Below, piece after piece: positions 1 through 64,000 of a DNA stretch of 64,000 nt (the first letter of the stretch is position 1; the number at the start of each line of letters is the position of its first letter). The notes under the pieces were generated by a model. The model saw only the letters and a list, made by a program, of their open reading frames with translations, was not told the origin of the DNA and did no database searches. Source of the stretch: Alphaproteobacteria bacterium (lineage in GTDB: Bacteria > Pseudomonadota > Alphaproteobacteria > UBA7985); the NCBI GenBank assembly GCA_965228345.1, contig CBDDHH010000004.1, positions 663,133 through 727,132 of the forward strand. The letters run 5' to 3'. Both the position numbers and the translations under genes were made by a program.

Positions 1-143
1 CATAGACGAGATAAGCTGAGACTTAAGCGTGCCTGTGGAAGACTGCGGGTCTGCCAATCCTCCCTTACATCGTGGGCAGATCGCCGAGGGCGCGCTGAGC
101 CGCGTGTCTTTCAAGCCAACGCTTTTTGTTAAGGGACCCGCCG
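1..143 (+). promoter_or_regulatory. Putative rplJ (L10) leader / 5' UTR region upstream of rplJ
   Basis: Non-coding stretch directly upstream of the L10 gene with an AAGGGA Shine-Dalgarno-like motif before the ATG at 144. L10 leaders are commonly autoregulatory. No structure was verified. Confidence 0.25.
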
Positions 144-659
144 ATGGATCGCATTCAAAAAGAGGAAATGGTTGCCGAGTTGAAGCATGTTTTCGACAGC
201 GTCGAAATCGTCATCGTTTCCAAACAAACAGGCCTAAGCGTTACCCAGTCCCAAGCTCTGCGTCAAAAAATGCGGGCCGAGGGGGCAACGCTGAAGGTCG
301 TCAAAAATCGGCTCGTTAAAATTGCAGCACAGGAGACGTCCAAGGCGGGTCTGTCAGACTTGATGACTGGCCCGACGGCAATTTCCTACGCTGATGACCC
401 CGTGGCGCCGGCGAAGGTGCTGGCGGACTTTGCCAAAGAGAGCGACAAGATCGAAATCTTGGGCGCGGTCATGGGGGACAAGGTCTTGTCCGCCGCGGAA
501 GTGGGGGCCTTGGCAAAGCTACCCTCGCTCGATCAACTCCGGGGCAAACTCATCGGCTTGGTCCAGGCACCCGCGACCAACGTCGCTGGGGTGGTGCAAG
601 CGCCCGCCGCGCAACTTGCCCGTATTTTTGCGGCCTACGCGGCTAAAGACGCCGCCTAA
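144..659 (+). CDS. rplJ: 50S ribosomal protein L10
   Basis: Translation MDRIQKEEMVAELKHVFDSVEIVIVS...KLPSLDQLRGKLIGLVQAP is typical of L10. The ATG at 144 is preferred over the table's TTG at 126. The gene immediately precedes rplL. Confidence 0.9.
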   Translation: MDRIQKEEMVAELKHVFDSVEIVIVSKQTGLSVTQSQALRQKMRAEGATLKVVKNRLVKIAAQETSKAGLSDLMTGPTAISYADDPVAPAKVLADFAKESDKIEILGAVMGDKVLSAAEVGALAKLPSLDQLRGKLIGLVQAPATNVAGVVQAPAAQLARIFAAYAAKDAA

Positions 660-707
660 TTTTAACGATTCACACATCTACCACGATCACACATGAGGAA
701 CTAGAAA

Positions 708-1088
708 ATGGCTGATCTCGATAAACTTGTAAAAGACTTAAGCACCTTGACGGTTTTGGAAGCCGCCGAACTGGCAACCAAGCTGGAAGAAGAGTGGGGC
801 GTTTCCGCTGCTGCGCCCGCGGCCGTTGCGGTCGCCGCGCCCGCTGACGGCGGGGGTGCCGTTGCCGAAGCCCAGACCGAATTTGACGTTGTCTTGGCCT
901 CCGTCGGGGGCAACAAGATTGCGGTCATTAAAGAGGTCCGCAGCGTCGTCGATGGCCTGGGCTTGAAAGAAGCCAAAGAGTTGGTCGATTCTGCGCCCAA
1001 GGCGATCAAAGAAGGCGTTTCAGAGGCCGAAGCCAACGAAATTAAAGAGAAGTTGGAAGCTGCGGGCGCTTCGATCGAAATCAAGTAA
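708..1088 (+). CDS. rplL: 50S ribosomal protein L7/L12
   Basis: [33 protein letters not shown]...Ala-rich hinge...[40 protein letters not shown] is the canonical L7/L12 architecture. A GAGGAA Shine-Dalgarno precedes it. Its TAA stop overlaps the TA at the MITE boundary. Confidence 0.95.
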
Positions 1089-1286
1089 TACCAACGGCAA
1101 AAAAAGTTGACACGTTTTTTGCCGTTTTATGTCTCGCGGCAGAAACGCTTCGCGTTTCGCCTCCGATGGGGCCTTCGCTTATGCCCCGAGGCGCGTGTCC
1201 GCTGTTCTCGGGCCGCTACGGGGGCCGCAGTCGCGCGGCCCTTATACCAGCGAACATAGGAGTCATTCTCAGTCGCCGCTGGTATA
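1088..1286 (+). mobile_element. MITE copy R1 (IS630-related multi-hairpin element)
   Basis: Left TIR ATACCAACGGCAAAAAAAGTTGACAC and right TIR region ...CGCCGCTGGTATA. Internal hairpins GGCAGAAACGCTTCGCGTTTCGCC and GGGGCCGCAGTCGCGCGGCCC. Sits on the rplL stop codon. Confidence 0.8.
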
Positions 1287-1516
1287 AGCACGCGCGCTTA
1301 GGAATTTATGATTTGGAAGAGGCCGTTTTCGGCCGTAGAGTCCGCGTGTTTTTTGGCACGAGTCGTCTTGTTGATGGGGTGTCCCTTGTGGGGTGACGTT
1401 CTTCCGCGCGGAATCCATCGCGGGTTGGAGACGGTGGAGACCACCTCGTCAGGCTTTGACCTGCCGCCCGTTTAGAGAAGGAAAACGGGAGTTTCATACC
1501 AGTTTTCCTTGAGAAT

Positions 1517-1777
1517 GACTCTTTATGAACTGGTATAATACCAGCGGCGATTTAAAATGACTCTTTTATTCGCTGGTATAAGGGCCGCGACTGCGGCCCC
1601 CGTAGCGGGCTCCAAGCCCGAAGGGCGCAGGGAACGCCAGCGCCAAAAACAAGCGGCCCCGAGATGAGCTAAGAAAGCGCCTCGGGGTATAAGCGAAGGG
1701 GCGGCGAAACGCGAAGCGTTTCTGCCGTGAGACATAAAACGGCTAAAAAAGTGTCAACTTTTTTCGCCGTTGGTATA
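1517..1777 (-). mobile_element. MITE copy R2 (inverted orientation, partial terminal-hairpin duplication)
   Basis: Near-identical to copy R7 (31507..31746). Ends ...TTTTTTCGCCGTTGGTATA. Contains the same GGCGAAACGCGAAGCGTTTCTGCC hairpin. Confidence 0.8.
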
Positions 1778-2002
1778 AGGTGTCGGGGGCGCTTTGTCTC
1801 ATTCCCGAAACGAGTCTGCGATCATGCCAAAGGGCGTTTCACAATTTCGCGCTTCGTGAACCTTGCGCAGGTGTGCGCTCACGAATTTTTCTGAGCCTTT
1901 GGCGAAAGACGCCGCGCCGGGCGCTGGCCCCGCTTGGGTTCCGGAGGCAAAGTGGGGGGCGTCGCAAGTTCGCGGTGCCCTTCAATCTATAGGAGACATG
2001 AC

Positions 2003-2434
2003 ATGTACAAAGCAGCCTTCACTCTTATTTCATCTCTTGCCTTAACTGTCGGTGTGGCCTGGGCCGATACCTTGCAGGTCAAAGTTACGATCCCAGAAGG
2101 CGATCGCAAGCTCGGTGCACTCAGGGTGGGTGTTTTCAAGTCGCAAGCACAATTTGATACTGGAGAGCCCGAGCTTGGGCTGATGCAAGAAGCGGTTCAT
2201 GGCGAAAACACGATCGCGATCGCGGATCTGCCTGCGGGCACTTACGGGCTTTCGGTGTTTCTTGATCGCAACGACGATGAGGAACTGAATAGTGGCCTAT
2301 TTGGCGCGCCCAGCGAGCCTTACGGATTTTCGCGCAACCCCACCATTCGCTTTTCCGCCCCCAAGTTCGATGACTGGAGCTTCCAATATGGTGGAAGCGG
2401 CGGCGAATTGGTTGTCGATTTGCTCGGGATCTAG
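2003..2434 (+). CDS. DUF2141 family secreted protein (signal peptide)
   Basis: AGGAGA Shine-Dalgarno 6 nt upstream of the ATG at 2003. N-terminal signal peptide MYKAAFTLISSLALTVGVAWA. Conserved GAPSEPYGFSRNP...PKFDD core resembles DUF2141. Confidence 0.6.
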   Translation: MYKAAFTLISSLALTVGVAWADTLQVKVTIPEGDRKLGALRVGVFKSQAQFDTGEPELGLMQEAVHGENTIAIADLPAGTYGLSVFLDRNDDEELNSGLFGAPSEPYGFSRNPTIRFSAPKFDDWSFQYGGSGGELVVDLLGI

Positions 2435-2436
2435 TC

Positions 2437-3969
2437 GTGGATCGCCGGACTCTATTGAAAGGCGCGGCGGCAGGAACGCTCGCCGCGCCCGCACTGTCGC
2501 TGCCACTGTGTGCCCAATCGACCCCCGAACAAGCGCGGTTCGATGCCTTTGCTGACGCCTTGGAGGCCAAGCCCTGGCTGCGGGGGTTTGTTGGCGCGCA
2601 GGTGTTGCAAACCCAGACCGCCATGGAAACGGTCCATGGGCAGATGCCGGAGGGTTTGCAAGGGGCCTTATTTCGCAACGGCCCTGCCTACCATGACATA
2701 GGCGGGGAGCGGTTCGGTCACTGGTTCGATGCTCCAGGCATGGTGCAGAAGTACACGATCGGGGCGAACGGAGTGCAGCACAAGGGACGCCTGATCGAAA
2801 CCGCGCGCAATCGCCGTGAATTGACGCAGCAGCGCATGCTCTTTGAGGCCTTTGGTACCAAACGCACCGACCTAGGCTCGGGCGGGTCGGCCGATGGCCA
2901 AAATGTTGGCAACATCAGCATCTTGCACCATGCAGGGGAACTGATGGCTACGTGGGAAGGGGGGTCGGCCCATGTGCTCGATTCCGAAACGCTGGAAACC
3001 GTGGGTCGCAAAGACTGGTCACTCGAGACGACGGGCGCGCCGTTCAGCGCCCATACACGCCATGACCCAGATGGGAATCTCTGGTCGATCGGCTATTCGA
3101 TTGCACCCGCCGGGCTGCTACTCTACCACATCGACGCTGCTGGCGCGCTGCAGCAGGTACGGGCGATCCCGTTCGATGCCGCGCCCATGATCCACGATTT
3201 TGTGGTGACGGCGACCAAGCTGGTGGTGCTGGTGCCACCCTTGCAGGTCGATCACCTCGACGAGGAAGCCAGCATTCTCGGCCTCTATTCCTGGCACGGA
3301 GATCAGCCGACGCGGGCTTTGATATTTGACAAGGCCGACCTGAGCCTCACGCAGGAAATTGAGCTCGACCCCTTTTGGGTATTTCACTTCGGCAATGGCT
3401 ACGATAGCGGTCCCGACGAGATCACCCTGGACCTGACCTTGCACGAAACGCCTGACTTTATGCTGGATACTGCATTCGCAATGATGGATGGGTCTTGGGA
3501 CGGCCACGTTTCGACCGAGGTTGTTTACACCCAGATTCGTCTGAATTTGCGCACGGGCCGAAGCCAGATTGAGACCGTTCCCGAGTTGCAAACGGCAGAA
3601 TTTTTGAAGATCGACCCCCGCGCGAGTCTAGGTGACCATCGCCACACCCTCATGCTAACACTGCGGCAGGCGGAGCGAGACGCCGCCGCGCCGCCGTGGT
3701 TTGGCCAGCTTGCACTCTACGATCGCCATAGGGAACGCCTCCAAACCTATCGAGCCGCTGATACGGAGATGATGGAGGAGCATGTCATGGTTCCCAAGGC
3801 TTCCGGCGGGGACGGCGTTTGGCTCCTGGGCAGCAGTCAAGACTGGGCCGAAGGGGCTACCTACCTGTCTGTTTACGATGGCGCCGCCCTCGCAGCGGGC
3901 CCTGTCTATCGTGCGCGCCTGGAGGGGACTCTGCCGCTAGGACTGCACGGGCACTTTGTCTCGGGTTAG
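2437..3969 (+). CDS. Carotenoid cleavage oxygenase family protein (RPE65/lignostilbene dioxygenase-like) with Tat signal
   Basis: GTG start. Twin-arginine motif RRTLLKGAAAGTLAAPA. His-containing motifs FDAPGMV / HHAG / FHFGNGY / HGHF typical of carotenoid oxygenases. ~510 aa. Confidence 0.8.
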   Translation: MDRRTLLKGAAAGTLAAPALSLPLCAQSTPEQARFDAFADALEAKPWLRGFVGAQVLQTQTAMETVHGQMPEGLQGALFRNGPAYHDIGGERFGHWFDAPGMVQKYTIGANGVQHKGRLIETARNRRELTQQRMLFEAFGTKRTDLGSGGSADGQNVGNISILHHAGELMATWEGGSAHVLDSETLETVGRKDWSLETTGAPFSAHTRHDPDGNLWSIGYSIAPAGLLLYHIDAAGALQQVRAIPFDAAPMIHDFVVTATKLVVLVPPLQVDHLDEEASILGLYSWHGDQPTRALIFDKADLSLTQEIELDPFWVFHFGNGYDSGPDEITLDLTLHETPDFMLDTAFAMMDGSWDGHVSTEVVYTQIRLNLRTGRSQIETVPELQTAEFLKIDPRASLGDHRHTLMLTLRQAERDAAAPPWFGQLALYDRHRERLQTYRAADTEMMEEHVMVPKASGGDGVWLLGSSQDWAEGATYLSVYDGAALAAGPVYRARLEGTLPLGLHGHFVSG

Positions 3970-3976
3970 GGGTCTA

Positions 3977-4168
3977 ATACCAACGGTCATAAAAAGTGAC
4001 CTTTTCATGTCCGTTTCGTGTCTCACGGCAGAAACGCTTCGCGTTTCGCCGCCCCTTCGCTGATACCCCGAGGCGCTTTCTTAGCTCATCTCGGGGCCGC
4101 TACGGGGGCCGCAGTCGCGGCCCTTATACCAGCGAATAAATGAGTCATTTTAAATCGCCGCTGGTATA
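3977..4168 (+). mobile_element. MITE copy R3
   Basis: TAATACCAACGGTCATAAAAAGTGACC left end, ...TAAATCGCCGCTGGTATAAG right end, same internal hairpins. Confidence 0.8.
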
Positions 4169-4519
4169 AGAACGCATCTCGGGGACATAAGCGGAGACTT
4201 CGTCCTGCGGTCGGGCTGAGCACGCAATTGTTAACATGCTAACAATCTCGTTACAAACTTGTGCAATTTGTAGTTTTAAAATGGGACGAGAACTTGTAAA
4301 GTAACGAAGATCGCGGATGGCAGACAACAGGAGGTTGTTCGCACTGCGGTGCGGGAAGTGAACAGTGGATTTTCGAGCGGGAGGCAAGGGTCGGACGACC
4401 TCAGTTTTGCTCGGTCCCTGGCTTGCGACGCCTAGTCGCACAACGCAACGTGCCGTCCGAGGTTTATGGAAACGCGCTTTTGGCATCAATAAGGCGTGAA
4501 TATCTTTGGGAGATTTAGA

Positions 4520-4924
4520 ATGAAACGAAACAGTCGCTTATTCCTGGCCCTGCATACTCTCAGTCATATGGCTGGAGACCCCGATCGGGTGCGCACCTCA
4601 AGTGCCATCGCCGCACACGCAGGCACCAATCCCGTAGTTGTGCGCCGCGTGCTTGGGAAGTTGCGTCATGCTGGTATGCTGGTATCAGAGAAAGGCCATT
4701 CTGGCGGCTGGCGATTGGCCAAGGAGCCCGAAGAGATTAGCCTAGCTGATGTCTATGAGGCCTTGGGCGAGCGATTGGTAGTGGGCAACGACAACGAGCA
4801 TGACGACGTGGACTGCGCCGTGGAGCACGCTGTCCACCAACGTCTTGTTGACGTTCTTAAGACAGCAGAGAAGAACCTGGTTGAAAGCCTTTCCAAGACA
4901 CGCATTTCAGAAGTTCCTGCCTAA
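4520..4924 (+). CDS. Rrf2 family transcriptional regulator
   Basis: MKRNSRLFLALHTLSHMAG...SSAIAAHAGTNPVVVRRVLGKLRHAGMLVSEKGHSGGWRLA matches the Rrf2 winged-helix N-terminus. Lies in lower-GC DNA. Confidence 0.75.
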   Translation: MKRNSRLFLALHTLSHMAGDPDRVRTSSAIAAHAGTNPVVVRRVLGKLRHAGMLVSEKGHSGGWRLAKEPEEISLADVYEALGERLVVGNDNEHDDVDCAVEHAVHQRLVDVLKTAEKNLVESLSKTRISEVPA

Positions 4925-5018
4925 GGCCAATAGACCCGCTTCACGATAAACTGAAAAAGGGCTTTTGCATGCAAACAAGGTCTTGTCGAAGTCAGGTTTG
5001 GCTGATTCTAGCCTTTTT

Positions 5019-5873
5019 ATGAGAACCTTCAAAATCCTTAAGAAGCAACCGCGCCTGTTTTTCCGCTTAAGTGGGATAAGGGTCAGCGATTTTGACGACA
5101 TTGCAGAGAAGATTTTGCCGCTTTGGGAGGCTCACAACCATCAGCGTCTATCTCGCCCCCATCGCCAACGCGCGATTGGGGGCGGGCCAAGCCATAAGCT
5201 AAGCTTTGAGGAGATGCTGCTTTTATGCCTGATCTATTATCGGACTTACATCAATCATGAGTTTCTGGGTTTGATATTTTCGGTTTCAGATAGCACGAGC
5301 ATCCGAACCGCCAATACAATGACCAAGCTATTGGCAGGCCATTTTCAGATGCCCGAGCGCAGGCTTGCTTTAAGTGAGGATGATAAGGAGCAGCTCATAT
5401 ATCTGATTGTCGATGGGACCGAGCGCCCCTGTCAGCGCCCCAAGAAATCGAAGGGCCGAAAGAAGATCTACTCGGGGAAAAAGAAGCGCTTTACTCATAA
5501 GCATCAAATTGTCGTCGATGATAAGAAGCGCATTCGTGCTTGTGGCCCCGTTCACCCTGGGCGCAAGCACGACAAAACCCTTTATGATCAAAGCCATCTG
5601 GACAAGCCACCAGATACCCTGCTCTTGGGCGACTTAGCTTATGTAGGAACCAACTGCGAAGTCCCGATAAAGAAATCCAAGAACCAAAATCTAAGCCAAG
5701 AACAAAAAGACTACAATAAGTGGTTCAGCTCTATGCGCGTGAAGGTTGAGCATGGCATTGGACGCATGAAAAAGTTCAACATTTTCTCTGACATCTCCAG
5801 AGGAAACCGACATGAGAACATGATTGCTAAGAATGTCGCGGCTCTGGCAAACATCAATTTAAAAATTTGCTGA
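5019..5873 (+). CDS. DDE_Tnp_4 (Harbinger/PIF-like, IS5-related) transposase
   Basis: LLCLIYYRTY...YLIVDGTERPCQRP...KHQIVVDDKKRIRACGPVHPGRKHDKTLYD...LLGDLAYVG...VEHGIGRMKKFNIFSD pattern of DDE_Tnp_4 transposases. Low-GC context. Start uncertain. Confidence 0.65.
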   Translation: MRTFKILKKQPRLFFRLSGIRVSDFDDIAEKILPLWEAHNHQRLSRPHRQRAIGGGPSHKLSFEEMLLLCLIYYRTYINHEFLGLIFSVSDSTSIRTANTMTKLLAGHFQMPERRLALSEDDKEQLIYLIVDGTERPCQRPKKSKGRKKIYSGKKKRFTHKHQIVVDDKKRIRACGPVHPGRKHDKTLYDQSHLDKPPDTLLLGDLAYVGTNCEVPIKKSKNQNLSQEQKDYNKWFSSMRVKVEHGIGRMKKFNIFSDISRGNRHENMIAKNVAALANINLKIC

Positions 5874-6268
5874 GATAAGCACTAAGGGACAAGTCCGTCT
5901 GTGCTCTTTCTCCCTATTGCGAATCAGGTCTAGTTTTTCCAAAGAATCGATCACCTGGCCAGGACAGCGCGGATCCTCAAGGCGACCTACCAGCCACGAG
6001 ATGATGTCCGAACGGCCCAGCAGCTCGCGCTGCACAAGGGCACCCCCATCTCCGCCAAGATGCTCGGTCCGGCTCTCCACGGAAAGATTCCGGTTGAATG
6101 ATGTCGTGAATAGAGATAGTGATCCACCCATGGCGTGGCTCGGTCCTAGCGGTCGTTTCTTGTTCTAGAACCCTGATTCTAAAGCCTTTCCCGCGTCACG
6201 CCATACAAATCATCCGATCAACCGTGAATAGGACGGGATCACAGTAATTTTTTTGGAGGAAGTCAGAC

Positions 6269-7432
6269 ATGAAACGTCGTGATTTTTTGGCGACAGCAGG
6301 CGTTGCTGGAGCCGTTGGTGTAGCAGCTGGCGTTGCTATTTCTCGTAGCACTGGCCCCGGGCGAGGCGACGATACTGACGGCCCCAGTGTCGAAGAGACC
6401 AGTCTTTCGACCCCTGCCCTTAACCCGGACCGTGTCCCTGTTGCGTTGGTCTCAACATGGCCGCGCGACTTCCCTGGTTTGGGAACGGGTGCGCAACGCT
6501 TTGCCGAACGGCTTTCGACTCTGTCTGACGGACGCTTCCAGGTGGAGTACTTTGCAGCTGGCGAACGTGTTGGCGCCTTTGATTCCTTTGATGCCGTGGC
6601 GTCGGGCGATGCCCAGGGATATCACGGCGCGGAATACTATTGGAAAGGCCGCCATCCAGGCTGGGCCTATTTCACTGCCGTCCCCTTCGGCCTGACCTAC
6701 ACTGAGCAAAACGCCTGGATCCGCTTTGGCGGCGGGCAAGAGCTATGGGACGAACTGGCCGGTGAGTTTGGCCTCAAAGGCCTCATGTGCGGCAACACGG
6801 GCGTTCAGATGGGCGGCTGGTTCAACAAGGAAATCAACTCCGCCGACGATTTGGCAGGCTTGAAGATGCGGATCCCAGGGCTTGGCGGTGACGTTATGGC
6901 CAAGCTGGGCGCCTCGCCCGTGTCCCTGCCCGGTGGCCAAATTTACGAAAACCTGATTTCTGGTGCCATCGACGCCACCGAATGGGTTGGCCCCTGGAAC
7001 GATGAAATCATGAAGTTCTACGAAGCCACGCAGTACTACTATTTCCCTGGGTTCCACGAGCCGGGCGCAGCGCTGGCTGCCACGTTCAACGCCAGCTGGT
7101 GGAGCGGCTTGAGTGCGACCGACAAGGCCCTAATCGAAGCCGCCGCAGCAACAGAAAACGACGTCATGATGTCTGAATACAATGCCAAAAACGGGGCAGC
7201 CCTTGCACGCCTCATCAACGATCAAGGGGTTGAGGTTCGCAAGTTTACCAATGACACCTATGATGCCTTTGGCGCCGCGTCAGACGAGGTCTTTGCCGAG
7301 GTCCAAGAACACTCTGACTTGGCCGCACGCATCCATGCATCGTTTTTAAAGGGTCGCCAAGATATCGGCGGTTGGACCAGCCTGTCTGACCAAGCCTACG
7401 TGGAGCAGCGCAACCGCGTACTCGGCGTTTAA
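6269..7432 (+). CDS. dctP: TRAP transporter substrate-binding protein, DctP family (Tat signal)
   Basis: GGAGGA Shine-Dalgarno. RRDFLATAGVAGAVGVAA Tat signal. Conserved FAAGERVGAFDSFDAVASGDA...VPFGLT...MGGWF...GLKMRIPGLGG...YENLISGAIDATEW...YYYFPGFHEPG. Confidence 0.85.
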   Translation: MKRRDFLATAGVAGAVGVAAGVAISRSTGPGRGDDTDGPSVEETSLSTPALNPDRVPVALVSTWPRDFPGLGTGAQRFAERLSTLSDGRFQVEYFAAGERVGAFDSFDAVASGDAQGYHGAEYYWKGRHPGWAYFTAVPFGLTYTEQNAWIRFGGGQELWDELAGEFGLKGLMCGNTGVQMGGWFNKEINSADDLAGLKMRIPGLGGDVMAKLGASPVSLPGGQIYENLISGAIDATEWVGPWNDEIMKFYEATQYYYFPGFHEPGAALAATFNASWWSGLSATDKALIEAAAATENDVMMSEYNAKNGAALARLINDQGVEVRKFTNDTYDAFGAASDEVFAEVQEHSDLAARIHASFLKGRQDIGGWTSLSDQAYVEQRNRVLGV

Positions 7433-7505
7433 CCTAATATGGGTTGATGGGGCTGGATGCGTCCAGCCTCATCGCTTTTGCATGTCTCTTTCAAGTTTGT
7501 AACTT

Positions 7506-8471
7506 ATGCCTTCTGCGTCGAAGGCTTTGGTTCCTGCCTTGCTGTCCGAGGCCTGGCATCCCCTTTGTCGCTTTTTTGCCTTGGCAATGGTCTTGGCTGC
7601 GGGCGCCTACGTTCTCAACAACTTCCTAATTCATATGGGCGCTCAGGCGCGGCTTCTGGACGGGGGTCTCCTCACCGCGACCATCTACGCTGTTGCTATG
7701 GGCGGTGCGCTATGGATGTCCTATGCGTGGCGTGATCGCCCGCTTGATCGCGTGTCAGAGGCGCTTTCAAGCGCCAATGAGACATTTATTCGCGGCGCGT
7801 TCTGGGCTGTCTTCCTTGTGGGGCTTGTCGATGCATCCATCTCGCTCTTGCGGATTGAGGGCTTGGCTCCCAACCTGTTCGGCGACGACTTGGCCGCCAA
7901 GCTGAACCGCCAGCACTTTCGCGGGGCCAACGCTCACTTCCCGCTCGTTCTTATCGGTTTTGCCTTGGCCTTTGTGACCCGCGGACTGGGCTTTATATGG
8001 CTGTCGCTGCTCGTCGTTTTTGCCCAGCTGGCCATCGTGATTATGGTGAACGTCTATTCCTATGAGCAAGCCTTCCTATCGGACTTAGTGCGTTTCTGGT
8101 ACGCCGCCCTGTTCTTGTTTGCCACGGCCCATACTCTATTGGCGGGGGGGCATGTCCGCGTCGATGTTGTCTTCGCCAACCTGCCCCAGCGCCAGAAAAA
8201 CTGGGCCAACTTTTGGGGCGTGTTGACGCTGGGTCTGCCGCTGGCCTGGGTCACATTGGTCGCGGGCACTTGGGACAAAACCCGCATTATCAACGCCCCG
8301 ATCCTAAACTATGAAATCGGTCAACAATCGGTCGGCGGGCTCTATATCAAGTACTTGATGGCGGGGTTTTTGCTGATCCTCGCCGTGACCCTCATTGTGC
8401 AATTTACCGCGCTTCTGCTCTCATCCGTGAATGACCAAGGACGCCAACACGCCGAAGGGGTGTCAAGCTAA
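7506..8471 (+). CDS. dctQ: TRAP transporter small permease (DctQ-like, extended)
   Basis: Polytopic membrane protein with the GGHVRVDVV motif characteristic of DctQ. Sits between dctP and dctM and abuts dctM. Confidence 0.7.
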   Translation: MPSASKALVPALLSEAWHPLCRFFALAMVLAAGAYVLNNFLIHMGAQARLLDGGLLTATIYAVAMGGALWMSYAWRDRPLDRVSEALSSANETFIRGAFWAVFLVGLVDASISLLRIEGLAPNLFGDDLAAKLNRQHFRGANAHFPLVLIGFALAFVTRGLGFIWLSLLVVFAQLAIVIMVNVYSYEQAFLSDLVRFWYAALFLFATAHTLLAGGHVRVDVVFANLPQRQKNWANFWGVLTLGLPLAWVTLVAGTWDKTRIINAPILNYEIGQQSVGGLYIKYLMAGFLLILAVTLIVQFTALLLSSVNDQGRQHAEGVSS

Positions 8472-11074
8472 TGGATCCCGCAGCCCTCTTTCTCGGTCTG
8501 CTCGTCATTCTGATGGCCGGGGCGCTCATATCAGGTTTTCCTGTTGCCTTTGCCCTGCCAGGGTCGGCGATTTTGACCATCGCGCTCGCGGCAGCGGCGG
8601 GGCAGATTTTTGCGAACGATGCCACGGCTTACTTCGCTATCAGTGGCGACAACGCCCTCAAAACTTTTTCAACCGGGGTCACCAACTTCCGCGCCATCTA
8701 TTGGGAACCCGATCGCGATACCCTGATCGCCATTCCGCTGTTCATCTTCATGGGCATCATGCTGCAGCGGTCCAAAATTGCCGAGGATTTGCTGATTACC
8801 ATGTCGCAGCTGTTCGGGCCTGTGCCGGGCGGGCTCGGGATTTCAGTTGTCATCGTCGGCGCGCTGCTGGCTGCGACGACGGGAATCGTAGGCGCCACTG
8901 TTGTTGCCATGGGGCTAATTTCCCTACCGCTCATGATACGCAACAAGTACAACATCCCCCTTGCGACGGGAACGATTTGCGCCTCTGGCACCCTTGGCCA
9001 GATCATTCCGCCGTCGATTGTACTGATTATTTTGGCCGACCAGTTGGCTTCGGCAGCCGACGCCGCCCAATCCCTGCGCCAAAATGCCTACGGCGCGGCC
9101 AATGACACCCTCGCCTCCTCGATGCCCACCGACCTAGCGGTGGGAACCGCGAGCGCTGGTGATATGTTCCTGGGTGCGCTCATCCCCGGCGCGGCACTCA
9201 TGGTGCCGATCTATATCCTCTATATACTAATCACCGCCCTCATCCGCCCAACGCTGGCACCGCCCGTGCGCTTCCAGGGGGATCGCCGCGGGTTTTTACG
9301 CGCGGTCCTCATGTCTCTTGTGCCGCCGTTGTTACTGATCGCCTTGGTTCTTGGGTCGATCTTGGCGGGCTATGCGACCGTGAACCAGGCGGGGGCGCTC
9401 GGCGCGTCGGGCGCCATTTTGATGGCCGGCTATCGCCTCATGGGTGCGTCGAAACTGCGCCACTTCGCGCCGGCGATTTTGGCCGTTGCGGCCATCTTGG
9501 GCTTGGGGGTCTTGCAAACGACCTTTGACCTCAACATCCGCGCGCCGCACAAGACCGCCAGCGATGTCCTGGGGTTGCTCATGGCGACGGGCCTGGTCGG
9601 AGTTTTGCTGTTCGCCCTGGCTTGGTCCACCTGGCGGATCTACACCTACGACGATGTGCTGCGCGAGGTTATGGTGGAATCGGCCAAAACTACCTCCATG
9701 GTGTTTTTGATCCTCGTTGGGGCGGCCATGCTGACGGCGGCTTTTCGCGCCTTCGGCGGCGAGCATTGGGTCAGAGACTTCCTCACCGGCCTACCAGGCG
9801 GGTTCATGACGCAGTTTTTGGTAGTAATGCTCGTCATGTTTGTCCTCGGCTTTTTCCTCGACTTTATCGAAATCGCGGTCGTGGTGGTTCCTATCACGGC
9901 GCCGATTTTGCTTGCGGACCCGACGGCTAATATTTCGGCCATCTGGCTTGGCATTATGATCGGCATTAACATACAGACCTCGTTTCTCACCCCGCCCTTT
10001 GGGTTTGCCTTGTTCTATTTGCGCGGGGTTGCCGACGCGTCGGTCAAAACTTTGCAAATCTATCGCGGAGTCGTTGTCTTTATTGCCTTGCAACTTGGCG
10101 CCTTGATGATCGTCGGGGCCAACGAACGCTTGGCGAACTTCATGCCGCGCTACGCTGCCTTGCTACGATCAACGGCGCCGCCGCCGGCACAACCAGCCTT
10201 GCAGCAGTGCCTGGAACCGCTCATGTTCACCGACGCGCTCGCCCGCGAGCCAGCAGCGCGGGCGGCTGCTGCGCAGCTTGAGGCACTCGATCTCTCGATC
10301 CTGCCCACGGATCAGGCTGATAAAATCCTGACCGCCAGCGCCAGCGTGGACAAGTCCTACGAACAGATCGCCCTGCTGCAAACTGCGCAATCGGCCAATG
10401 AAGCGGCCGCGAACCGTACTTGGGACATTGACGGCCAAATGTGGACCTACGCTGACCTCCATGCCCATGTGCGGCGGCGGGAGCGCGACGCCATTCGTGC
10501 GGGGATCGCGCCTAACATACCCGAGGGATGGGCGCAGGCCTTGGCCTTTGCCCAGGCCGCACAAAACGACGAAACCGCGGCCCGCAACGGCTTCCGTCGC
10601 CTTGACAAGGCCTACCGAGACCTTGAAGATGTGTTGACAGACTTGGGTCGCGCCGCGCCTTTAGTCACCCTTACGGACCAGGTCACGGCACTGGGGCGTC
10701 ACCTTGAACGTGCCGCCGGAAGCGAAATTGAAGCACTGCACCAAGAGCTCACGACGCTCAAGTCTGCGCTTTCGGCTATTGGCAACGTGTCGAACGTCAC
10801 AACCCCTTTCAGCAGAATCGATCGCGCCCTGCAAAGCACCCCGCCCGATCTAGAAACCGCGCGTGCGCTCTATAGAGAGATGGCGCAAACCTACGCCCAG
10901 GAAGTCGCATGGCGACAGGCAGGAACGGCAGATCTTGCGGATGCCTTGCAAGCCTTCCTGCGCGAAGTACAGGCGGGCGTAGCGATTCGAACCTTGGACG
11001 CGATCCCGACCCAGTACCGCCGCGACCTGGCTTGGTGCCTCTCGGGTCATCGCGATATTTCCCTTCGTTTCTAG
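8471..11074 (+). CDS. dctM: TRAP transporter large permease DctM fused to a ~300-aa C-terminal soluble Ala-rich helical extension
   Basis: The N-terminal ~560 aa is a typical DctM (many TM segments, ...FYLRGVAD...). The ORF then continues in frame for ~300 aa with high GC3 codon usage and no TM segments. Confidence 0.75.
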   Translation: MDPAALFLGLLVILMAGALISGFPVAFALPGSAILTIALAAAAGQIFANDATAYFAISGDNALKTFSTGVTNFRAIYWEPDRDTLIAIPLFIFMGIMLQRSKIAEDLLITMSQLFGPVPGGLGISVVIVGALLAATTGIVGATVVAMGLISLPLMIRNKYNIPLATGTICASGTLGQIIPPSIVLIILADQLASAADAAQSLRQNAYGAANDTLASSMPTDLAVGTASAGDMFLGALIPGAALMVPIYILYILITALIRPTLAPPVRFQGDRRGFLRAVLMSLVPPLLLIALVLGSILAGYATVNQAGALGASGAILMAGYRLMGASKLRHFAPAILAVAAILGLGVLQTTFDLNIRAPHKTASDVLGLLMATGLVGVLLFALAWSTWRIYTYDDVLREVMVESAKTTSMVFLILVGAAMLTAAFRAFGGEHWVRDFLTGLPGGFMTQFLVVMLVMFVLGFFLDFIEIAVVVVPITAPILLADPTANISAIWLGIMIGINIQTSFLTPPFGFALFYLRGVADASVKTLQIYRGVVVFIALQLGALMIVGANERLANFMPRYAALLRSTAPPPAQPALQQCLEPLMFTDALAREPAARAAAAQLEALDLSILPTDQADKILTASASVDKSYEQIALLQTAQSANEAAANRTWDIDGQMWTYADLHAHVRRRERDAIRAGIAPNIPEGWAQALAFAQAAQNDETAARNGFRRLDKAYRDLEDVLTDLGRAAPLVTLTDQVTALGRHLERAAGSEIEALHQELTTLKSALSAIGNVSNVTTPFSRIDRALQSTPPDLETARALYREMAQTYAQEVAWRQAGTADLADALQAFLREVQAGVAIRTLDAIPTQYRRDLAWCLSGHRDISLRF

Positions 11075-11077
11075 CTC

Positions 11078-12442
11078 TTGCATCCCGCGGCGGCCTTCAG
11101 AAACCTACCCATGGATCAGCTCTTCTTCGTCACGGAACCCGATGGGTTGCCCCCTGGGGTTGCGGCGCAGCTAGCTGCCAACGATTTTCAAGGCCACCCT
11201 GGCCAAGTCCAACGCCTGACCCAAGGGTATGGCAGCACGCACATCTACGTCGGCGCGACGGGAGGCACGCTTGGTTTTTGGACGGGAGCGAAAGCGTGCC
11301 AGGCCGCGCGAGGCTTAGAGACGATCCACGTTCAGAACGCCGACGTCTTGACCGAGACCCAAGTACAGGACTTCGTGCTTTCCTGGTCATTCGACTCGTA
11401 TCGCTTTGAGCGGTTCAAGGCTAAGGCTCGTCCCTGCGTTTGCGTGGGTCTTACTGCCAATGCACGCACCCAGGCCTTGGCCGAGGGCATGGCGTTGGCC
11501 CGCACCCTAATTAATACGCCCGCCAATCTTATGACTCCGGCGGGCTTGCAGGCCGCCGCGGAAACGCTGGCCCGCGACCATGCCGCGCAGATCGAGGTGA
11601 TTGACGGCGCTGATTTGCGCGCGGGCTTCCCGCTCATCGACGCGGTGGGCAAGGCCGCAGGGCCAGGGGACATGGCGCCGCGCTTGATCGATTTGCGATG
11701 GGGGCACGAAGGGCCACGGCTGACCTTGGTGGGCAAGGGCATTACGTTCGACACGGGCGGGCTCAACCTCAAACCTGGTGGATCCATGCGCCTTATGAAA
11801 AAAGACATGGGCGGGGCGGCCCATGCCCTGGGCTTGGCCGCGACGATCATGGCCCTTGCGATGCCCCTGCGTCTGCGAGTCCTGATCCCGGCTGCAGAAA
11901 ACGCGCTGGGTGCCGGGGCGTTCCGCCCTGGCGACGTGATCGCTGCGCGCTCGGGCAGCCACGTTGAAATTGACAATACCGACGCCGAAGGCCGCCTGGT
12001 CCTCGCCGATGCGCTGACCTATGCGGGCGAAGCTGAGGAGGCCGCGGACTTGACGATTAGCCTAGCGACCCTTACGGGTGCCGCCCGAGTGGCTCTAGGG
12101 CCGCACATCGCGCCCTACCTGACCAATCGAACCGACCTGACCTGGCAACTGCTGGCCGCAAGCCACGCCGAGGCCGACCCCCTCTGGCCCCTGCCTTTGT
12201 TCCAACCTTATGAGGCGTACCTGAAGTCCGACGTGGCCGACCTGGTGAACGCCGGCCCCGGCCGTTTTGCTGGCGCCATCACTGCCGCCTTGTTCCTTGC
12301 GCGGTTTGCGGGTGATCGGCCCTGGGCACACTTCGACCTCTATGGTTGGAATCCTGAGGCCAAGCCAGGGCGCCCTAGAGGCGGCGCGGCCCAGGGCCTC
12401 ATGAGCTTGCTGACTTTTTTGGAGTCCTGGGCCCATGACTGA
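11078..12442 (+). CDS. Leucyl aminopeptidase family protein (peptidase M17)
   Basis: VGKGITFDTGGLNLKP and NTDAEGRLVLADAL motifs of M17 aminopeptidases. Start may be the ATG at ~11111 (MDQLFF). Confidence 0.8.
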   Translation: MHPAAAFRNLPMDQLFFVTEPDGLPPGVAAQLAANDFQGHPGQVQRLTQGYGSTHIYVGATGGTLGFWTGAKACQAARGLETIHVQNADVLTETQVQDFVLSWSFDSYRFERFKAKARPCVCVGLTANARTQALAEGMALARTLINTPANLMTPAGLQAAAETLARDHAAQIEVIDGADLRAGFPLIDAVGKAAGPGDMAPRLIDLRWGHEGPRLTLVGKGITFDTGGLNLKPGGSMRLMKKDMGGAAHALGLAATIMALAMPLRLRVLIPAAENALGAGAFRPGDVIAARSGSHVEIDNTDAEGRLVLADALTYAGEAEEAADLTISLATLTGAARVALGPHIAPYLTNRTDLTWQLLAASHAEADPLWPLPLFQPYEAYLKSDVADLVNAGPGRFAGAITAALFLARFAGDRPWAHFDLYGWNPEAKPGRPRGGAAQGLMSLLTFLESWAHD

Positions 12443-13307
12443 GACCAAGCCCCAGCGACTCGCCAAGTGGATCGCGCAGTCGGGCCTCTGTTCCCGCCGC
12501 GTTGCAGAGGATTGGATTTTGGGGGGGCGGGTCTCGCTCGACGGGCGACCAACCCTGGAGCCTGCGCAAAACGTCGACACAGCTGCGCGCATTCGCGTTG
12601 ATGGAGCCGCCCTGCCCGACCCGCAGGCGATCCGCCTGTTTCGCCTGCACAAGCCGCGCGGCCTATTGGTGGCAGAACGTGATCCCCAGGGGCGGGCGAC
12701 TGTTTTTGAGGCCTTGCCCAAATCCTTGCCTCGCCTCCACGCGGTCGGACGTCTCGACCTCAATTCCGAAGGGTTATTGCTGCTGACCACCGATGGCGCG
12801 TTTAAGCGGCGCCTCGAACTGCCCGAAACGGGTTTGCCGCGCACTTATCGCGTGCGCGCCTTCGGGCGCTTGGGGCCACGCGAGGTGCGCCTCATGGCCC
12901 AAGGCCTTACGATCGACGGGCAAGTCTATGGTCCCATTGAGGCGAGGATCGAACCGCGCCCTGGCAAGCCCGAGCCGCCGCCCTACGCGGCCGCCAACCA
13001 TTGGCTGCGCATGACCCTGCACGAGGGTAAAAATCGCGAAATCAGAAAGGTCTTGGCGCACTTTGGCCTGCAGGTTTCGCGCTTGATCCGGGTTTCCTAC
13101 GGTCCCATTTCGCTCGGCAGCCTTAAGACAGGTGAAGTTCGGGAGGTAGGAAAGAAGGAACTGCAGACAGCTTTCGACCTAGGCCCACGGCCCCAAACGG
13201 GCTGGGCCAGAGCCAAACCGCGGCCTAATCGTCCTGGTCAACGCCGCCCCAAGCCATCTGCGAATCGACCAGGACCCGGGCGCACCAACCACAGCCGTGG
13301 CCGCTAA
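12435..13307 (+). CDS. rluB: 23S rRNA pseudouridine synthase, RluB/RsuA family (S4 domain + catalytic domain, basic C-terminal tail)
   Basis: QRLAKWIAQSGLCSRRVAEDWILGGRVSLDG (S4) and HAVGRLDLNSEGLLLLTTDG (PseudoU_synth_2 catalytic Asp motif). Arg/Pro-rich tail. Confidence 0.8.
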   Translation: MTETKPQRLAKWIAQSGLCSRRVAEDWILGGRVSLDGRPTLEPAQNVDTAARIRVDGAALPDPQAIRLFRLHKPRGLLVAERDPQGRATVFEALPKSLPRLHAVGRLDLNSEGLLLLTTDGAFKRRLELPETGLPRTYRVRAFGRLGPREVRLMAQGLTIDGQVYGPIEARIEPRPGKPEPPPYAAANHWLRMTLHEGKNREIRKVLAHFGLQVSRLIRVSYGPISLGSLKTGEVREVGKKELQTAFDLGPRPQTGWARAKPRPNRPGQRRPKPSANRPGPGRTNHSRGR

Positions 13308-13911
13308 ACCGGGGTTCGTCACCCTACGCGCAGGAACCTTCGGCGGCAAACGCCTGCCAATCCCTGCCGACGGGTCTGTGCGCCCGACCACCGACCGCGC
13401 GCGCGCCCAGGCCTTTGATTTGCTCGACCGACACTTCCGCTTTGTAGATGGCCGCGGCCGCTGGTCCACGGCGCACGTTCTCGACGCCTTTGCCGGCACG
13501 GGCGCGCTGGGGTTCGAAGCGCTTAGCCGCGGCGCTAAAACGCTGACCCTTTGGGAGATCAACCCGCGTCAAGCCGCTGCGCTTGCCCAAACCGCCCGCA
13601 GCTTCAAGACTCGGCGGGTGCATGTCAGGGAACAAGATGCTCTCAACGCCCCCGTGCCCGCCACCGCCGCAGATCTGGTGTTTTTGGACCCCCCCTACGG
13701 GCGCGCCTTGGTCGGCCGTGCCCTTGAAGTCTTGGTTCGACAGGGATGGATTTCGGGCCATACCGTGATCTATGCGGAAACCGAAGCCACGGCGCGCCAA
13801 CCAGACGGCTATGAAGTGTTGACCGAACGTACCACCGGAAAGTCGGTAGTTCGGATTCTTATGCGGGCGGTAGCGCCGAAGACTCTCTATACCAGCGGCG
13901 ATTTAAAATGA
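13297..13911 (+). CDS. rsmD: 16S rRNA (guanine966-N2)-methyltransferase RsmD
   Basis: LDAFAGTGALGFEALSRGA (SAM-binding) and VFLDPPY motifs. The last ~7 codons (…TLYTSGDLK*) are supplied by the MITE R4 terminus. Confidence 0.8.
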   Translation: MAAKPGFVTLRAGTFGGKRLPIPADGSVRPTTDRARAQAFDLLDRHFRFVDGRGRWSTAHVLDAFAGTGALGFEALSRGAKTLTLWEINPRQAAALAQTARSFKTRRVHVREQDALNAPVPATAADLVFLDPPYGRALVGRALEVLVRQGWISGHTVIYAETEATARQPDGYEVLTERTTGKSVVRILMRAVAPKTLYTSGDLK

Positions 13912-14086
13912 CTCTTTTATTCGCTGGTATAAGGGCCGCGACTGCGGCCCCCGTAGCGGCCCCGAGATCGGCGCGAAAGCGCCTCGGGGTATAAGCGAAG
14001 GCCCCGTCGGAGGCGAAACGCATCGCGTTTCTGCCGTGAGACACGAAACGGCCATGAGAAGGTCACTTTTTATGACCGTTGGTATA
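13889..14086 (-). mobile_element. MITE copy R4
   Basis: CTATACCAGCGGCGATTTAAAATGACTC...GACCGTTGGTATAAG. Overlaps the rsmD 3' end. Confidence 0.8.
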
Positions 14087-14250
14087 AGACGGGATGAGCG
14101 CATTGCTTCGTGCCTTGTCCCTGTATCAATTGCTCCGATCAGCTTGTTAGCTGCTACAGCCAAGGCCCTCGGGATCGGTGACTTGCAAAACTTCCTTAAG
14201 ATCCTCAGTGTCTAGGGATAGCAACTTGAACGGTCGCTGGTTGTCGCGAC

Positions 14251-14418
14251 TTATTTGATTTTGGCTTCTTTAAACATCACGTGCTTTTTTGCCCGAGGAT
14301 CGTATTTACGCATCTCTAGTTTCTCGGTTGCGGTCTTGGTGTTTTTCTTCTTCACGTAGAAGTAACCCGTGTCGGCGGTTGAAATCATGCGAACGAGGAC
14401 ACTAGCGGGTTTTGCCAT
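14251..14418 (-). CDS. rpmG: 50S ribosomal protein L33
   Basis: Reverse-strand translation [55 protein letters not shown] (55 aa) matches the L33 consensus. Not in the >=60-aa ORF table. Confidence 0.85.
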
Positions 14419-14601
14419 TTGGAAGCACCTTGCAAAATTACGTCGTAGCTTACGTTATGATGCCCAGGACGCCGCCTGTCAACGCTCGATCCATGGCAGC
14501 CATAGTGGATTCCAGTCCGATTGAAACAATCACTCCAGGAACTATCAGCGTCAACAAAAGGGTTAAAACCGTTCAACCGATGCAATTCCCGCACATTTGG
14601 C

Positions 14602-16272
14602 CTAAAACAGCGCTGCCTGGTAAGCGCTGCGCACCGTCAATAGGGCCTCGGCCAGTTCGCGGTCGTGCCGTTTCTGGTTGCGCGTTCTTGCACAGAGGTT
14701 TCGAAAGGTGGTTTGACGCGTCTCTGTCCGAGCAATGGCGGGGAGATTCGGCAGGGTGCCACCGACGGCCAGGCTAACGAGGTCTAAGGCCTTATCGTGT
14801 TGAGCCCCGCAAACGTTAGGTACCACGCCCCAATAGGAAAGCGGGCGACCGTCAGCACGAAATAGGAAAGCGTTTGTGATGGCCAGCGCTCCCCCGTTTG
14901 GCAAGGCGGTGATAATTTGCTGCGATCCCTTGCCAAACGTCGTGGACCCTAAAACCACCGCACGCCGATTGTCCTGTAGAGCGCTGGCCAGCAATTCGCT
15001 GGCAGATGCAGAGTTTTGATTGACCAGAACGACCAGCGGCAAGTCGAGCGGAATCACGGCAGGTCGTTGCGACCGCAAGACGCTTTGGCGACCAAGTCCC
15101 CCAACACGGAACAAAGGTCTGCCAGCCTCTACAAACAAGTCAAGAATTTCTAGAGCTTGGCTGACAGACCCGCCGCTATCATCGCGCAGATCGAGAATCA
15201 GGCCGCTCAAGTTCACTTGAGCGGCCAAGGCAGCATAGGTCTCTGAGACATAGCTTGCGGCGGTTGAATCAAAGACCAGTAGCGGGATATACCCAATAGT
15301 ACCGCGTATTTCGGAGCTCTGAAACTCATTAACGGTCTGTCGTACCCTCACCAGAGTGATGAGGCGGGAGCCTAGCTCGCTTGCAATTTGCAATCGCAGG
15401 GTTTCACCCACCCGTCCCGAGAGCCTTTCTGCTCGCCCTTCAAGGGTGTTGATGTCGGTGAGTCTGACCCCATCGGCATGGGTAATGCGGTCACCTATCC
15501 GTACATTCCACTCAGCAGCTGGGGAGTTACTTCGGACGTTGGTGACAATCAACCCCAAGGGATCGAAGTCAACTTGAATGCCGACGCCGGACATGCCCCC
15601 GATCACGGCATTAAATTGCTGGATCTCGCTGGGGTTGAGATATGTGGTAAAACGCACATCGCCTAGACTGGCTCGCAAACCAGCCTCAAGATAGCTTTCC
15701 ATCGCATCCTGAGGGTTTCTTGCGGCCCAGGGGCCGTTTTGCGTTCGGATCTGGTCCAAGACTCCGCCGACACGTGCACCATCGGTTGGGTAGCGCAGCG
15801 CCAGCCCGCCGAGCCCAACGGCCCTGAGCCCTGCAGTGGTGAAGGCGCTCATATTGAGGGGGGTGACATGAGTAGTCTGCAAGGAATTGTACACAAACCC
15901 TAAGGTCTCGGAAAAGAAGTCGGCGCTTTCTGGAAAGAACTGGCCCTGGTTCGGTGTCGGGAAGTTGGCTGTGAGGTCGGTTCCAGCGCCCGCGTCGGTT
16001 TGCGGATAGCTTGACGAACTCAGCCAGCCTGAGGTGCTAGATTCATAATTCGAAGAGGCGTAGCGAGCCCCGCCGATGCTGGAACTGAGCGAGCATCCTG
16101 CGAGGCTGAAGCTCAAAACCCCGAGCAGAGTCAGTCGGGCAGTGTGAGAACGTCTGTGTTGTGCAGGCAGCTTTGTGCCTGGAATTGCGCGTGCCTTCCC
16201 GCGTTGGCCAGGCAACGCCTGCACAATTTTCTGGCGCGCAGGGCACAAGGGGATCCAATAGCACTGTAACAT
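14602..16272 (-). CDS. S41 family C-terminal processing peptidase (PDZ + peptidase S41), probable lipoprotein
   Basis: LILDLRDDSGGSVSQALEILDLFV and LVVLVNQNSASASELLASAL...GSTTFGKGSQQ motifs. Lipobox-like LAGCS. True start probably downstream of 16272 (non-ATG start near the signal peptide). Confidence 0.75.
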   Translation of the reverse strand: MLQCYWIPLCPARQKIVQALPGQRGKARAIPGTKLPAQHRRSHTARLTLLGVLSFSLAGCSLSSSIGGARYASSNYESSTSGWLSSSSYPQTDAGAGTDLTANFPTPNQGQFFPESADFFSETLGFVYNSLQTTHVTPLNMSAFTTAGLRAVGLGGLALRYPTDGARVGGVLDQIRTQNGPWAARNPQDAMESYLEAGLRASLGDVRFTTYLNPSEIQQFNAVIGGMSGVGIQVDFDPLGLIVTNVRSNSPAAEWNVRIGDRITHADGVRLTDINTLEGRAERLSGRVGETLRLQIASELGSRLITLVRVRQTVNEFQSSEIRGTIGYIPLLVFDSTAASYVSETYAALAAQVNLSGLILDLRDDSGGSVSQALEILDLFVEAGRPLFRVGGLGRQSVLRSQRPAVIPLDLPLVVLVNQNSASASELLASALQDNRRAVVLGSTTFGKGSQQIITALPNGGALAITNAFLFRADGRPLSYWGVVPNVCGAQHDKALDLVSLAVGGTLPNLPAIARTETRQTTFRNLCARTRNQKRHDRELAEALLTVRSAYQAALF

Positions 16273-16319
16273 AGGATGAGAATCCCTTGCGGAGGCACAT
16301 TGCGGAAGGCAAGGACCCC

Positions 16320-18404
16320 TTAGATTTTCGCTGGTTTTTTGCCCGTTTTGTTGCGATTTCGCAGTTTGGTCTGGCCTTTTGCCCCTTTGGCCCGGATTTT
16401 GGAGGGGCGTGTTGACCTGTTGCGCATACCCGACTCGGGCGCGCGCTTAACTGATTGAACTTGTTCGATCAATTCCCCGATCAGGGATCCCGTATGGGCT
16501 GAGGCTTGCCGCAACTTGACGGTGCAAAGATCGCCTAGGGAAAGAACTCTGCGGGAACGGCGCCCGCGCAAAGTTAGGGCTGCAGCGTCGAAGTCAAATC
16601 GATCTGGCCCCATCAGGGAGGAAGGAACGAACGCGTCTCCGCCTGAGGCAGCGAGACGCACAAAAACTCCTGCCTTGGTAAGGCCTGTGATGCGTCCCAG
16701 CAATACATGGTCCAGGTCTGAGGCGTGGTAGGCCGCAAGATAACGGCTATGGGCCTGGCGTTCGGCCAGTTGGGCGCGCCGCTCGGTCTCGCAAAGGTGT
16801 TGCGTGGTCTGTTCAACTTGCGGCAGGTCGGCCAAGTCTTGACCTGCAGGCCCCAGACTTAAGGCGGTGATCAGGGCTCGATGGACCAGCAAGTCGGCGT
16901 AGCGGCGAATCGGGGACGTGAAGTGGGCATAGTCGGGCAGGCCCAGACCGAAGTGGCCGATGTTGACAATACGGTAGAGGGCCATGGACTGGGTGCGTAG
17001 CACCTGTTCCTTCATCGTTTCCTCGTAGGGTTGCCCCCGAACCGCGCGCAAAATGCGGTTAAAATCCTGGGGGTCGAGGGCCTTGGTCTTTTTGGATCGC
17101 TCGGCGGGCGTGTTTTGGAGGATATTGATCAAGGTTTCGATCCGCGCGGGTTCCGGGGCCGGATGCACGCGATAAAGGCCGGTGCAGCCGCGCGCGCTGA
17201 AGACTCGGGCGGCGGCCACGTTAGCCAAAATCATCATCTCCTCAATCAACTGATTGGCCGGTCCTGCGGTCTGCTCGACAAGGGCCTCCACTCGGGTGCC
17301 GTCGGCGCTGATTTGGGCGCGACGTTCGGGCAAGTGCAGGTCCAGCGCGCCACGGCGCTGGCGGGCGGACTTCAACGCCTCGTAGGCCGCGACCAAATGG
17401 GCCATGTGCGGGTGCAGGGCTGGGTCGATGGCGGCTTGGTCTCCCTTCATCCAGGCGTGCACCTGTCTATAGGTTAGACGTGCCTTGGATCGGACCAGGG
17501 CGCGGACAAAACCAAAGGTTTTGAGGGTGCCGCGCGCGTCGATCTGCAACTGCACCAACAAAGAGGCGCGGTCTTCCTGGGGAACGAGCGAACACCAGCC
17601 GTTGGACAGCGCTTCGGGCAACATGGGCACGACATGATCGGGCAGATAGACAGAATTGCCGCGCCGCTGCGCCTCCCGATCCAGGGGCGACCCCGGTTCG
17701 ACATAGGCGGCGACGTCGGCGATGGCGACTTGAATGCGCCAACCGCCCACGACCTTGGGGTCGGGTTCGGCGTAAACTGCGTCGTCAAAATCCTTGGCGT
17801 CTTCGCCGTCGATGGTGACAAAGGGCACGGCGCGCCTGTCCTCGCGGAAGGGGTCTAGGCGCGGCGGGGTCGCGGCCTGCGCTTGGTCAAGGGCGGCGGC
17901 GGGGAAGGCCACGGGAATGCCCGCCTCGGCCAGGGAGAGGGGCGCGATGGCGGCAACGGCGCCAAAATGGCCCAAGACCTCGACGATCTCGACCTCCTGG
18001 CTTGCGCCTCGCCGCGCGCAGCCGGGGCGGGCGACAACCAAATGGCCGTCCTCATGGTTCAAGCCTCCGACGATTCTGTATTGCTTGCGGTCGCGCTTGT
18101 CGGCGGGGCGCAACCAAGTTCCTTCGACCTTGCCTACGAGGGTTTGGGCGTGTGACGCGGGCAGGGTGCTGATCACGGTGGCGGTTAAGGTGCCATCGGC
18201 CTGCGCGGTCCCAAGGCGGCAGCGGGCGAGATCACCAAGTTTGAGTCGATTGAGGTCTTTGCCCGTCGCCAACCAAACTCGTACCGGAGCCTTGTTGCGG
18301 TCAAGAGCCCAGGCCCAAAGGTTTCCGTCGTCGTCCTGCAGATCAACGCGCAGAGCTTGGTCGCGCTTAGCGTCAGCTCGAGGCCTGGCGTGACGCACGC
18401 TCAA
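16320..18404 (-). CDS. rnr: Ribonuclease R (RNB family exoribonuclease with C-terminal S1 domain and basic tail)
   Basis: RNB catalytic domain with S1 domain (…VFVRLAASGGDAFVPSSLMG…) and a Lys/Arg-rich C-terminus. ~694 aa. Confidence 0.85.
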   Translation of the reverse strand: MSVRHARPRADAKRDQALRVDLQDDDGNLWAWALDRNKAPVRVWLATGKDLNRLKLGDLARCRLGTAQADGTLTATVISTLPASHAQTLVGKVEGTWLRPADKRDRKQYRIVGGLNHEDGHLVVARPGCARRGASQEVEIVEVLGHFGAVAAIAPLSLAEAGIPVAFPAAALDQAQAATPPRLDPFREDRRAVPFVTIDGEDAKDFDDAVYAEPDPKVVGGWRIQVAIADVAAYVEPGSPLDREAQRRGNSVYLPDHVVPMLPEALSNGWCSLVPQEDRASLLVQLQIDARGTLKTFGFVRALVRSKARLTYRQVHAWMKGDQAAIDPALHPHMAHLVAAYEALKSARQRRGALDLHLPERRAQISADGTRVEALVEQTAGPANQLIEEMMILANVAAARVFSARGCTGLYRVHPAPEPARIETLINILQNTPAERSKKTKALDPQDFNRILRAVRGQPYEETMKEQVLRTQSMALYRIVNIGHFGLGLPDYAHFTSPIRRYADLLVHRALITALSLGPAGQDLADLPQVEQTTQHLCETERRAQLAERQAHSRYLAAYHASDLDHVLLGRITGLTKAGVFVRLAASGGDAFVPSSLMGPDRFDFDAAALTLRGRRSRRVLSLGDLCTVKLRQASAHTGSLIGELIEQVQSVKRAPESGMRNRSTRPSKIRAKGAKGQTKLRNRNKTGKKPAKI

Positions 18405-20989
18405 AGTTTCGTCGTGGCGGTGCGTTTGGCAGGAGGCTTGTTTGCGGTAGCTCGTTTTTTAGGGGCTTTCTTGGTCGCGCCTTTAGCCGCTCGGGCGATC
18501 AGCAAAGCGACCGCCTGATCGACGGACAGGGTCTCGGGATCTTGATCTTGCGGGATCGTGGCATTGACCTTGCCGTGCTTGACGTAGGGGCCGTAGCGCC
18601 CGCTGTGGCGCGTGATGGGTTTGCCGTCTTCAGGGTGCGTGCCGATCTCAACGCCCGCTGTGGCGGCACCACCGCGCTTTTCGCGCTGCGCGACGATCAG
18701 GTCAACGGCCCGGTTCAGACCCACGGTCAAAACGTCGTCGTCCTTGCCGAGCGAGGCGTAGGTGCTGCCCAACTTGACGTAGGGGCCAAAGCGCCCGAGG
18801 CCCGCGGTAATCGCCTCACCCTCATAGAGCCCAAGATCGCGGGGCAGGGCGAGCAGGTCGAGCGCCGCCGCCAGGTCCATGTCGCTCGCCGACATGCCTT
18901 TGGGCAGGCTGGTGCGCTTCGGCTTTTGCCTGTCCTCATAGTCACCAGGCGTGCCCAGTTGCACATACCAACCGTAGGGACCTTTTTTTAAGAACACGCC
19001 CAGGTGGGTTTTGGGGTCGATGCCCAGGGCTTCATCCCCGCCGCCGCCGGCGGTCAGTTCGCGATGGGCCACCTCGTCCATGACTTTTAATTCCGTGGTG
19101 ATTTTGCACTCGGGATAGTTGGAACAGCCGATAAACCCGCCGGTACGCCCCAGCTTGAGGCCGAGCCGCCCGGTCCCGCAGCCCGGGCAGGTCCGCAAGT
19201 CCGCCCCCGTCTCAGGGAAGAAATGGGGGCCGAGTTGACGGTCAAGCGTGTCGATGACTTCGGTAATGGTCAGCGATTTGGTGCCGTCGAGGGCGGTGGT
19301 GAAATCCTGCCAGAACCGGGACAGCAGGGTCTTCCAGTTGCCGCGCCCGCCTGAGACATCGTCCAGTTGCTGCTCCAGCTCCGCGGTAAAGTCGTAGCCG
19401 ACGTATTTTTCGAAAAAGTTGACCAAAAACGCGGTGACGACGCGCCCACGCTCGGCGGGGACGAAGCGCTTTTTGTCGAGGGCAACGTAAGCCCGGTTTT
19501 GCAAAACTTGAATGATGGAGGCGTAGGTGGACGGGCGGCCGATCCCCAGCTCCTCCATGGCCTTGACTAGGCTAGCTTCGGTGTAGCGAGGCGGTGGCGC
19601 GGTGAAGGATTCCTTGGCGTCGAGTTTTAGGAAATTCAACACCTGCCCTGGTGTTAACGAGGGCAGGGCTTGGGCCTCGTCGCCCTCGTCGCGGTCATCG
19701 TGCCCTTCCAAATACACCTTGATAAACCCGTCGAACGCCATGGTTTGGCCCGTGGCGCGGAATTGGGCGTCGGTGCCCGACAGGGCTATGTCGGCGGTGA
19801 CTTGATCGAAGACCGCGCTGGCCATTTGGCAGGCCATCATGCGTTGCCAGATCAGGCTATAGAGCTTGATCTGGTCGAGCGTCAGCAGGGTACGGATGGA
19901 CTCGGGCGTGCGTGCCGGGTCGGTGGGGCGAATCGCCTCGTGCGCTTCCTGGGCGTTCTTGGCTTTGGACTTATAAACTCGCGCCTGGTCGGGCACATAG
20001 TCTGCCCCGTAGGTGGCTTTGATATGGGATCGGGCTTGGCCGATGGCCTCACTGGAAAGTTGCAGGCCGTCGGTGCGCATATAGGTGATCAGGCCAACGG
20101 TCTCGCCCTTGATCGACACGCCCTCGTACAATTTTTGCGCGACCGACATAGTATGGGCGTTGGAAAAGCCCAACTTGCGCGAGGCCTCTTGTTGCAAGGT
20201 CGAGGTGGTAAAGGGCGGGGCCGGATGGCGTTGGGCTTGTTTTTTCTCCACCATGGTCACGTTGTAGGTGCCGCCGCTGGCGATTTTGGCCTGGATGGCC
20301 TCGGCGCGCGCGCGTGTGCCCACGCTCATTTTTTGCAGCTTTTGGCCGTCGATATGGATCAGGCGCGCGGTCAGGGGGCTGCCCTTGGCATCCAGATGCG
20401 CGGCGAAGGACCAATAGGCCTCGGGTTTAAAAACTTCGATTTCAGCTTCGCGCTCGCAAATTAGCCGCAGCGCGACCGATTGCACGCGCCCCGCCGAACG
20501 GGAGCCGGGCAGCTTGCGCCACAGGACGGGCGACAGGTTAAAGCCTACCAAGTAGTCGAGCGCCCGCCGCGCCAAATAGGCCTCGACCAGGGGGGTATTG
20601 ACGTCGCGGGGCTCGTCGAAGGCAGCGAGAACGGCGCGCTTGGTGATTTCGTTGAAGACCACGCGGCGCACGGGCTTGTCCTTTAAGGCGCAGCGGCGAC
20701 GCATCTCTTGTTCTATGTGCCACGATATGGCTTCGCCTTCACGATCCGGGTCGGTCGCAAGGACCAAGCCATCGGCGGTCTCGAGCGCCGCAGCGATGTC
20801 CTTGAGGCGCTTGTCGGCGCCGCCCTGAACTTCCCACTTCAGGGCAAAATCATCGTCGGGGTCGACGGAACCGTCCTTGGGCGGCAGATCCCGGACATGC
20901 CCGTAGGAGGCGAGGACGGTAAAGTCCTTGCCGAGGTACTTGTTGATGGTTTTGGCCTTGGCAGGAGATTCGACAACGACGACGTGCAT
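18401..20989 (-). CDS. topA: DNA topoisomerase I
   Basis: MHVVVVESPAKAKTINKYLGKDFTVLASYGHVRDLP (Toprim) and C4 zinc ribbon motifs. 862 aa. Confidence 0.95.
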   Translation of the reverse strand: MHVVVVESPAKAKTINKYLGKDFTVLASYGHVRDLPPKDGSVDPDDDFALKWEVQGGADKRLKDIAAALETADGLVLATDPDREGEAISWHIEQEMRRRCALKDKPVRRVVFNEITKRAVLAAFDEPRDVNTPLVEAYLARRALDYLVGFNLSPVLWRKLPGSRSAGRVQSVALRLICEREAEIEVFKPEAYWSFAAHLDAKGSPLTARLIHIDGQKLQKMSVGTRARAEAIQAKIASGGTYNVTMVEKKQAQRHPAPPFTTSTLQQEASRKLGFSNAHTMSVAQKLYEGVSIKGETVGLITYMRTDGLQLSSEAIGQARSHIKATYGADYVPDQARVYKSKAKNAQEAHEAIRPTDPARTPESIRTLLTLDQIKLYSLIWQRMMACQMASAVFDQVTADIALSGTDAQFRATGQTMAFDGFIKVYLEGHDDRDEGDEAQALPSLTPGQVLNFLKLDAKESFTAPPPRYTEASLVKAMEELGIGRPSTYASIIQVLQNRAYVALDKKRFVPAERGRVVTAFLVNFFEKYVGYDFTAELEQQLDDVSGGRGNWKTLLSRFWQDFTTALDGTKSLTITEVIDTLDRQLGPHFFPETGADLRTCPGCGTGRLGLKLGRTGGFIGCSNYPECKITTELKVMDEVAHRELTAGGGGDEALGIDPKTHLGVFLKKGPYGWYVQLGTPGDYEDRQKPKRTSLPKGMSASDMDLAAALDLLALPRDLGLYEGEAITAGLGRFGPYVKLGSTYASLGKDDDVLTVGLNRAVDLIVAQREKRGGAATAGVEIGTHPEDGKPITRHSGRYGPYVKHGKVNATIPQDQDPETLSVDQAVALLIARAAKGATKKAPKKRATANKPPAKRTATTKL

Positions 20990-21020
20990 GGCGCCCTAAA
21001 TCGAGATTTCTAAGGGGAAT

Positions 21021-22157
21021 TCAAGGGGCCAGGGCAATCAAACCGCCGGGGTGACGGACGATCTCGCCCCTGACTTCCAGGTCCGCCAGGACGGCCTGGA
21101 TCGCCGCGGCGGTCCCAGTGCAGGCGTCGGTCAAGGCCTCCAGGCTGATCGGGTCGACGCTAAGCGCCTCCTTGATTTGGGCGCTGAGAAGCGCCTCGCT
21201 CGCATCGTCTGCGGGGGTCTCCCCCAGGTCCTTTGTGGCTTGGGACGCAGGGTCGCGGGAAGTCTTGGGGGCAGGCTCAAGGGGTACGCCATGCGCGGCG
21301 GTGAGCATGCGCAGGCCGTCGATCAAGTCATGGCGATTGCCGATCAGCGTCGCCCCCTGACGAATCAGCCGATTGGTGCCGTCGGCGCGCCCTTCGAGCG
21401 GTGAGCCCGGTATCGCCATGACCTCGCGCCCTTGCTCCCCCGCCAGCCGCGCGGTGATCAAGCTGCCCGAGCGGTCGCTGGCCTCGACCACCAAGGTGCC
21501 GTAGGACAGGCCCGACACCAGTCGATTGCGCAGGGGAAATAGTCTGGCGCTCGTCGGCATGCCAAGGGGTTGTTCGCTCAGGATCAGTCCGTCCGTGGCA
21601 ATTTGGCGATGCAGGTCGGCGTTTTCGCGGGGGTAAACAACGTCCAAACCGCCCGCGACAACGGCGATGGTGCCGGTGGGCAGGGCTGCGGTGTGCGCCG
21701 CGGCGTCGATGCCGCGCGCCAGGCCGCTGACGACGACGAAGCCGGCCTCGCCCAGGGTTTGGGCATAGGTGCGCGCCAGCGATTTGCCGTTGAGGGAGGC
21801 GTTGCGCGCGCCGACCACGGCCAGGCACGGGCGCTGCATCAAGGCCGTGTTGCCCAGAGCTGCGATCAGCGGCGGGCAGTCGGGGATCTGGCGCAACAAG
21901 GCGGGGAACTCGGGTGCGTCGGCGAACAGGAACCGCCCGCCCAAGCGATTGAGCGCCTCGATCTCGCAGATCACCTGGCCCCGGCCCGGGATGGCAAGGT
22001 GTTGCAGACCACGGGCGCGCCGATGCTCGGACACCTGGGCGAGCGCCGCTTGCGCAGTGCCAAAATGTGCCAGCAAATCGGCGTAGGTGGCGGTGCCAAT
22101 GCGCGGCGTGCGCCATAGCCGTAAACGGGCAATTTTTTCTTCCCGGTCGGCGATCAT
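21021..22157 (-). CDS. dprA: DNA processing protein DprA (Smf)
   Basis: Start at MIADREEK... (378 aa) inside a longer read-through ORF. Rossmann-like core LAVVGARNASLNGKSLARTYAQTLGEAGFVVVSGLARGIDAAAH. ATGA overlap with plsY. Confidence 0.85.
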   Translation of the reverse strand: MIADREEKIARLRLWRTPRIGTATYADLLAHFGTAQAALAQVSEHRRARGLQHLAIPGRGQVICEIEALNRLGGRFLFADAPEFPALLRQIPDCPPLIAALGNTALMQRPCLAVVGARNASLNGKSLARTYAQTLGEAGFVVVSGLARGIDAAAHTAALPTGTIAVVAGGLDVVYPRENADLHRQIATDGLILSEQPLGMPTSARLFPLRNRLVSGLSYGTLVVEASDRSGSLITARLAGEQGREVMAIPGSPLEGRADGTNRLIRQGATLIGNRHDLIDGLRMLTAAHGVPLEPAPKTSRDPASQATKDLGETPADDASEALLSAQIKEALSVDPISLEALTDACTGTAAAIQAVLADLEVRGEIVRHPGGLIALAP

Positions 22158-22762
22158 CGCACGCCAATCAGCGGCTCGGTGCCCGCCAGCAAGCGCCTTA
22201 GGTTGCCGGCGTGACGAACCCAAATGAGGGCGCTCACCGCGACCATGAACGCCGTCAAGATGGGGTCGGAGCGCACGAGCAGCGGCGCGGCAAAACTGGC
22301 GCTGAGCGCGGCCAGGGAGGAGCGTCGCCAAACCACTGCCACCACCAGCCAAGCCAGGGCGACGGCGAGCCCGTGCGCGAGCCCCAGGGCCGCCCAAACC
22401 CCGATGAAGCAGGACACCGCTTTGCCGCCGCGAAACGTGAGCCACATGGGAAAGCAATGACCCAAACAGACGCTCAAGGCCATGAGGCCGGGCCACCAGG
22501 GCTCTGTCGGCAACCCAGCGAGCTCCAGCCGGGTCAGGGTAAGGATCGGCAGGGCCGCCTTGCCCACGTCCAGGGCCAGGGTGGCGGCGGCCAGGGTTCT
22601 GTTGCCCGTGCGCAACACATTGGTGGCACCGATGTTGCCCGACCCTAGACGGCGCAGGTCCTGCCCGTCGAAGGCCTGCGTCAGCAAGAGGCCAAAGGGA
22701 ATCGACCCGATCAAGTAAGCGATTGAGGCCAAGAGCGCGCTGGCGAGAATGACCTCGGGCAT
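22154..22762 (-). CDS. plsY: Glycerol-3-phosphate acyltransferase PlsY
   Basis: MPEVILASALLASIAYLIGSIPFGLLLTQAFDGQDLRRLGSGNIGATNVLRTGN is a hallmark PlsY N-terminus. 202 aa. Confidence 0.9.
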   Translation of the reverse strand: MPEVILASALLASIAYLIGSIPFGLLLTQAFDGQDLRRLGSGNIGATNVLRTGNRTLAAATLALDVGKAALPILTLTRLELAGLPTEPWWPGLMALSVCLGHCFPMWLTFRGGKAVSCFIGVWAALGLAHGLAVALAWLVVAVVWRRSSLAALSASFAAPLLVRSDPILTAFMVAVSALIWVRHAGNLRRLLAGTEPLIGVR

Positions 22763-22829
22763 CAGCGCCGTTCGTGCCCATTGTGAATCGGTTGCATGGC
22801 GCGACTCCTTCCCGTGGTGCGATGGATCC

Positions 22830-24146
22830 TCAAGTCGACCCGACGGGGGGGCTGCGGTCGGCGGGCCGTGCTGCGAAGACTTGGCGCCCATCGACCCAGG
22901 TCGCCAGAACCTGCCCTTGGGCGGGGAATTTTTCATAGGGGGTGTTGTGGGCGCGACTGCTCAAGGTTTCGCGGTCGATCAGGACGGGCGCATGGGGGTC
23001 GAATAGGACCAGATCAGCGGGGGCGCCTTCGGCCAGGGTGCCGCCGGGCAAGCCAAACACCTGTGCGGGCCGGGTGGTCAGGCGGTGCAAAAGGGCCGGC
23101 AAACTCATCAGATCGCGATGCACCAGCGTCAGCGATAGGGGCAAGAGGGTTTCCAGGCCAACGATCCCTGGGCTGGTCTCGCCGAAGGGCAGACGCTTGT
23201 TGTCGGCATCGACGGGGCGATGGTCGGAGGCGATGAGGTCGATTTGCCCGCTGGCGACGGCCTCGGCGATGGCCTTGCGGTCGTCTTCGGCGCGCAGGGG
23301 TGGCTGCGTGCGCGCAAACGTCCGATAGCCGTCGACAGCTTGTTCATTGAGCAAGAAGTAGTGCGGCGCGGTCACGGCGCTGCGGCCGTCGAGCATATGG
23401 ACGGATGACTTGAGCGAAACCAGGCCCGCCACGTAGGTTGCCCCCGTCGCCTCGGCGAGACTGAGGTCCCGCTGCAGCATGAGGGTCTCGGCCAAAGGAC
23501 TTTGGCCCTGAAGGCCGAGCGCTAGGGCGCGCTGGCCCGCGTTCATCAGGCCCGCGGAAAAGGCCGCGTCCAGCGGCACATTGACAAAGGGCACAGCCTG
23601 CCCACCCATGTAGGTCATGGCCTGGTGCAGCAGGCGGGCGCTCTGGATCGCCACCGCGCCGTCGGTGAAGGCGACCGCGCCCTCGGCGGCTAAGCGTCGC
23701 AACTCTGCCAAAGCTTCGCCCTGGCATCCGACCGAGAGCGCGCCCATAAGCGCGAGGCGCGCCAGGCCTGCGGCCTTGGCGCGTTCGCGCAAGTAGGCAA
23801 GCGCCGACCGCCGATCGACCACGGGCTGAGTATTGGGCAGGCCGATCAGGGTCGTGACGCCGCCGCGTACCGCGCCGGCGAGGGTTTCCTCCAGTGTTTC
23901 GAGGTGTGTCGCCCCAGGGTCGGACAGATGAACGCGGCTGTCGATCAAGCCCGGTGCCAAGACGTGACCCTGCGCGTCGAGCTGGGCGTCGGGCGGGGCG
24001 TACTTAGCGCTTCCACGGGCTTGACCCGTGGCGAGGTGCGGCCCGAGGGAGGCGATGCGCCCGCCGGCGAGGTGCACGCCGCCGCGTTCGTCGCGACCCG
24101 TGGCGGGGTCGATCAGGCGCGCGTTGAAAATGGTCAAGCGCGACAT
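22830..24146 (-). CDS. pyrC: Dihydroorotase
   Basis: MSRLTIFNARLIDP...APGLIDSRVHLSDPG metal-binding motif. Amidohydrolase fold. Adjacent to pyrB. Confidence 0.85.
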   Translation of the reverse strand: MSRLTIFNARLIDPATGRDERGGVHLAGGRIASLGPHLATGQARGSAKYAPPDAQLDAQGHVLAPGLIDSRVHLSDPGATHLETLEETLAGAVRGGVTTLIGLPNTQPVVDRRSALAYLRERAKAAGLARLALMGALSVGCQGEALAELRRLAAEGAVAFTDGAVAIQSARLLHQAMTYMGGQAVPFVNVPLDAAFSAGLMNAGQRALALGLQGQSPLAETLMLQRDLSLAEATGATYVAGLVSLKSSVHMLDGRSAVTAPHYFLLNEQAVDGYRTFARTQPPLRAEDDRKAIAEAVASGQIDLIASDHRPVDADNKRLPFGETSPGIVGLETLLPLSLTLVHRDLMSLPALLHRLTTRPAQVFGLPGGTLAEGAPADLVLFDPHAPVLIDRETLSSRAHNTPYEKFPAQGQVLATWVDGRQVFAARPADRSPPVGST

Positions 24147-24225
24147 GGCAAAAACCAGCTATAGAAAATCCCAAGTCGAACCGGCCTGAGGCGCCTCTGC
24201 GCAAATACCAACGGCACGACGAACA

Positions 24226-25227
24226 TTAGGGAATTCTGATCAGCGTTTCGGGGTGGGTGCGGGCAGCGTTCATGAGGTCAAAGACGGCCATACGCACGGC
24301 GACGCCCATTTCGACCTGCTCACGAATCTTGGACGTGTCGGCGAGGTCGGCCACATCGCTGGCGATTTCGACGCCCCGGTTCATAGGGCCGGGGTGCATG
24401 ACCAGCGCCCCCTCGGCCGCGAGGGCCAGGCGCAGGCGATTGAGGCCGAAGAAGTCAAAGAATTCGCGGTCGGAAGAGATGAGGTTGGCGCCCATCCGTT
24501 CCTTTTGAACCCGCAACATCATGAGGGCATGGGCCCCAGCAATGCCCGTTTCCATGTCGTGATGCACCTCGGCCCCCAGGGCAGCGAAAGTGCTGGGTAC
24601 GAGGCTGGGCGGGCCGACGAACCGGACCCGCGCGCCCATGGTGGTCAGGAGGTGCAGATTGGACCGGGCAACGCGCGAGTGGGCGATGTCGCCGCAGATA
24701 GCGACGATCAGTCCGTTCAGGCGTCCAAAATGGCGCTTGAGCGTCAGGGCGTCGAGCAGGCCTTGGGTAGGGTGTTCGTGCGCGCCGTCGCCGGCGTTCA
24801 AGATCGAACTGCCGACCTTGCGCGCCAGCAACAGCGGCGCCCCCGCTTGGCTATGGCGCACGACGATGAAATCGGGGCGCATGGCCTCGAGTGTGTAGGC
24901 GGTGTCGAGCAGGGATTCGCCCTTGCTCTGGCTCGAAGTCATGACGTCCATGTTGACCACATCGGCGCCCAGGCGCGCCGCCGCAACTTCAAAGCTGGCG
25001 CGGGTGCGGGTGGAATTTTCAAAAAACACGTTCATGACGGTTTTGCCTTCGAGCAGGGCCGAGGATTTGACGCTTTGGCGGCCAAAATCGACGTAGGCGT
25101 TGGCAGTTTCTAGAACGTGAGCGATCTCGCCCGCGTTGAAGTCGGCTAAGGCCAGCAGGTCTTTGCGATGCCAATGCCGCCCAACGGTGGTGGCGGGGAA
25201 GGCGGCGCGGGGGTCGCCTGCGCTCAT
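24226..25227 (-). CDS. pyrB: Aspartate carbamoyltransferase catalytic subunit
   Basis: Start at MSAGDPRA... (333 aa). NVFFENSTRTRASFEVAA (carbamoyl-phosphate binding STRTR) and HPTQGLLD motifs. ATGA overlap with ruvX. Confidence 0.9.
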   Translation of the reverse strand: MSAGDPRAAFPATTVGRHWHRKDLLALADFNAGEIAHVLETANAYVDFGRQSVKSSALLEGKTVMNVFFENSTRTRASFEVAAARLGADVVNMDVMTSSQSKGESLLDTAYTLEAMRPDFIVVRHSQAGAPLLLARKVGSSILNAGDGAHEHPTQGLLDALTLKRHFGRLNGLIVAICGDIAHSRVARSNLHLLTTMGARVRFVGPPSLVPSTFAALGAEVHHDMETGIAGAHALMMLRVQKERMGANLISSDREFFDFFGLNRLRLALAAEGALVMHPGPMNRGVEIASDVADLADTSKIREQVEMGVAVRMAVFDLMNAARTHPETLIRIP

Positions 25228-25742
25228 GCCTCGTCGAGCTCGTCTGCAGTCGCGAGCGCTGCCTCCCGTGCGCGGCCCAGGGCTTCCAGGGCCGCGCTCA
25301 GGATGAAAGCCGCCGCCACCTTGTCCTCCAGGGCTGCGCGGCGGGCGCGCGACAGGTCCATCTCGCCCTCCAGCACTCGGTTGGCTTGCTGGCTGGTCAG
25401 GCGTTCGTCCCACAGCAATAGCGGCAGCGCCAGACCGTCGGTGCGGTGCAAGTTGCGCGCAAAGGCTTCGGTCGCTTGGGTTCGGCTGTTTTTGCCGCCA
25501 TTGAGGGAGAGGGGGTAGCCTAGGACGATGAAGCCGACTTCGTGCTCACTAATTAGGGCGCGCAAGACTTGGGCATCGGCGGCGAAGGTCCGGCGGCGGC
25601 GCAAAACTTTGTGCGGCATGGCGGTCAGTTGCAACTTGTCGGAGAGGGCAGTGCCGATCCACTTGGCGCCCAAATCGATCCCGAGGATCCGCTGGTAGGA
25701 GGGAACTTGGCGGGGTGGGGGAAGATCCTGATAAATGGGCAT
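25224..25742 (-). CDS. ruvX: Holliday junction resolvase-like protein RuvX/YqgF
   Basis: ILGIDLGAKWIGTALSD...VGFIVLGYPLSLNG matches YqgF/RuvX. Confidence 0.8.
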   Translation of the reverse strand: MPIYQDLPPPRQVPSYQRILGIDLGAKWIGTALSDKLQLTAMPHKVLRRRRTFAADAQVLRALISEHEVGFIVLGYPLSLNGGKNSRTQATEAFARNLHRTDGLALPLLLWDERLTSQQANRVLEGEMDLSRARRAALEDKVAAAFILSAALEALGRAREAALATADELDEA

Positions 25743-25807
25743 TAAAGTCTCGCCCTAGCGACCTTGCCCCTTGTCCGCAAGCTGGCCTGGGGATAGAGCC
25801 GCTGGCC

Positions 25808-26086
25808 ATGACGATTGATGTGCCCAAGGTGGCGAATTTGGCGCGCTTGGCCCTGCCAGCAGAGCGAGTACCAGCCTTAGAGGCGGAGTTGAGCAGCATT
25901 TTGCGGTTTGTTGAGCAACTGTCCGAGGTGGATACGCAGGGCGTGGAGCCCATGACCTCGGTCGTGGCCATGACCCAGCGTTTGCGCCCCGATGTGGTGC
26001 ACGAGGGCGATCAGGCCGCGCAGGTCTTGGCCAATGCGCCCGATCGCGTGGCCGACTTCTTCGCCGTGCCCAAGGTCGTGGAATAG
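25808..26086 (+). CDS. gatC: Asp-tRNA(Asn)/Glu-tRNA(Gln) amidotransferase subunit C
   Basis: MTIDVPKVANLARLALPAERVPALEAELSSILRFVEQLSEVDTQGVEPM is the GatC pattern. Directly upstream of gatA. Confidence 0.85.
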   Translation: MTIDVPKVANLARLALPAERVPALEAELSSILRFVEQLSEVDTQGVEPMTSVVAMTQRLRPDVVHEGDQAAQVLANAPDRVADFFAVPKVVE

Positions 26087-26095
26087 GGACTTCGC

Positions 26096-27571
26096 ATGTC
26101 GGCGCTTCTAAAATTATCCTTGTCGCAAGCGGCGGCCAAACTGCAGGCGCGGGAGGTCAGCGCGTCCGAGCTGGCACAGGCGGCGCTGACCGCCAGCCAA
26201 GACATGGATAACGGTGCCTTTGTAACGCCAACACCCGACTTGGCGCAGGCCATGGCGGCGGCGGCCGACGCCCGCCTGGCCAAAGGCGAGGCAGGGGTGA
26301 TTGAGGGCGTGCCGCTGGGCATCAAGGACCTTTTTGCGACCCAAGGTGTCAAGACGACATGCGGCTCGCGCATCTTGGAAAATTTCGTGCCGCCGTACGA
26401 ATCGACCGTAACGCAAAACCTCCGCGATCAGGGTGCCGTGTTTGTCGGTAAGCTCAATATGGACGAATTTGCCATGGGTTCGGCGAATCTGAACCCAACC
26501 TTCGGCCCCGTGACCAACCCCTGGCGCGGCGCCGACGGCAAGCCCCTGGTTCCGGGCGGATCCTCGGGCGGGTCGGCGGCGGCGGTTGCGGCGGGCCAGG
26601 TCTTGGGGGCCACGGCGACGGACACGGGCGGGTCGATTCGCCAACCTGCGGCCTTTTGCGGTGTGACGGGCCTGAAGCCGACCTACGGTCGCTGCTCGCG
26701 CTACGGCATCATCGCCTTCGCCAGTTCCTTGGACCAAGCCGGGCCAATCGCCCGCACCGTGGCCGACACGGCTTTGTTGCTCCAGGCCATGGCCGGGCAC
26801 GACCCTAAGGATTCGACCTCGGTCGATCACCCGGTCCCCGACTACGCCGCGCAGCTCGGCGGGTCGATCAAGGGCAAGAAGATCGGTGTCCCCGGGGAGT
26901 ACGTGGTCGCGGGCATGTCGGCAGAGATTTCGGCGCTCTGGGACCAGGGAAGGCAATGGTTGGCAGCGGCGGGCGCGCATCTAATCGACATGAACTTGCC
27001 CCACACCAAGTACGCCTTGCCGTGCTACTACATCATCGCCCCAGCCGAGGCGTCGTCGAACCTGTCCCGCTACGATGGCGTGCGCTACGGCCTGCGGGTC
27101 GATCCACCTGCAGACTCCGACGACAAGTTGCACGACATGTACCGCGCGACCCGCGCGGCAGGTTTCGGCGATGAGGTTCAGCGCCGCATCATGATCGGGG
27201 CCTATGTGCTTTCGGCAGGGTTTTATGATGCATACTACAATCAGGCGCGCAAGGTACGCACCTTGATCGCGCGCGACTTCGAACGGGCGTTCGCGGACGG
27301 GATCGATGCTATCCTAACGCCGACAACCCCCAGTCCCGCCTTCGCCATCGGCGACGAACCGAGCGACCCGGTGGAAATGTACCTGAACGATGTGTTCACG
27401 GTCCCCACGTCGATGGCAGGTTTGCCCGGTATCTCGGTGCCGGCGGGCTTGTCCAGCGATGGCAAGCCCTTAGGTCTGCAATTGATCGGCCAACCCTTCC
27501 AGGAAGGCGCACTTATGAATATAGCACAAAAACTTGAAGAAGCCGCCGCCTTCCCCTTTCTGGGGACCTGA
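26096..27571 (+). CDS. gatA: Glu-tRNA(Gln) amidotransferase subunit A
   Basis: Amidase signature [14 protein letters not shown] and ...[20 protein letters not shown]. 491 aa. Confidence 0.9.
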
Positions 27572-27600
27572 GCAAGCCTCCGTCAAAACTATTGCAGGTA

Positions 27601-27634
27601 TAAAAAAAAGACCCGCAATCGCGGGCCTTTCCTT
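27601..27634. terminator. Putative intrinsic terminator (possibly bidirectional) after gatA
   Basis: A-run, GACCCGCAATCGCGGGCC stem-loop, then TTTCCTT. Confidence 0.4.
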
Positions 27635-27661
27635 ACGTGCCAAAGAACGCCGTGAGTCCTT

Positions 27662-27887
27662 ATACCAACTCCGCTAAAAATTGACATTTTTAGCGGAGTT
27701 TTGTCTCACGGCAGAAACGCGTTGCGTTTCGGCTTTTGGGGTTGCGGTCTCACCTCGCTCGCTCAGCCCGACCGCGCCTTCGCTTATACCCCGAGGCGCT
27801 TTCTTAGCTCATCTCGGGGCCGCTACGGGGCCGCAGTCGCGGCCCTATACCAGTTCATAAAGAGTCTGTTTTAAGGAGAACTGGTAT
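27662..27887 (+). mobile_element. MITE copy R5 (variant with CTCGCTCGCTCAGCC segment and alternate terminal hairpin)
   Basis: CTTATACCAACTCCGCTAAAAATTGACATTTTTAGCGGAG...ATACCAGTTCATAAAGAGTCTGTTTTAAGGAGAACTGGTATTAG. Confidence 0.75.
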
Positions 27888-27897
27888 TAGACTTAAC

Positions 27898-28077
27898 CTA
27901 GAGGAACGCGCTGCCGTTTTTGCGGTTGCCGTTGCGGACGGCGCTCCAGATGTCCCCGCGCCCAATGCCCAGATCGTTCAACTCACGGTCGGAAAGCGTT
28001 TGCAATTCACGAGCAGCGCGGGCGTAACCTGCGTTCTCTGCCCAGTTGGTGTATGCGGTGCGTACAGCTTTGATCAT
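27898..28077 (-). CDS. DUF1127 domain-containing small protein
   Basis: Reverse translation MIKAVRTAYTNWAENAGYARAARELQTLSDRELNDLGIGRGDIWSAVRNGNRKNGSAFL contains the LSDRELNDLGI.R.DI signature of DUF1127. Confidence 0.7.
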   Translation of the reverse strand: MIKAVRTAYTNWAENAGYARAARELQTLSDRELNDLGIGRGDIWSAVRNGNRKNGSAFL

Positions 28078-28494
28078 TTTCTAGTCCTTTCATCTGCTCG
28101 TACACCCCTGGTCTTCAGGGGAAGAGGCGGCAGGGCCATGCTTGGGAGGAGATCTTCACCAAGGGTTGGGAGGAGGAGTTTGGTGAAGGGCCCCGCCGTT
28201 CTCTTGAAAAAAGATTTAGGGAGATGGTGGCAGAATTACCAATGCAAAAAATGCAAGGCAAGCCCCACCAAAGTGCAACTTGGCTCTCATTGATGCAATA
28301 TTCGCACAAACAACGAACCTTTCAGGAGAAAGGACCATTCTTTTATTACTTGCACAAACTGCAAGCCTTTCGTCTCCTAGTGTTGAGTGGGCATCTGCCG
28401 TGTCGCGACCTTCTCATTTGGGAGGCGCTGCGCTATGGAAACCTAGGGTTCGAGGGCCCTGGCAGTGTTTTGGGACCAAAAATTAGGAAGCAAC

Positions 28495-29574
28495 ATGGGA
28501 AGACAGCAGGACTGGCGGGTCAGCCGACGCGCGACTTTGGGGCTTGGCCTGGGTGCCAGTGCGGGACTGGCAACCCCGGCCTTGGCCAAAAAGGCAGGCC
28601 AAACTTGGACTCTGGTGACTTCCTGGGGCCGCGATGCGCCAGGCCCGGGCACCACGGCCCAACGCCTGGCGGACCGCATCACCCAAACCTCCAATGGCGA
28701 ACTGACCGTCATCCTGTTCGCGGCGGGGGAACGCGTTGGGGGCTTTGATGTGTTCGACGCCGTGTCCAGCGGGGACGCTCACATGGGCCATACCGCGAGT
28801 TTTTTCTGGACCGGAAAAGTCGGACAAGCCGCCGCCTTTTTCACCACCGTTCCCTTCGGCATGACCGCTGAACCATACGCAGGCTGGCTTTACCACGGCG
28901 GCGGACAGGCGCTGTGGGACCAGCTCTACGCCCCGTTTGGGCTCAAACCGCTTATGGCGGGTAATTCGGGCATGACCATGGGCGGCTGGTTTCGCGCGCG
29001 CCTTGACGGCCTTGGCGATCTTGCAGGTCTCAAGATTCGTGCGAGCGGTCTGGGCGGAGCCGTCTACACCAAGCTCGGCGCCGCCGTCGTTAGCCTGCCG
29101 CCCGCGCAGTTGTACGAAAATCTCAATTCGGGCGCTTTGGACGCCGTGGAATTTCTGGGACCGTTTTCAGACGCTGCCCTTGGGTTTTATCAGGCCGCAC
29201 CCTACTACTATCACCCTGGGTTCAACAAGCCTAATGGGCCCGCCGAAGCGCTGGTGAACCACGACGATTGGCACAACCTCGCGCCGCACTTACGCGAAAT
29301 CGTCGCCCAAGCATGCTTGGCGGAGAGTAGCTATGGCCTAGCCGAGGCGTGGGCCAACAATAGTCAGAAGCTTCGAGAATTGAGCGACCTGGGCGTAGAA
29401 TTGCACGCCTTCCCCGAGGAGGTGATGGCCGCAGCGGAGGCCGCGAACGCCGAGCTGATGCAAGAGCTCAAGCAGGCGTCGTCGCTGGCCGAGGCCATTC
29501 ACGATTCCTATTGGGCCTTCGCCGCGCGCGGCGCCGATCTCATGGCAGTGACCCAAACAAGTTTTCTCCGCTGA
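28495..29574 (+). CDS. Orphan TRAP DctP-family substrate-binding protein (Tat signal), paralog of the 6269 gene
   Basis: AGGAAG Shine-Dalgarno, then MGRQQDWRVSRRATLGLGLGASAGLATPALA. Same conserved blocks as the first DctP (FAAGERVGGFDVFDAVSSGDA...YYYHPGF). No permease genes adjacent. Confidence 0.8.
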   Translation: MGRQQDWRVSRRATLGLGLGASAGLATPALAKKAGQTWTLVTSWGRDAPGPGTTAQRLADRITQTSNGELTVILFAAGERVGGFDVFDAVSSGDAHMGHTASFFWTGKVGQAAAFFTTVPFGMTAEPYAGWLYHGGGQALWDQLYAPFGLKPLMAGNSGMTMGGWFRARLDGLGDLAGLKIRASGLGGAVYTKLGAAVVSLPPAQLYENLNSGALDAVEFLGPFSDAALGFYQAAPYYYHPGFNKPNGPAEALVNHDDWHNLAPHLREIVAQACLAESSYGLAEAWANNSQKLRELSDLGVELHAFPEEVMAAAEAANAELMQELKQASSLAEAIHDSYWAFAARGADLMAVTQTSFLR

Positions 29575-29580
29575 GGCCGC

Positions 29581-30996
29581 GTGTCCATCGCGACCGGTCC
29601 CCTTGTCCATTGCCTTACCAACGCCGTCACGGCAGGGTTTGTGGCGGACTGTGTCGCAGCAGTCGGCGGGCGGCCCCTCATGGCCGAAGACCCGCGCGAA
29701 TGCGCACAGCTGGCCGACTTGGCCGACGCGCTGGTCGTCAATCTGGGTCAACTCGACCCCCGCAAAGAAGAGGCTATTTGGGCTGCGGTGCGCGCGCGCG
29801 GTCATCGCCCCTGGACCCTCGATCCCGTCGCGGTCGGGGTTTTTCCGTCGCGCTTGACCCTTGCCCAGCGCCTTCTCTCCGCGCATCCACCAAACCAAAT
29901 TCGCGGCAACGCCAGCGAAGTATGGACTCTGGCGACGTGCCGCCCGAGCGGGTCGGGAACCGAATCAACCCAGCGCGCGCTAAAAAAACCAAAGCGCTTG
30001 CGCGATAGGCTTGCGGCGCGCGAAATCTGTGTCACCCAAGCGGACCAGCGGCCAGGCAAGCGCGATCTGTGCCTGGCTGGTGACCAGGAAACCTGGTACC
30101 CTGGCGGTTCACCGATTATGGGACAACTGCCCGGGTTCGGCTGCGCCCTATCAGCGGTTGCCGCAACCTTGCAGTCGGGCGACCGGGCCCTTAGTCTGTT
30201 CGGCGAGGTGGGCCGCGCGGCGGGGCGCGCTGGCATGGGTGCCTTCCGCGGGGCCTTTGTCAGCGCCCTAGCCAGCGCTAACCGCAAGACCCGCGCCCGC
30301 GCCGCCCTGCCCCTCTACTTTGTCGCAGGGCCGCAGGATTGCGGCGGTTCGCATGAGCGGCTGTCCAAAATATTGGCGGCGGCCCTCGCGGGCGGGATAA
30401 CCGCTTATCAATATCGCCCCAAGGCAATGAGTTCCAAGGTCGCGCGGTCCGCTGGGAGAACTCTCAGGGCCCAATGCGCGGCGGCGGGCGTGCCATTCCT
30501 GGTTAATGACGATCTCGACTTGGCCCTCGCCCTGGACGCCGACGGACTGCACTTGGGTCAAGGCGACGGGGATCCACAGGCGGCGCGCGCTGCCCTCGGC
30601 CCGCAGGCGATCCTGGGCCTATCAATCAGCAGCCCTGACCATTGGGCCTCTTATCGGGCTGACTGCGTTGACTATGCTGGCCTTGGTCCTTACGCCGATA
30701 CCGTCACCAAACCCGACCATAGGGCCCCCCTTGGTCACAGAGGGATGCAGCGCCTGCGAGCTTTGCGCCCTGAGGTACCCGCTGTAGCAATCGGTGGTGT
30801 TGGATTGTCCAACCTGCATCAAGCGTTAACAACGAGCGTAGATGGGGTCGCAGTCGTCAGCGCTCTGACCTCTGCGGATAAACCTGCAGAGCAAGCCCGC
30901 ACTCTTGCGGCTCTTATTTACGCAACAAAATCACACGGCTCGGAAAGCCGCCAGGCCGCCGATTTTGGGGTAGCTACCGCAAAATCGACGCATTAA
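29581..30996 (+). CDS. Bifunctional hydroxyethylthiazole kinase (ThiM, N-terminal) / thiamine-phosphate synthase (ThiE, C-terminal) fusion
   Basis: N-terminal LVHCLTNAVTAGFVADCVAAVGGRPLMAE...IRGNASEV...GFGCALSAVAA are ThiM motifs. C-terminal LYFVAGPQD...HLGQGDG...AIGGVGLSNL... is ThiE-like. Single continuous ORF, 6 bp after dctP-2. Confidence 0.65.
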   Translation: MSIATGPLVHCLTNAVTAGFVADCVAAVGGRPLMAEDPRECAQLADLADALVVNLGQLDPRKEEAIWAAVRARGHRPWTLDPVAVGVFPSRLTLAQRLLSAHPPNQIRGNASEVWTLATCRPSGSGTESTQRALKKPKRLRDRLAAREICVTQADQRPGKRDLCLAGDQETWYPGGSPIMGQLPGFGCALSAVAATLQSGDRALSLFGEVGRAAGRAGMGAFRGAFVSALASANRKTRARAALPLYFVAGPQDCGGSHERLSKILAAALAGGITAYQYRPKAMSSKVARSAGRTLRAQCAAAGVPFLVNDDLDLALALDADGLHLGQGDGDPQAARAALGPQAILGLSISSPDHWASYRADCVDYAGLGPYADTVTKPDHRAPLGHRGMQRLRALRPEVPAVAIGGVGLSNLHQALTTSVDGVAVVSALTSADKPAEQARTLAALIYATKSHGSESRQAADFGVATAKSTH

Positions 30997-31000
30997 GCTT

Positions 31001-31160
31001 ATACCAGTTTTTATAAATGGTGACCCATTCATGAAGATTTTTGATGTCACGGCAGAAACGCTTCGCGTTTCGCCTCCCCTTCGCTTATGCCACGAGGCAC
31101 TTTCTTAGCTATTCTCGGGGCTGCTACGGGGGCCGCAGTCGCGGCCCTTATACCAGCGGC
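31001..31160 (+). mobile_element. MITE copy R6 (variant left end ATACCAGTTTTTATAAATGGTGACCC), merging into the IS630-family left terminus
   Basis: Shares the GGCAGAAACGCTTCGCGTTTCGCC and GGGGGCCGCAGTCGCGGCCC hairpins. Its right end is the TTATACCAGCGGCGG sequence that also begins the adjacent IS630 remnant. Confidence 0.65.
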
Positions 31161-31460
31161 GGTAGCTTTTGACTCGTAGAAGTGTTTTTTCAACTAGGTC
31201 GTATTGTGATTCGTATTTCCCGCAAACAGGAGATACCTATGGCCATAGCAATCACACGCGCAAACCATAGCGCTAAGGATTTAAGAAAGTTTGCAGCGCG
31301 GAGTAAGGATCCCAAAGTTTCGCGCCGGGTACTAGCCATAGCGATGCTTATTGAGGGTAGTTCTTGTAAGTTTGCCGGTGAATGCTACGGCATGGATCGC
31401 CAAACACTTTGTGATTGGGTTCATCGTTACAATCTCGAACAGCCCTCTGCATAAGGAAGG
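31150..31460 (+). mobile_element. IS630-family IS remnant: left TIR + truncated transposase N-terminus (HTH)
   Basis: ORF 31239..31454 MAIAITRANHSAKDLRKFAARSKDPKVSRRVLAIAMLIEGSSCKFAGECYGMDRQTLCDWVHRYNLEQ matches IS630-family N-terminal HTH regions. Preceded by ATACCAGCGGCGGTAGCTTTTGACTC, which resembles the MITE TIR. Confidence 0.65.
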
Positions 31461-31506
31461 TTTCCAATTCAGGATTCCCGGCGATTGGGGGATGTGCTAT
31501 GTATTT

Positions 31507-31746
31507 GAGACCAGCGGCGATTTAAAATGACTCTTTTATTCGCTGGTATAAGGGCCGCGACTGCGGCCCCCGTAGCGGGCTCCAAGCCCGAAGGGCGTAG
31601 GGAACGCCTGCGCCAAAAACAAGCGGCCCCGAGATGAGCTAAGAAAGCGCCTCGGGGTATAAGCGAAGGGGCGGCGAAACGCGAAGCGTTTCTGCCGTGA
31701 GACATAAAACGGCTGAAAAAGTGTCAACTTTTTTCGCCGTTGGTAT
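31507..31746 (-). mobile_element. MITE copy R7
   Basis: Near-identical to R2. ...GTGTCAACTTTTTTCGCCGTTGGTAT terminus. Truncates the IS630 remnant. Confidence 0.8.
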
Positions 31747-31839
31747 TGGTTTTTTGTTTCTTGACCCAAGAATGCTCTTGCCTTCGACACACTTTTGCCG
31801 TCGGTACTTTAGGTGTTCGAGATTTTGGTGGAGGACTGG

Positions 31840-32652
31840 ATGGCATTTGCCGCGCTCATGGTGAGTGCAGCTCTGGTCGCCGGATTTTTAGCGGGTCTGT
31901 TCGGAGTTGGCGGCGGGGCCGTCATGGTACCAGTTTTTTCTGAAGTCTATGTTTGGGGCGGGACCGACCCGATTGTCGCGCAGTTTGTGGCCGTGGGCAC
32001 GTCCTTGGCCGTCATTGTTCCCACATCTCTGCGCTCAGCGCGGGCGCATCTGGCGGCGGACAACATCGAACGCCATGTCTTGCGGACATATCTTTGGTTT
32101 GTACCGTTGGGCGTCGTTGGCGCGCTCGCCTTCGCCACCTCAGACTGGGTTAAGGGCACCCAGGTGTTGCGGTTCACTTTTGGCGTCACTGCCGCGCTGA
32201 TCGCCGCGTACATGCTGTTGCAAGCCAAGGAGGCTCGCCGGCGCGATACCGGACCCACGCCGCCGCTGACGCAAATTGGGGCGACTGTGATCGGTTTTCT
32301 CTCGCTCTTGATGGGCATCGGGGGGGGCCTTATGAACAACCTGTTTATGATAGTTCAGGGCACGCCGATCAAGCGCGCCATCGGCACCTCAGCGGCGGTC
32401 GGGACCTTGATCTCTTTACCTGGGGCGTTGGGATTCGTTTGGATTGGCTGGGGGACGGCCGGGCTGCCGCCCTTCACTTGGGGCTATGTCAACTGGCTGA
32501 CGGTTCTGCTCGTGATCCCGATCACCGTTCTTGTGGCTCCCAGGGGCGCACGCCTTACCCAGCGCTTACCCGAGGCCCTGACCTCCCGTCTGTTTGGCGC
32601 CTTTCTGTTTCTGGTCGGAACGCGGATGCTCTGGACCGTCTGGCACGCCTAG
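31840..32652 (+). CDS. TSUP (TauE/SafE, DUF81) family membrane transporter
   Basis: Two internal repeats with the GxGGG motifs (LFGVGGGAVMVP and LMGIGGGLMNN). GGAGGA Shine-Dalgarno 4 nt before the ATG at 31840. Confidence 0.7.
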   Translation: MAFAALMVSAALVAGFLAGLFGVGGGAVMVPVFSEVYVWGGTDPIVAQFVAVGTSLAVIVPTSLRSARAHLAADNIERHVLRTYLWFVPLGVVGALAFATSDWVKGTQVLRFTFGVTAALIAAYMLLQAKEARRRDTGPTPPLTQIGATVIGFLSLLMGIGGGLMNNLFMIVQGTPIKRAIGTSAAVGTLISLPGALGFVWIGWGTAGLPPFTWGYVNWLTVLLVIPITVLVAPRGARLTQRLPEALTSRLFGAFLFLVGTRMLWTVWHA

Positions 32653-33587
32653 TGGCCGCGGTGCGAGATTCCCATCCATATCTAAACTCCGTATTGGCAG
32701 CTTGGCGGGTACAGGATTTGTCGTGTCGGCTGCATGCCGAGCGAGAAAACAGAGTCTATGCCGTTGGCGCACCCGCGCGCTACGCCCTCCGTGCCCATCG
32801 TCCAGCCCTTCGAACATCGCGCCAAATTGAGGCTGAGTTGACTTGGATGGCGAGTTTGGCCGACCAGTCCTTGCCCGTCCCGCGCCCGGTCCTAACGCGG
32901 GCGCAGGCATTGGTGCTGGATCGCGATGGTCAGCTCTACTCCCTCGTCACCTGGCTGCCCGGGGCGCCGCTGGGTCGCGGACAGGCCCCGCTCACCCTAA
33001 CCGACCCCTTGGGTACGTTTCGTGCCTTGGGCCGCCTCTTCGCCCGCCTCCATGCGCTTACGCCGCCCGCCGATCTGGACCGGCCCCGCTGGGACACTTT
33101 GGGATTGGTCGGAGAGACGCCGCTCTGGGGCAGGTTTTGGGACCACCCCCACCTCAACCACAGTGAGCGGGACCTGCTATGCGCCGTTCGGGATCAAGCT
33201 CGGCGGGAACTGCAGGCGCTCAATCTGCCCATCCAGCTGATCCACGCCGACCCTTTGCAAGAAAACGTCCTCGTCGAGGGCGATCAGGTTGCGTTGATCG
33301 ACTTTGACGATTGCGCCTACGGCTATCCCCTGTTCGATTTGGCAACGGCGCTGGTGCAACGCCTCCCCGACCCAAGATTCCCCGATCTGCGCGACGCCCT
33401 GATAGAGGGCTATGGTGGCTGCGATCGTCGAGCTTTGGCCCTATTGTTCCTTGTGCGGTGTCTTACTTACCTTGGCTGGATCAAAGATAAGATGACCACG
33501 CCTCAGGGCCAGGCCATGTCGCAGCGCATCCTTACCCGTGCCGTAGGGCAGGCCAGGGCCTATGAAAAGGGCCAAAGTCCGATTTAA
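32652..33587 (+). CDS. Phosphotransferase (aminoglycoside phosphotransferase / homoserine kinase II-like) family protein
   Basis: Brenner motif HADPLQENVLV and IDFDDCAYGYPLFDLA of the APH/choline-kinase fold. Start uncertain (GTG overlapping the upstream stop). Confidence 0.6.
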   Translation: MAAVRDSHPYLNSVLAAWRVQDLSCRLHAERENRVYAVGAPARYALRAHRPALRTSRQIEAELTWMASLADQSLPVPRPVLTRAQALVLDRDGQLYSLVTWLPGAPLGRGQAPLTLTDPLGTFRALGRLFARLHALTPPADLDRPRWDTLGLVGETPLWGRFWDHPHLNHSERDLLCAVRDQARRELQALNLPIQLIHADPLQENVLVEGDQVALIDFDDCAYGYPLFDLATALVQRLPDPRFPDLRDALIEGYGGCDRRALALLFLVRCLTYLGWIKDKMTTPQGQAMSQRILTRAVGQARAYEKGQSPI

Positions 33588-34513
33588 CCCTGGCTTAGGT
33601 TACGGCGGTCTTGGAGCATAGTTGCAAAAGCTTCTTCCACGGGCGTCGGCTGGAAGTCGGGCAAGATCTGTTCAAAGTCTTCTCCTGCGACCGCGTGCGG
33701 GGTGCGCCAAAGGTAGGACATGGCGACGACCCCGCGCAGGCGCGGCGAGACGAGGCTGAGGAGTCGCATGAGCGGCCAAGGAAACCCCCTTAAGGTCAAG
33801 TCCCGACCCATGGCATGAGCGCTGCGACGACACAGGTCTTGTCCAGTTAAGGTGTATCCTGGAAACAGTACTTCGCGATGCCCCGTCTGCGCTCTTAGTT
33901 CTTGACACAAGCCGATGGCAGCGCGCGCCATATCGGGCAGATAGGCAAAGCTATGGTCAAGGCCTGTTGGCCCTGGGTAGGCAAAGCGGCCTTTGGCGAT
34001 ACCCTGGGTCATATAGGTATCAAACCAGTTCCCCGTTTGAACCCCTTCCAAAAAATCCCCACCCCGCAACAGCAGCGTCGAGACGGGGGCGGTCGCCAGC
34101 AGTTGATCGCAGGTATAGCGTACCTGGGCTAGGGTGTTGGACGGCGCTTTGCGCGTATCGGGACCGATGCGCGCGGGCATGGATGGACCGTAGGCATAGA
34201 GATTGCCGACCGAAAGCAATGGAAGATTCAGGGCTTGGCAAGCCGTCAAAACACTTTGGGTAAGCGGAACTAAAGATTTTTGCCACGCTTCGTAGGGCGG
34301 ATTGAGCGCGTTCAAAACCACGTCGGCCCCGGTTCCCGCCGCCGCAATGGCCTCGGGGTCGTGGGCGTCGCCCGTCGTGCGAACGAGGCCTGGGATCGCG
34401 GCGTCACCGTCCCAGGTTCGTGCCAGGGCGATCACTTCATGGTTTTGCGCGAGGGCGGCCTCAACGCTATGGCGCCCGAACCGACCTTTGGCGCCTAAAA
34501 TCAAGATCTTCAT
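33584..34513 (-). CDS. NAD(P)-dependent oxidoreductase, atypical SDR / NAD-dependent epimerase family
   Basis: MKILILGAKGRFGRH Rossmann motif at the N-terminus. ~309 aa. Confidence 0.7.
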   Translation of the reverse strand: MKILILGAKGRFGRHSVEAALAQNHEVIALARTWDGDAAIPGLVRTTGDAHDPEAIAAAGTGADVVLNALNPPYEAWQKSLVPLTQSVLTACQALNLPLLSVGNLYAYGPSMPARIGPDTRKAPSNTLAQVRYTCDQLLATAPVSTLLLRGGDFLEGVQTGNWFDTYMTQGIAKGRFAYPGPTGLDHSFAYLPDMARAAIGLCQELRAQTGHREVLFPGYTLTGQDLCRRSAHAMGRDLTLRGFPWPLMRLLSLVSPRLRGVVAMSYLWRTPHAVAGEDFEQILPDFQPTPVEEAFATMLQDRRNLSQG

Positions 34514-34608
34514 GGTGTTTCCTATTTGGGTAAGAGGGATCAGGCTCACGACTTAACCCACGAATTTTCGGATACTCATAGCCAAAATTTCAATCTATAT
34601 ATTCGTAA

Positions 34609-35526
34609 ATGAATAGATCATCTTTGCCGTGGCATCTGCTACAGAGTTTTTTGTCCTGCCTCGATCAGGGATCGCTGAGCGCGGCGGCGGCGCGCCTCAA
34701 GCTGAGCCAACCCACCCTTTCCCGGCACATTCGCGAGCTGGAAACCTTAATCCAGGGGCGTCTTTTCGTCCGGTCCCGCCAGGGTCTTCAGTTGACCACC
34801 CTGGGGCTAGAATTGGTTGAACCTGCGCGCGCCATGGCCGACGCTGCGGCCCAGATCAGCGCCCGACTGTCGGGAGCGGGGGCGGAGACAAGGGCGAGCG
34901 TACGCCTTACCGCCAGCCAGTACATGGCGACATTCTGGTTGCCCGAGATTCTCGTGGCCTTCCAGGCGCGTCACCCGCACATCCAGATCGAGCTGGTCGC
35001 CAACGATCAGACGCACAATCTGCTGCGGCGCGAGGCCGACATCGCGGTGCGCATGTTCCGGCCGACCCAAGATAGCCTGATCACACGGCACCTAGGCCAC
35101 ATCGATCTGTGCATGTTGACGACGCGCGCCTATTTGGCGACGCGCACGCCGCCGCAAACGCCCGAGGACTTGCGCGCCCATCGCCTGATTGGCGACGATC
35201 AACGCACCCTCATTATCGACGGCTTACGCGCCTATGGGTTGCGCTTTGGGCCCGAAGACTTTGCCTTACGTTGCGACGACCAAGTGACGGCGTTGCATTT
35301 GATCGCCGCAGGTGGGGGCATCGGTTTTGGCCAAGCGCGCCTTGCCGAGCGGTTTCCTAGCCTGATCGCCTTGCCCATCGGCGACGGCGCGCCGAAATTA
35401 CCGCTTTGGCTGACCGCCCACGAAGACTTGCGCAGCAATCGTGCCGTGCGGCTGCTCTATGACTTCTTGGCTGAGCAACTGGTTCAGGTGGTGATACCAG
35501 TTCTGCTTAACAAAGACTCCTTATGA
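34609..35526 (+). CDS. LysR family transcriptional regulator
   Basis: N-terminal HTH (LSCLDQGSLSAAAARLKLSQPTLSRHIRELE) plus LysR substrate-binding domain. Divergent from the oxidoreductase. Last ~10 codons are encoded by the MITE R8 terminus. Confidence 0.85.
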   Translation: MNRSSLPWHLLQSFLSCLDQGSLSAAAARLKLSQPTLSRHIRELETLIQGRLFVRSRQGLQLTTLGLELVEPARAMADAAAQISARLSGAGAETRASVRLTASQYMATFWLPEILVAFQARHPHIQIELVANDQTHNLLRREADIAVRMFRPTQDSLITRHLGHIDLCMLTTRAYLATRTPPQTPEDLRAHRLIGDDQRTLIIDGLRAYGLRFGPEDFALRCDDQVTALHLIAAGGGIGFGQARLAERFPSLIALPIGDGAPKLPLWLTAHEDLRSNRAVRLLYDFLAEQLVQVVIPVLLNKDSL

Positions 35527-35687
35527 ACTGGTGTAGGGCCGCGACTGCGGCCCCCGCAGCGGCCCCGAGACAAGCTAAGAAAGCGCCTCGGGGTATCAGC
35601 CAAGGCCCCGTCGGAGGCGAAACGCGAAGCGTTTCTGCCGTGAGACATAAAACGGCTGAAAATGTCAATTTTTAGCGGAGTTGGTAT
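35494..35687 (-). mobile_element. MITE copy R8
   Basis: ATACCAGTTCTGCTTAACAAAGACTCCTTATGAACTGGTGTAGGGCCGCGACTGCGG...GGAGTTGGTATTAG. Overlaps the LysR 3' end. Confidence 0.8.
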
Positions 35688-35689
35688 TA

Positions 35690-36302
35690 GGGTCCGTGGA
35701 CATTAGGGATTCCCATTTCTGCAAACTTGTGTTTCAAGCTTCCAAAACGGAGGTTTCAATGAACACAGATCGCTTTGTTGTCACAGATCAACTCTGGGAT
35801 AGGATTTCAGGGTTGATTCCAGGCCGCGATGGGGTTCGCGGTGTTACTGGAGAAGATAATCGTCTCTTCTTGGAGGCTGTGCTTTGGCGGGTGCGTGCAG
35901 GGCTCCCTTGGCGAGACTTGCCGCCAGAATTTGGCAAGTGGAATACTCAATTTCGCCGTTTCCGTCGATGGGCCGCAGCAGGTGTTTTTGAGAGACTTTT
36001 TGAAGCTCTAAACCAAGACCCCGACGTTGAATACGCTCTTATCGACGGCACTATGTTAAGCGTTCACCAGAAAGCCAGTGGCGCAAAAGGGGGGCTCAAA
36101 ATCAGTCCATTGGACGTTCAAGAGGTGGATTGACGACCAAGATCGTTGCCTTGGTTGAGGGCTTAGGGAACCTGGCCCGCTTCCTTCTGTTGCCTGGTCA
36201 AGCCCATGATATGCAAGGGGTCAAGCCACTCATAGAGGGCGTCTGTTTTGATGCTCTATTGGCTGACAAGGCTTTCGATGCAGACTGGCTTCTCGAAGAC
36301 TT
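35690..36302 (+). mobile_element. IS5-family (IS427-group) element, 3'-truncated: orfA (35759..36133) and N-terminal part of frameshifted orfB (36130..36300)
   Basis: orfA MNTDRFVVTDQLWDRISGLIPGRDGVRGVTGEDNRLFLEAVLWRVRAGLPWRDLPPEFGKWNTQFRRFRRWAAAGVFERLF (DUF4096-type). orfB fragment ...LARFLLLPGQAHDMQGVKPLIEG...ADKAFDADWL. The 5' ~200 bp is near-identical to the 54827.. copy. Truncated by MITE R9. Confidence 0.75.
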
Positions 36303-36493
36303 ATACCAACGGCGAAAAAAGCTGACACTTTTTCAGCCGTTTTATGTCTCACGGCAGAAACGCTTCGCGTTTCGCCGCCCCTTCGCTGATACCCCGAGGC
36401 GCTTTCTTAGCTCATCTCGGGGCCGCTACGGGGGCCGCAGTCGCGACCCTTATACCAGCGAATAAAAGAGTCATTTTAAATCGCCGCTGGTAT
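36303..36493 (+). mobile_element. MITE copy R9 (inserted into or abutting the IS427-like element)
   Basis: CTTATACCAACGGCGAAAAAAGCTGACAC...AAATCGCCGCTGGTATTATG. Confidence 0.8.
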
Positions 36494-36695
36494 TATGCCC
36501 CAGAACTTAACCCAATGGAGAATGTTTGGGCATATCTGCGCGCAAATAAACTCGCCGTAACTGTCTTCGACACTGTTGAGCAGATCGTCGAAAAGTGTGG
36601 GGATGCCTGGAACTTCTTCACCAATGACAAACCGCCTCTCATGTCAATCACACAAAGAAATTGGATACGCGTCAATTGATCCCGCCGTTGGTATA
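36494..36695 (+). mobile_element. IS630-family IS 3' remnant: transposase C-terminus + right TIR
   Basis: Encodes ...YAPELNPMENVWAYLRANKLAVTVFDTVEQIVEKCGDAWNFFTNDKPP, the (Y)SPELNPIE..W..LK end of IS630/Tc1-type DDE transposases. Terminates CCGCCGTTGGTATAAG, identical to MITE termini. Confidence 0.6.
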
Positions 36696-36723
36696 AGACA
36701 CCCTAGACTTGCAAAAAGTAATG

Positions 36724-38163
36724 TTAGCTGCGCGCGATAGCGATGTTTTTTGTTTGAACGTAGTTCCAAAGCGCCTCGCGCCCTTTTTCGCGGCCATAGC
36801 CCGATTTACCATAGCCACCGAAGGGGGTTTCGACGCCGCCTGCAAACCATTCGTTTATAAAGACTTGGCCCGCGCGCAAACGACCCGCAATGGTCATGGC
36901 ACGATCCAGATCGCGGGTGAATACGCCGCCGACCAAGCCGTAGTCGGTCCCGTTGGCGATTTCCAAGGCTTCGCCTTCATGTCGGGCTTTCATGATCGAC
37001 AAAACAGGCCCGAACACTTCGGTGGTAGCGATTTCCATTTGGGGAGTGACGTCGGCAAACACAGTGGGTTGCAAAAAATGACCCGGGATGTTCAACTTGT
37101 GCCCACCTGCCACCAACCTTGCGCCCTCACTCTGAGCGCGCTGAATGAGGCCGAGGGCGCGGTCACACTGCGCATCAGAGATCAGGGCCCCCATATTGGG
37201 GCCAAAATCGGGACGGTCACGTCCAGGACCAACCGAAATCGACTTGGCCAAAGCACCTGCACGGGTCACCACATCCTCGTAGACGTCCTCCATCACAATC
37301 AGGCGCGATAGGGCCGAGCAAACTTGGCCTGCGCCGAAGATGAAACCCCAGCGCATGTCACTGGTGAGGGCGTCTAGGTCCGCGTCAGGATAGACGATCC
37401 CAGCCGATTTACCGCCAAGTTCTAAAACGCAAGGCACAACGTTTTGTGCCGCCGCCGTGGCAACTGCAATGCCCGTGGCAACCGACCCGGTAAAGACCAA
37501 CTGATTGATGCCTGCGTGACTCGCTAGAGCCGCGCCCGCGTCCTGTCCATGACCGCATATTAGATTAACTGCCCCCTTGGGCAACCCGACGGCCTCGGCC
37601 GCCAAGGCAAAGTACTTATGGGTCAGAGGGTCCAGCTCTGGCGATTTGACGACGCAGGCGTTGCCAGTGGCAAGGGCGGCAGAAAGCGAGCGCCCCGTCA
37701 TCTCCAATGGGTAGTTCCACGGGATGATCTGGGCGCTCACCCCCATGGGCTCATAGACCGTGAAGTCAAAGTATCCCTTGCCCAAAGGAATCGACCGCCC
37801 CTCCACAGTTTCTGCCTGGTTGCCGTAGTACTCAAAGTAGCGAGCTGTCCCCTCCACCTCGATCTGGGCTTCCCACAGGGGCTTGCCCGCTTCCTGAGTG
37901 AGCAAGGGGGCGATTTCCGATACATGGTCGCGCAACCAATCGCCCATTTGGCGGACCATACGACCGCGATCGCAGGGACGCATGTCGGACAAGACGCCGC
38001 TTTCGTGACAGGCGCGCGCGGCAGCAACGCCCTGGTCTATGTCTGCGGCCAGCCCGCGGGCTTGGCGCGCGAAGACCTGACCCGTGCCAGGGTCCTCAAC
38101 GTCGATCCAGCCCCCCGAGCCCCCAACAAACTGCCCGTCGATATAATTCAAGTATTTATCCAT
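36724..38163 (-). CDS. NAD(P)-dependent aldehyde dehydrogenase
   Basis: ELGGKSAGIV (catalytic Glu) and ...FIFGAGQVCSALSRLIV (Cys) ALDH motifs. 479 aa. Confidence 0.85.
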   Translation of the reverse strand: MDKYLNYIDGQFVGGSGGWIDVEDPGTGQVFARQARGLAADIDQGVAAARACHESGVLSDMRPCDRGRMVRQMGDWLRDHVSEIAPLLTQEAGKPLWEAQIEVEGTARYFEYYGNQAETVEGRSIPLGKGYFDFTVYEPMGVSAQIIPWNYPLEMTGRSLSAALATGNACVVKSPELDPLTHKYFALAAEAVGLPKGAVNLICGHGQDAGAALASHAGINQLVFTGSVATGIAVATAAAQNVVPCVLELGGKSAGIVYPDADLDALTSDMRWGFIFGAGQVCSALSRLIVMEDVYEDVVTRAGALAKSISVGPGRDRPDFGPNMGALISDAQCDRALGLIQRAQSEGARLVAGGHKLNIPGHFLQPTVFADVTPQMEIATTEVFGPVLSIMKARHEGEALEIANGTDYGLVGGVFTRDLDRAMTIAGRLRAGQVFINEWFAGGVETPFGGYGKSGYGREKGREALWNYVQTKNIAIARS

Positions 38164-39235
38164 TGTGCGCTTCCCTAATCCAGTCGTGCAAGGCCTTGAT
38201 TGAGTGTTCGGAGTTGACGCCGTTCTTGGGGTCTAGCACAAGGGGCCCAGGCCTGTAGCCGCGAGACTTGAGCCCCCTTTGCACCGATTCGATCAGGCCG
38301 ATGTCTTCCGCAACGGTCGTTTCGCGATCCTGGATCGCCAAGGCGCGGATGACGTCGGATTCTTGGCCCCCAGGGGTGTACCATCCGCGTTTTAGCAGAA
38401 CGTGTCCAGGGTCAATCGGCTCCCAATGGTAAGTGTTCAGGACATTGCCTGGATAGACCTGGAACGACACTGTGGGCCAGAGGTACCAAGACGAATAGCA
38501 ATCCGCGTAGTCGTTGGCGTCGAGATCGACGGGATAGGTCATGTCAGCCAAATTCTGACATTCAGTCGTATGTCGTAGGCAGTAGCCCTGCGGTTGAATA
38601 TCGTAAGTCGCAGGCTTAACCACGCCTTGGGAAAAGGTCGGATGGTTGATCGTGCAGTGGTAGCACTCCGAATAGTTCTCTACCGACACTTTCCAATTAC
38701 AGGCCTCCTGCACCTCCACCCATTCCAGGGGTTTGAGTTCATCAATGTTGGGCACGAACGCCTTTAGCTGCGCGCGTACCCCAGGGAACCAGGCGTCCAT
38801 GGGCGCGGCTTCGGGGTCCAAATTGACAAAGAGGAAACCGTGAAAATCCTCCACCTGAACCGCGGTGAGGCAAATCTGCGTGCGGTCCAGTCCCACGACG
38901 GCTTTCAGGTTGGGACCCTTGAGCAGTTCGCCCGTCAACTTGTAGGTCCAGGCATGGTAGGGACAGACCAACACGGAGGCATGGCCGCTGCCCGCAACCA
39001 ACTGGTGCGCGCGGTGCTGGCAGACATTGTAGTAACAATGGATCGACATATCGCGGTCGCGCACGAGGATCAGAGATTCCCCCGCAACCTCCACCGTATG
39101 ATAGTCCCCTGGGCGTTCGATCACCGATTTGTGCGCGGCAAAGATCCAGGTGCTGGTGAAGACGCGCTCTTGCTCATGGGCCCAGGCTGTATCGGAGAGG
39201 TAGTAGCGCGGCTCGAGCGATGTGATCACACCCAT
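38156..39235 (-). CDS. Rieske (2Fe-2S) non-haem iron oxygenase alpha subunit (GbcA/CntA/choline-monooxygenase-like)
   Basis: Rieske motif CQHRAHQL...CPYHAW. Mononuclear-iron region with ECYHCTINHP. 359 aa. No reductase partner adjacent. Confidence 0.75.
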   Translation of the reverse strand: MGVITSLEPRYYLSDTAWAHEQERVFTSTWIFAAHKSVIERPGDYHTVEVAGESLILVRDRDMSIHCYYNVCQHRAHQLVAGSGHASVLVCPYHAWTYKLTGELLKGPNLKAVVGLDRTQICLTAVQVEDFHGFLFVNLDPEAAPMDAWFPGVRAQLKAFVPNIDELKPLEWVEVQEACNWKVSVENYSECYHCTINHPTFSQGVVKPATYDIQPQGYCLRHTTECQNLADMTYPVDLDANDYADCYSSWYLWPTVSFQVYPGNVLNTYHWEPIDPGHVLLKRGWYTPGGQESDVIRALAIQDRETTVAEDIGLIESVQRGLKSRGYRPGPLVLDPKNGVNSEHSIKALHDWIREAHNG

Positions 39236-40152
39236 GGCGATTGATCCTCCACATAGATTCCCAGGCGATGCCGCCGTTCATGGAATCGGTCTATATCCTC
39301 AATGGTCCTAGCGGGTGCTGCGGCAATGACAAAGGCCATGAGCGTCTCAAGAAAGGCCGTCAACGCCACGGTCGAGGTGAAAAACTGCGGGCCGCTAACG
39401 GGCACTTCAAATCGATGCTTCGCGTCAGTGAAGTGCGGGGCAGCGGGCGAGTCCGAGACGGCAATTAGATCCAGGCCTTGTTCGTGGGCTGCTGCCGCTG
39501 CCTCGACCACCTCGCGTCGGTAGGGCTTGAACGTCATGGCAATCAAGGTATCGCCCGCGCCCGCGCGCACCAGGCCATCGACGGGCTGGGAACCGTCGCG
39601 CGGCAAAGCGACAATATTGTCCAGGGCCATGGCCCCAAGATAGGCAAAGTTCAGCGCCACAGGATTGGCCATGCCAACGCCCAGAACGTAGACCTTGCGC
39701 GCAGCGAGGATGGTTTGCGCCGCCGATTGCAAGGCGGTGGTGGTGGCGCTAACCTCTAGCTGGCGCAGCGTTGCTGCAGCCGCGCTCAGCACCTCATACT
39801 TGAGCGTATCGAGCGTTCCCGCCGCCGTGCGCGCTTGCAAAGCCAAGGCCTGGCGCGAAGGTTGAAAGGACGCGCGCGCCAGGTGCGTCTTGAACGCCTT
39901 GAACCCATCGTACCCCAAGACGCGCGACAACCGCACGAAGGTATTGGGCGTGACGCCCGCCGCAGCGGCGGCCTCTCGCGTTGAGGCCAGTGAAACCCGA
40001 TCAGGATTTTCCAAGGCGTAGGTTGCCGCCTTACGCTGTTCTAAACTGAGATGGGGCAGCTGCGCCCGCAAAGAGTCTTGCGGCGAATTCGGGACGTTTG
40101 TGCTGTTCATGGTTGACGAGGGTACATTTGTACCATAAAACCTGCAAGTCAC
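39226..40152 (-). CDS. MurR/RpiR family transcriptional regulator (HTH_6 + SIS domain)
   Basis: N-terminal HTH LSLEQRKAATYALENPDRVSLASTREAAAAAGVTPNTFVRLSRVLGYDGFKAF. C-terminal SIS domain. Alternative start MNSTN at ~40110. Confidence 0.7.
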   Translation of the reverse strand: MTCRFYGTNVPSSTMNSTNVPNSPQDSLRAQLPHLSLEQRKAATYALENPDRVSLASTREAAAAAGVTPNTFVRLSRVLGYDGFKAFKTHLARASFQPSRQALALQARTAAGTLDTLKYEVLSAAAATLRQLEVSATTTALQSAAQTILAARKVYVLGVGMANPVALNFAYLGAMALDNIVALPRDGSQPVDGLVRAGAGDTLIAMTFKPYRREVVEAAAAAHEQGLDLIAVSDSPAAPHFTDAKHRFEVPVSGPQFFTSTVALTAFLETLMAFVIAAAPARTIEDIDRFHERRHRLGIYVEDQSPWV

Positions 40153-40215
40153 ATCGCGGTCCCTTTTTCAAACTTTGGACTCCACGATTGCAGAAGTGTC
40201 GCCCAAGAAAGGCAA

Positions 40216-42654
40216 GTGACTATGGCCGAACTCCCCTCGCACGCGCGTGTTGTTATTATCGGCGGCGGCATTATGGGCTGCGGCGTGGCCTATCATCTGG
40301 CGCATGAGGGTTGGACAGACCTGGTCTTGTTGGAAAAGGCCGAACTGACCTCGGGGTCCACTTGGCACGCGGCGGGGCAAATCACCCATTCCACCTCCTC
40401 CTACACCCTTGGGGCCTGCGTCGGATACAACATCGACCTCTATCGCACGGTTTTGGAACAAGAGACGGGCCAATCCTGCACGTGGCACGGCTGCGGTTCG
40501 CTGCGGCTTGCCTATACATCGGACGAGGTGGATTGGCTGCTGCAAACTCTTTCGGTGGGGCGCGCGCTTGGGTTTCCTATGGAACTGCTGACGCCCGCGC
40601 AAATTCGCGACCAGCATCCGTTCTATAAACTCGACGGGGTTTTGGCGGCGCTCCATACCCCCGACGACGGCCACGTCGATCCTGCGGGTCCTGCCTTTGC
40701 GCTCGAGAAGGGCGCGCGCCAACTGGGAACCAAAACGATCAAGCGCTGTTTGGCCGAGGCTGTTACGCAGCTGCAGTCGGGGGAGTGGCAAGTCACGACC
40801 AACAAAGGCACGATTCGGTGTGAGCATGTGGTCAACGCGGGCGGCACCTATGCGCGGCAAGTCGCCCTGACCTCGGGCTACGATCTGCCCGCCACCTCCA
40901 TGACCCACCACTATTTGGTGACCGACGCGGTGCCCGAGTTCCAGGATTTGCCCCGCGAATTGCCCGTAGTGCGCGATGATCGGCAGGTGTCGGGCTACAT
41001 AAGGATGGAGCAAAAATCGGGTCTGATCGGCATTTACGAAAAGACCAACCCCAATACAGTTTGGCAGGATTGGTGCCCGTGGGAAGCGGAAAACGAACTG
41101 TTCGAGGCTGACTACGACCGTATCATGCCTTGGCTGGAAAACGCCCTGGACCGCATGCCCGTTTTTGCCGACCTGGGCATCAAGCGCGAGGTCCACGGCG
41201 CCATCTCGCACCCGCCCGACGGCAATCCCCTGATCGGGCCGGCGCCAGGCCTGCAAAATTACTGGGTCAATGCCGGCTGCCAAATCGGGATTGGCTGGGG
41301 GCCAGGCCTCACGCGGGAACTGGCGCGCTGGATGGTCCACGGCGCGGCGGACCTGAACATGCGCGATTTTGACCCCCGCCGCTACGGCGCGTTTGCCGAT
41401 CGAACCTACCAGATCGAAAAAGCCAAGGAGGACTACGTTCTCCGTCACGAAATCCCCTTCCCCCATTTCAATCGCCATGCCCATCGCCCCGTCAAACCTT
41501 CGCCCCTCTACGAAGTTTTGAAGGCCAAAGGCGCGGTCTTCGAAGAAGTCTATGGCTGGGAACGCCCACGCTGGTTCGCCAAAAACGGCGTCGCTCAAGA
41601 GGATCACTACAGTTTCGGCCGCGCGCCATGGTTCGACTTGGTCATGGCGGAGGTCAAGGCCGTGCGCAAGGCGGTGGGCGTGATCGATATCTCTGCCTTC
41701 GCCAAGATTGAAGTTTCGGGCCCAGGGGCCTTGGCGCTGATCGACCGTCTGATTCCCAACCGCGTGCCCAGAGTGGGCCGGGTCGGCCTGACCCACATGC
41801 TCGGGAATTCGGGCCGAATTGAATTGGAAACAACGTTGGTGACCCTGGCTGAGGATCGCTTTTACCTCGTTTGCGCGGCCTTCTTTGAGCAACGCTTGCT
41901 CGACCATCTGACCAAGTATGCGAGCGGCGAAGACGTGACCATCGCCAACCTATCGGAAGCCTACGGCGCCTTGGCGCTGTCGGGCCCACGCGCGCGGGAT
42001 GTTTTAGGGCAAGTGACCGACCACAGCTTGGTCGCGCCCGCGTTCAAATGGCTGGACGCCAAGGAAATTCGCATCGCAGGCCAAAGGTGCTGGGCTTTGC
42101 GCCTGTCGTACGCTGGGGAATTGGGCTGGGAGCTCCATGTCCCCCGCGACGGCTTGGTCGCGGTCTATCACGCTCTTTCGCAAGCGGGCACCGCCCACGG
42201 ACTGACCGACTACGGATCCTTTGCCATGAACATCTTGCGCATGGAAAAAATGTTCAAGGGCTCGGGTGAGTTGACCAACGAAGTGACCCTGCCCGAGGCC
42301 GATGTCATGCGGTTTGTGAAGATGGATAAGGAAGCCTGGGTCGGCCGCGCGGCGACGGACGCGGCCCTGCGCGCACCGTTGCGCTATGTTTGTGTCTATT
42401 TGGAAATTGACAGCAATGGCAAGGCGGACGGCAACGGCGGCGAAACCGTCCTGATGGCGGGTCAAGCCGTGGGGTCGGTCTCCTCCATCGTCTATTCCCC
42501 AACCCTCGATAAGGGGCTCGCTTTTGCCTATGTAAGTCCCGAGGCCGCGCGCACGGGCCAAAGGCTGGAGGTCGTGATTATGAACGACCCGCGCCCTGCC
42601 GTCGTGCGCGATCAGCCTGCCTACGATCCCGCCAGCGAACTGCCACGCGCATGA
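40216..42654 (+). CDS. Dimethylglycine/sarcosine dehydrogenase-family protein (FAD-dependent oxidoreductase fused to GcvT-like folate-binding domain)
   Basis: VVIIGGGIMGCGVAYHLA FAD motif. ~812 aa, as expected for DMGDH-type enzymes. C-terminal aminomethyltransferase-like domain. Confidence 0.8.
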   Translation: MTMAELPSHARVVIIGGGIMGCGVAYHLAHEGWTDLVLLEKAELTSGSTWHAAGQITHSTSSYTLGACVGYNIDLYRTVLEQETGQSCTWHGCGSLRLAYTSDEVDWLLQTLSVGRALGFPMELLTPAQIRDQHPFYKLDGVLAALHTPDDGHVDPAGPAFALEKGARQLGTKTIKRCLAEAVTQLQSGEWQVTTNKGTIRCEHVVNAGGTYARQVALTSGYDLPATSMTHHYLVTDAVPEFQDLPRELPVVRDDRQVSGYIRMEQKSGLIGIYEKTNPNTVWQDWCPWEAENELFEADYDRIMPWLENALDRMPVFADLGIKREVHGAISHPPDGNPLIGPAPGLQNYWVNAGCQIGIGWGPGLTRELARWMVHGAADLNMRDFDPRRYGAFADRTYQIEKAKEDYVLRHEIPFPHFNRHAHRPVKPSPLYEVLKAKGAVFEEVYGWERPRWFAKNGVAQEDHYSFGRAPWFDLVMAEVKAVRKAVGVIDISAFAKIEVSGPGALALIDRLIPNRVPRVGRVGLTHMLGNSGRIELETTLVTLAEDRFYLVCAAFFEQRLLDHLTKYASGEDVTIANLSEAYGALALSGPRARDVLGQVTDHSLVAPAFKWLDAKEIRIAGQRCWALRLSYAGELGWELHVPRDGLVAVYHALSQAGTAHGLTDYGSFAMNILRMEKMFKGSGELTNEVTLPEADVMRFVKMDKEAWVGRAATDAALRAPLRYVCVYLEIDSNGKADGNGGETVLMAGQAVGSVSSIVYSPTLDKGLAFAYVSPEAARTGQRLEVVIMNDPRPAVVRDQPAYDPASELPRA

Positions 42655-43991
42655 GCCTGACCGATCTTTCCCCAGCTTATCCCACCCACGACGCAGATTG
42701 GGTTTCTGAGACCCATGCTGAGGCCTATGTCCAGTCTTGGTCAAAGCAGGGCATCCGCCCCCGGGTCATCGCAGGCGGCCAGGGGTCCTGGTTCTGGGAT
42801 TCCGACGGCAAACGCTACCTCGATTTTCAATCGCAGCTGGTCAATCTCAACTTGGGTCACCAACACCCCAAGATCGTCCAAGCCATCAAAGACCAGGCCG
42901 ATAAGCTGTGCTATATCGGCCCAGCCATGGGCAACGACGCGCGCTCCGAACTCGCGGCGCTGATCCGTGACATTACACCCGCCAATATCGTGAGCACATT
43001 CTTTACCACGGGCGGTGCTGCCGCCAATGAGACGGCGGTCCGTCTCGCCCGCCACTATACAGGTCGGCAGAAGATCATTGCCCGCTATCGTTCCTACCAT
43101 GGCGCCACGGGTGGCGCCCTGACGTTGACGGGGGACCCACGCCACCACTTAACCCGGGGGGACATGCCAGGGGTGGTGCGGATGTTCGACCCCTACCGCC
43201 GCGATTCCGCAGACCCCATTTATCAGGGCGGGCCGCACCTTGAGGAAATCCTCATGTACGAAAACCCCGAGACGGTGGCGGCGCTGATCTTGGAAACCGT
43301 CGTTGGAACCAATGGGATTTTGGTGCCCCCCGACGGCTATCTGCAATCTCTCGCCCAGGTATGCCGCAAATACGGAATCTTGCTGATTATGGACGAGGTC
43401 ATGGCGGGCTTCGGGCGCACGGGCAAGTGGTTTGCCGTGGACCATTGGGACCTGCAACCCGACATGATCACCGCCGCGAAAGGCATCAATTCGGGCTATG
43501 TGCCCCTGGGCACGCTGAGCCTCAGCGCCGACCTGACGCGCTGGTTGCACGACACGCCCTTCCCGGGCGGGCAAACTTATGCGGGCCATCCACTCGCCTG
43601 CGCCTCGGGGGTTGCCGCCATTCGGGCCATGCAAGCCGAAAGCGTTCTGGAGAACGCCGTCACAATGGGCTTGCTCATGCGCACCGAGCTTACAGCCATG
43701 ATTGATCGCCACCCCATCCTGGGCGAAGTTCGCGGCAAGGGCTTGTTCAATGGAATCGAGTTGGTAAAAAATCGGGAAACAGGGGAGCCATTGGTTCCCT
43801 TTGCCGCCAAGGGCGCGGCGGCGGCCCCCATGACGGCCATGATGGCCGCTGCGATGGATCGCGGACTTTACCTTTCATTCTTTTCTAACGTCATTCGTCT
43901 GACACCGCCGCTGAACATCAGCGAGGTAGACTTAAAGTATGGACTTGCGATTTTGGACGAAGTTCTGAGCGTAGGGGATCAATATGTTTGA
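42651..43991 (+). CDS. Class III (omega) aminotransferase, PLP-dependent
   Basis: LIMDEVMAGFGRTGKWFA and ITAAKGINSGYVPLG (PLP-Lys) motifs. 446 aa. Confidence 0.8.
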   Translation: MSLTDLSPAYPTHDADWVSETHAEAYVQSWSKQGIRPRVIAGGQGSWFWDSDGKRYLDFQSQLVNLNLGHQHPKIVQAIKDQADKLCYIGPAMGNDARSELAALIRDITPANIVSTFFTTGGAAANETAVRLARHYTGRQKIIARYRSYHGATGGALTLTGDPRHHLTRGDMPGVVRMFDPYRRDSADPIYQGGPHLEEILMYENPETVAALILETVVGTNGILVPPDGYLQSLAQVCRKYGILLIMDEVMAGFGRTGKWFAVDHWDLQPDMITAAKGINSGYVPLGTLSLSADLTRWLHDTPFPGGQTYAGHPLACASGVAAIRAMQAESVLENAVTMGLLMRTELTAMIDRHPILGEVRGKGLFNGIELVKNRETGEPLVPFAAKGAAAAPMTAMMAAAMDRGLYLSFFSNVIRLTPPLNISEVDLKYGLAILDEVLSVGDQYV

Positions 43992-44040
43992 TCGGAACCA
44001 AACGAAGACACATGGATGTGGGTCGTTCCATGATGCAGTT

Positions 44041-44238
44041 ATACCAACGGTCATAAAAAGTGACCTTTTCATGACCGTTTCGTGTCTCACGGCAGAAACG
44101 CTTCGCGTTTCGCCTCCGACGGGGGCCTTCGCTTATACCCCGAGGCGCTTTCGCGCCATTCTCGGGGCCGCTACGTGGGCCGCAGTCGCGGCCCTCATAC
44201 CAGCGATCATAAGAGTCATTTATAATTGCCGCTGGTAT
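44041..44238 (+). mobile_element. MITE copy R10
   Basis: ATACCAACGGTCATAAAAAGTGACC...ATTGCCGCTGGTATTAG. Its terminal TTA forms the folD stop codon on the opposite strand. Confidence 0.8.
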
Positions 44239-45098
44239 TAGAATGTCCACCCCAGTTCAACCTGACGGCGATGGGCCTTGAGCGCGTTTTGCATGAGCAT
44301 AGAGACCGTGACAGGGCCGACTCCGCCGGGGACGGGCGTGACCCAAGAAGCCATGTCCAGCGCCTCGTCCATCTTCACATCCCCGACAAGGCCGTCAGCG
44401 GTCTGGTTGATGCCAACGTCGATGACGGCGGCGCCGGGCTTGATCATGTCCCCGCCGATCAGCCCAGCCTTTCCCACCGCGACCACGAGGGCATCGGCAC
44501 GGCGGGAATGCGACGCAACAGATCGGGTCATATGGTGACAGACCGTCACCGTCGCGCCTTCCGCCACGAGCATGAGGGCGACGGGCTTGCCGACAATTTC
44601 TGAATGACCGATCATCACAACCTCCAACCCCTTCAGGGTCAGGCCCGTGGACTTGAGCAGTTCGACCGACGCCGCCGCCGTGCAGGGCAGCAGCGCATGG
44701 TCCCCATAAACGATATTGCCGATTGAGGCTGGGTTCATTCCCTCGACGTCTTTGAGGGGGTGAATCGCGCCTTGCAAGGTACGAGGGTTTAAGTGCGCAG
44801 GTACGGGACGCTGTAAAATAATACCTGTGACTTTTGGGTCATCGTTCATCGCCACCAGGCGCGCCTTGGCCTGATCCTGGCTGATATGACCGTTCCAATA
44901 CTGTTCGTCGAACGGAATGCCCACACGCTCGGCCAAGCGGCGCTGGTTACGAATATAAACTTTCACCTCCTCCACCGCACCAATAGCGATGGAACAGAGC
45001 TTCCCGATTGGGGGCAGCGCCACCAAGTCCGCTTGAACTTGTGACATAAGGCGGTCGCGCAGCGGGGCACCGCGCAGCAGTCGAGGGTCATGATCCAT
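44238..45098 (-). CDS. folD: Bifunctional methylenetetrahydrofolate dehydrogenase/methenyltetrahydrofolate cyclohydrolase
   Basis: ...IILQRPVPAHL...VVMIGHSEIVGKPVALML...VIDVGINQ...PVPGGVGPVTVSML are conserved FolD blocks. Confidence 0.85.
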   Translation of the reverse strand: MDHDPRLLRGAPLRDRLMSQVQADLVALPPIGKLCSIAIGAVEEVKVYIRNQRRLAERVGIPFDEQYWNGHISQDQAKARLVAMNDDPKVTGIILQRPVPAHLNPRTLQGAIHPLKDVEGMNPASIGNIVYGDHALLPCTAAASVELLKSTGLTLKGLEVVMIGHSEIVGKPVALMLVAEGATVTVCHHMTRSVASHSRRADALVVAVGKAGLIGGDMIKPGAAVIDVGINQTADGLVGDVKMDEALDMASWVTPVPGGVGPVTVSMLMQNALKAHRRQVELGWTF

Positions 45099-45109
45099 AG
45101 GAGCTTCTT

Positions 45110-45348
45110 ATACCAACGGCGAAAAAAGTTGACACTTTTTCAGCCGTTTTATGTCTCACGGCAGAAACGCTCCGCGTTTCGCCTCCCCTTCGCTGATACC
45201 CCGAGGTGCTTTCTTAGCTCATCTCGGGGCCGCGTGTTTTTGGCGCGGGCGTTCCCTGCGCCCTTTGGGCTTGGAGCCCGCTACGGGGGCCGCAGTCGCG
45301 GCCCTTATACCAGCGAATAAAAGAGTTATTTTAAATCGCCGCTGTTAT
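45110..45348 (+). mobile_element. MITE copy R11
   Basis: CTTATACCAACGGCGAAAAAAGTTGACAC...TTAAATCGCCGCTGTTATTAG, with an extra internal GC-rich hairpin. Confidence 0.8.
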
Positions 45349-45500
45349 TAGCGCAACTCTCAAGAAAGTTGACGCCTTTTGCGAACGTCCGCCGAGGCCA
45401 CGGGGAACCACGACTTGATGCCACAAGTATGGCCGCCGGACTCTGAACGTCCGCGCAACATAAGGATGACAGCGTCACGTTCCCAACCTAAACACACACT

Positions 45501-46622
45501 ATGGTTTCCTTTACCTTAGAAAAAACCGACGGACGGGCCCGGATGGGGCGCTTAGAAACGGTTCATGGTTCCATCGAAACACCCGTATTCATGCCGGTTG
45601 GGACGGCAGGAACGGTCAAGGCCATGACGGCGAGGTCGGTTCGTGCTACGGGCGCGCAGATCATTCTTGGGAATACCTACCACCTCATGCTCCGTCCTGG
45701 GGCAGATCGCGTGGAACGTTTGGGTGGATTGCACACTTTGATGGATTGGCCCGGGCCAATTTTGACCGACTCCGGAGGTTTTCAGGTCATGTCACTGCGA
45801 GGACTGCGGGACATGAACGAAGACGGCGTCACTTTCAAAAGTCACATCGATGGTTCCTTGCATCAACTAACCCCCGAAATTTCCATGGACGTCCAACGCA
45901 AACTTGATGCCACCATCTCCATGGCCTTTGATGAATGCACCCCCTACCCCGCGACCAAGGATCAAGCGGCAAAATCCATGGTGCTTTCCATGCGCTGGGC
46001 TAAGCGGTCGAAAGCTGCCTTTGTGCCGCGGCCTGGATATGGCTTGTTTGGAATCGTTCAGGGTTCCGTCTTTGCCGATCTGCGGCAAGAATCTATCGAG
46101 CGGATCTTGCCCCTGGAAACCGAGGGATTGGCCATTGGCGGATTGGCGGTAGGGGAGGGGCAAGCGCGCATGTTCGAAACTCTAGATGTCACGACACCGC
46201 GGCTGCCGAAGAACAAGCCACGCTATTTGATGGGCGTGGGAAAACCCGACGATCTGGTTGGGGCGGTTGCGCGGGGGATTGATATGTTTGACTGTGTATT
46301 ACCTACGCGTTCGGGCCGCACCGGCCAGGCCTGGACATGGCGAGGGCAAGTCAACGTACGCAATGCACGGCACAAAGACGATCCGCGACCCTTGAGCGAG
46401 GGATGCGCCTGTCCCGCGTGCCAACGACACTCGCGCGCCTATCTACATCATTTGACCCGCGCCGATGAAATCTTGGGGGCTATGTTGCTGACTTGGCACA
46501 ATGTGCAGTTTTTTCAGGACTTAATGCAAGCGATGCGCGCGGCGATCAGCGAGGCATGCTTTTCCGAATTTGAAGCAAGCTTTGCCGCAACATATGGCAG
46601 TGGTGATGTAACGCCCATCTAG
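45501..46622 (+). CDS. tgt: Queuine tRNA-ribosyltransferase
   Basis: ...[18 protein letters not shown]..., DSGGFQV, and zinc site [17 protein letters not shown]. Confidence 0.9.
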
Positions 46623-46655
46623 ACAAGGCCCTCTAATCCAATCAAACGGGACTCT

Positions 46656-46895
46656 ATGGCTGATATCGACACAAACCAAGCCCGCCTAGGGGCCGCCCTC
46701 AAGGCCCTTGAACTACGGATCAGTGTGATGGCCAGCGGGGATCAGGCCATTGGCGCCGAAAACCAGAACCTGATCGCAAAAATTGAAACTTTGGAGGCCG
46801 AGATAGCGCGCTTGCGCCAAGTAGGCACCCAAGCCCTTGAGGAAATCGACGTGGTCCTTGACCACTTGGACAAATGGGAAGCGGACAATGGTTAA
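46656..46895 (+). CDS. DUF4164 coiled-coil protein (ZapA-associated, ZauP-like)
   Basis: 79-aa coiled-coil protein immediately upstream of and overlapping zapA, the arrangement conserved in alphaproteobacteria. Confidence 0.6.
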   Translation: MADIDTNQARLGAALKALELRISVMASGDQAIGAENQNLIAKIETLEAEIARLRQVGTQALEEIDVVLDHLDKWEADNG

Positions 46896-47229
46896 GGTGA
46901 CAGTTGAAATCAATGGTCGCGGCTATGATATGTTTGTCGACAAGGGACAGGAGGCCCATGTTCTACAATTGGGGGAAAAAGTGGGCCGACAGGTCAAGGC
47001 CATGATCAATCAAGTCGGTCAGGTTGGGGAAGGGCGCCTCATCCTCATGGCCGCCCTGCAATTAGCTGACGAAGCTTGGGAGCTAAAAGAACGGTTGCGA
47101 CAGCACGAAGGGGCCGCGACGCAGGCTCCACCCAACGCCGAACTTGTGGAACAGGCCCAAGCTTACGTCGCCGACGCCTATGGTGATTTAGCTGATAAGC
47201 TTGAAACCATGGTTGAAGCTCTCGGTTAA
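46888..47229 (+). CDS. zapA: Cell division protein ZapA
   Basis: MVKVTVEINGRGYDMFVDKGQEAHVLQLGEKVGRQVKAM... is a typical ZapA N-terminal domain followed by a coiled coil. Confidence 0.75.
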   Translation: MVKVTVEINGRGYDMFVDKGQEAHVLQLGEKVGRQVKAMINQVGQVGEGRLILMAALQLADEAWELKERLRQHEGAATQAPPNAELVEQAQAYVADAYGDLADKLETMVEALG

Positions 47230-47235
47230 ACCTGT

Positions 47236-49131
47236 TCAGCCTGTTCGCTTTACATGGCGTAACAAGGCCACGAGAGCGGCGGGCGTGACCCCAGGGACGC
47301 GCGATGCGGCGCCCAAAGTCGGGGGCTGCGCACGAATGAGGCGTTCGCGCATCTCGTTGGAAAGTTCAGGAAGCTGGGCATAGTTGAGCGCGGGATCGAT
47401 CTTCAACCGCTCGTCGCGCTTGAAAGCCGCGACGTCGGCCTGTTGACGGTTCAAATATCCCGCGTAGAGCGCCTGAATTTCCAGATCACGGCGCACATCG
47501 CTCCGTTCAACAGCCAGGGCGGGTAAGGCGCCAACCAATTGGTCCAATGTGACCTCAGGCATGGCCAGCATTTGGAGAGCTGTGCGGCGCGAGCCGTCCA
47601 ACTTGACGTTGAATCCCTTCGCCGCCCAAGCGTTGGGTGTCAGCGCAACCTGCGACCAAACAGCCGTTGCGGCGGCCAAGGCAGCCCGTTTCGCGGCCCA
47701 TGCCGCCTGTCGCCCCGAGCCGATCAAGCCTAGGTCCTGACCCAAATCCGAAAGGCGCTGATCGGCGTTGTCCGCGCGCAGTTGCAAGCGAAATTCCGCG
47801 CGCGAGGTGAACATACGGTAAGGTTCGTCGACGCCCTGGGTCGTGAGATCGTCAATCATGACCCCTATATAGGCTTGCGCACGATCAAGTGTGAAAGTGC
47901 GTCCCGTGCCAGCCGCCGCCAAGGCGGCGTTGGCTCCTGCGATGAGGCCCTGGGCAGCAGCTTCCTCATACCCCGTCGTCCCATTGATCTGGCCGGCGAG
48001 AAACAGGCCCGGCTGGCAGCGGGTTTCCAGAGTTGGCTCCAGCACTCGTGGATCAACGCAGTCGTACTCGATAGCATAACCAGGTTGCAAAATGCGCGCT
48101 CGTTCCAAACCGGCGATGGTGTTTAGCATGGCCTGCTGCACATTTTGAGGTAGGCTCGTCGATATGCCGTTAGGGTAGATGGTTGGGTCATCCAAACCTT
48201 CGGGTTCGAGAAAAATCTGATGTCGGGTCTTGTCGGGAAATCGTACCACCTTGTCCTCGATGGCGGGGCAATAGCGCGGGCCGACCCCATCAATCTGGCC
48301 TGAATAGACCGCCGACAAGGCGATGTTGTCAGAAATCAGCTGGTGGGTTTGGGGATTGGTGTAGGTGACCCCGCAGGCCACCTGTGGGACATGAATTTGC
48401 GTGGTCAGGAACGACAAGGGCACAGGTGCTGTATCGGCTTGCTGCAGCTCCAAGTGACTCCAATCAATGGAGTCGGTATGCAATCGGGGCGGGGTTCCGG
48501 TTTTAAGTCGGCGCAACGCAAGGCCCATGGCTTCAAATCTCCGCGACAAGCGGTTGGCGGGGGCCTCACCCCAACGACCTGCGGGCCAGGTTTTGGCGCC
48601 CAGATGGATCAAGCCGCGCAAAAAAGTCCCTGTGGTGATGACAACCTGGGAACCGCGAATACAACGGCCGTCCTCCAAGACCAGTCCCTCAATTTTCCCG
48701 TCTGCAGAGAGACTCAAGTCGCCGACCGCGCCTGCGATGACCCAGAGGTTGTCGGAATCAGCCAATGTGCGCTGCATGGCCCGGCGATAGAGTTGGCGAT
48801 CGGCCTGGCTCCGCGGCCCCTGTACCGCGGGCCCTTTGGAGGCGTTAAGCAGGCGATACTGAATGCCCGCCTGGTCAATGACGCGCCCCATAAGGCCGTC
48901 GAGCGCATCAATTTCCCGCACCAAATGCCCTTTTCCCAAGCCTCCAATGGCGGGATTGCAGGACATGATCCCGATGGCTTCGAGGTTCAGCGAGATAAGC
49001 GCCGTCTGCGCCCCTAAGCGGGCCGCAGCAGCAGCAGCTTCGCAGCCTGCGTGCCCACCGCCAACAACGAGGACGTCAAAATTGCACCGTTCTGAAGACT
49101 GCAGGGTCGTCATACCTGATCTATAAAGCAA
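47236..49131 (-). CDS. mnmG: tRNA uridine 5-carboxymethylaminomethyl modification enzyme MnmG (GidA)
   Basis: N-terminal FAD motif [16 protein letters not shown]. 631 aa. Conserved GidA C-terminal region. Confidence 0.9.
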
Positions 49132-49175
49132 AACCCGCCCGAGGGGACAGAGAATTGAGTGTTTCCGGGCCGTCC

Positions 49176-50687
49176 TTAACTATCGAGCGATAGAAGAGGC
49201 CGATAGGCGCTGGCCTCAAGCAAATGTGGGCGTTCAATAGCATCGGACCCCGCCAGGTCGGCGATGGTTCGGGCCACACGCAGCAAACGGTAGTAACCGC
49301 GCGCTGTGAGACGAAATCGCTCGGCCATGCGCGCGAGCAGATCCTGATTGTCTGACGAAAGGGGTAGTAAGGTGTCGAGCAGTTCCCCGGCAATTTCTGC
49401 GTTGGTTTCCAGGCCATGGTCTGCCAAACGATGGGTCTGGCGTTTGCGTGCGGCGATGACCCGAATACGCACCTGAGCACTGGGCTCGCCGTTGGCAGGC
49501 GCGCGCAACTCGCCGATCTTCACAGGTGGCATTTCGAGGATTAGGTCGATACGGTCCATGAAGGGTCCGGAGATTTTGGCTAGATAATCCTGAGAACACC
49601 GAATCCCGCGGCTGCACGGTTTGGACAAGGACTGAGTGTTGCCGCAACGACACAGGTTCATGGCCGCCACAAGTTGAAAACGCGCTGGATAGGTTGTTTG
49701 AGCCGCAGCTCGGGACACCGTGACCTCTCCGTTTTCAAGCGGTTGGCGCAAGGCTTCCAGCGCTTGCCGCGAAAACTCGGGCAACTCGTCTAGGAACAAC
49801 ACGCCGCGATGTGCCAAGCTAATCTCCCCTGGCCTAGCGCGGCTGCCACCGCCAACAAGGGCGGGCTGCGAGGCCGAATGGTGCGGATCGCGAAAAGGGC
49901 GGCGAGTCACGAGCCCACCATCGGGCAGCATGCCCGTGACCGAATGGATCATAGAAACTTCCAAGGCTTCGCGCGCATTCAGGTCGGGCATGAGGCCCAG
50001 CAGGCGCTTGGCCAGAAGGGACTTACCTGCCCCTGGAGGGCCGATAAGGGCGATGTTGTGGCCGCCGGCAGCAGCAATTTCGAGCGCGCGCTTGGCGGCC
50101 TCTTGTCCCTTTACATCACGCAGATCGGGGTAGGAGGACGCCACAACTTGGGGGGAAGGTCGCGCGGGACGCTGTAGGCTGGGATCCTTGAAATGGTTGA
50201 GCAGTTGCAGCAGCGTTTCGGGTGCTAAGATCGGCAAGGATCCCGCCCAAGTGGCTTCGGGCCCCTGGGCTGCGGGACAGATCAACCCCATGGCATGGCT
50301 ATTGGCGTGGATCGCAGCGGGAAGGGCTCCCGAAACCGGCATGAGACGTCCGTCGAGCCCGAGTTCGCCCAGAACAACTTGCTCCAACAGATCTTCGGCG
50401 GGTACCAACTCCATGGCAGCCAAGATCCCCAGCGCGATGGGTAGGTCAAAGTGGCTTCCTTCCTTGGCCAAGTCGGCGGGCGACAAGTTCACCGTGATTC
50501 GGTCAGCAGGTAGGGCTAAGCCCATTGCGGCGATGGCCGCGCGAACACGGTCTTTGGACTCTGCTACGGCCTTGTCGGGCAAACCCACTACTGAAAAGGC
50601 CGGCAGACCGGCCGTGATTTGCACTTGGACTTCGACCGAGCGGGTGGCAATGCCCTCAAAAGCGACCGAGTGCACCAAAGAAATCAT
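49176..50687 (-). CDS. comM: YifB/ComM family Mg-chelatase-like AAA+ ATPase
   Basis: Start at [13 protein letters not shown]... Walker [15 protein letters not shown]. Mg-chelatase ChlI-like region. The upstream extension of the table ORF runs into MITE R12. Confidence 0.8.
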
Positions 50688-50741
50688 GGACCACCTATAA
50701 CAGCGACCAAGAGGTGATGCCAGGTCAGAGCACCTTATGTC

Positions 50742-51023
50742 ATACCAGCGGCAAGTATGAGTGACTCTTAATGTTCGCTCATATAGGGGCCGCGACTGCG
50801 GCCCCCGCAGCGGCCCCGAGAATAGCAAGAAAACGCTCATATTCTGAGGCCTCAGCGTAAATCAAAGAATTGAAAATTGACCACAAAATGTAGCGCCTAT
50901 CTCGCTCAAATGACACTACATATTGCGGCTCATTGATCCGAAGTTGAATTATGCTGAGGTCTCATTCCATTAGACAAGACACGAAACGGACATAAAAAGG
51001 TTATTTTTTATGACCGTTGGTAT
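50742..51023 (-). mobile_element. MITE copy R12 (divergent ~150-bp internal segment)
   Basis: ATACCAGCGGCAAGTATGAGTGACTC...GGGGCCGCGACTGCGGCCCCCGCAGCGGCCCCGAG...TTATGACCGTTGGTAT. Central part differs from other copies. Confidence 0.65.
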
Positions 51024-51201
51024 CAAAGGCCATTTGCGGAGATACTATGCACCAATTTTAACACGTCGCGTTTCACCTCTGACGGGTCTCCCGACCTACG
51101 TCGCGGGCGCTTTCGCGCGGATCCACCAATATCCTAGCTGGGACACTTCACTGTTGGATGGGTGCCTCCCAGAACGATTGACGCTTCTGGTCTCTTGAGA
51201 C

Positions 51202-51591
51202 ATGGGATCTAGCATGACCGACCCTGCCAAAGTCCTGATCGTTGAGGATGAAAGCGGCATCGCCGAAGCCTTATCGTTTCTCATGCGCCGTGAAGGGTGC
51301 GAAACGTTTGTCGCGCGCGACGGCGATTTGGCGCTGACGGCCAGCCAAACCGCCAAGTTCGATTTGATTATTCTCGATCTCATGTTGCCGCGCGTGCCCG
51401 GACTCGATGTCCTACGTTTGATCCGTACCCAGGCGCTTAACCAAGATACGCCCGTGTTTGTGTTGACCGCGCGCGGGCAGGAACACGACCAGGAACGCGC
51501 CATGGCCGTGGGGGCGAGTGCCTTCATGGCCAAACCTTTCGTCAACGCCGATCTTGTCCGCACCGCCCTAGCGCTCATGGCGCGGGGCTGA
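51202..51591 (+). CDS. Single-domain response regulator (REC only, CheY-like)
   Basis: VLIVEDESGIAEALSF...FDLIILDLMLP...VFVLTARG...AFMAKPF are receiver-domain motifs with the phospho-Asp context ILDLML. No output domain. Confidence 0.8.
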   Translation: MGSSMTDPAKVLIVEDESGIAEALSFLMRREGCETFVARDGDLALTASQTAKFDLIILDLMLPRVPGLDVLRLIRTQALNQDTPVFVLTARGQEHDQERAMAVGASAFMAKPFVNADLVRTALALMARG

Positions 51592-51595
51592 CCCC

Positions 51596-51766
51596 ATGCG
51601 CGGCCGTCTGGTTGCGGTAGTCTTAACCCTGGGGGGCCTGGCATTGCTGTCTCCTTTGGGGTTCTATGCGATGCGTTCGAACCTTGCTTTGGCATGGATC
51701 TTCGGCCTGTGGACGGTACTGGTGGTCCTCGCCTTCTTCGCCAACCGCGGACAGCGCGGGCCGTGA
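51596..51766 (+). CDS. Small two-TM membrane protein (56 aa), possible SSS-associated small subunit (DUF4212-like)
   Basis: MRGRLVAVVLTLGGLALLSPLGFYAMRSNLALAWIFGLWTVLVVLAFFANRGQRGP. Below the ORF-table size cut-off. Its stop overlaps the GTG start of the downstream SSS-kinase (GTGA). Confidence 0.45.
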   Translation: MRGRLVAVVLTLGGLALLSPLGFYAMRSNLALAWIFGLWTVLVVLAFFANRGQRGP

Positions 51767-54447
51767 CACCAAGCCTAGCCTTAAGCATTGGCGCGGCTTA
51801 CATAGGACTACTGTTCCTCATCGCCTTCATCTCGGACCGTCGGGCGCGGCGGGCGGGGGTACGCGGTCAGGTCTCTGCCTGGGTCTTTACCCTGTCCATT
51901 TCGGTTTATTGCACCTCCTGGACCTTCTACGGGTCGGTCGGGTTGGCCAGCCGCTCGGGCTTGGAATTCACCGCGATTTACTTAGGCCCCACCCTGATCT
52001 TCCTGGGCTGGTGGTTCGTGTTGCGCAAAATCGTCCGCATCACCAAGGAACAACGCCTCACCTCCATCGCCGACTTTATTTCGTCGCGGTTCGGGCGATC
52101 GGCCTCAGTCGCGGCGACGGCAACGCTGATCGCTCTGATCGCTTCGACCCCCTATGTCGCTTTGCAGCTCAAGGCGGTGGCAACTTCGTTTGACCTCATC
52201 GCCGGCCGCCAAGCCGCAGGCGCGGCTTTCTGGCACGATACGGCTTTTTGGGTCGCCGCCGCCATGGCCTTATTTGCCGTTCTGTTTGGTGCGCGCAGCG
52301 GCACTGCGGACGAACACTACCCGGGGGTTATCAGCGCCATCGCCTTTGAGGCGGTGGTTAAGCTGATCGCCCTCATGGGGGTGGGCCTGTTTGTCGTTCT
52401 GCACCTACGCGGCCTAGACTGGCAGAACCTGATTAGCCCGGAGGATTTGCGCCGCATCACCACTTTGCCCGATCAGGCAGGCGGGCGCTGGGTTTCCTTG
52501 CTGGTCCTTTCCGCCATTGCAATCGTGTGCCTGCCGCGCCAGTTTCAGGTTACAGCGGTGGAGGCGGCGGACGAGGAACATTTCCGCACCGCCGCCTGGC
52601 TGTTTCCGCTCTATTTGCTGCTGATCTCGGCCTTCGTGATTCCCATCGCCATCGCCGGTCATGTCTTTGTCGGTGCCAACGCCAACCCAGATCAATTTGT
52701 TCTGACCGTCCCGCTTGCGCTCGGCAACGAATCCATGGCCATGCTCGCCTTCATCGGCGGGTTCTCCTCCGCCACTTCCATGGTCATTGTCGCCTCCATC
52801 GCCCTATCGATCATGATGTCGAACCACATTGTGGTGCCTTTGTTGTTTCGGCTCGCGGCGCAGGAAGGGCGCACCTACCTGGGCCGACGCTTGCTGGCGG
52901 TGCGCCAAGGCACGATCGTCTTCGTCTTGGGCATGGCCTTCCTCTACTACCGCACGGCAGCGCAGTCCGATGCCTTGGCAGCCATGGGCCTGATCGCCTT
53001 CGTCGGGGTCGCCCAGTTCTTTCCGCCGCTGCTCGCCGCCCTGTTCTGGCGTCAAGCAGCAGAGCGTGGCGCGCTCGCCGCACTCGTCATCGGCGGTAGC
53101 CTCTGGGCCTATACTTTGCTGCTGCCAACCCTCCTTCCCGACGCCCGTTGGATTGAGGACGGGCCCTTGGGTCTTGCCTTGCTTCGCCCCCAGGGCCTGC
53201 TCGGCGCGACGGGCCTTGATCCTGTGGTCCACTCGCTGCTTTGGTCGCTGCTCGGCAACACCTTGGCCTTGGGACTCGTGTCTGCCTACGCCCGCCGCAG
53301 CCCGCTAGAGCATTTACAGGAACGCCTGTTCGTTGATGCGTTTCAGCAGAGCGTGGGCGCCGAGAGCCGGGTCTGGCGCCGCTCAGCAGGCCTCGACGAA
53401 CTGCGGGTCTTGGCCCGCGAAGTGCTGGGGGAGGCCTCGGCCAACCGCCTGTTTGCAAAAATCCAAAATCCTTCCGCAGATGGCCAACAGGCAACCTCAG
53501 CCCTGATCTATGCAGTCGAACAAGAAATGGCGGCAACCTTCGGTGCCGCCACGGCTCGTCGCCTGGTGGCGCGCGTGGCACGGGGCGAAAGCTTGTCGAT
53601 GGACGACATGGCCGCGATCCTAGACCAGACTCAACATGCCCTCGACCAGGCCCGCGCACTGAAGGAAAAGTCCGACCAGCTGCAGGAAACCGCCCGATCT
53701 CTGCGCCAGGCCCTAGTGCAGCTTAGGCGCCTCGACCGCTTCAAAGACGACTTTCTGGCACAGGTCAGCCATGAGCTGCGCACGCCCATGACCTCCCTGA
53801 AGGCCTTCACCCAGATTTTGCAGGGCGAACAGGACCTGCCGCCCGCAACGCGGGAGAAGTACTTGAACATTATCGCCCAGGAGGCCGATCGTTTAACAGG
53901 CTTGCTTGACGAATTGTTAGACGTGCAGCACAGCACCGAAACAACCCGGCGGGACAAGGTCGCGCCCATCTCGCTCGACCAACCGCTGACCGCCGCGCTC
54001 AGTGTGTTTGTGGGCGACCAAGATGCGGGACGTTTGGACGTGACCCTGGCCCCCGCCCTAGCCGACATCCACGTGAAGGCGACCAGCGCACGCCTGCGTC
54101 AGGTCTTTATCAATCTGATTTCTAACGCCCTCAAATATGCGAGTGCCGAACAAAAGCCCCTTCGTGTCGATGTTCGCGCGGAACAACGCGATGATCACGC
54201 GATCATCTGGGTGAGCGATTCAGGGCCTGGCATCGATCCCACGTTCGCCGACTCGCTCTTCTTACGCTTTACTCGCGATGGCGCAGCCCAAGTCCCAGGC
54301 AGTGGTCTGGGGCTTGCGATCTGCCGGCAAATCATGCTGGCCATGAACGGGTCGATCAACCTGGCCGCCGACCAGGGCCCAAAGGGCTTTAGCGGCGCGT
54401 GTTTTGAGCTGCGCTTGCCCCTCGCCAAACCCGCAGCACCGACCTAG
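51763..54447 (+). CDS. Sensor histidine kinase with N-terminal sodium:solute symporter (SLC5/SSS) domain (CbrA-like)
   Basis: ~13-TM SSS domain (…FVLRKIVRITKEQRLTSIADFISSRFG…). HisKA H-box SHELRTPMTSLKAF. HATPase_c (…GSGLGLAICRQIM…). No receiver domain. 3' end abuts IS debris. Confidence 0.8.
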   Translation: MTPSLALSIGAAYIGLLFLIAFISDRRARRAGVRGQVSAWVFTLSISVYCTSWTFYGSVGLASRSGLEFTAIYLGPTLIFLGWWFVLRKIVRITKEQRLTSIADFISSRFGRSASVAATATLIALIASTPYVALQLKAVATSFDLIAGRQAAGAAFWHDTAFWVAAAMALFAVLFGARSGTADEHYPGVISAIAFEAVVKLIALMGVGLFVVLHLRGLDWQNLISPEDLRRITTLPDQAGGRWVSLLVLSAIAIVCLPRQFQVTAVEAADEEHFRTAAWLFPLYLLLISAFVIPIAIAGHVFVGANANPDQFVLTVPLALGNESMAMLAFIGGFSSATSMVIVASIALSIMMSNHIVVPLLFRLAAQEGRTYLGRRLLAVRQGTIVFVLGMAFLYYRTAAQSDALAAMGLIAFVGVAQFFPPLLAALFWRQAAERGALAALVIGGSLWAYTLLLPTLLPDARWIEDGPLGLALLRPQGLLGATGLDPVVHSLLWSLLGNTLALGLVSAYARRSPLEHLQERLFVDAFQQSVGAESRVWRRSAGLDELRVLAREVLGEASANRLFAKIQNPSADGQQATSALIYAVEQEMAATFGAATARRLVARVARGESLSMDDMAAILDQTQHALDQARALKEKSDQLQETARSLRQALVQLRRLDRFKDDFLAQVSHELRTPMTSLKAFTQILQGEQDLPPATREKYLNIIAQEADRLTGLLDELLDVQHSTETTRRDKVAPISLDQPLTAALSVFVGDQDAGRLDVTLAPALADIHVKATSARLRQVFINLISNALKYASAEQKPLRVDVRAEQRDDHAIIWVSDSGPGIDPTFADSLFLRFTRDGAAQVPGSGLGLAICRQIMLAMNGSINLAADQGPKGFSGACFELRLPLAKPAAPT

Positions 54448-54790
54448 ATAGTGTAGTCACGAGATGTTTGCCCACAGAGCGATACACCTGATATGGATAG
54501 CTGCCATGAATGAGGCGCGTTTTTGGCATATGGTGTTGCGATTCCCCTCCATCGTTTGAGGTGGAGGAGGGCATTTTCAACCAGATGCCTGATTTTGTAG
54601 AGGTCTTTGTCATGCTCGCGCTGATGCTTGCGGTTCTTTTTGGGCGGGATGACGGGCGTCATGCCCTGGCATTTAGCCTGGTCTAAGATGTCTTGGGTGT
54701 CGTATCCTCTATCGGCCAGCAGATAGTCAGCGCTTAATCCTTCGATAAGCTTCCCAGCTTAAGACCTCTGCATAACTGCGACTTCGATTT
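54444..54790 (-). pseudogene. IS5-family (IS427-group) transposase orfB C-terminal fragment
   Basis: ...LLADRGYDTQDILDQAKCQGMTPVIPPKKNRKHQREHDKDLYKIRHLVENALLHLKRWRGIATPYAKNAPHSWQLSI has the IPPK.NRK...Y..RN.VE....LK..R.IATRY.K pattern. No intact orfA. Confidence 0.7.
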
Positions 54791-54826
54791 CAGGATTCCC
54801 TGAGAGGGGAGTTTTTGTTATTTTCT

Positions 54827-55065
54827 GGCTAGGGTTCGTGGACATTAGGAATTCCCATTTCTGCAAAATTGTGTTTCAAGCTTCCAAAACGGAGGTTTCA
54901 ATGAACACAGATCGCTTTGTTGTCACAGATCAACTCTGGGATAGGATTTCAGGGTTGATTCCAGGCCGCGATGGGGTTCGCGGTGTTACTGGAAAAGATA
55001 ATCGTCTCTTCTTGGAGGCTGTGCTTTGGCGGGTGCGTGCAGGGCTCCCTTGGCGAGACTTGCTG
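54827..55065 (+). mobile_element. IS427-like element 5' fragment (left end + orfA N-terminus 54901..55065), truncated by IS3 insertion
   Basis: Near-identical to 35690..35930 (GGGTYCGTGGACATTAGG...MNTDRFVVTDQLWDRISGLIPGRDGVRGVTG.DNRLFLEAVLWRVRAGLPWRDL). Confidence 0.75.
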
Positions 55066-55105
55066 AACCGTCCCGGGTTTATCGGCGGGTGATTTGTTCA
55101 AATGT

Positions 55106-56302
55106 TAGGCAGGGCTATCGCTTTTGAGAATTTTTAGCCGCCCTGATCATATCGAGCATGAATTCGTCGTTCGATCCGGCGCGTTTTAGCTTGCCCCTCT
55201 TTGATCCCTTTGAGGGTTCGGTTTGGGCAAGGTTTAGTGCCATTCGCCGAAGTGTGGCAAAATTTTCAGGGCCGTTGCCTGTCCTATTTCGTGCGGCATC
55301 TTCGTTCATTGTCACATCCAGCACCCAATGCAAGCTGTTTTCAATCGCCCAATGAGCGCGTGTTATCTCAATTGTGCGCTTGGCTGACACAGGCGTACTC
55401 AAGAGGAAGTAGCGTTCGTGATGACTGATTTTGTCTCCAATCTCACGGCGTGCGCTAACCTTTGCAATTGCCTGAAGTCCAGGCCAGTCATGGCGTTCCA
55501 TGAGCCATTCAACATCATGGCTGATCAAAGCAGTACGAGTTTCGATACGCCCATGACCTGCGCTAATCTCTTCTGCAGTATCACACACCTGAGTATTCGC
55601 ACGATCATCTAAGTACAGCTTCACGTCCTCGTATAAGCTGCCCTGATTGCGTTTGAGGGCGAGCGCGTAATCGCCACCAGCGTCTGTCACAGATTGTGCG
55701 GTATTGCGTTGGGTATGCATGGCGTCTGCTGTAACGATACGCCCCTTGAGCGAGAGCATCTCCAGCAGAGCAGGCAAAGCCGTGATCTCGTTGGACTTTT
55801 CGTCAACGGCGACCTGACCAAGAACCAACTTTTCCTTGACTGAAAAGGCCTGCACCAGGTGCAGGGCGGAGCGAGCTTTGGCGCGATCAAACGAGCGGCG
55901 AAGCGTCTTTCCATCAACGGCAATCACGTCACCAAGTTGATCAGAAAAATCCTCAACAAAACCAAACAGTGCTTTGTGAAGGGACTTTGGATCAAGCGCG
56001 TTAAACAAGTCAGAGAACGCGTCGTGACTTGGAATACCGTGCTTTAGCGACATAAATGTCCGTAAAAACGGCTCCTTCGTCTTTGCAAACAGGGACATAT
56101 CACAGCACCCCTCACCGCCGCTAAGCGTGCATAGAAGCCCGATCATCAGCATCTCGTGCAGATCGTGACGGGTCGCGTTGCTCCTGCGTGGGTCATCAAC
56201 TCCTTCGAATATATGGGAAAACTCTTCCATGGCGCGTCTCCTACATGGGGTTACGCGCTCCTCATGAATCGATTGGCACCTCCTTCATAGATATTTTTTC
56301 AA
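55106..56302 (-). mobile_element. ISAs1-family IS nested inside the IS3 element (transposase CDS 55115..56230)
   Basis: 371-aa H-repeat-associated/ISAs1-type DDE transposase (…VDGKTLRRSFD…ITRAHWAIENSLHWVLDVTMNEDAARNRTGNGPENFATLRRMALNL). IRs AGGGCTATCGCTTTTGAGAA / AGGGGAATCGCTTTTGAAAA. Flanking ~11-bp direct repeat AAATGTTAGGC. Confidence 0.75.
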
Positions 56303-56321
56303 AAGCGATTCCCCTGAAATG

Positions 56322-57233
56322 TTAGGCGGCTAGATCATAGCCATGTTTTTCTTTTAAGTATGTCTCCTCTTTTTGGCTAGGGGTTAGGTATCCGATGGAT
56401 GAGTGGATGCGTTTGGTGTTGTACCACTTGATCCACCTGGCGGTTTGCCACTCGACATCTGCTCTGGATTTCCAGGGGCCGATGCGCTCAACGACCTCTG
56501 TTTTGTACAGGCCGATGGTGCTTTCTGCGAGCGCGTTGTCGTAGCTGTCGCCCACGCTGCCCACCGACATATCAACGCCTGCCTCTTCTAGGCGTTCGCT
56601 GTATTTGAAGGACATGTATTGGCTGCCGCGATCACTATGGTGAATGGGCTTGATGCCATCTACCGATATGGGTCTGCGTTGATGCAGGGCCTGCTCCAGG
56701 GCGTCCAGCACGAAGGCCGTTGTCATAGAGGTGCTGACCTTCCACCCCACCATGCGCCGTGCAAACACGTCGATGACGAAGGCCACATAGACATCTCCCT
56801 ACCAGGTTTTGACGTAAGTGAAATCACAGACCCATAACTGGTTAGGGTAAGAGGCATGGAACGCCCTGTTCACCCGATCCTCTGGGCAGGGCAGTGCCTT
56901 ATCAGGATTGGTGGTGATGACGGGCTTTCCCCGCACCAGGCCTTGATAACCAGCCCTTTGCATCAATCGCTCTACCGTGCACTTGGCGATGGCATAGCCT
57001 TCAGACTTGAGCTGATGCCAAACCTTGCGGGTGCCATAAATGCCATCGCTCTCATCCTGATAGACGCGCTTGATCTCAGCAAGATCAGCCTCATCCTGAT
57101 TTGCCTTACGACTGCGCAGATCAGGGTTGCGCGCCATAGAAGCATGACGGCGATAGGTTGAGGGCGCGATGGACAAAACCTTCGCCATCGGCTCGGCACC
57201 GAACTCTTGGATATGATCGCTCATAAAGCTCAC
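56322..57233 (-). pseudogene. IS3-family transposase orfB with in-frame TAG replacing a conserved Trp codon
   Basis: Reading ...CDFTYVKTW*GDVYVAFVIDVFARRMVGW. IS3 consensus has W at this position (TGG->TAG). Otherwise an intact rve domain. Confidence 0.7.
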
Positions 57234-57565
57234 GACTTGGGAAACGGGCGGCCGAGCTCCGCCTGTGCGAAATAAGCCGAGGCCTTCTTCAAGATCTCAT
57301 TGGCTTGGCGAAGGTGGCGGACCTCACGCTCCAGTTCTTTGATCCGCGCCTTATCTTCCGTGTTCAAACCAGGGCGCTCACCTGCATCCTTCTGGGCCTG
57401 ATGACACCAGGAGCGAAGGCTATCGGGAGAACAGCCTAAGCTGCTGCCAACGGCGATACAGGCCGCTTTATCACTGGCATAGGAACCACGCTGCTCGGAA
57501 AGCATCCGCACAGCACGCTCACGAAACTCCGCATTATAACGGGGGGTGTATCTTTTGTTCGACAT
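57230..57565 (-). CDS. IS3-family transposase orfA
   Basis: MSNKRYTPRYNAEFRERAVRMLSEQ...KARIKELEREVRHLRQANEILKKASAYFAQAEL is a typical IS3 orfA (HTH + leucine zipper). Confidence 0.8.
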   Translation of the reverse strand: MSNKRYTPRYNAEFRERAVRMLSEQRGSYASDKAACIAVGSSLGCSPDSLRSWCHQAQKDAGERPGLNTEDKARIKELEREVRHLRQANEILKKASAYFAQAELGRPFPKS

Positions 57566-57613
57566 GGGTCTTCCTTAGAGAATTGGACCCGCCGATAAAC
57601 CCGGGACGGTTCA

Positions 57614-58468
57614 TTGTTCAGATGCCTGTTGATCGGTCAATGGCATGGTCTAAGCGATCCGAAGCTGGAGCGAGCGCTCAAGGTCCGCCTGGACTTCATG
57701 ATGTTTTGCGGACTTGATTTGAACGCGTCTGTGCCCGATGAGACGACCCCTTGTCGTTTTCGCAACGCGCTGGTGAAGGGCAAGGTTTATGATGACTTGT
57801 TAGCCGAAGTCTGCCGCCAACTCGAAGGCCATGGTCTCAAACTCAAGCATGCAGAGGCTGCGATCATTGACGCCACACTGGTGGAAAGCGCTGCGCGTCC
57901 ACGCAGCTATATCGATGCTCCAAAGGACCGCGAGGAGGGCGAAGAAGCCGAGGCACAGGACGCTATGACCTATAGTGCCGATCCTGATGCGCGTTGGGTC
58001 AAGAAGGGGGCCAAAAGCACCTTGGGCTTCAAAGGATTTGCACGTTGTGATGAGGAGGGCTTTGTTGACCGTGTCCATACTACGCACGCCAATCGCGCAG
58101 AAAGCCCTGAATTTGAGACCATGGCACGCAATGCTAAAGCCGCACGCGTCTTGGCCGATAAGGCCTATGCCGCCAAAGCTAACCGTGCCTTTTTGAAGGG
58201 CAAACACCGCGATGGTATCATGCGAAAAGCTGTAAGAGGACGCCCGCTAAGGGCCTCAGAAAAGCGCTTCAACAAGCTGATCTCAAAGCGCCGCTTTCGC
58301 GTCGAACAGTGCTTTGGCACGATGAAGCGTCTGTTTAGCTTTGCTAGAGCACGATACTTCGGAACGGCCAAAACCCATGCCCAGTTCGTTATGGCCGCCA
58401 TCGCACAAAACCTCTTGAAGGCTGCCAACAAAATCGTCCTCAACCGCCAAATCTTGCAAATCACATAG
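57614..58468 (+). pseudogene. IS5-family (IS5-group, DDE_Tnp_1) transposase, N-terminally truncated
   Basis: ...LLIGQWHGLSDPKLE...RFRNALV...AAIIDATLVESAARPR...DARWVKKGAKSTLGFKGFARCDEEGFVDRVHTTHAN...ADKAYAAKANRAFL...RFRVEQCFGTMKRLFSFARARYFG matches IS5-group transposases. ~70 N-terminal residues missing, displaced by the IS3 insertion/rearrangement. Confidence 0.7.
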
Positions 58469-58693
58469 ACCAAGTCATTCAATCTTAGCGGAACGAACGG
58501 AATCTGGTCCATGAGGAGGCTTCCAATTCTCTGATCTGCAATTCTCGCCTCCAATTCAGCTCTCCAAACAGATCAATCTATGTAAGATTTGGCATCAAGA
58601 CCACAAATGCGCCTCCAATGAAGGGCTTGGGTAATCAGATATGCCTCTGGTTCGCACAAAAAATTGCTCTATCCCCTCATGCAGAGGTCTTTT

Positions 58694-58924
58694 ATACCAA
58701 CTCCGATAAAAATTGACACTTTATCGGAGTCTTGTCTCACGGCAGAAACGCCTCGCGTTTCGCCTCCCCTTCGCTTATACCCCGAGGCGCTTTCTTAGCT
58801 TGTCTCGGGGCCGCTGCGGGGACCGCAGTCGCGACCCTTATACCAACGATCAAAAGAGTGATTTTCAATCGCCGCTGGTATTGTACCAGCGAATATAGGA
58901 GTCACTTTTAATTGCCCCTGGTAT
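58694..58924 (+). mobile_element. MITE copy R13 (terminal hairpin duplicated in tandem)
   Basis: ATACCAACTCCGATAAAAATTGACACTTTATCGGAG...CGCCGCTGGTATTGTACCAGCGAATATAGGAGTCACTTTTAATTGCCCCTGGTAT. Confidence 0.8.
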
Positions 58925-59015
58925 CAGACAAGTGTTGCTCCAGGCCACCCTTGGTATTGAGCTCACAAAACGTCCGACCCAAACATGGACACCGCCGCGA
59001 ACCGCCATGCGTCTT

Positions 59016-59546
59016 TCACGCGCGTTTTGGCTTGACCTTGTTTCCCATCTGCAAGTTTCCGCAGATAACGCCGCCGCGCTCAAGCAGCAATTCGGCGGTA
59101 CTGATGTTCCCTGTAACACGGCCACTTGCGTGGATGATCAGCAGTCCACTAACGGCTAGATCGCCCTCATAGGTGCCAACGATCTCAGCGCTATCGACAG
59201 TTGCGGAGCCAGAAAAACTGCCATCTTTAAGTACCTCAAGGCTTTTGGCCGAATGCAGTTTCACATTTACAACTCCCTCGACAACCAAGCTCTCGCATGA
59301 TTTCAACTCGCCCGTTAGGCAAATGTCTCGACCGACATTGAGGCGCCCGCCGTCGCTTAGTTTAGGCGTCGGGGACTTCGGTTCGGGCTTCTGCGTGGTC
59401 TTGGCCGGCTCTGAAACACGTGGGCCCAAATTGTCCGCAGCCCGTCGCAGAGGCTGATGGACGGGCGCACGCGCCGCCTCGCGCACTTTCGCAGTAGCGG
59501 GGGGGGGCGGGGCACTAGGGCCGCGACGACTGGCTGAACTAAACAT
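59016..59546 (-). CDS. Bactofilin family protein with Pro-rich N-terminal region
   Basis: Beta-helical repeat region ...ICLTGELKSCESLVVEGVVNVKLHSAKSLEVLKDGSFSGSATVDSAEIVGTYEGDLAVSGLLIIHASGRVTGNISTAELLLERGGVICGNLQ typical of bactofilin (DUF583). Confidence 0.7.
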   Translation of the reverse strand: MFSSASRRGPSAPPPPATAKVREAARAPVHQPLRRAADNLGPRVSEPAKTTQKPEPKSPTPKLSDGGRLNVGRDICLTGELKSCESLVVEGVVNVKLHSAKSLEVLKDGSFSGSATVDSAEIVGTYEGDLAVSGLLIIHASGRVTGNISTAELLLERGGVICGNLQMGNKVKPKRA

Positions 59547-59747
59547 GCAATACCTCTAAGTCCGTCAACAGAACAGCGGAGCCAAGCCAATGGGAGTCCT
59601 CACGAAGAATGTCCGTAAATAAGGAAACTCCCAGCCAGATCGTTGTCCTTTGCTTTTGCCTAGTTTGAGTTCTCGGAGGAGTCTAAGTCTATTGCAAGAG
59701 ACCTCCTGCCAATTTTGATTTCAGTGGCTATTTGGCAACCCCGAGAG

Positions 59748-61186
59748 CAGTGTCCCGTGGAGTGGTGTAAGAGCGGGGAGGTTATCGGCGCCAGCTAGCT
59801 GACGGTGATGACCTCCTCGCTCCTGTCTAATCTGGCAGTGGCGGAGCTTTTGTTTAGGGTGTTTTTTGTAACCTACACCGCAAAGGAACTCCGACATGAC
59901 ACACGATCACATCGACACCCCCGCCACCGACCCTCGCTTAGAGCTTCTGGACCTTATTGAAAACCACGCATCGCACGATCTTCTAAGCGACATGCTGACC
60001 TTCGCTGCCTCGCAGCTCATGGAGATGGAGGTCAGTGCCAAGACGGGTGCCTATCTTGGCGAACGCCGCAGCAATGAACGCACCACCCACCGCAACGGCT
60101 ATCGATATCGCCCCTGGCAGACGCGGGCTGGCAGCCTGAACCTTGCCATCCCCAAGCTGCGCAAAGGAACCTACTTCCCCTCGTTCTTGGAGCCCCGCCG
60201 CCTTACCGAAAAAGCCCTGACCGCCGTCATTCAAGAGGCTTATATCAAGGGCGTCTCCACACGCGCCGTCGATAATCTCGTCCAGGCCTTGGGCGGCACA
60301 GGCATCTCCAAGAGCCAGGTATCGCGCCTATGCGAGGAGATTGATGAGCGGGTTCAGGCCTTCCTTAACCGACCCATTGAAGGCACCTGGCCCTACCTCT
60401 GGCTGGACGCGACCTACATCAAGGCGCGAGAGGGCGGACGCATCGTCTCCAAAGCCGCTATAGTCGCCATGGGCGTTAATGATCGCGGTGAACGCGCTAT
60501 CCTGGGCCTGGGCATTGGCCAGAGTGAGGCGGAGACCTTCTGGAAAGACTTCCTGCGCTCACTAGCTGATCGAGGCTTGCGCGGCGTCCAGCTCGTCATC
60601 GCCGATGACCATCGCGGCCTCACTGCGGCGGCGGATAAGGTGCTAAACGCTCCTCGCCAACGCTGCCGCGTCCATTGGATGCGCAACATGGGCGCTTATG
60701 TTGGCGTTAAGCATCGCCCCGTCGTCACGGCCATGATCAAAACCATCTTTGCGCAAGATGAGTTATCAGACGCTGAAGCTCAATGGAGCGTTGTTCAGGA
60801 TTCCTTTGCCAAGCAGTGGCCCAAGCTCGCCGCAGCAATGGAGGCTTCCCGCCATGAGGTGCTGGCCTATATGGCCTTCCCCAAGACACACTGGACCAAG
60901 CTGCACTCCACCAACCCCCTCGAACGCCTCAACAAGGAGATCAAGCGGCGGACCAAAACCGTGGAGATCTTCCCCAACGAGGCCGCCATCATACGCCTCG
61001 TCGGCGCGCTCTTAGCCGAGCAAAACGACGAATGGTGCGTGGCCAGAAACACCTATATCAAATGGCCCGAAAACGGCACCAACATCGAAAGAGAAAATAA
61101 GCCCGTGACAAACACACTCATCAGCGGTTAAACTAAACTAACCCGACCAAGGGCCGAACCGCTTACACCACTCGGCGGGACACTAT
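59748..61186 (+). mobile_element. IS256-family IS element (transposase CDS 59896..61131, ~24-bp imperfect IRs)
   Basis: 411-aa mutator-type transposase (…YLWLDATYIKAREGGRIVSKAAIVAMGVNDRGERAILGL…). IRs AGTGTCCCG(TG)GAGTGGTGTAAG / CTTACACCACTC(GG)CGGGACACT. ~1.44 kb. Confidence 0.85.
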
Positions 61187-61268
61187 CCCTGAAGATTTCG
61201 AACGCGGGCATAGGCGCAGCTTGGATGATATAGAGAATGCGCTTTAATTTGATTAAGGCGAATTCGCT

Positions 61269-61334
61269 ATATCCTTTATTGGCGCTTACTATATCCTTTA
61301 TTGGCGCTTACTATATCCTTTATTGGCGCTTAGC
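61269..61334. repeat. 3 tandem copies of a 22-bp unit ATATCCTTTATTGGCGCTTACT
   Basis: Direct tandem array seen in sequence. The third copy has 1-2 mismatches at its 3' end. Confidence 0.85.
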
Positions 61335-61338
61335 TTTT

Positions 61339-61366
61339 CGTCTTAAAATGTGATCATTTTAAGACG
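61339..61366. repeat. Perfect 12-bp-arm palindrome CGTCTTAAAATG-tgat-CATTTTAAGACG
   Basis: Seen in sequence, immediately after the tandem array. Confidence 0.85.
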
Positions 61367-61537
61367 GCTTGGCTGTACTGAAGGCTTGCTGAACTGGTCA
61401 GAGATTGAGGCGCTTCTATCGTCAATCTATGCCTCGCCCAAAGCTTGGCCTAGCGATCCACTTTTGAATGGGCGACTCAAAACAGCCGAAAAATTCGGTG
61501 AAGGGCTCAAAAACAGCAGGGCTTCGTGGCCCTATAC

Positions 61538-61938
61538 CAATTTTCATGAATGGTGACCCAATTTAACCCGAGTTCTGGATAAGACCATTATTTGGCGTTG
61601 GTGCGAACAGATAGATATCTATCTGTTCGCACCAACGCCCAAAATAGACTGGTGATAGATAGGCTCATGAGGGGTGGCTCGCGTTGTGATAGACAAAAGC
61701 CTAGAATCACAAATTGAACGATTTGTGAATCCCCCTCATCTCAGGTTCCTATCCAGAATCGGGGTAGTTTATGAAAATTCTCGGTCTCACGGCAGAAACG
61801 CGTTGCGTTTCGGCTTTTTTGGGGCGGTCTTTACTCGCTCGCTACGCTCGCTCAGCCTGACCGCGCGACGGGGCCTCCAACCTACGTCGCGGGCCTTATA
61901 CCAGGGCATAAAGAGTTATTCTTAAGGGAAATTGGTAT
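61538..61938 (+). mobile_element. Degenerate MITE copy R14 carrying a ~200-bp internal insert that includes a perfect 23-bp-arm palindrome (61594..61639)
   Basis: Left end ATACCAATTTTCATGAATGGTGACCCAAT (like R6). Right part TCTCACGGCAGAAACGCGTTGCGTTTCGGC...CTCGCTCGCTCAGCC...ATACCAGGGCATAAAGAGTTATTCTTAAGGGAAATTGGTAT (like R5). Internal GGCGTTGGTGCGAACAGATAGAT|ATCTATCTGTTCGCACCAACGCC. Confidence 0.6.
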
Positions 61939-62078
61939 GAGAGCCCAATCCGCCATACGGGAGTCGGCAAAAACTTCTTGGCATGCAGCATACCTTGCCT
62001 TAATTGTGCGTTTAACGCAAAAATAAAACCCAAATTTGGACCTTTTTTAGGGCGAGTTGGACGAGACGAGGGGGACCC

Positions 62079-63026
62079 TTGGATACTTTCTTTGGCATGC
62101 GCTTGTTCGCACAGACCGTTCAGTCTGGCTCGTTTTCTGAGGCAGGTCGTACCTTGGGAATGGCACCCAGCTCGGTTTCCCGCCAAATTTCTATGCTGGA
62201 GGATCGTCTAGGCGTCCGTTTGCTCAATCGGTCGACCCGCCAGTTGCACCTAACCGAGGCGGGTCAAATCTACTACGAGCGGACAACCAACATCTTGCAT
62301 GCGGTTGAGGACGCTAACTTGGCGGTCGCGGAACTGGAGTCGAAACCGCGCGGTCACTTGCGATTGAACATCCCCGTAACCTTTGGCCGTCGCCATATTG
62401 TGCCAGCCCTGTCGGGGTTCATGACGCTCTATCCTGAGGTTGAAATGGACGTCACTATGACCGATGCGATGATTAATGTCATTGAAGATGGGGCTGACTT
62501 GGTGGTGCGGATCGGCGAACTGAAAGACAGTTCGCTGATCGCCAAGAAACTTGCGCCCAACAATCGGGTTGTGTGCTGCTCACCAGACTATTTAGAGAAA
62601 CACAAGAAGCCACAGTCACCCAGGGATCTCACAGACCATCGCTGTCTCACCTATAGGCGCGCTGTCAATCCCGACATGTGGCACTTCGCCGATGCGGCGG
62701 GAAATGTCGAGCATGTTAAGATCAATGCAGCCTTTCACGTCAACAATGGTGAAGCCCTCTTGCCCCTTGCCCGCGATAGCCAGGGGCTGATCTTGCTCCC
62801 AACTTACGTGGTTGGCAACGATTTGCGGCGCGGCACCCTTGTGCCTGTTCTCACCGACTATCAGGCCAGCCCCATTAGCATCGACACAGGCATCTATGCG
62901 CTCTACCCGTCCAACCGTCACATGTCCCCCAAGGTGCGAGCTTTTGTTGACTATGTTTGCGGCCATTTTGGCACCCCGCCCTATTGGGATAACCTAAGTC
63001 CCGCAACAGACGCTGCTGAGGTCTAA
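62079..63026 (+). CDS. LysR family transcriptional regulator
   Basis: N-terminal HTH MRLFAQTVQSGSFSEAGRTLGMAPSSVSRQISMLEDRLGVRLLNRSTRQLHLTEAG plus LysR substrate-binding domain. Lower-GC DNA. Confidence 0.85.
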   Translation: MDTFFGMRLFAQTVQSGSFSEAGRTLGMAPSSVSRQISMLEDRLGVRLLNRSTRQLHLTEAGQIYYERTTNILHAVEDANLAVAELESKPRGHLRLNIPVTFGRRHIVPALSGFMTLYPEVEMDVTMTDAMINVIEDGADLVVRIGELKDSSLIAKKLAPNNRVVCCSPDYLEKHKKPQSPRDLTDHRCLTYRRAVNPDMWHFADAAGNVEHVKINAAFHVNNGEALLPLARDSQGLILLPTYVVGNDLRRGTLVPVLTDYQASPISIDTGIYALYPSNRHMSPKVRAFVDYVCGHFGTPPYWDNLSPATDAAEV

Positions 63027-63617
63027 ATGCGTCGCGACGGCGGGCAGGCGTGGCAACGCATGTTGTCGGGCCGTCGCCTCAATTTGCTCAATCCCAGCCC
63101 GTTCGATATCGAAATTGACGACATCGCCCAGGGCTTGTCAAAGGTTGCGCGCTGGAACGGCCAAACCCTCGGCGATAATGCCTTTTCCGTAGCGCAGCAT
63201 TCCTTGCTGGTGCTGACTTTGCTTGATCAAGAAAGCGGCCCCTATCCTGCCCCCGTTCGGCTAGGGGCATTGCTTCACGATGCCGCCGAATACGTGATCG
63301 GGGATTTGATCAGTCCGTTCAAACGCGCCCTCAATTTGGACTACAAGAATTTTGAGAATCAAATTTTGGCCGCAGTTCGTCAGCGTTTTGGCTTAAAGGC
63401 CTCCATGACACGCATGGAAGCGCGCGCCTTGAAACGGGCCGACTCACAGGCAGCATACCTGGAGGCGACCCAACTAGCAGGGTTTTCGCCCAAAGAAACC
63501 GCCGCGCTATTTCTACGTCCCAAGAGCGAAATTCACCTCACCCCGCTCACGCCCCCCGCCGCCAAGGCTGCATTCCTTGAGGCTTTTGAAGGTCTATGCC
63601 ACACCAGTTTTCCTTGA
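63027..63617 (+). CDS. HD-domain phosphohydrolase (YfbR-like 5'-deoxynucleotidase family)
   Basis: HSLLVL...LLHDAAEYVIGDLISP metal-binding H...HD motif. 196 aa. Start codon directly follows the LysR stop (TAAATG). Confidence 0.65.
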   Translation: MRRDGGQAWQRMLSGRRLNLLNPSPFDIEIDDIAQGLSKVARWNGQTLGDNAFSVAQHSLLVLTLLDQESGPYPAPVRLGALLHDAAEYVIGDLISPFKRALNLDYKNFENQILAAVRQRFGLKASMTRMEARALKRADSQAAYLEATQLAGFSPKETAALFLRPKSEIHLTPLTPPAAKAAFLEAFEGLCHTSFP

Positions 63618-63653
63618 GACTAACTCTTTTAAGACCTCTGCACGAGGGCCTAA

Positions 63654-63801
63654 TACCAGTTCTCTTTAAATAAGACTCCTTATGAACTGGTATAGGGCCG
63701 CGACTGCGACCCCCGTAGCGGCCCCGAGATCGGCGCGAAAGCGCCTCGGGGTATAAGCGAAGGCCCCGTCGGAGGCGAAACGCGATGCGTTTCTGCCGTG
63801 A
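63654..63801 (-). mobile_element. MITE copy R15 (3'-truncated)
   Basis: ATACCAGTTCTCTTTAAATAAGACTCCTTATGAACTGGTATAGGGCCGCGACTGCGACCCCCGTAGCGGCCCCGAG...GGCGAAACGCGATGCGTTTCTGCCGTGAG. Lacks the distal TIR. Confidence 0.7.
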
Positions 63802-64000
63802 GTATCCATGATAAATCAAGGGGCAATTTGTGACCATTTTCTGTTTTCCCGCAAGAGGGCATTTGCCAGCGTGATCAGCTTAGGCATCACGGCGATGAGG
63901 GCGACTTTTTTCGGCTTTCCGGCTTCGACAAGGCGGCTCTAAGAAATCCTTTAGGTCTTCATTGTATCGCATGGCGACCAAGGAAGGCATGTAGAGAGCA

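Follow-up and report, generated by a model that had tools for sequence, protein, structure and literature searches.

The rplKAJL-rpoBC cluster is among the most conserved gene clusters of bacteria, and the locus described here raises the question of how an rplJ-rplL pair came to stand without rpoB and rpoC behind it. The window (the whole stretch of DNA that we analysed, 64,000 nucleotides long) opens in the leader of rplJ, and an earlier note on it had claimed that rplJL is not followed by rpoBC and that a DUF2141/carotenoid oxygenase pair lies past the junction. Both observations were borne out, the latter by Pfam and the former by the lack of any ORF of the size of rpoB or rpoC. The products of these two genes are about 1400 aa each and, since the longest ORF of the window is one of 917 aa, neither gene is present anywhere in the 64 kb; in particular, rpoB is not found directly 3' of rplL on the same strand, where the canonical arrangement has it. 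The window does carry topA, dprA, pyrB, a gene for a dihydroorotase-like amidohydrolase, ruvX, gatA, rnr, folD, tgt and mnmG, and this chromosomal housekeeping content led us to reject the idea that it is a plasmid or an island. TRAP transporters are also encoded in it. We believe that the following explanation is very probably correct: rplJL is the ordinary single working copy, it was split from rpoBC by an old stepwise rearrangement that is common to the sister species, and the MITEs now seen in the junction came later.

The two genes are adjacent on the same strand with a spacer of 48 nt, the uL10 and bL12 domains are both present, and the lengths of the products equal those of all relatives, which shows that the genes are intact (Table 1). 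When they were compared with their counterparts in OZ245893.1, dN/dS was 0.028 for rplJ and 0.079 for rplL, with dS of 0.36-0.47, and both genes are thus under strong purifying selection. Among known proteins, the L10 of the window was 100% identical to P0001 and 97% identical to the protein of OZ245893.1. The pair is almost certainly the ordinary, single, working L10-L7/L12 operon of the lineage, its single-copy status being taken from the sister species OZ245893.1, for which a pattern-seeded scan of species representatives disclosed one rplJ locus.

Table 1. Features of the rplJL locus and its downstream region in the window; L008 denotes the corresponding locus of OZ245893.1.
Feature	Position	Strand	Remarks
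3' part of rplJ leader, truncated by the window start	1-143	+	aligns with about 220 nt 5' of rplJ in relatives
rplJ (uL10)	144-659	+	171 aa; PF00466, E 2.4e-25
rplL (bL12)	708-1088	+	126 aa; PF00542, E 9e-29; PF16320, E 8e-17
MITE1	1089-1287	+	196-nt body 1089-1284, TACCAACGG...CCGCTGGTA; second TAA 1285-1287; terminal inverted repeats, empty site
MITE1 left terminal hairpin	1093-1137	+	12-bp stem then UUUUAU, 5 nt past the rplL stop (fold of 1080-1370)
Remnant of ancestral rplL terminator region	1294-1363	+	1294-1334 matches L008:10953-10993
Solo 39-nt palindromic unit	1497-1535	-	equals the MITE right-end hairpin module (right ends of copies c27660 and c35494)
MITE2	1536-1778	-	237-nt body 1539-1775, TAA/TAA; 96-99% to copies 31508-31750 and 45107-45353
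Conserved upstream region (promoter/5'UTR) of DUF2141-RPE65 pair	1831-1998	+	84% identity, L008:11118-11288
DUF2141 gene	2003-2434	+	Pfam
RPE65-family carotenoid oxygenase gene	2437-3969	+	Pfam
Third MITE copy	3975-4169	+	body 3978-4166, TAA/TAA; 5 nt 3' of the RPE65 stop; absent from OZ245893.1

The spacer between rplL and the DUF2141 gene measures 915 nt in the window as against 346 nt in OZ245893.1, and it holds three insertions, namely MITE1, a solo 39-nt hairpin unit and MITE2. Two MITEs had been proposed before at 1088-1286 and 1517-1777; the repeats are real, but what had been taken for the second MITE is a solo unit (1497-1535) plus a MITE (1539-1775). MITE1 is flanked by TAA at 1086-1088, which is the stop codon of rplL, and by TAA at 1285-1287, and where it sits the relatives read ...AAG TAA gcgcaagc..., an empty site at the rplL terminator that is found both in OZ245893.1 and in a second contig, ctg44571. 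MITE2 contains a nested 48-nt REP-like module (1609-1656). The corresponding spacer of OZ245893.1 lacks MITE2 but has the module on its own, as a tandem pair (L008:10990-11091). The single-copy sequence that borders MITE2 on either side (1294-1334 and 1831-1998) is colinear with OZ245893.1, and a second solo unit is found at 58884-58923. These comparisons show that the MITEs were inserted after the split of the window species and that of OZ245893.1. As the same junction is free of MITEs in OZ245893.1, they are later insertions and not the cause of the separation, and the matching TAA/TAA flanks on each argue for simple insertions rather than recombinant elements. It should be kept in mind that repeats inside a broken junction need not be the cause of the break.

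The reference in these comparisons, OZ245893.1, is a MAG labelled 'Alphaproteobacteria bacterium' that consists of a 3.25-Mb chromosome-level long-read contig with 171x coverage. Its rplJ/rplL DNA is about 90% identical to that of the window, and the two genomes are those of sister species. In ctg44571, which comes from the same sample as OZ245893.1, the L10 is 96% identical to that of the window; this contig ends 60 nt past rplL. Further MAGs follow at 80%, 78% and 73% L10 identity, named Alphaproteobacteria reach at most 64%, and the lineage is uncultured and probably host-associated. A check of synteny in close relatives, proposed in the earlier note, disclosed the same rplL-DUF2141 junction in OZ245893.1, with rplJ-rplL-DUF2141-RPE65-Rrf2 in the same order as in the window.

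The position of rpoBC could be read from the same contig, whose RpoB (P0248) was reached via the RpoB of the 80% relative. In OZ245893.1, rpoB lies at 2,802,469-2,806,695, rpoC ends at 2,810,932 and rplJ starts at 2,825,124 on the same strand, which places rpoBC 14.2 kb upstream of rplJL. The interval is occupied by a DDE_3 fragment, two IS110 copies, a ParE toxin pair, mutL and genes for an AMIN-amidase, PBP1A and an aminotransferase. Likewise, in ctg44571 rpoBC is upstream of rplJL at a distance of 27.4 kb, with more IS copies in between. In OZ245893.1 as well as in two further contigs from this genus, what stands before rpoB is an aminotransferase gene and not rplJL. As to the window genome, its L10 and its probable RpoB (P0254) are both 97% identical to their OZ245893.1 counterparts, and P0254 is on a contig of 1.44 Mb whereas the P0001 L10 is on another of 965 kb, so that the spacing between rpoBC and rplJL may be larger than in the relatives or an assembly break may lie between them. 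On the strength of the relatives, we infer that rpoBC would stand just upstream of rplJL in this genome too.

The more distant members of the lineage display another arrangement. In the 80% relative, genes for Sua5, MTS, NMT1, M23 and an FAD-oxidase (the last on the opposite strand) precede rplJ-rplL-sulfatase-EamA (opposite strand)-rpoB-rpoC, and a PG-binding protein gene and epimerase genes lie past rpoC; the 73% relative reads rplJ-rplL-sulfatase-rpoB-rpoC. Both thus retain the canonical order, with only 2.5-3.0 kb between rplJL and the rpoBC that follows, which indicates that the genus of the window, with its reversed order and a distance of 14-27 kb, shows the derived state. A tblastn search with the 17 flanking genes of the 80% relative against the window and its close relatives matched only L10 and L12. 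Since no flanking gene is shared, all four boundaries have changed, which implies several rearrangements, and a simple one-step model could not be reconstructed. The 78% relative (L005) has an L10 that is 87% identical to that of the 80% relative and is thus nearer to it than to the window, and it has lost rpoBC from the neighbourhood of rplJL independently. Within 10 kb upstream of rplJ, rplA was found in none of 10 loci of the lineage.

From these arrangements a history in three steps emerges. In the wider uncultured lineage, rplKA had already been unlinked and a sulfatase gene, along with an EamA gene on the opposite strand, had invaded the spacer between rplL and rpoB; rpoBC would hence already have been expressed from a conserved leader of its own, about 140 nt long. 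Later, before the window genome and its sister species parted, further rearrangements in an IS-rich chromosome placed DUF2141-RPE65-Rrf2 behind rplL, and as their outcome rpoBC came to stand upstream of rplJL, in the same orientation and at a distance of 14-27 kb. After the species had split, a MITE family targeting TNA multiplied in the genome of the window. One copy hit the stop codon of rplL, regenerating TAA by target duplication, and the solo hairpin unit and a second MITE landed farther down the same spacer. The relatives document each of these steps, and we infer in addition that IS elements drove the second. Synteny between the window and OZ245893.1 stops directly after Rrf2, at an IS5-like element (gene region 4965-5873), and the window as a whole is heavily loaded: its 64 kb contain 14 MITE cores, six transposase genes or what is left of them, and one IS fragment besides. 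A DUF4096 IS starts at 35688. This load fits frequent IS-associated rearrangement, with no breakpoint tied to a particular IS.

The earlier note had left the choice between a duplicated copy of rplJL, a relocated one, and a separation of rpoBC mediated by the repeats, and it had named a misassembly at the MITE, or a lineage normally devoid of rplL-rpoB linkage, as ways in which the observation might lose its meaning. Relocation or separation as such is upheld, because rplL and rpoB are no longer neighbours as in the canonical cluster and the position of rplJL relative to rpoBC has changed. That the MITEs were responsible, either by recombination between copies or by their very insertion, has some points in its favour, since they are dense (14 cores in 64 kb), occur in both orientations and could in principle be substrates of recombination, and since two copies plus a solo unit stand exactly in the junction. 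However, OZ245893.1 has this junction without any MITE, and with dS of about 0.4-0.5 between the two genomes the insertions must postdate it; moreover, MITE1 and MITE2 each keep matching TAA duplications at their flanks. We therefore hold the claim of a repeat-mediated rearrangement to be highly improbable. To the same high degree we doubt that the pair is an extra copy, whether duplicated or horizontally acquired, with a canonical rplJL-rpoBC locus elsewhere. The window covers 64 kb of its genome, which leaves room for such a copy, but the closest species representative has one rplJ locus, an aminotransferase gene stands before rpoB there and in two more contigs from the genus, the selection on rplJL is strongly purifying (dN/dS 0.03-0.08), and L10 and RpoB are both 97% identical to OZ245893.1, with nearest homologues that all belong to the same lineage.

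The chance that assembly across a repeat produced a chimera here is close to negligible. Repeats of about 200-240 nt with more than 95% identity throughout would invite one, and ctg44571 does end 60 nt after rplL, but the unique sequence that flanks each of the two MITEs is colinear with the independently assembled 3.25-Mb, 171x contig, and this disposes of the suspected misassembly. There remains the view that the whole lineage never had an rplL-rpoB association, so that a fixed ancestral trait is being observed and nothing happened here. We consider it very unlikely. The claim that the lineage normally lacks the linkage is right in so far as a sulfatase gene (plus EamA) already lies between the pairs in the 73-80% relatives and no locus of the lineage has rplKA within 10 kb upstream, and it gains some colour from the many loci of Brevundimonas, Caulobacter and Phenylobacterium in which the linkage is loosened or lost; it does not stand in the strong form, however, because the same 73-80% relatives keep rplJL followed by rpoBC at 2.5-3.0 kb. 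An old stepwise rearrangement with later MITEs is thus the reading that we retain.

This reading is in line with the break-up of operon clusters described by Brandis (2021; PMC8046335), in which operons that stand in a row are first spaced out by the entry of a few genes between them and then fully disconnected by subsequent rearrangements, without distant horizontal transfer. Among the cases in that work is H. influenzae Rd, whose rpoBC operon lacks rplJL, the latter being located elsewhere. The two stages of the scheme were both found in the lineage: genes inserted in the spacer are present in the 80% and 73% relatives, and full disconnection over more than 10 kb is present at 14.2 and 27.4 kb with the order reversed, to which the independent loss in L005 can be added. 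The best homologues of L10 and RpoB are from MAGs of the same lineage with concordant identities, and at the level of the homologue search this speaks against a distant acquisition. The present case differs from those published in that it concerns an uncultured alphaproteobacterial lineage with a genome unusually rich in IS and MITEs, in that no duplication intermediate was seen, and in that rpoBC lies upstream of rplJL on the same strand and only 14-27 kb away in the close relatives. It adds a documented alphaproteobacterial example, with intermediates kept in relatives, to the short list of lineages in which rplJL and rpoBC are fully uncoupled, and we regard it as a new instance of a known process which opens no long-standing question.

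To see how common such arrangements are, we drew on 78 other alphaproteobacterial species-representative loci recovered with an L10 query, a sample biased by the search patterns. In 33 of the 78, rpoB was at most 800 nt from rplL; in 24, mostly from Brevundimonas but also from Caulobacter and Phenylobacterium, the distance was 0.8-7.4 kb; no rpoB was present within 9 kb or more in nine loci, and 12 were cut by contig ends. Even with this bias, the sample shows that the loss of tight rplL-rpoB linkage is not rare in the class; the reversed order is less common. In Caulobacterales (Brevundimonas, Caulobacter, Phenylobacterium), additional genes separate rplA from rplJ and rplL from rpoB (1.5-7.4 kb), and for Bradyrhizobium a preprint describes genes that intervene between rplKA and rplJL. 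Wherever both pairs are visible, however, the loosened loci of the survey keep the canonical order, whereas that of the window genus is reversed. For annotators, this means that expectations based on synteny fail in this lineage.

The new gene order has consequences for expression. In E. coli, rpoBC is co-transcribed from the rplJ and rplK promoters through an attenuator (bioRxiv 10.1101/2025.04.14.645983). The lineage resembles E. coli in having these four genes, in that rplJ and rplL are adjacent and have a leader and in that a hairpin and a T-run stand just before rpoB in the relatives; unlike E. coli, it has no rplKA upstream in any member examined and no rpoB next to rplL, so that co-transcription is impossible in this arrangement. 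The region of about 220 nt upstream of rplJ could be aligned as conserved in six of six lineage members, with blocks including GGGCAGATCGCC and ACGCTTTTT. Neither the Rfam L10_leader nor any other credible RNA family was found at E<=1 in positions 1-6000 of the window, which hold the last 143 nt of the leader, or in L008:9300-11400, and the exact leader motifs of the lineage were absent 5' of rplJ in 20 other alphaproteobacterial loci. About 140 nt upstream of rpoB are likewise conserved across the lineage, with the hairpin and T-run placed just before the ribosome-binding site. The conserved leaders of rplJ and rpoB indicate that each pair moved together with its own control region. Considering its leader and the intrinsic terminator that it has in the relatives, rplJL would be an independent transcription unit with its own promoter, rpoBC would have to use a promoter of its own, and the gene order of the close relatives would exclude an E. 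coli-style coupling of RNA-polymerase synthesis to read-through from the rplJ promoter. A scan for consensus promoters and terminators returned no promoter, and it also missed the evident rplL terminator of OZ245893.1, which we took from the sequence and an RNA fold.

In OZ245893.1, the stop codon of rplL runs directly into a clean intrinsic terminator, AGAAGAGGCCG-AUUU-CGGCCUCUUUUUUU in the fold. At the same place the window has a MITE on the TAA stop and a decayed ancestral terminator 30 nt downstream, with the stem cut to GGCCG/CGGCC and 14 nt between stem and T-run. The left terminal hairpin of MITE1 is terminator-like in its predicted fold and might act as one, and transcription of rplJL would end either at this hairpin or at the remnant of the old terminator. 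A bolder proposal, which we put forward as speculative and rather doubtful, is that the MITE family prefers sites on or just past stop codons in a GC-rich genome, that its terminal hairpin (a long stem plus a U-run) is co-opted as a terminator so that at rplL it is a mobile element which fixes where an essential operon for ribosomal proteins ends, and that the genus represents a natural intermediate series in the dismantling of the cluster.

The MITE family itself was characterized within the window. Its 27-nt core occurs 14 times in the 64 kb and never in shuffles, blastn disclosed about 15 copies or fragments, and the density is about one per 4.6 kb, with copies in both orientations. The elements are 196-244 nt in length and non-coding, their only ORFs being spurious frames of 41-76 aa, and they end in inverted repeats, TACCARCGG...CCGYTGGTA. 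These can pair along some 23 positions, with covariation between the variants at the two ends. Eight of the 12 full-length copies stand between perfect direct repeats of 3 bp with the form TNA (TAA, TTA, TCA), and insertion is polymorphic, the window carrying copies where relatives have empty sites; in OZ245893.1 the sole full copy within 43 kb is at L008:14265-14464, outside the rplL junction. No autonomous partner with TACCARCGG ends was found in the 64 kb and a few further loci, and a motif scan for a transposase bracketed by MITE ends was negative. The IS5-like element, the DUF4096 IS and the IS110 copies of the relatives were considered as partners and rejected, since their ends are unrelated. 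Two core patterns had no matches in JGI metagenome contigs, a full copy had none in PLSDB plasmids, and by this measure the family appears to be restricted to the genus.

Compared with bacterial MITEs such as the Correia elements of Neisseria, the family is likewise small, non-coding, rich in hairpins, present in many copies and found at gene ends, and terminal inverted repeats of about 25 bp with a short A/T-rich target duplication are common to both. It differs from the known ones in having no sequence match beyond the genus in JGI metagenome contigs or PLSDB plasmids and no matching autonomous partner in the window. We presume a likeness to IS5-family (IS1031-type) or PIF/Harbinger transposons, which duplicate TNA/TWA. 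In practical terms, a MITE that is as dense and genus-specific as this one will fragment short-read assemblies.

Six of the about 15 MITE copies in the window were found on, or a few nucleotides from, the 3' end of a gene. For two of them, the TNA target duplication is itself a stop codon, that of rplL (1086-1088) in copy 1089-1284 and that of folD (44238-44240, minus strand) in copy 44042-44237. Two others are 2-5 nt past stop codons (3969 and 30996), and the ORFs at 13297-13911 and 34609-35526 now run 7-10 codons into a MITE before they stop. These positions suggest that the family is biased toward stop codons or A/T-rich targets, in a genome of about 59% G+C.

Mobile-element features of the window
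Feature	Window coordinates	Remarks
MITE copies at gene 3' ends	1089-1284, 3978-4166, 13890-14084, 31002-31196, 35495-35686, 44042-44237	
IS5-like transposase gene (DDE_Tnp_4 and HTH_Tnp_4), then DDE_Tnp_1_4 IS fragment (5964-6230)	4965-6230	
IS5-family element with DUF4096 orfA	35688-36300, 36496 onward	starts at TA|GGGTCCGTGGACATTAGG

At rplL, the MITE hairpin now lies immediately 3' of the stop codon, and the terminator (1294-1363) is decayed, with a shorter stem and a 14-nt spacer ahead of the T-run, whereas the ancestral terminator is whole in both relatives that carry no MITE there, the sister-species chromosome OZ245893.1 (locus L008:10953-11000) and the related contig ctg44571. At 1609-1656 lies a distinct REP-like module, a palindrome about 48 nt long (GGCGTTCCCTGCGCCCTTCGGGCTTGGAGCC); it is free and in tandem 3' of rplL in OZ245893.1 (L008:10990-11091), and nested in the 237-244-nt MITE variants, including copies 31508-31750 and 45107-45353. 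In OZ245893.1 the rplJ leader is preceded by tandem repeats (about 60 nt, ggcggtctcacctcgctccctacgctcgctcagcc...; L008:9390-9560), and two of the window's MITE copies contain a related segment of 33 nt (27736-27770 and 61830-61880).

The IS5-like gene and the DDE_Tnp_1_4 fragment mark the end of synteny with OZ245893.1, and the fragment is 84% identical to an IS just 5' of the rplJ leader on ctg44571. The transposase region of the DUF4096 element appears to be split by a MITE copy (36304-36492, TTA/TTA flanks). The left end of this element (234 nt) occurs again at 54830-55063 with 98% identity, adjoining ISAs1-like, IS3 (rve), IS5 (DUF772) and IS256 (Mutator) transposase genes (55115-61131).

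Two long ORFs overlap on opposite strands, 40168-41907 (minus) and 40216-42654 (plus). Pfam support (DAO, FAO_M and GCV_T domains) was found only for the latter, predicted to be dimethylglycine/sarcosine-dehydrogenase-like; the minus-strand ORF, of 579 aa, is probably a shadow ORF.

In the three alphaproteobacterial sequences compared (L090:9860-10000, L092:9860-10000 and L006:13370-13511), a leader some 140 nt long is conserved ahead of rpoB and has been kept with that gene through the rearrangements. It presents a GC-rich hairpin and then a T-run just 5' of the ribosome-binding site, and is attenuator-like.

In L005 (ERZ28548099 contig_28957), a relative with 78% L10 identity, rplJL is also unlinked from rpoBC. 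Many genes around rplJL are split (RelA/SpoT, Mrp antiporter subunits, PALP and hydrolases), reflecting either a pseudogene-rich reduced genome or frameshift errors from long reads. Throughout Brevundimonas (L012 and others among loci L011-L070), rplA-rplJ and rplL-rpoB linkage is loosened: the former gap measures 2-6 kb and holds PhoU-like, PiT, NUDIX and other genes, and the latter spans 5-7 kb or more, its first gene encoding an M61-type peptidase and lying on the opposite strand.

Follow-up and report, generated by a model that had tools for sequence, protein, structure and literature searches.

Results

The window analyzed here, a 64-kb stretch of alphaproteobacterial DNA, contains a family of short repeats, referred to below as MITEs, that comprises 15 elements plus two solo end-hairpins and occupies 4.7% of the window. 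Eleven complete copies in the window could be aligned end to end, and a profile built from them gave 17 window matches, which resolve into the 15 elements and the two solo hairpins. A sequence-only reading of this DNA had proposed a single family with 15 copies; end-to-end alignment and profile matches bear out the single family, and a member lies at all 15 positions, at or within ~20 bp of the coordinates given. Motif counts in the window exceed expectation: the core hairpin CGGCAGAAACGCNNNGCGTTTCGSC was counted 14 times where shuffles predict 0, GGGCCGCAGTCGCGGCCC 13 times where 0.02 is predicted, and the end signature TACCA-N14-TGAC 32 times where 5.8 is predicted. In a sister genome (the metagenome-assembled genome OZ245893.1, ~87% nucleotide identity) the family is estimated at ~290 copies, and the mean column identity among 46 copies from the two genomes is 89%.

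The first full MITE (198 bp, plus strand, profile match to model positions 1-191) lies at 1088..1285, where its TAA duplication (1086-1088 and 1285-1287) coincides with the stop codon of rplL, a gene identified by Pfam. A solo end-hairpin of the CCAGTT type (41 bp, plus strand) follows at 1496..1536 and adjoins a long 239-bp variant with a 48-nt insert at 1538..1776 on the minus strand, the two having one TAA in common; the duplication of the long variant is TAA on the plus strand of the record and TTA/TTA in MITE orientation. The copy previously placed at 1517 is thus a genuine family member with a misplaced start, since that position falls inside the solo hairpin and the full copy begins at 1538. 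Full copies of 191 bp (3977..4167, plus strand, TAA duplication) and 197 bp (13889..14085, minus strand, flanked by CTA and TAA) come next, the latter providing the final 7 codons and the stop of an RsmD-like methyltransferase ORF (13297-13911). The copy at 27662..27887 (226 bp, plus strand, TTA duplication) combines a 33-nt insert with an ACTCCG-type A end and a CCAGTT-type C end.

Two remnants of IS630-family elements, which the earlier reading had placed at 31150 and 36494, are both real and have the same ends as the MITEs. On the plus strand, a partial MITE at 31001..31150 (profile match to model positions 1-158) runs from a variant A end to hairpin H4, so that this copy stands in partial form only, and stops at the TTA preceding the left end of the first remnant. 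This 5' remnant (31151 to approximately 31440, plus strand) consists of the left inverted repeat TACCAGCGGCGGTAGCTTTTGACTCG and an ORF of 71 amino acids encoding an N-terminal helix-turn-helix (HTH). A long 239-bp MITE with one mutated terminus (AGACCA) lies at 31508..31746 on the minus strand. Further on, a 194-bp copy (35494..35687, minus strand) provides the last codons of a LysR ORF (34609-35526) and adjoins an IS5-family fragment at 35688; a 191-bp copy with a TTA duplication (36303..36493, plus strand) lies between the IS5-family fragment and the second, 3' IS630 remnant. The latter (36494..36694, plus strand) retains the last 61 codons (YAPELNPMENVW...) and a right inverted repeat that reads TACCAACGGCGGGATCAATTGACGCG in reverse complement.

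The remaining members are a 198-bp copy at 44041..44238 (plus strand), whose TTA duplication (44238-44240) is the stop codon of minus-strand folD; a long 239-bp copy at 45110..45348 (plus strand, TTA duplication); and a 188-bp copy at 58694..58881, with a 42-bp solo end-hairpin adjoining it at 58883..58924, both on the plus strand. Three further members depart from the full form. The 282-bp element at 50742..51023 (minus strand, TCA duplication) has family ends and an unrelated middle, the copy given at 61538 is a 404-bp variant at 61535..61938 (plus strand) with the family terminal repeats, hairpin H2, extra internal sequence and unmatched flanking triplets, and the copy given at 63654 spans 63653 to approximately 63850 (minus strand), its C end and core being intact and its A end decayed.

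Most MITEs are 190-250 bp long, and the typical element is a ~200-bp non-coding sequence with the termini 5'-TACCA...TGGTA-3'. The terminal inverted repeat is ~26 bp (TACCA-N14-TGAC), and each end carries a cleavage-proximal block TACCA(A/G)CGG with a TGAC(T/A)C box 14 nt inward. Both ends are themselves hairpins, formed by the long repeat and a short inverted stub of it that comes after, and they are separated by a GC-rich core with three more hairpins (H2, H3 and H4), giving five in all. The fold is more stable than expected as RNA (z = -6.5) and as DNA (z = -8.7), and the core stems are paired in 98-100% of cells, with variable loops. The earlier reading had correctly described the terminal-repeat consensus, nested hairpins and both end-hairpin types (CCAGCG...CGCTGG and CCAGTT...AACTGG). 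Its at least three subvariants were also recovered: the A end comes in four types and the C end in three, and inserts of 8, 33 and 48 nt are optional. It had drawn the ends at ATACCA, which we revise: the functional unit is TACCA...TGGTA, with a TNA duplication on its flanks.

Identical flanking 3-mers were found in 46 of 68 full-length copies (TTA 20, TAA 10, TCA 9, TGA 7), and other registers gave at most 3 matches in 68 each. Where TNA stands on both sides, the middle base is the same in 46 of 55 copies against 15.7 expected (p = 3e-17), and a C directly precedes the TNA in 46 of 68 (p = 2e-10). About one third of copies are without a perfect duplication, plausibly through decay, adjacent insertions or recombination between copies. 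As read from these flanks, the footprint is a 3-bp TNA duplication and not the textbook IS630 TA. Of 69 copies, 22 sit precisely on a stop codon, as compared to 10.7% of all TNA sites, and no orientation bias relative to the upstream gene was detected (8 co-directional, 14 opposite, p = 0.29).

The sister genome carries the empty site AAGTAAGCGC where window copy 1088..1285 sits exactly at the rplL stop codon, and this precise insertion, set against an intact site, demonstrates that the MITE is mobile. The rplL site is the one two-sided empty site found, and the insertion there is polymorphic between the two genomes. The MITE at 31508..31746 is absent from the sister genome as judged at its right-hand junction (31746) only, and 50742..51023 is an old insertion common to both genomes. 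Private substitutions number fewer than 2 per 100 cells, which argues for recent activity of the family.

The same termini and TNA duplication were found in the two dead IS630 remnants of the window, in an IS630 element of the sister genome, and in IS630-family elements, either curated or annotated, from cultured alphaproteobacteria. In the sister genome, TTA-TACCAGCGGC...CCGTTGGTA-TTA bounds an apparently intact IS630 transposase (locus L046), which scores 245.9 bits against the NCBIfam IS630 model (cutoff 100) and matches Pfam DDE_3 and HTH domains. Its nearest named relative is ISAli3 (57% amino-acid identity), and two ORFs encode the transposase, with an apparent frameshift at A AAA AAA C joining them. 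TAC-type termini with matching TNA flanks occur in 11 of 13 copies of IS630 relatives (4 of ISAli3, 3 from Paracoccus, 2 from Rhodovastum and 1 each from Skermanella and Roseomonas), with all middle bases represented; these termini are TACCA, but TACGG in Roseomonas. TACCA never varies across MITE ends and IS inverted repeats, and neither do positions 21-23, the GAC within the inner TGAC box. The MITE A end pairs best with the right repeat of the IS, and the C end with its left repeat; each matches its counterpart in the window IS at 19 of 26 positions, the best MITE-to-IS match obtained. The TNA beside the C-end hairpin is occupied by the IS630 element in L046, by the IS630 remnant in the window (31151) and by a whole MITE at locus L008.

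The link to IS630 is therefore well supported, since ends and duplication are both common to the two. The earlier proposal that the MITEs are mobilized in trans by the transposase of the window remnants holds for the tie to IS630 and fails for the window copies, which are dead fragments and so cannot be the mobilizer. No intact transposase lies within the 64-kb window, and we assume that an intact IS630 relative must be present elsewhere in its genome. The further proposal that the MITEs are deletion derivatives of IS630 was not upheld. Only the ~26-bp terminal repeats are common to MITE and IS, and the three-hairpin core is not matched anywhere in the IS and is not homologous to any IS630; the MITEs are thus not simple deletion derivatives. 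A true deletion derivative of the window's IS lineage does occur in the sister genome, as a separate family of ~135 bp.

Discussion

The window repeats are very probably non-autonomous DNA transposons moved in trans by a transposase of the ISAli3-like IS630 group. The transposase would be translated from two ORFs by frameshifting at A AAA AAA C, bind both terminal repeats, presumably at the TGAC box, and excise the element, which would reinsert into TNA within a loosely palindromic target, GGYC-TNA-GRCC; repair of a 3-nt staggered cut would leave the TNA duplication. An IS630-family transposase, that of ISY100, does by itself bind its terminal repeats via N-terminal HTH domains and carry out cut-and-paste transposition (PMC2170065). 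Because the canonical IS630/Tc1 footprint is TA (PMC2170065), we infer the 3-bp stagger from sequence only. The joined element ends (GGTA-TNA-TACC) resemble the preferred target, which would explain why new copies and ISs often land beside or within old ones. Any TNA reads as a stop codon on one of its two strands and is restored upon insertion, so that insertions exactly at gene ends are tolerated and common.

A 3-bp TNA duplication is also made by several IS5 subgroups and by their eukaryotic PIF/Harbinger relatives. Mobilization by an IS5-family transposase would fit this footprint, and IS5-family fragments (DUF4096, DDE_Tnp_1) do lie at 35688-36300 and 54440-55063, one of them adjoining the MITE at 35687 through TTA. 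However, the IS5-like terminus GGGTCCGTGGACATTAGGGATTCCC is unlike TACCA-N14-TGAC, and the exact termini are found together with the TNA duplication in IS630 relatives, so that no second family is needed; we regard an IS5 origin as very improbable. Slightly less credit still is due to the idea that the repeats are REP/BIME-type palindromes (REPINs) that owe their spread to a RAYT tyrosine transposase, or structural or regulatory palindromes of the host. The MITEs do resemble such repeats in being intergenic, GC-rich, multi-hairpin, modular and mosaic, a direct reading finds a GTAG-like motif before the H3 palindrome on the reverse strand, and the 48-nt insert module also occurs alone, in tandem, in the sister genome. 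Yet REPs are without the ~26-bp terminal inverted repeats and the 3-bp duplications seen here, IS630 relatives have termini identical to those of the MITEs, comparison with an empty site shows one copy to be a precise insertion, and within the window core hairpins H2 and H4 were not found outside the elements.

It is also conceivable, if unlikely, that the elements are transposon-borne but co-opted, with the three-hairpin core as functional cargo that selection keeps at individual loci; candidate roles are RNA stabilization or processing in a 3' UTR, termination or insulation, and binding of a host protein. The strong fold, the conserved pairing of stems with variable loops and the excess of copies at stop codons would suit such a role, as would singleton substitutions, which are 3.6-fold rarer in core stems (7/2575) than in non-stem core columns (25/2547; p = 0.0012). 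Against this, no core stem showed a compensatory change, the elements lack an orientation bias, and, with small counts, stem conservation may reflect hairpin-templated repair or the youth of the copies. No Rfam family matched the MITEs, even at E <= 1, and no promoter or terminator consensus was detected inside the elements.

As transposons of the IS630 kind, the MITEs compare most directly with ISAli3 of Azospirillum lipoferum 4B and its alphaproteobacterial kin, which have the termini TACCAGCGGC...GCCGCTGGTA, carry a TGAC box lying 14 nt inward and likewise make a 3-bp TNA duplication. The transposase of ISAli3 is of the type found in the window remnants and the sister-genome IS (IS630 NCBIfam model, two ORFs putatively joined at A AAA AAA C). 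However, ISAli3 is autonomous and ~1.17 kb long, whereas the MITEs are non-coding, ~200 bp long, have only the terminal repeats in common with it and carry a three-hairpin core that is absent from the IS. RUP of Streptococcus pneumoniae (associated with IS630-Spn1) and Nezha of cyanobacteria are likewise short, non-coding, high-copy and mostly intergenic, with terminal repeats that match a resident IS630; they are presumed to be mobilized in trans, and the canonical TA duplication is reported for them. They are of the same IS630-associated kind, from which the window MITEs differ by TNA, palindromic ends and a core unrelated to the IS.

REP/BIME repeats and REPINs are linked to the tyrosine (HUH) RAYT transposase, and to our knowledge REPs have neither terminal inverted repeats nor a target duplication. 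Both they and the MITEs are GC-rich, mosaic, high-copy extragenic palindromes, but the MITEs have terminal inverted repeats and a duplication and match a DDE transposase family. The Correia elements (CREE) of Neisseria are ~100-200 bp long, bear terminal inverted repeats and make a TA duplication, and we know of no identified cognate transposase for them. They reach hundreds of copies at roughly 2% of the genome, insert at gene boundaries and form hairpins in transcripts, and promoters, IHF sites and RNase III processing have been documented for them (PMC10969869). The window MITEs are like them in size, terminal repeats, copy number, hairpin folding and gene-boundary insertion, but show no sequence similarity.

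The density of copies had been called exceptional, which overstates it: it is high, yet comparable to top families such as Correia (>120 copies) and ERIC (up to 711 copies) (PMC10969869), and lies inside the range of known families rather than being unprecedented. Bacterial repeats of this kind are well known, and the window family adds a new and abundant example. Stowaway (Tc1/mariner-IS630) and Tourist (PIF/Harbinger) elements, although plant (eukaryotic) elements without sequence relation to the window MITEs, also have only terminal repeats in common with their autonomous transposons. Tourist elements make a 3-bp TNA/TWA duplication, and the window MITEs would combine an IS630-type enzyme with a Tourist-like 3-bp footprint.

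Copy number and diversity of the MITE family

Repeat finding on both strands of the window grouped the claimed positions into families, and 11 complete copies of the ~200-bp hairpin elements (MITEs) could be aligned end to end. A profile built from these 11 copies returned 17 matches, comprising 15 elements and 2 solo end-hairpins, which occupy 4.7% of the window. Across the 64-kb window, the best conserved internal hairpin, CGGCAGAAACGCNNNGCGTTTCGSC, has 14 occurrences versus 0 in shuffles, and GGGCCGCAGTCGCGGCCC has 13 versus 0.02 expected. The sequence-only reading had counted 15 copies, and a family member is present at each of its positions with small corrections only. Position 1517 is part of a 41-bp solo hairpin (1496-1536), the full copy starting at 1538; the copy placed at 61538 is a 404-bp variant spanning 61535-61938; and the family members at 31001, 50742, and 63653 are, respectively, partial, unrelated in the middle segment, and decayed at the far end.

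In the sister genome (MAG OZ245893.1, 3.25 Mb), which is 85-89% identical to the window in the nucleotide sequence of shared genes and is a different genome, the profile gave 106 matches in 472 kb. A zero-truncated Poisson fit to the matches per 8-kb tile extrapolates to ~290 copies per genome, and the density in the window is ~2.5x that of the sister genome. The copies are numerous, dispersed, and set in different flanks, as in MITEs generally. The density had been called exceptional; it is high, yet precedented, since the copy numbers of Correia elements (>120) and ERIC (up to 711) are comparable (PMC10969869). Aligned window copies are more diverse than those of the sister genome (mean pairwise identity 82% vs 91%) and mix several types of left (A) and right (C) end. 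The contrast is suggestive of several older subfamilies in the window and, in the sister genome, of one burst of more recent date. Viral contigs held no match to the MITE, so that no phage carriage was seen, and a 42-nt element-specific pattern had no match in JGI metagenomes.

Anatomy and folding

Full-length MITEs (n=69) range from 175 to 399 bp, and their lengths peak at 196-198 and 245-249 bp. Typical copies measure 191-198 bp; a 48-nt insert distinguishes a second class, of 239-249 bp, and inserts of 8 nt or 33 nt occur in rarer variants. Because indels of 1, 8, 33, and 48 nt separate the copies, any reading frame through the element is broken, and the family is small and non-coding. An ATG/GTG-initiated ORF of ~50 codons that crosses many copies was considered as a small protein and ruled out, its frame being disrupted by the 1-nt and 8-nt indels.

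The two ends, TACCAACGGCGAAAAAAGTTGACAC and TACCAGCGGCGATTGAGAATGACTC, are identical at 18 of 26 positions and thus form terminal inverted repeats. From left to right, the consensus folds into five hairpins: end A, a near-perfect 15-bp hairpin with a TGAC loop (TACCAACGGCGAAAAAAGT-TGAC-ACTTTTTCGCCGTT); H2 (GGCAGAAACGC-TTC-GCGTTTCGCC); H3 (CCCCGAGGCGC...TCTCGGGG); H4 (GGGCCGC-AGTC-GCGGCCC); and, after a TTA trinucleotide, end C (TACCAGCG...CGCTGGTA). Against shuffled sequence, this fold has z = -6.5 as RNA and -8.7 as DNA. Across 46 copies from the two genomes, the stems of the core (H2-H4) are essentially invariant, with 98-100% of cells paired, and base pairs changed on both sides are seen in the terminal hairpins (6 in end A, 2 in end C). 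Such covariation is expected if both arms of each end go back to the inverted-repeat pair of a single parental insertion sequence (IS), and therefore provides no evidence for an RNA. No MITE matched Rfam at the gathering threshold over the whole window, nor was there a match at E <= 1 over 44020-45370, which contains two copies; a known RNA family was ruled out on this basis.

The 48-nt module (GGCGC.GGCGTTCCCTGCGCC CTT.GGGCTTGGAGCCC) is present in the long variants of the window at 1600-1650, 31570-31620, and 45225-45275. It also stands alone, as two tandem copies, 3' of rplL in the sister genome (comparison stretch L008, 2120-2210), and has the appearance of a small independent repeat acquired by the MITE.

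Element ends and target-site duplication

The target footprint was read from full-length copies in the window and in 59 8-kb stretches of the sister genome. In 46 of 68 copies, the same triplet stands immediately outside TACCA and TGGTA (TTA 20, TAA 10, TCA 9, TGA 7), and other registers give at most 3 of 68 flank matches. TNA flanks both ends of 55 copies, and in 46 of these the middle base agrees versus 15.7 expected (p = 3e-17). These data define the element proper as TACCA...TGGTA, and its target-site duplication as TNA with a fixed length of 3 bp. The wider target is loosely palindromic, (G/C)GYC-TNA-GRC(C/G), with C directly 5' of TNA in 46/68 copies (p = 2e-10). Each outer end consists of a ~26-bp repeat with the signature TACCA-N14-TGAC. 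The window contains 32 instances of this signature versus 5.8 expected, nearly all at element ends.

IS630/Tc1/mariner elements insert into TA and duplicate it (PMC2170065), and the Fot branch of pogo is known to duplicate TAA (PMC7386202). A 2-bp TA duplication was rejected here, with matches in that register in 3/68 copies and with TGA and TCA flanks that are unreadable as TA. MITEs and ISAli3-like ISs, the latter named for an IS630-family element of Azospirillum lipoferum, depart from the IS630 rule in that both duplicate TNA; the TGA and TCA duplications among them cannot be accounted for by TA duplication. Since this departure is common to the whole ISAli3-like group, it does not weaken the link between the MITE and the IS. 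Our literature searches returned no account of a TNA footprint for the ISAli3-like IS630 branch and nothing relevant on ISAli3 or an IS630 TNA footprint, and the ISfinder entry for ISAli3 may already record it.

Relationship to ISAli3-like IS630 elements

The window contains dead IS630 remnants only, whose ends match those of the MITE. The 5' piece includes an ORF at 31239-31454 for the HTH N-terminus, and the 3' piece retains a frame at 36494-36679 for the C-terminus (YAPELNPMENVW...) of an IS630/DDE_3 transposase; the fragments match HTH_23 and the C-terminal end of DDE_3 and of NF033545. Their left boundary is TACCAGCGGCGGTAGCTTTTGACTCG and their right boundary, in reverse complement, TACCAACGGCGGGATCAATTGACGCG. 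The 5' remnant runs into the end of another element, and the 3' remnant has a MITE and an IS5-family fragment upstream. Being fragmentary, these copies cannot supply transposase, and the earlier proposal that the window's own transposase mobilises the MITEs fails on that point. The search for an intact homologue of the window's IS630 found none above 64% identity.

An apparently intact copy occupies comparison stretch L046 of the sister genome, where it reads TTA-TACCAGCGGCAAG...CCGTTGGTA-TTA. It has two ORFs joined at A AAA AAA C, and the protein scores 245.9 bits against NF033545 (NCBIfam IS630, cutoff 100) and matches Pfam DDE_3 together with HTH_32, HTH_33, and HTH_29, hence a DDE_3-type transposase with N-terminal HTH. 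The closest named relative is ISAli3, at 57% amino-acid identity. The A AAA AAA C slippery run lies between the HTH and DDE ORFs in all apparently intact IS630 relatives examined (L046 6055-6075; another alphaproteobacterial MAG, L035, at about 1815-1830; and the ISAli3 CDS in L060-L063). The RefSeq ISAli3 CDS is 1067 nt, not a multiple of 3; this length and the slippery run are consistent with programmed -1 frameshifting.

Termini and flanks were examined in 13 annotated IS630-family copies from cultured alphaproteobacteria. The TNA flanks match in 11 of the 13, and all four middle bases are seen. ISAli3 itself (ATACCAGCGGC...GCCGCTGGTAT) matches in 4/4 (TGA once, TTA three times), and other elements with TACCA-type ends match in 3/3 (Paracoccus liaowanqingii), 2/2 (Rhodovastum), 1/1 (Skermanella), and 0/1 (Sinorhizobium); the TACGG-type element of Roseomonas matches in 1/2. 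A TACCA(A/G)CGG terminus with a TGAC box at the same offset is common to all 8 IS ends compared with the MITE, and TACCA and the inner GAC are invariant in 10/10 ends compared. End A best matches the IS right repeat (19/26) and end C the left repeat (19/26). These matching ends and TNA flanks identify the ends and footprint of the MITE as those of the ISAli3-like IS630 branch.

The resemblance stops at the terminal repeats, contrary to the proposal that the MITEs are deletion derivatives of IS630. The MITE lacks both the sequence that follows the IS left repeat, with its GGATTCCC motif, and the coding region; the IS in turn lacks the H2-H4 core, which resembles nothing in the IS interior. Another MITE family, ~135 bp long and absent from the window, was observed in the sister genome (L019 5516-5650 and 7190-7312; L032 1105-1240). 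In this family the IS630 lineage of the window is reduced to its left repeat joined to its last ~95 bp, right repeat included; it is a real, classical internal-deletion derivative.

Mobility and age of insertions

Comparison of related genomes for presence or absence of copies, which the sequence-only reading had proposed, revealed an empty site at rplL. The 3' side of this gene reads AAG TAA GCGC in the sister genome and AAG TAA (TACCA...TGGTA) TAA GCAC in the window; the MITE at the rplL stop codon is a precise insertion with TAA duplicated. The copy at 31746 is likewise absent from the sister genome, as judged from the right-hand junction alone, and sites 3977 and 27662 are too diverged there for a clean empty-site reading. 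At 50742 a decayed element, ending ...CCGTTGGTA TCA AA, is present in both genomes, so this insertion is older than their split. Private substitutions number <2 per 100 cells, and most MITE copies are therefore young. The family is real, well-defined, and recently active in this uncultured alphaproteobacterial lineage, and is tied to ISAli3-like IS630.

Proposed transposition, nesting, and stop codons

In the proposed mechanism, TACCA and the TGAC box would serve at both MITE ends as recognition motifs for an ISAli3-like transposase; by analogy, the enzyme would then excise the MITE and integrate it at TNA with a 3-nt stagger. These biochemical steps are modelled on ISY100, whose transposase alone binds the terminal repeats via N-terminal HTH domains and carries out cut-and-paste transposition (PMC2170065).

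A MITE end with its duplication (GGTA-TNA-TACC) resembles the preferred site GGYC-TNA-GRCC, and this may explain two forms of nesting. Elements often abut with a common TNA, as at 1536-1538 and 58881-58883 in the window and in L019, L032, and L046, and the TTA between H4 and end C is occupied by IS630 in L046, by the IS630 remnant in the window, and by a whole MITE in L008. The pattern is further suggestive of end C having originated as a separate mini-element of 40 bp.

On one of the two strands TNA always reads as a stop codon, and insertion restores it. In 22/69 MITEs the duplication doubles as stop codon for an ORF of 80 codons or more, versus 10.7% of all TNA sites (p = 1.6e-6); these comprise rplL (1086-1088), folD (44238-44240, minus strand), and 20 more in the loci. 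The final codons and the stop of two genes, for an RsmD-like methyltransferase and a LysR regulator, come from the MITEs at 13889 and 35494.

Alternative origins and possible function of the core

Mobilisation by an IS5-family transposase would fit both the TNA footprint and the neighbourhood of the MITEs. The IS5-like terminus in the window is, however, unrelated to TACCA-N14-TGAC, which makes this origin highly improbable. Still harder to credit is a REP/REPIN-RAYT identity. That class comprises short palindromes that lack terminal repeats or duplication and have a GTAG-type head and a RAYT gene link, whereas the MITEs possess terminal repeats, a duplication, and precise insertion, and within the window their core hairpins occur in the elements alone. 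Transposition by the ISAli3-like IS630 branch would account for the ends and the footprint together.

A separate question is whether the core has been co-opted, its hairpins being kept for a function. In core stems, singleton substitutions occur at a 3.6-fold lower rate than in core loops and linkers (7/2575 vs 25/2547, p = 0.0012), but these counts are small and hairpin-templated repair could yield the same pattern. The core stems lack compensatory changes, the MITEs have no orientation bias at gene ends (8 vs 14), there is no promoter consensus, and terminator-like matches are weak; co-option thus appears unlikely. A promoter or terminator role was rejected after a consensus scan in which none of the MITEs gave a promoter match and total counts were similar to those in shuffles. 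The TTGACA of the A-end loop is not accompanied by a usable -10 box, and the only terminator-like matches, both weak, were in an A-end hairpin (3985-4001) and in H3 (1678-1695). We regard as doubtful, though slightly less so, the joint proposition that the ISAli3-like IS630 branch shifted from "exclusive" TA to a 3-nt stagger at GGYC-TNA-GRCC, a shift undescribed before, and that the three-hairpin cargo of the MITE, with stems under selection at individual loci, is a portable 3'-end/RNA-structure module placed precisely on stop codons.

Implications

Uncultured alphaproteobacterial genomes like that of the window carry hundreds of MITEs. Here the elements make up about 2-5% of the DNA, extend or cap ORFs (LysR, RsmD-like methyltransferase, rplL, folD), disrupt insertion sequences, and seed rearrangements, and knowledge of the family will reduce false ORFs and mis-called "structured RNAs". 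The 46 clean duplications, with 11 from cultured relatives, show that one IS630 branch makes TNA, not TA, and provide a handle on the evolution of target stagger in the Tc1/mariner/IS630 superfamily. As the presence of copies varies between genomes about 87% identical, they are also ready strain markers. The novelty is modest and resides in the 3-bp TNA footprint of the ISAli3-like branch, the frequent landing on stop codons, the self-nesting, and the composite structure of the MITE, two palindromic ends with a foreign three-hairpin core.

Isolated hairpins and other insertion sequences

A terminator-like hairpin lies 3' of the ORF at 26096-27571 (window 27608-27645) and at the orthologous position of the sister genome (L053 5890-5940), where it reads GGCCCGCAGTCGCGGGCC TTCGCTTATACCCCGAAGG. 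In sequence it is very similar to H4 plus the start of H3, in permuted order, and may represent either what is left of an old element or a source of the core.

The H2 hairpin alone is found in an intergenic region of another alphaproteobacterial MAG (L035 4595-4619). In JGI metagenomes, the only match to a 25-nt H2 pattern was an unrelated gene of IS91-like type. There, a copy of H2 (CGGCAGAAACGCTTCGCGTTTCGCCT, 26 nt exact) occurs in three contigs (L064 1360-1384, L065 430-454, and L066 1051-1075), inside the N-terminal coding region (..AAETLRVSPEVADIFRAHGPAW..) of what motif reading alone indicates to be an IS91-family-like transposase gene, preceded by an integrase-like ORF judged by eye to be of the tyrosine-recombinase type.

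A cluster of other insertion sequences occupies 54440-57565 of the window. It contains an IS5-family 3' fragment (54440-54830, minus strand), an IS5-family 5' fragment (54830-55063) that is 98% identical to 35688-35921, a DDE_Tnp_1 transposase ORF (55115-56230, minus strand), and the ORFs of an IS3-family element (56322-57565, minus strand). Within the last lies the sole Rfam match of the window, an ALIL frameshift pseudoknot at 57162-57278.

Follow-up and report, generated by a model that had tools for sequence, protein, structure and literature searches.

REP elements form a stable hairpin within ~15 nt of a stop codon and are linked to RAYT (tyrosine-type) transposases; neither terminal inverted repeats nor target duplications are known from them. 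RUP of Streptococcus pneumoniae, which has been proposed to be mobilised by IS630-Spn1, is a MITE with terminal repeats matching IS630-family insertion sequences (IS), and it is abundant, mostly intergenic and frequently inserted into other IS elements (PMC2229807). Correia/NEMIS of Neisseria and ERIC/YPAL of enterobacteria are hairpin MITEs that can be transcribed as part of 3' untranslated regions and in some cases are fused to reading frames, with landing on stop codons not being described for them in the same review (PMC2229807). In ISHsp2 of Halomonas, a member of the IS630 family, the duplication departs from TA (PMC3606827).

In the window, by which we mean the whole 64-kb stretch of DNA that was analysed, there are ~17 copies and fragments of one MITE family with a size of 190-250 nt, making up 3074 bp or 4.8% of the sequence. 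Individual elements are 186-294 nt long and have no protein-coding capacity, with a chain of hairpins lying between the termini TACCA and TGGTA. Their terminal inverted repeats read TACCA(A/G)CGGC on one side and GCCG(C/T)TGGTA on the other. A related MAG has at least 81 matches to the MITE core across 62 loci. The features of the window are as follows.

1086..1287, plus strand: MITE 1089-1284, A-end first, flanks TAA/TAA, the left TAA (1086-1088) being the rplL stop.
1497..1535, no strand assigned: solo 39-nt end hairpin TACCAGTT...AACTGGTA, with the TAA at 1536-38 common to the next element.
1536..1778, minus strand: MITE 1539-1775, long variant, reversed, flanks TAA/TAA, 99% identical to 31510-31746 (repeat family D9).
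3975..4169, plus strand: MITE 3978-4166, flanks TAA/TAA, starting 5 nt past an RPE65-type dioxygenase gene, whose stop is a TAG (3967-69).
13887..14087, minus strand: MITE 13890-14084, flanks CTA/TAA, encoding the rsmD 3' end.
27660..27889, plus strand: MITE 27663-27886, variant end hairpins, flanks TTA/TTA, 91 nt past the amidase stop; not found at the orthologous site in L051.
30999..31150, plus strand: MITE body 31002-31147, left TTA, running at an internal TTA (31148-50) into an IS630-like left end.
31151..31454, plus strand: the IS630-like left end (TACCAGCGGCG...) and an N-terminal HTH transposase fragment (31239-31451).
31510..31745, minus strand: MITE, reversed, B end short by 2 nt with a non-TNA flank there.
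35492..35689, minus strand: MITE 35495-35686, flanks TGA/TTA, encoding the LysR 3' end.
36301..36495, plus strand: MITE 36304-36492, flanks TTA/TTA, with a truncated IS5-family transposase gene on one side and an IS630 fragment on the other.
36493..36696, plus strand: remnant of an IS630-family transposase gene, made up of its C-terminal 61 codons (YAPELNPMENVW...), and right end ...CGCCGTTGGTA, then TAA.
44039..44240, plus strand: MITE 44042-44237, flanks TTA/TTA, the right TTA being the folD TAA stop on the minus strand.
45108..45350, plus strand: MITE 45111-45347, long variant, flanks TTA/TTA, upstream of both folD (9 nt from its ATG at 45098) and tgt (at a distance of 150 nt).
50740..51025, minus strand: variant 280-nt element, same ends and different interior, flanks TCA/TCA, upstream of a ComM/Mg-chelatase-like gene.
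58692..58926, plus strand: MITE 58695-58880 (flanks TTA/TTG), then a solo end hairpin 58884-58923.
61532..61940, plus strand: variant element 61535-61937, ~250 nt inserted in the first hairpin, flanks CTA/TGA; not found at the orthologous MAG site (L071).
63602..63640, plus strand: degenerate solo end hairpin encoding the HD hydrolase 3' end, with a 27-nt stretch 93% identical to 1498-1524.
63651..63802, minus strand: MITE, reversed, left TAA, truncated at the core by an IS110-family element.

The assignment of these repeats to the MITEs, as made in an earlier note on this DNA, is confirmed by their anatomy, copy number, ends and flanks: they are short, non-coding and multicopy, they have terminal inverted repeats, they show a target-site duplication (in 45 of 65 complete copies) together with empty sites in relatives (loci L008 and L069), and their ends are common to a full-length IS of the related genome (locus L044) and to the IS630 fragments of the window. 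The 40-nt hairpin string that was quoted there has no match in the window at up to 3 mismatches and approximates 45113-45153 and 1091-1131. In a scan of the window with Rfam at the gathering score, no covariance-model match to the MITEs was found. Within the window, Rfam matches at that score only the ALIL pseudoknot, which belongs to an IS3 element.

The same note had found the insertions consistent with an enzyme of the Tc1/IS630 type, and this assignment to a family holds. Of the transposase fragments in the window, that at 36494-36676 has CGCCGTTGGTA at its end, in agreement with the end of the MITE, and that at 31239-31451 is preceded by the TACCAGCGGCG end. The full-length IS in L044 reads TACCAGCGGC...CCGTTGGTA between two TTA triplets; its transposase, which is read via a frameshift at an A8 run, as is the case in several IS630 members, scores 245.9 bits in its joined form against NF033545, the model for the IS630 family with a cut-off of 100, and also gives matches to DDE_3, HTH_32, HTH_33 and HTH_29 of Pfam, with the closest named relative being ISAli3 (57% amino-acid identity). 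Moreover, the TACCA...TGGTA ends with identical TNA flanks are found in four ISAli3, two Paracoccus and two Rhodovastum copies, with nine full-length IS630-family relatives in all carrying TACCA ends and TNA flanks. It might be argued that an IS5-family (IS1031-type) or PIF/Harbinger-like transposase mobilises the elements, because these families are classically associated with TNA/TWA duplications, the duplication here is TNA and the window carries two IS5-family transposase genes (35688-36300 and 57614-58468). However, the IS5-like copy at 35688 begins with GGGTCCGTGGACATTAGGG rather than TACCA, its ends being unrelated, and all nine TACCA-ended full-length elements encode IS630-type enzymes; this proposal is very improbable. 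Judging from the shared ends, we thus take the repeats to be MITEs that are non-autonomous derivatives of an ISAli3-type IS630-family insertion sequence, probably mobilised by the IS630-family transposase of a parent near ISAli3, with a probability of roughly 0.85 for the explanation as a whole, of which the TNA target and the landing on stop codons, treated below, also form part.

Like the MITEs, the ISAli3-type IS630 elements of Azospirillum, Paracoccus and Rhodovastum have ends reading TACCA(A/G)C.GC, ~12 nt and TGACTC, with identical TNA flanks; unlike them, the MITEs encode no protein, have an unrelated interior made of a chain of hairpins, and have each end folded as a self-complementary hairpin. 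RUP resembles the MITEs here in being short and non-coding with ends matching an IS630-family IS, but it targets TA, whereas the flanks here are TNA and a quarter of the copies lie exactly on stops. ISHsp2 has a 4-bp TTAA duplication, as against the 3-bp TNA here, in which the central base can vary, and Correia/NEMIS and ERIC/YPAL differ in sequence, in parent element and in target (TA or variable). The hairpin of the MITE, starting 7 nt past the stop, occupies a position like that of a REP.

Flanking triplets were surveyed in 65 complete copies, which come from the window and, among the matches listed, from the 62 loci of the one related MAG. The two triplets are identical in 45 of the 65 copies (TTA 17, TAA 11, TCA 9, TGA 8), where the preceding base is C in 30 of 45 and the following base is G in 20 of 45, while in the other 20 they are unequal, for which mutation, MITE-MITE recombination or nesting could be the source. 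The target duplication is best read as a 3-bp TNA in the context (T)C-TNA-G(A), although there are formally equivalent parses, for example an element ATACCA...TGGTAT for which the central N alone is duplicated; the sequence by itself fits both. Classical IS630/Tc1 elements duplicate TA, and TA was the target proposed in the earlier note. If this proposal were true, the TA within TAA would be a chance target of an ordinary insertion of this kind, which is consistent with the IS630-family parent enzyme and with the TAA/TTA flanks of the window copies, which contain TA. By contrast, 17 matched-flank copies have TCA or TGA, with no TA in them, TGA/TGA and TCA/TCA flanks are also found on ISAli3 and Rhodovastum copies, and the duplication of TA would require the target TNATATNA, which is absent from the rplL empty site. 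The proposal of TA as the target is therefore very improbable, and what is found at the MITEs, as at ISAli3 and its relatives, is a TNA flank in place of the TA duplication of IS630/Tc1-mariner elements.

The stop codons of rplL, folD and thiM-thiE had each been said to coincide with a MITE boundary, which is exact for the first two. The rplL TAA at 1086-1088 is the triplet immediately left of MITE 1089-1284, with the second copy at 1285-1287, and at locus L008, which is from a genome with ~89% identity, the site is present without the element as GAAATTAAGTAAGCGCAAG (also given as AAGTAAGCG), with AAG-TAA-GCG in L008 corresponding to AAG-TAA-MITE-TAA-GCA in the window. The folD stop, read on the minus strand, is the right flank TTA at 44238-44240, with the left copy at 44039-41. 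By contrast, the thiM-thiE TAA (30994-30996) is followed by GC, then by the flanking TTA (30999-31001) and by TACCA at 31002, the stop thus lying 2 nt before the TTA.

In rsmD, LysR and HD hydrolase the final codons and the stop are indeed encoded by the repeat, as had been claimed, and comparison with MITE-free orthologs shows that all three end differently. The LysR gene (34609) ends in ..IPVLLNKDSL*, with the last 10 codons encoded by MITE 35495-35686 and the stop at 35524-26 within it, while the ortholog ends in ..VVTNAP*, the native TNAP* having become IPVLLNKDSL*; the element entered an out-of-frame TGA 13 nt upstream of the native stop, as seen from the empty site in L069 (GGTGGTGACAAATGCGCCGTGA), where GGTGG-TGA-CAAATG corresponds to GGTGG-TGA-MITE in the window. 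The HD hydrolase (63027) ends in ..CHTSFP* with its TGA stop (63615-17) in the degenerate solo hairpin, and the ortholog ends in ..GLYGT*, YGT* having become CHTSFP*. Replacement of the native C-terminus thus stands for these two. The rsmD product ends in ..TLYTSGDLK* with its TGA stop (13909-11) within MITE 13890-14084, and relative to its ortholog P0002, ending in ..RILK*, it shows an extension of 15 residues rather than a replacement, the MITE encoding only the last 7.

The coincidence with stop codons is more frequent than expected. The flanking triplet is the stop codon of a called gene (99-795 aa) in 17 of the 65 complete copies (26%), where a uniform model predicts 6.7% (binomial P ~1e-6) and a flank-weighted one ~10% (P ~2e-4), in a sample consisting of the window and the 62 loci of one MAG among the matches listed. 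Of the copies, 48% are no more than 30 nt away from a gene 3' end, as against 12% of TNA sites, and the copies are divided among convergent, tandem and divergent spacers as 17/37/5 against a background of 428/1625/625; since the genes were called by a custom codon-usage caller and the 'intergenic' TNA background includes missed genes, these enrichments are somewhat inflated. Per site, the insertion rate amounts to 0.058 for stop codons and 0.048 for positions 1-10 nt past them, falling to 0.005 at distances above 200 nt, and the stop-codon excess is part of a general bias toward gene 3' ends. We infer that purifying selection, and not active targeting, is the main source of this bias, with the standing copies being compatible with both. 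That the bias reflects active targeting, for example of a structure or process at gene ends, in place of selection on TNA insertions is possible though doubtful: the rate drops steeply away from the stop and the enrichment persists with flank weighting, but the stop-codon rate equals that of the TNA sites 1-10 nt downstream, few copies lie in divergent (5'-5') spacers, as selection against promoter disruption predicts, and the rplL target is well upstream of the terminator hairpin.

It had also been proposed that the end hairpin resembles an intrinsic terminator and that the elements are retained for this reason. The resemblance is present in one orientation only. In the forward orientation the A-end hairpin, which begins 7 nt past the stop, has a predicted free energy of -16 to -25 kcal/mol and a stem of 12-15 bp, with UUUU(A/G)UGUCU coming directly after it; in the reverse orientation the hairpin lacks such a U tract behind it. 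That the elements are kept as terminators for the preceding genes would be consistent with this structure just after the stop, and at rplL the native terminator, intact in L008 (GAGGCCGATTTCGGCCTCTTTTTTT), lies ~14 nt apart from its T-run in the window. However, of the copies lying on gene 3' ends or close to them, 18 are forward and 18 reverse, with a nearly even split also among those exactly on stops (9 and 8), and the folD transcript enters the opposite end, where no U-run follows the hairpin. A consensus terminator scan of two regions gave 35 and 29 sites, compared with 25 ± 6 and 23 ± 5 in shuffles, and did not flag the full end hairpin. Moreover, copies are also present 9 nt before a start codon (45111-45347). 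Retention as terminators is thus unsupported and appears unlikely.

Based on the preferred reading, in which a TNA-duplicating IS630-family transposase moves the MITEs and selection mainly shapes their distribution, the following pathway can be proposed. The MITEs retain the bipartite ends of the IS (TACCA, ~16 nt, TGAC), each folded into a hairpin, with the non-coding core forming hairpins between the two ends. The transposase would insert at 5'-(T)C-TNA-G(A)-3', leaving TNA on both sides. On the top strand TAA and TGA are stops, as are TTA and TCA when read on the bottom strand; since every TNA target is thus TAA or TGA on one strand, the insertion can land exactly on a stop codon. When a gene's own stop (TAA or TGA) is the target, the duplicate on the side of the gene would restore it, leaving the protein unchanged. 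When the insertion occurs a few codons upstream, a short tail would be swapped and translation would then end at a stop that the element itself carries, such as the TGA whose last base is nt 22 of either end. Insertions at or just past gene 3' ends would be tolerated or preferred, which would account for the quarter or so of the copies that lie exactly on stop codons.

Finally, we note that for the coincidences with stop codons an ordinary explanation, via a TNA-duplicating transposase, largely suffices, and that the element is a lineage-restricted form of an already known element type.

Repeat finding and direct reading of the sequence identify one element family, 186-294 nt in length, in the window, with the MITE-derived DNA amounting to 3074 bp, i.e., 4.8% of the window. 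In the forward orientation the MITE starts with TACCAACGGCG, which opens a 12-15 bp hairpin with the loop GTTGACAC; the conserved core (GTCTCACGGCAGAAACGCTTCGCGTTTCGCC) bears two or three more hairpins, an internal TTA comes after it, and the terminal section is a second hairpin, TACCAGCG...CGCTGGTA. Isolated end hairpins also occur:

1497-1535: solo end hairpin, 39 nt
58884-58923: solo end hairpin, 39 nt

The 'long' MITE variants are explained by another small repeat, some 45-50 nt in length, GGCGCGGGCGTTCCCTGCGCC...GGGCTTGGAGCCC, present at 45233-45280 and 1600-1650 and in L008, the rplL locus of a related genome (2125-2225), where it also stands alone, two in tandem 3' of the rplL terminator.

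An Rfam scan of the window gave no family for the MITE, the single match being the ALIL pseudoknot of an IS3 element, and a tRNA scan of the window found none. The scan with the MITE core, covering one genome per species, gave at least 62 loci, and all of the matches listed come from one 3.25-Mb alphaproteobacterial MAG, OZ245893.1, which is a different genome from that of the window, the identity in the syntenic blocks being 84-89%. In the JGI metagenomes neither the core nor the pattern of the A end, where the forward MITE starts, was matched, and exact-protein look-ups of rplL, folD and P0001 returned no record. The family seems confined to this lineage. A recent transfer between the two genomes, raised by the LysR2 protein that is 100% identical over 107 aa, is rejected on the strength of a DNA identity of only 91%.

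The target was determined from 65 complete copies, 11 in the window and 54 in the MAG (among the matches listed). The triplets outside TACCA and TGGTA are the same on both sides in 45 of them, being TTA in 17, TAA in 11, TCA in 9 and TGA in 8, i.e., TNA, in a broader context of approximately (T)C-TNA-G(A). Two empty sites in the MAG can be compared with the window: at rplL, L008 reads ...AAG TAA GCGCAAG... versus AAG TAA (MITE) TAA GCACGC in the window, and at LysR, L069 reads GGTGG TGA CAAATGCGCCGTGA versus GGTGG TGA (MITE). A TA duplication with an element CCA...TGG would require TNATATNA as the target and is rejected because TNATATNA is absent from both empty sites. The symmetric 3-bp reading of the junction is the simplest one, with formally equivalent parses fitting the same sequence. 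Hence, of the integration at TA by a Tc1/IS630-type enzyme that the earlier note had proposed, the enzyme family was guessed correctly and the target rule is wrong, since the flanks include TCA and TGA and the empty sites have no TNATATNA.

The window carries two pieces of IS630-family transposase genes:

31239-31451: transposase fragment, N-terminal HTH, with the end TACCAGCGGCG just before it
36494-36676: transposase fragment, C-terminal (...PELNPMENVW...), ending with CGCCGTTGGTA and then TAA

A full-length IS is present in locus L044 of the MAG, where TACCAGCGGC...CCGTTGGTA is bounded by TTA on both sides. Its two reading frames are joined at an A8 run, and the NCBIfam IS630 model gives the joined protein 245.9 bits (cut-off 100), with the DDE_3 and HTH domains matched as well. 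The nearest named relative of this transposase, with 57% identity, is that of ISAli3 of Azospirillum lipoferum, four copies of which, with TACCAGCGGC...GCCGCTGGTA ends, have the flanks TGA/TGA, TTA/TTA, TTA/TTA and TTA/TTA; two copies in Paracoccus liaowanqingii are both flanked by TTA/TTA, and two in Rhodovastum by TCA/TCA and TGA/TGA. Because these copies are all TNA-flanked, the TNA rule is, as read from the flanking sequences, characteristic of this IS630 clade and is obeyed by the MITE too. Nothing specific to MITEs landing on stop codons, to ISAli3 or to TNA duplication in IS630 came out of the literature search, which yielded the general MITE background (PMC2229807). The sole departure from TA found there is ISHsp2 (IS630), which duplicates TTAA, its authors stating that related elements duplicate TA only (PMC3606827), whereas the clade of the MITE and ISAli3 uses TNA. 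The family is thus one of lineage-restricted MITEs of an IS630 clade departing from the TA rule, a variant of a known element type.

With the TNA rule, each target is a stop codon on one strand, since TAA and TGA are top-strand stops and TTA and TCA bottom-strand stops; when the target is the gene's own stop, the stop would be restored by the gene-side copy of the duplication. The earlier note had placed three stops at MITE boundaries, an observation that is largely right. The rplL stop TAA (1086-1088) lies directly left of the MITE at 1089-1284 and is repeated at 1285-1287, and for folD the plus-strand TTA at 44238-44240 lies directly right of the MITE at 44042-44237 and is repeated at 44039-44041. 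The thiM-thiE stop (30994-30996) does not lie at the boundary, being followed by GC and then by the flanking TTA (30999-31001).

With genes called by a codon-usage caller, the flanking triplet is the stop of a called gene (99-795 aa) in 17 of the 65 complete copies. Given the background in the loci of 293 TAA/TGA stops and 4064 unmasked intergenic TNA sites, 6.7% would be expected on stops in the uniform model and about 10% in the flank-weighted one (binomial P of about 1e-6 and 2e-4, respectively). Within 30 nt of a gene 3' end lie 48% of the copies versus 12% of the TNA sites, and the convergent, tandem and divergent spacers hold 17, 37 and 5 copies versus 428, 1625 and 625 background sites, so that convergent spacers are over-used and divergent ones under-used. 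The use per TNA site is 0.058 at stop codons, similar to the 0.048 at 1-10 nt downstream, and about tenfold lower, 0.005, at more than 200 nt from the 3' end. The stop-codon excess is part of a broader pull to gene 3' ends. That this bias is caused by active targeting of gene ends, in place of selection, we regard as rather improbable. We read the 3'-end pattern as the outcome of target choice together with the tolerance of insertions at gene ends, a combination that can mimic purposeful placement 'on' stop codons; with the corrected target rule the stop-codon pattern is explained without invoking function.

It was confirmed that, as had been claimed, the frames of rsmD, LysR and the HD hydrolase end inside the repeat, with the tails that had been quoted; for the HD hydrolase this is a degenerate solo hairpin, 93% identical to 1498-1524 over a stretch of 27 nt. 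Alignment with orthologs bears out the replacement of the native C-termini for two of the three. Two MITE-free relatives of LysR (97% identical) end with ...VQVVTNAP versus ...VQVVIPVLLNKDSL in the window, the insertion having entered an out-of-frame TGA 13 nt ahead of the native stop, and the HD hydrolase ends with ...EGLCHTSFP versus ...AGLYGT in the MAG. The rsmD protein is instead extended, being 15 residues longer than the 189-aa MAG ortholog ending with ...RILK; only YTSGDLK of the extra tail is MITE-encoded, and the synteny with the MAG is lost directly after rsmD. Only a few native residues are altered in all three, and in LysR and rsmD the Pfam domain match stops short of the rewritten tail. 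Such run-in stops occur in 9 of the 65 complete copies, often with the stop at a set position, +22 or +16, and chimeric tails are already in public protein sets (the 204-aa rsmD and the 305-aa LysR). For annotation, where TACCA or TGGTA adjoins an in-frame TAA or TGA, that triplet is the native stop of the gene, while a stop within the element marks a rewritten tail, the three window cases gaining 3 to 15 residues.

It had also been suggested that the first hairpin resembles an intrinsic terminator and that the MITEs are retained as terminators. The hairpin string quoted for this is a paraphrase, absent from the window even with up to 3 mismatches allowed. The resemblance holds in the forward direction only, where UUUU(A/G)UGUCU comes after the first hairpin, the free energy of which is predicted at -16 to -25 kcal/mol; in the opposite reading, which is that of the folD transcript, a U-run comes after none of the hairpins. 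The MITE behind rplL is a forward copy, that behind folD a reverse one. The copies located on or close to gene 3' ends comprise 18 forward and 18 reverse ones, with 9 and 8 exactly on stops, and consensus promoter and terminator scans gave counts near the shuffle expectation (terminator-like ones slightly above), with the end hairpin not singled out. A single case counts in favour: the native rplL terminator, intact in L008, is parted from its T-run in the window. Given the one-direction U-run, the balanced orientation and the scan result, retention as terminators is unsupported; putative transcription termination by forward copies is possible.

The MITEs are themselves entered by other elements. 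An IS110-family element, the transposase of which scores 194 bits on the NCBIfam 'IS110 family RNA-guided transposase' model, occupies one fixed site within the MITE core (window 63803-64000, minus strand; L001 4745-5935; L011, L034 and L059). The intact MITE reads GTGTCTCACGG there and the occupied copies GTGTCT-(IS)-CTCACGG, so that a CT dinucleotide stands on both sides of the IS. The same junction is found in four MAG loci (among the matches listed) and in the last 200 nt of the window, and this IS appears to have in the MITE a target available in many copies. An IS630-like element lies, in the genome of the window and in the MAG alike, at the internal TTA that separates the terminal hairpin from the MITE body (window 31148-31151; L044 about 6650, minus-strand view), the N-termini of the two transposases being only 53% identical; several MITEs or solo hairpins also abut with one TNA in common (1536-1538, 58881-58883 and copies in L016 and L040). 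These arrangements suggest insertion beside resident ends.

Some neighbouring features are also noted. The folD ATG is preceded, at a distance of 9 nt, by a MITE (45108-45120; folD start 45098), so transcription of folD must start within the element or pass through it; outward from its A end, GTGTCA, 17 nt and TATAAG, the second hexamer arising from the end and the duplicated triplet together, make a weak promoter-like match that was unflagged by the promoter scan. Two copies, 98% identical (35688-35921 and 54830-55063), represent the beginning of an IS5-family element with its DUF4096 N-terminus. The former is interrupted by the MITE at 36304-36492, beyond which an IS630 fragment stands in place of the IS5 remainder, implying a rearrangement between MITE copies. 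Downstream of rplL (1088-1934) the next genes are those for a DUF2141 protein and a carotenoid oxygenase of the RPE65 type, not rpoB, and the order is the same in L008. Between blocks syntenic with the MAG lies an insertion sequence cluster (54400-61940), which includes:

55115-56230, minus strand: DDE_Tnp_1 transposase gene
57162-57278: ALIL frameshift pseudoknot of an IS3-type element
57614-58468: DDE_Tnp_1 transposase gene
59896-61131: IS256/Mutator-family transposase gene

Finally, an IS630 clade breaking the TA rule, which is usually held to define the group, is documented by the empty sites and nine full-length copies. We tentatively propose, with a probability of about 0.3, that the ISAli3-like elements and the MITEs form a mechanistically distinct branch of IS630/Tc1-mariner, with a 3-nt staggered target cut around a free central base, with stop codons as neutral landing pads and with a possible effect of the hairpin. 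If this proposal is true, each insertion would bring its own stop codons with the TNA target, the TAA and TGA stops would be neutral landing pads, which could let the elements fill about 5% of a compact 3-Mb genome, and the end hairpin, 7 nt past the stop, might alter transcription or translation termination of many genes together.

Follow-up and report, generated by a model that had tools for sequence, protein, structure and literature searches.

A predicted periplasmic helical domain at the C-terminus of the large permease in a subfamily of TakP-type TRAP transporters

A TRAP large-permease gene (dctM) in a 64,000-nucleotide stretch of contig CBDDHH010000004.1 from an Alphaproteobacteria bacterium (hereafter the window) raises the question of what a transporter subunit does with 312 residues beyond its membrane domain. 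The gene follows dctQ with a stop/start overlap (TAATG) and ends in a TAG codon at positions 11072-11074 (Table 1). The last hydrophobic segment of its product ends at about residue 553, and a NERLANFMP motif ends at residue 559. The C-terminal tail, which continues in frame after residue 555, is hydrophilic and helical; the 308 residues after 559 contain no hydrophobic segment and are composed of 19% Ala, 12% Leu and 9% Arg, and the codon-position GC content is coding-like throughout (GC3 0.64-0.72 vs. GC2 ~0.5). The initial annotation, made from sequence alone, had recognized an in-frame helical extension and suggested that it might be a cytoplasmic regulatory or interaction module.

Table 1. 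Features of the dctP-dctQ-dctM locus, with positions in the window and the basis of each assignment.
Feature	Position	Strand	Description	Basis
dctP	6269..7432	+	TakP-type TRAP solute-binding protein, 387 aa, TAT-like signal	Pfam DctP 183.8 bits, weak TAT_signal
dctQ, long form	7506..8471	+	321 aa	Pfam DctQ matches only residues 178-298
dctM ORF	8471..11074	+	TRAP large permease with tail, 867 aa, ATG start	
dctM membrane domain	8471..10135	+	Residues 1-555, TRAP large-permease fold	PF06808, phmmer, AlphaFold2/Foldseek
Inserted pair of hydrophobic helices	9455..9646	+	Residues 329-392	HMM-alignment gap, hydrophobicity, AlphaFold2
Conserved linker after last TM helix	10136..10210	+	N556..P559, T568-A-P-P-P-x-x-P575, ends at invariant Cys580	
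Tail domain proper	10193..11041	+	Residues ~575-857, predicted all-alpha with one beta-hairpin (residues 650-659)	
C-terminal motif	11036..11071	+	C856-x3-H860-x-D862-x-S864-L865-x-F867-COOH	Alignments, codons read directly

The extension proved to be a genuine part of the permease. A single unbroken ORF spans membrane domain and tail in 79 of 80 species-level genomes, a set covering Alpha- and Gammaproteobacteria, SAR11, SAR324 and Desulfofustis and including complete chromosomes and cultured strains; orthologous permeases thus carry the tail as well, and the lengths of the best 120 database relatives all fall within 864-912 aa. Pairwise comparison with a 91%-identical ortholog (L001) yielded a dN/dS of 0.15 for the tail vs. 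0.037 for the membrane domain, indicating that the tail is under purifying selection. Exhaustive phmmer and profile searches recovered the tail in no other architecture, whether encoded by a gene of its own or joined to a different protein. The 195 phmmer hits inspected and the 63 profile hits all extend to the protein C-terminus and correspond to DctM, or to fragments starting within DctM or the tail. A tblastn search of plasmids returned no match to the tail. A separate conserved tail ORF, which the initial annotation had considered, is therefore never seen among homologs. Its concern about a hidden start was likewise not borne out: M558, at the boundary between membrane domain and tail, is not conserved as an internal start, most homologs having Leu at this position; with no evident ribosome-binding site either, this candidate was ruled out. 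The probability that a sequencing or assembly frameshift falsely joined dctM to a downstream gene is negligible. Locus L014 and a few database entries are indeed split or truncated, but nothing in the window points to such an error, and the uninterrupted ORF in independent species genomes, the selection acting on the tail and the failure of the searches to recover a stand-alone tail gene refute a false fusion.

Up to residue 555, the protein is a clear homolog of known large permeases. The Pfam DctM model (PF06808) scores 193.7 bits within residues ~13-548, above its cut-off of 23.8, whereas NCBIfam TIGR00786 reaches 229.9 bits and stays below its curated threshold of 268.45, a shortfall attributable to the insertions and the tail. 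The membrane domain matches the IseQM and SiaQM chains in phmmer searches, and Foldseek searches with the AlphaFold2 model retrieved PpSiaM (7qha_B; TM-score of 0.79 normalized to the target, E 7.5e-9) and 9pym_A (E 4.8e-9); as modeled, the window's DctM has the VcINDY-like elevator fold of the solved M subunits. Across the 80 species, this domain is ~65% identical. The HMM alignment to 9pym leaves a gap between query residues 317 and 400, within which lie two hydrophobic segments (335-352 and 368-384) and two AlphaFold2 helices (329-351 and 363-392). We interpret this insertion, which also occurs in tail-less paralogs of 515-525 aa, as an extra TM hairpin absent from canonical DctM. In alignments, the last TM helix (residues 527-550) coincides with that of the solved M subunits, which align only to ~545-555 columns of the model. 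Together with the length of tail-less relatives (463-596 aa), this agrees with the expectation that canonical DctM proteins end right past the last TM helix.

The tail itself was modeled with AlphaFold2 as a compact domain of several helices and a single beta-hairpin (pLDDT 91, pTM 0.84), its helices being long and its helical hairpins of variable length; model confidence is low over the last ~6 residues. Neither Pfam nor NCBIfam contains a match to the tail, and a profile search against PDB sequences likewise returned only coiled-coil noise. Structural matches were limited to generic four-helix bundles, and hhalign comparison of the three thirds of the tail detected no internal repeats (probabilities of at most 3%). 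The tail is thus confidently predicted to be an independently folding, all-helical domain without known homologs. The helical character and the lack of a known domain reported by the initial annotation both stand, but its suggestion of a coiled-coil or helical-repeat structure does so only loosely, in that the tail is helical; the compact fold with a hairpin and the lack of repeats argue against the rest.

The two ends of this domain are conserved in sequence, and the tail also contains a conserved Arg/Tyr cluster. Tails range from ~310 to 340 residues across the subfamily and are only ~25% identical among species, with about 20 near-invariant positions. In the linker, N556, P559, P570-572, P575 and C580 are invariant columns in both alignment A1 and the 80-species alignment. 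At the C-terminus, C856, S864, L865 and F867 are invariant and H860 and D862 at least 90% conserved in alignment A1, and C856, H860, D862, S864 and F867 are at least 95% conserved in the 80-species alignment. Each tail contains exactly two cysteines, C580 and C856, both invariant, in 80 of 80 species and in 79 of 80 database proteins; the membrane domain carries between zero and five.

These features bear on the side of the membrane at which the tail resides. In solved structures, the TRAP M subunit has an N-out/C-out topology (PMC9971032; PMC11801797), and TMs 10-12 form part of its transport domain (PMC9971032). Because the solved M subunits end outside, the tail directly follows the homolog of their last TM helix, no further hydrophobic segment intervenes and the tail holds two invariant cysteines, it is most likely periplasmic. 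The strict conservation of both cysteines and the lower K/R count after the last TM helix (1.1, vs. 2.2 before it) fit an exported domain. Homology and these statistics combined make a periplasmic location together with a C580-C856 disulfide highly probable, which contradicts the cytoplasmic placement of the initial annotation. A cytoplasmic regulatory or interaction appendage might find some support in the hydrophilic nature of the tail, which has no signal of its own, and in the (near-)invariance of C580, C856, H860 and D862, which could in principle coordinate a metal as a Cys2-His-Asp site. Given the periplasmic termini of the solved M subunits, the homology of the last TM helix with nothing hydrophobic after it, and the exported-type cysteine and charge pattern, we regard such an appendage as very improbable. 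A metal site formed by these four residues could also take the place of the disulfide.

The genes adjacent to the tailed permease are also distinctive. The closest solved relatives of the window's DctP are the pyruvate/alpha-keto-acid receptors 5cm6, 4pet, 7ug8 and 2hzk (E 1e-72 to 1e-68), with 5cm6 and 4pet at E ~1e-72; in the alignment to 2hzk, which is TakP (E 8.5e-68), query residues 44-377 pair with residues 18-352 of the 365-residue chain, with the C-terminal helix region covered. Based on these solved solute-binding protein (SBP) relatives, which are only ~40% identical, the substrate is probably pyruvate or another alpha-keto acid, which may bind together with a cation, and a dimeric state may be inferred for the window's SBP, TakP being a dimer (PMC1839085). 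Ahead of its canonical core (residues ~178-298), the window's DctQ is extended at the N-terminus by ~175 residues made up of extra hydrophobic segments. Averaged over the family, the segments span residues 21-41, 54-72, 93-114 and 142-160; the extension is poorly conserved. Of the 72 tailed M genes for which an adjacent Q ORF was found, 71 are paired with a long Q of 320-380 aa, which exceeds the usual length by ~150 aa, as the Q of tail-less paralogs measures 172-184 aa. The 80 loci share the P-Q-M order, and dctP lies upstream of the tailed M in every locus with enough flanking sequence, giving full-length matches of 57-95% identity. The tail hence occurs only together with a TakP-type binding protein, of a single clade, and with a long DctQ; this SBP clade shares only 33-45% identity with the SBPs sampled from tail-less systems. 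Beyond P-Q-M, no neighboring genes that might hint at substrate or function are conserved across the loci; an M17 peptidase gene downstream is shared with no more than the closest relative.

Position and genomic context lead us to propose, tentatively and at slightly less than even confidence, that the tail serves as an accessory platform in the periplasm by which the binding protein is captured, oriented or kept at the transporter. The large permease of a TakP-type TRAP transporter would have gained a helical domain beginning straight after its TM12 homolog, with which the mobile "transport" (elevator) domain ends. Since TM12 leads into the periplasm in the solved transporters, this is where the tail is expected, near the place where the SBP docks. 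The disulfide would probably staple both ends of the tail, returning the invariant C-terminal peptide (C-x3-H-x-D-x-S-L-x-F) to the vicinity of the membrane. Moved to the periplasmic side, the earlier idea of a regulatory or interaction module remains plausible. A bolder version, which we consider unlikely, holds that the tail constitutes a new class of periplasmic receptor domain riding on the elevator, one that tethers or pre-positions the dimeric TakP-type SBP, with the free C-terminal peptide (…H-R-D-I-S-L-x-F-COOH) inserting as a latch into the SBP or the extended DctQ scaffold and coupling docking to elevator movement. In four genomes, one dctP lies beside a tailed QM pair as well as a tail-less Q'M' pair; were this SBP shared by the two pairs, docking as such would not require the tail. 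Furthermore, the SBPs of tailed systems differ from those of six tail-less TakP-type systems, a comparison set too small for conclusions, by substitutions only and lack a group-specific insertion. The shared dctP would, on that condition, count against an SBP-handling role, and the lack of a tail-specific SBP insertion may do so too. Fast evolution of the kind seen in the tail is also unusual for a specific protein-protein interface, despite the near-invariant positions.

The tail might instead be a structural or assembly module that, with the extra DctQ helices, enlarges and stiffens the static scaffold or dimerizes QM units, for instance to match the helix-swapped TakP dimer, without binding the SBP. 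The strict co-occurrence of the tail with extra membrane helices in Q, the view of Q as extending the scaffold in TRAP transporters of the elevator type (PMC9971032), the dimeric state of TakP (PMC1839085), the long helices and variable-length hairpins typical of oligomerization elements, and a fast-evolving sequence with conserved ends, as befits a structural spacer, are all compatible with such a module. However, the tail is joined to TM12, which by homology is part of the transport domain that moves, not of the scaffold, AlphaFold2 predicts a compact monomeric domain, and an SBP of the same kind serves TakP-type systems that have no tail; a purely structural role is on the unlikely side. 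Less probable still is a periplasmic sensor or regulatory domain, in which the four-helix-bundle-like tail would bind a small molecule or ion and gate or modulate the elevator, in the manner of the 4HB and HBM domains of chemoreceptors and kinases, or in which the free C-terminal peptide would act as a tethered latch. Four-helix-bundle sensors (4HB_MCP, HBM of McpS, QseE) and other four-helix-bundle proteins (HPt, cytochrome b562, PsbQ) align with 80-175 of the 312 tail residues at 7-16% identity, with no clear whole-domain match, no Pfam hit and no conserved ligand-binding signature, and Pfam matches of 30 tails yielded coiled-coil noise and no sensor-domain families.

The subfamily is widespread among marine Alpha- and Gammaproteobacteria: it occurs in SAR11 genomes as well as in cultured Roseibium (e.g., R. 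aggregatum), Stappia, Reinekea (e.g., R. blandensis MED297) and Loktanella (e.g., L. gaetbuli). Its database annotation does not go beyond "TRAP transporter large permease subunit". No description of a C-terminal or periplasmic DctM domain was found in the openly accessible full-text literature. The tail is therefore apparently undescribed and, at a minimum, defines a new domain family lacking a Pfam model. How a soluble SBP is coupled to an elevator-type secondary transporter is a standing mechanistic question in TRAP systems. To our knowledge, all solved systems (SiaPQM, IseQM) are without an accessory domain. The subfamily makes three additions: a ~35-kDa, probably periplasmic domain predicted to sit on the mobile transport domain, extra helices in Q and an extra TM hairpin in M. 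Should the tail handle the SBP, the subfamily would offer a natural experiment on SBP-transporter coupling; should the receptor and latch version hold, it would represent a new way of coupling an SBP to a secondary transporter, abundant in marine bacteria including SAR11.

Comparison with known systems places these additions in context. Residues 1-555 share their fold and family (PF06808) with canonical DctM/SiaM proteins (PpSiaQM 7qha, HiSiaQM 7qe5/8thi, FnSiaQM 8y4w, IseQM 9pym), and the three-gene P-Q-M organization is the same, as are, by homology, the elevator architecture and the N-out/C-out topology. In contrast, canonical M subunits comprise ~425 aa and end a few residues past TM12, whereas the window's protein adds the tail, two membrane helices (329-392) and a larger loop (~188-228). 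Tail-less TakP-type systems ("mannitol/chloroaromatic" COG-type; presumably TakPQM of Rhodobacter sphaeroides; plasmid examples L081-L086; paralogs in L024/L049) have a TakP-like SBP with 33-45% identity to the window's DctP, and their M subunits (515-525 aa) possess the same extra hairpin and are 41-47% identical to the window's membrane domain. They lack the C-terminal domain, however, as M ends right past the last TM helix, and their DctQ is short (172-184 aa) in the paralogs measured. The P2 loop of MalF belongs to another transporter class, has an unrelated fold without sequence or structural similarity to the tail, and is an internal loop, not a C-terminal domain. As a large periplasmic domain of a membrane subunit of the maltose ABC importer that contacts the maltose-binding protein, it nevertheless provides a functional analogy for the role proposed here for the tail.

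The third gene of a dctP-dctQ-dctM operon encodes a TRAP transporter large permease (DctM) in which the Pfam DctM domain (PF06808, 193.7 bits) lies within residues ~13–548 and the final hydrophobic segment reaches to about residue 553. As the initial annotation described, the frame then continues beyond the membrane domain, here for ~310 hydrophilic residues (Ala 19%, Leu 12%, Arg 9%), here called the tail, across which codon-position GC remains coding-like. The dctM start codon overlaps the dctQ stop (TAATG), and the next gene begins three bases past the dctM stop. The tail has no match in Pfam or NCBIfam, consistent with the earlier impression that it contains no known domain. The NCBIfam dctM model TIGR00786 scores the protein at 229.9 bits, below its cut-off of 268.45, though homology is nonetheless clear; automated annotation of this subfamily therefore uses weaker rules, and the extra domain is never flagged. 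The best 120 database relatives, all 864–912 aa long and including proteins from cultured Roseibium, Stappia and Microvirga, are annotated merely as 'TRAP transporter large permease subunit'.

Features of the operon and its surroundings, in window coordinates
Feature	Position	Residues	Strand	Remarks
Tailed dctM	8471–11074		+	867 aa; ATG start, TAG stop 11072–11074
DctM enlarged acidic loop	9032–9154	188–228	+	Enlarged relative to canonical DctM
DctM extra hydrophobic helix pair	9455–9646	329–392	+	Insertion relative to canonical DctM, residues 318–399
DctQ N-terminal extension	7506–8030	1–175	+	About four hydrophobic segments, poorly conserved
IS-type DDE transposase	4965–5873		+	DDE_Tnp_4 plus HTH_Tnp_4; ~400 bp upstream of the operon
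S41 C-terminal-processing peptidase with PDZ domain	14602–16272		-	3.5 kb downstream

At least 568 relatives were identified when genomes were scanned with one representative per species; the 80 best loci, each from a different species, are spread over Alpha- and Gammaproteobacteria, SAR11 single-cell genomes, SAR324 and Desulfofustis. All but one of these species (79 of 80) have one stop-free frame that spans query residues ~1–867 and stops at the same C-terminus; in the sole split ortholog (L014, 8001–10648; ORFs of 435 and 402 aa) the break is due to a frameshift, a pseudogene or an error in MAG assembly. Searches with the tail alone, by exhaustive phmmer against 1.84 billion representatives and by profile, returned 195 and 63 matches, respectively, all of which stop at the protein C-terminus, and revealed no stand-alone tail or other architecture. 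The short matches inspected all start within the last DctM helix or within the tail, which identifies them as contig-edge or frameshift fragments. Relative to a 91%-identical ortholog (L001), dN/dS is 0.15 in the tail and 0.037 in the membrane domain, indicating that the tail is a translated sequence under selection, albeit looser than that on the membrane domain. A conserved internal start at the boundary methionine M558 was rejected, since this residue is Leu in most homologs. Both refutations anticipated in the initial annotation, a false fusion created by sequencing error and a tail that is a separate conserved ORF in homologs, thus fail, and an artefactual origin of the tailed gene is excluded. 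The tail is shown to be a genuine, conserved and independently folding domain that has no known relatives and always sits at the C-terminus of DctM proteins of this clade, and the tailed subfamily is common in marine bacteria.

Identity between species is ~65% in the membrane domain and ~25% in the tail, whose length in the species set ranges from 312 to 343 residues. Conservation concentrates at a start right after the last helix (N556-x2-P559 … T-A-P-P-P-x-x-P … C580) and at an end that is the protein C-terminus (C856-x3-H-x-D-x-S-L-x-F867). Arg, Tyr, Trp and His make up most of the near-invariant positions in between (Y660, H664, R668, W687, R705, Y708, R709, D712, Y715, R784, W814, R815, Y829 and R840). 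The tail in the window (10136–11071) is the shortest variant (312 aa; median 338, counted from the N556 equivalent), a form common to the close relatives L001 and P0003. The last ~6 residues are of low confidence in both AlphaFold2 models, suggesting that the invariant end of the protein may bind a partner missing from them. The nearness of the S41 peptidase to this hydrophobic end (…S-L-x-F) is probably coincidental, as the peptidase is not kept near the operon in other genomes.

Solved M subunits have 12 TM segments and an N-out, C-out topology, with TMs 10–12 forming part of the transport domain (PMC9971032). The last helix of the window protein (527–550) aligns with theirs and nothing hydrophobic follows, so the tail should emerge into the periplasm, a conclusion left unchanged by the inserted hydrophobic helices because these number two. 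Two independent statistics agree: mean K/R falls from 2.2 in the loop before the last helix to 1.1 after it, and each tail contains exactly two cysteines, the invariant C580 and C856 (80/80 species, 79/80 database proteins), compared with zero to five in the membrane domain. The cytoplasmic module proposed in the initial annotation is therefore unlikely. With good support from these comparisons, we infer that the tail is periplasmic and anchored on the mobile elevator domain, next to the binding-protein docking site. A strictly conserved cysteine pair flanking a fast-evolving exported domain is likewise a classic signature of a structural disulfide, making a C580–C856 bond well supported; alternatively, C580, C856, H860 and D862 could form a Cys2-His-Asp metal site.

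The window DctQ (321 aa) is about twice the usual length, its canonical core being restricted to residues ~178–298, and K/R counts in its extension do not fit a simple four-TM model. DctQ subunits of 320–380 aa lie beside 71 of the 72 tailed dctM genes for which an adjacent dctQ ORF was found; the tail-less 525-aa DctM paralogs in L024, L049 and L058 have DctQ of only 172–184 aa. Long DctQ and tailed DctM co-occur strictly, and these two jointly acquired additions define the subfamily. The extra TM hairpin is common to the tailed subfamily and its tail-less relatives of 515–525 aa; both it and the enlarged acidic loop occur in TakP-type paralogs of this kind and are therefore older than the tail.

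Wherever a locus includes enough flank, the P-Q-M order is kept; no further conserved neighbour was found across the loci. A downstream M17 peptidase is common only to the window and its closest relative, and in four SAR11 loci (L062–L065, ~1100–4120) a TRAP system of canonical type, with a DctP ~26% identical and an M subunit of 453 aa, lies directly upstream of the tailed one. In the window DctP (6269–7432), a TAT-like signal precedes a low-complexity insert of ~23 residues (Gly, Asp, Ser and Thr; residues ~24–46) that is absent from most orthologs. Its closest solved relatives are pyruvate/alpha-keto-acid receptors (5cm6, 4pet, 7ug8 and TakP, 2hzk; E 1e-72 to 1e-68), and the tail is shown to be always accompanied by long DctQ and a TakP-type DctP. 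TakP itself binds alpha-keto acids together with a cation and forms a helix-swapped dimer (PMC1839085).

A 35-kDa domain anchored near the docking site could hardly avoid the docked binding protein, and our preferred reading is thus that the tail would act as an accessory platform capturing, orienting or retaining the (probably dimeric) binding protein. Two observations weaken this reading. A single dctP is flanked by tailed and tail-less permease pairs in Sneathiella and Pannonibacter, suggesting that the binding protein also functions with a tail-less permease, and comparison with six tail-less systems identified no binding-protein insertion specific to tailed ones. Rival explanations are that the tail and the DctQ extension together have a scaffold or oligomerisation role, or that the tail is a regulatory domain of ligand-sensing or latch type. 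The tail itself is a solid finding, mechanistically suggestive for TRAP biology, with its function inferred.

A search of the openly accessible full-text literature yielded no account of DctM carrying a domain that is C-terminal or periplasmic. The transporter belongs to a known family, of which the tail and long DctQ are an unrecognised elaboration without a Pfam or NCBIfam model. Plasmid TakP-type systems have M subunits of 463–596 aa without a tail. Both forms meet in loci where one dctP lies between a long-Q/tailed-M pair and a short pair (Q' 172–184 aa, M' 525 aa), as in L049 (3189–10646), L024 (5858–12843), L050 and L058; no second dctP occurs within these loci, suggesting that both membrane units are served by a single binding protein. 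For the role proposed here for the tail, the P2 loop of MalF in the maltose importer would be a functional analogue.
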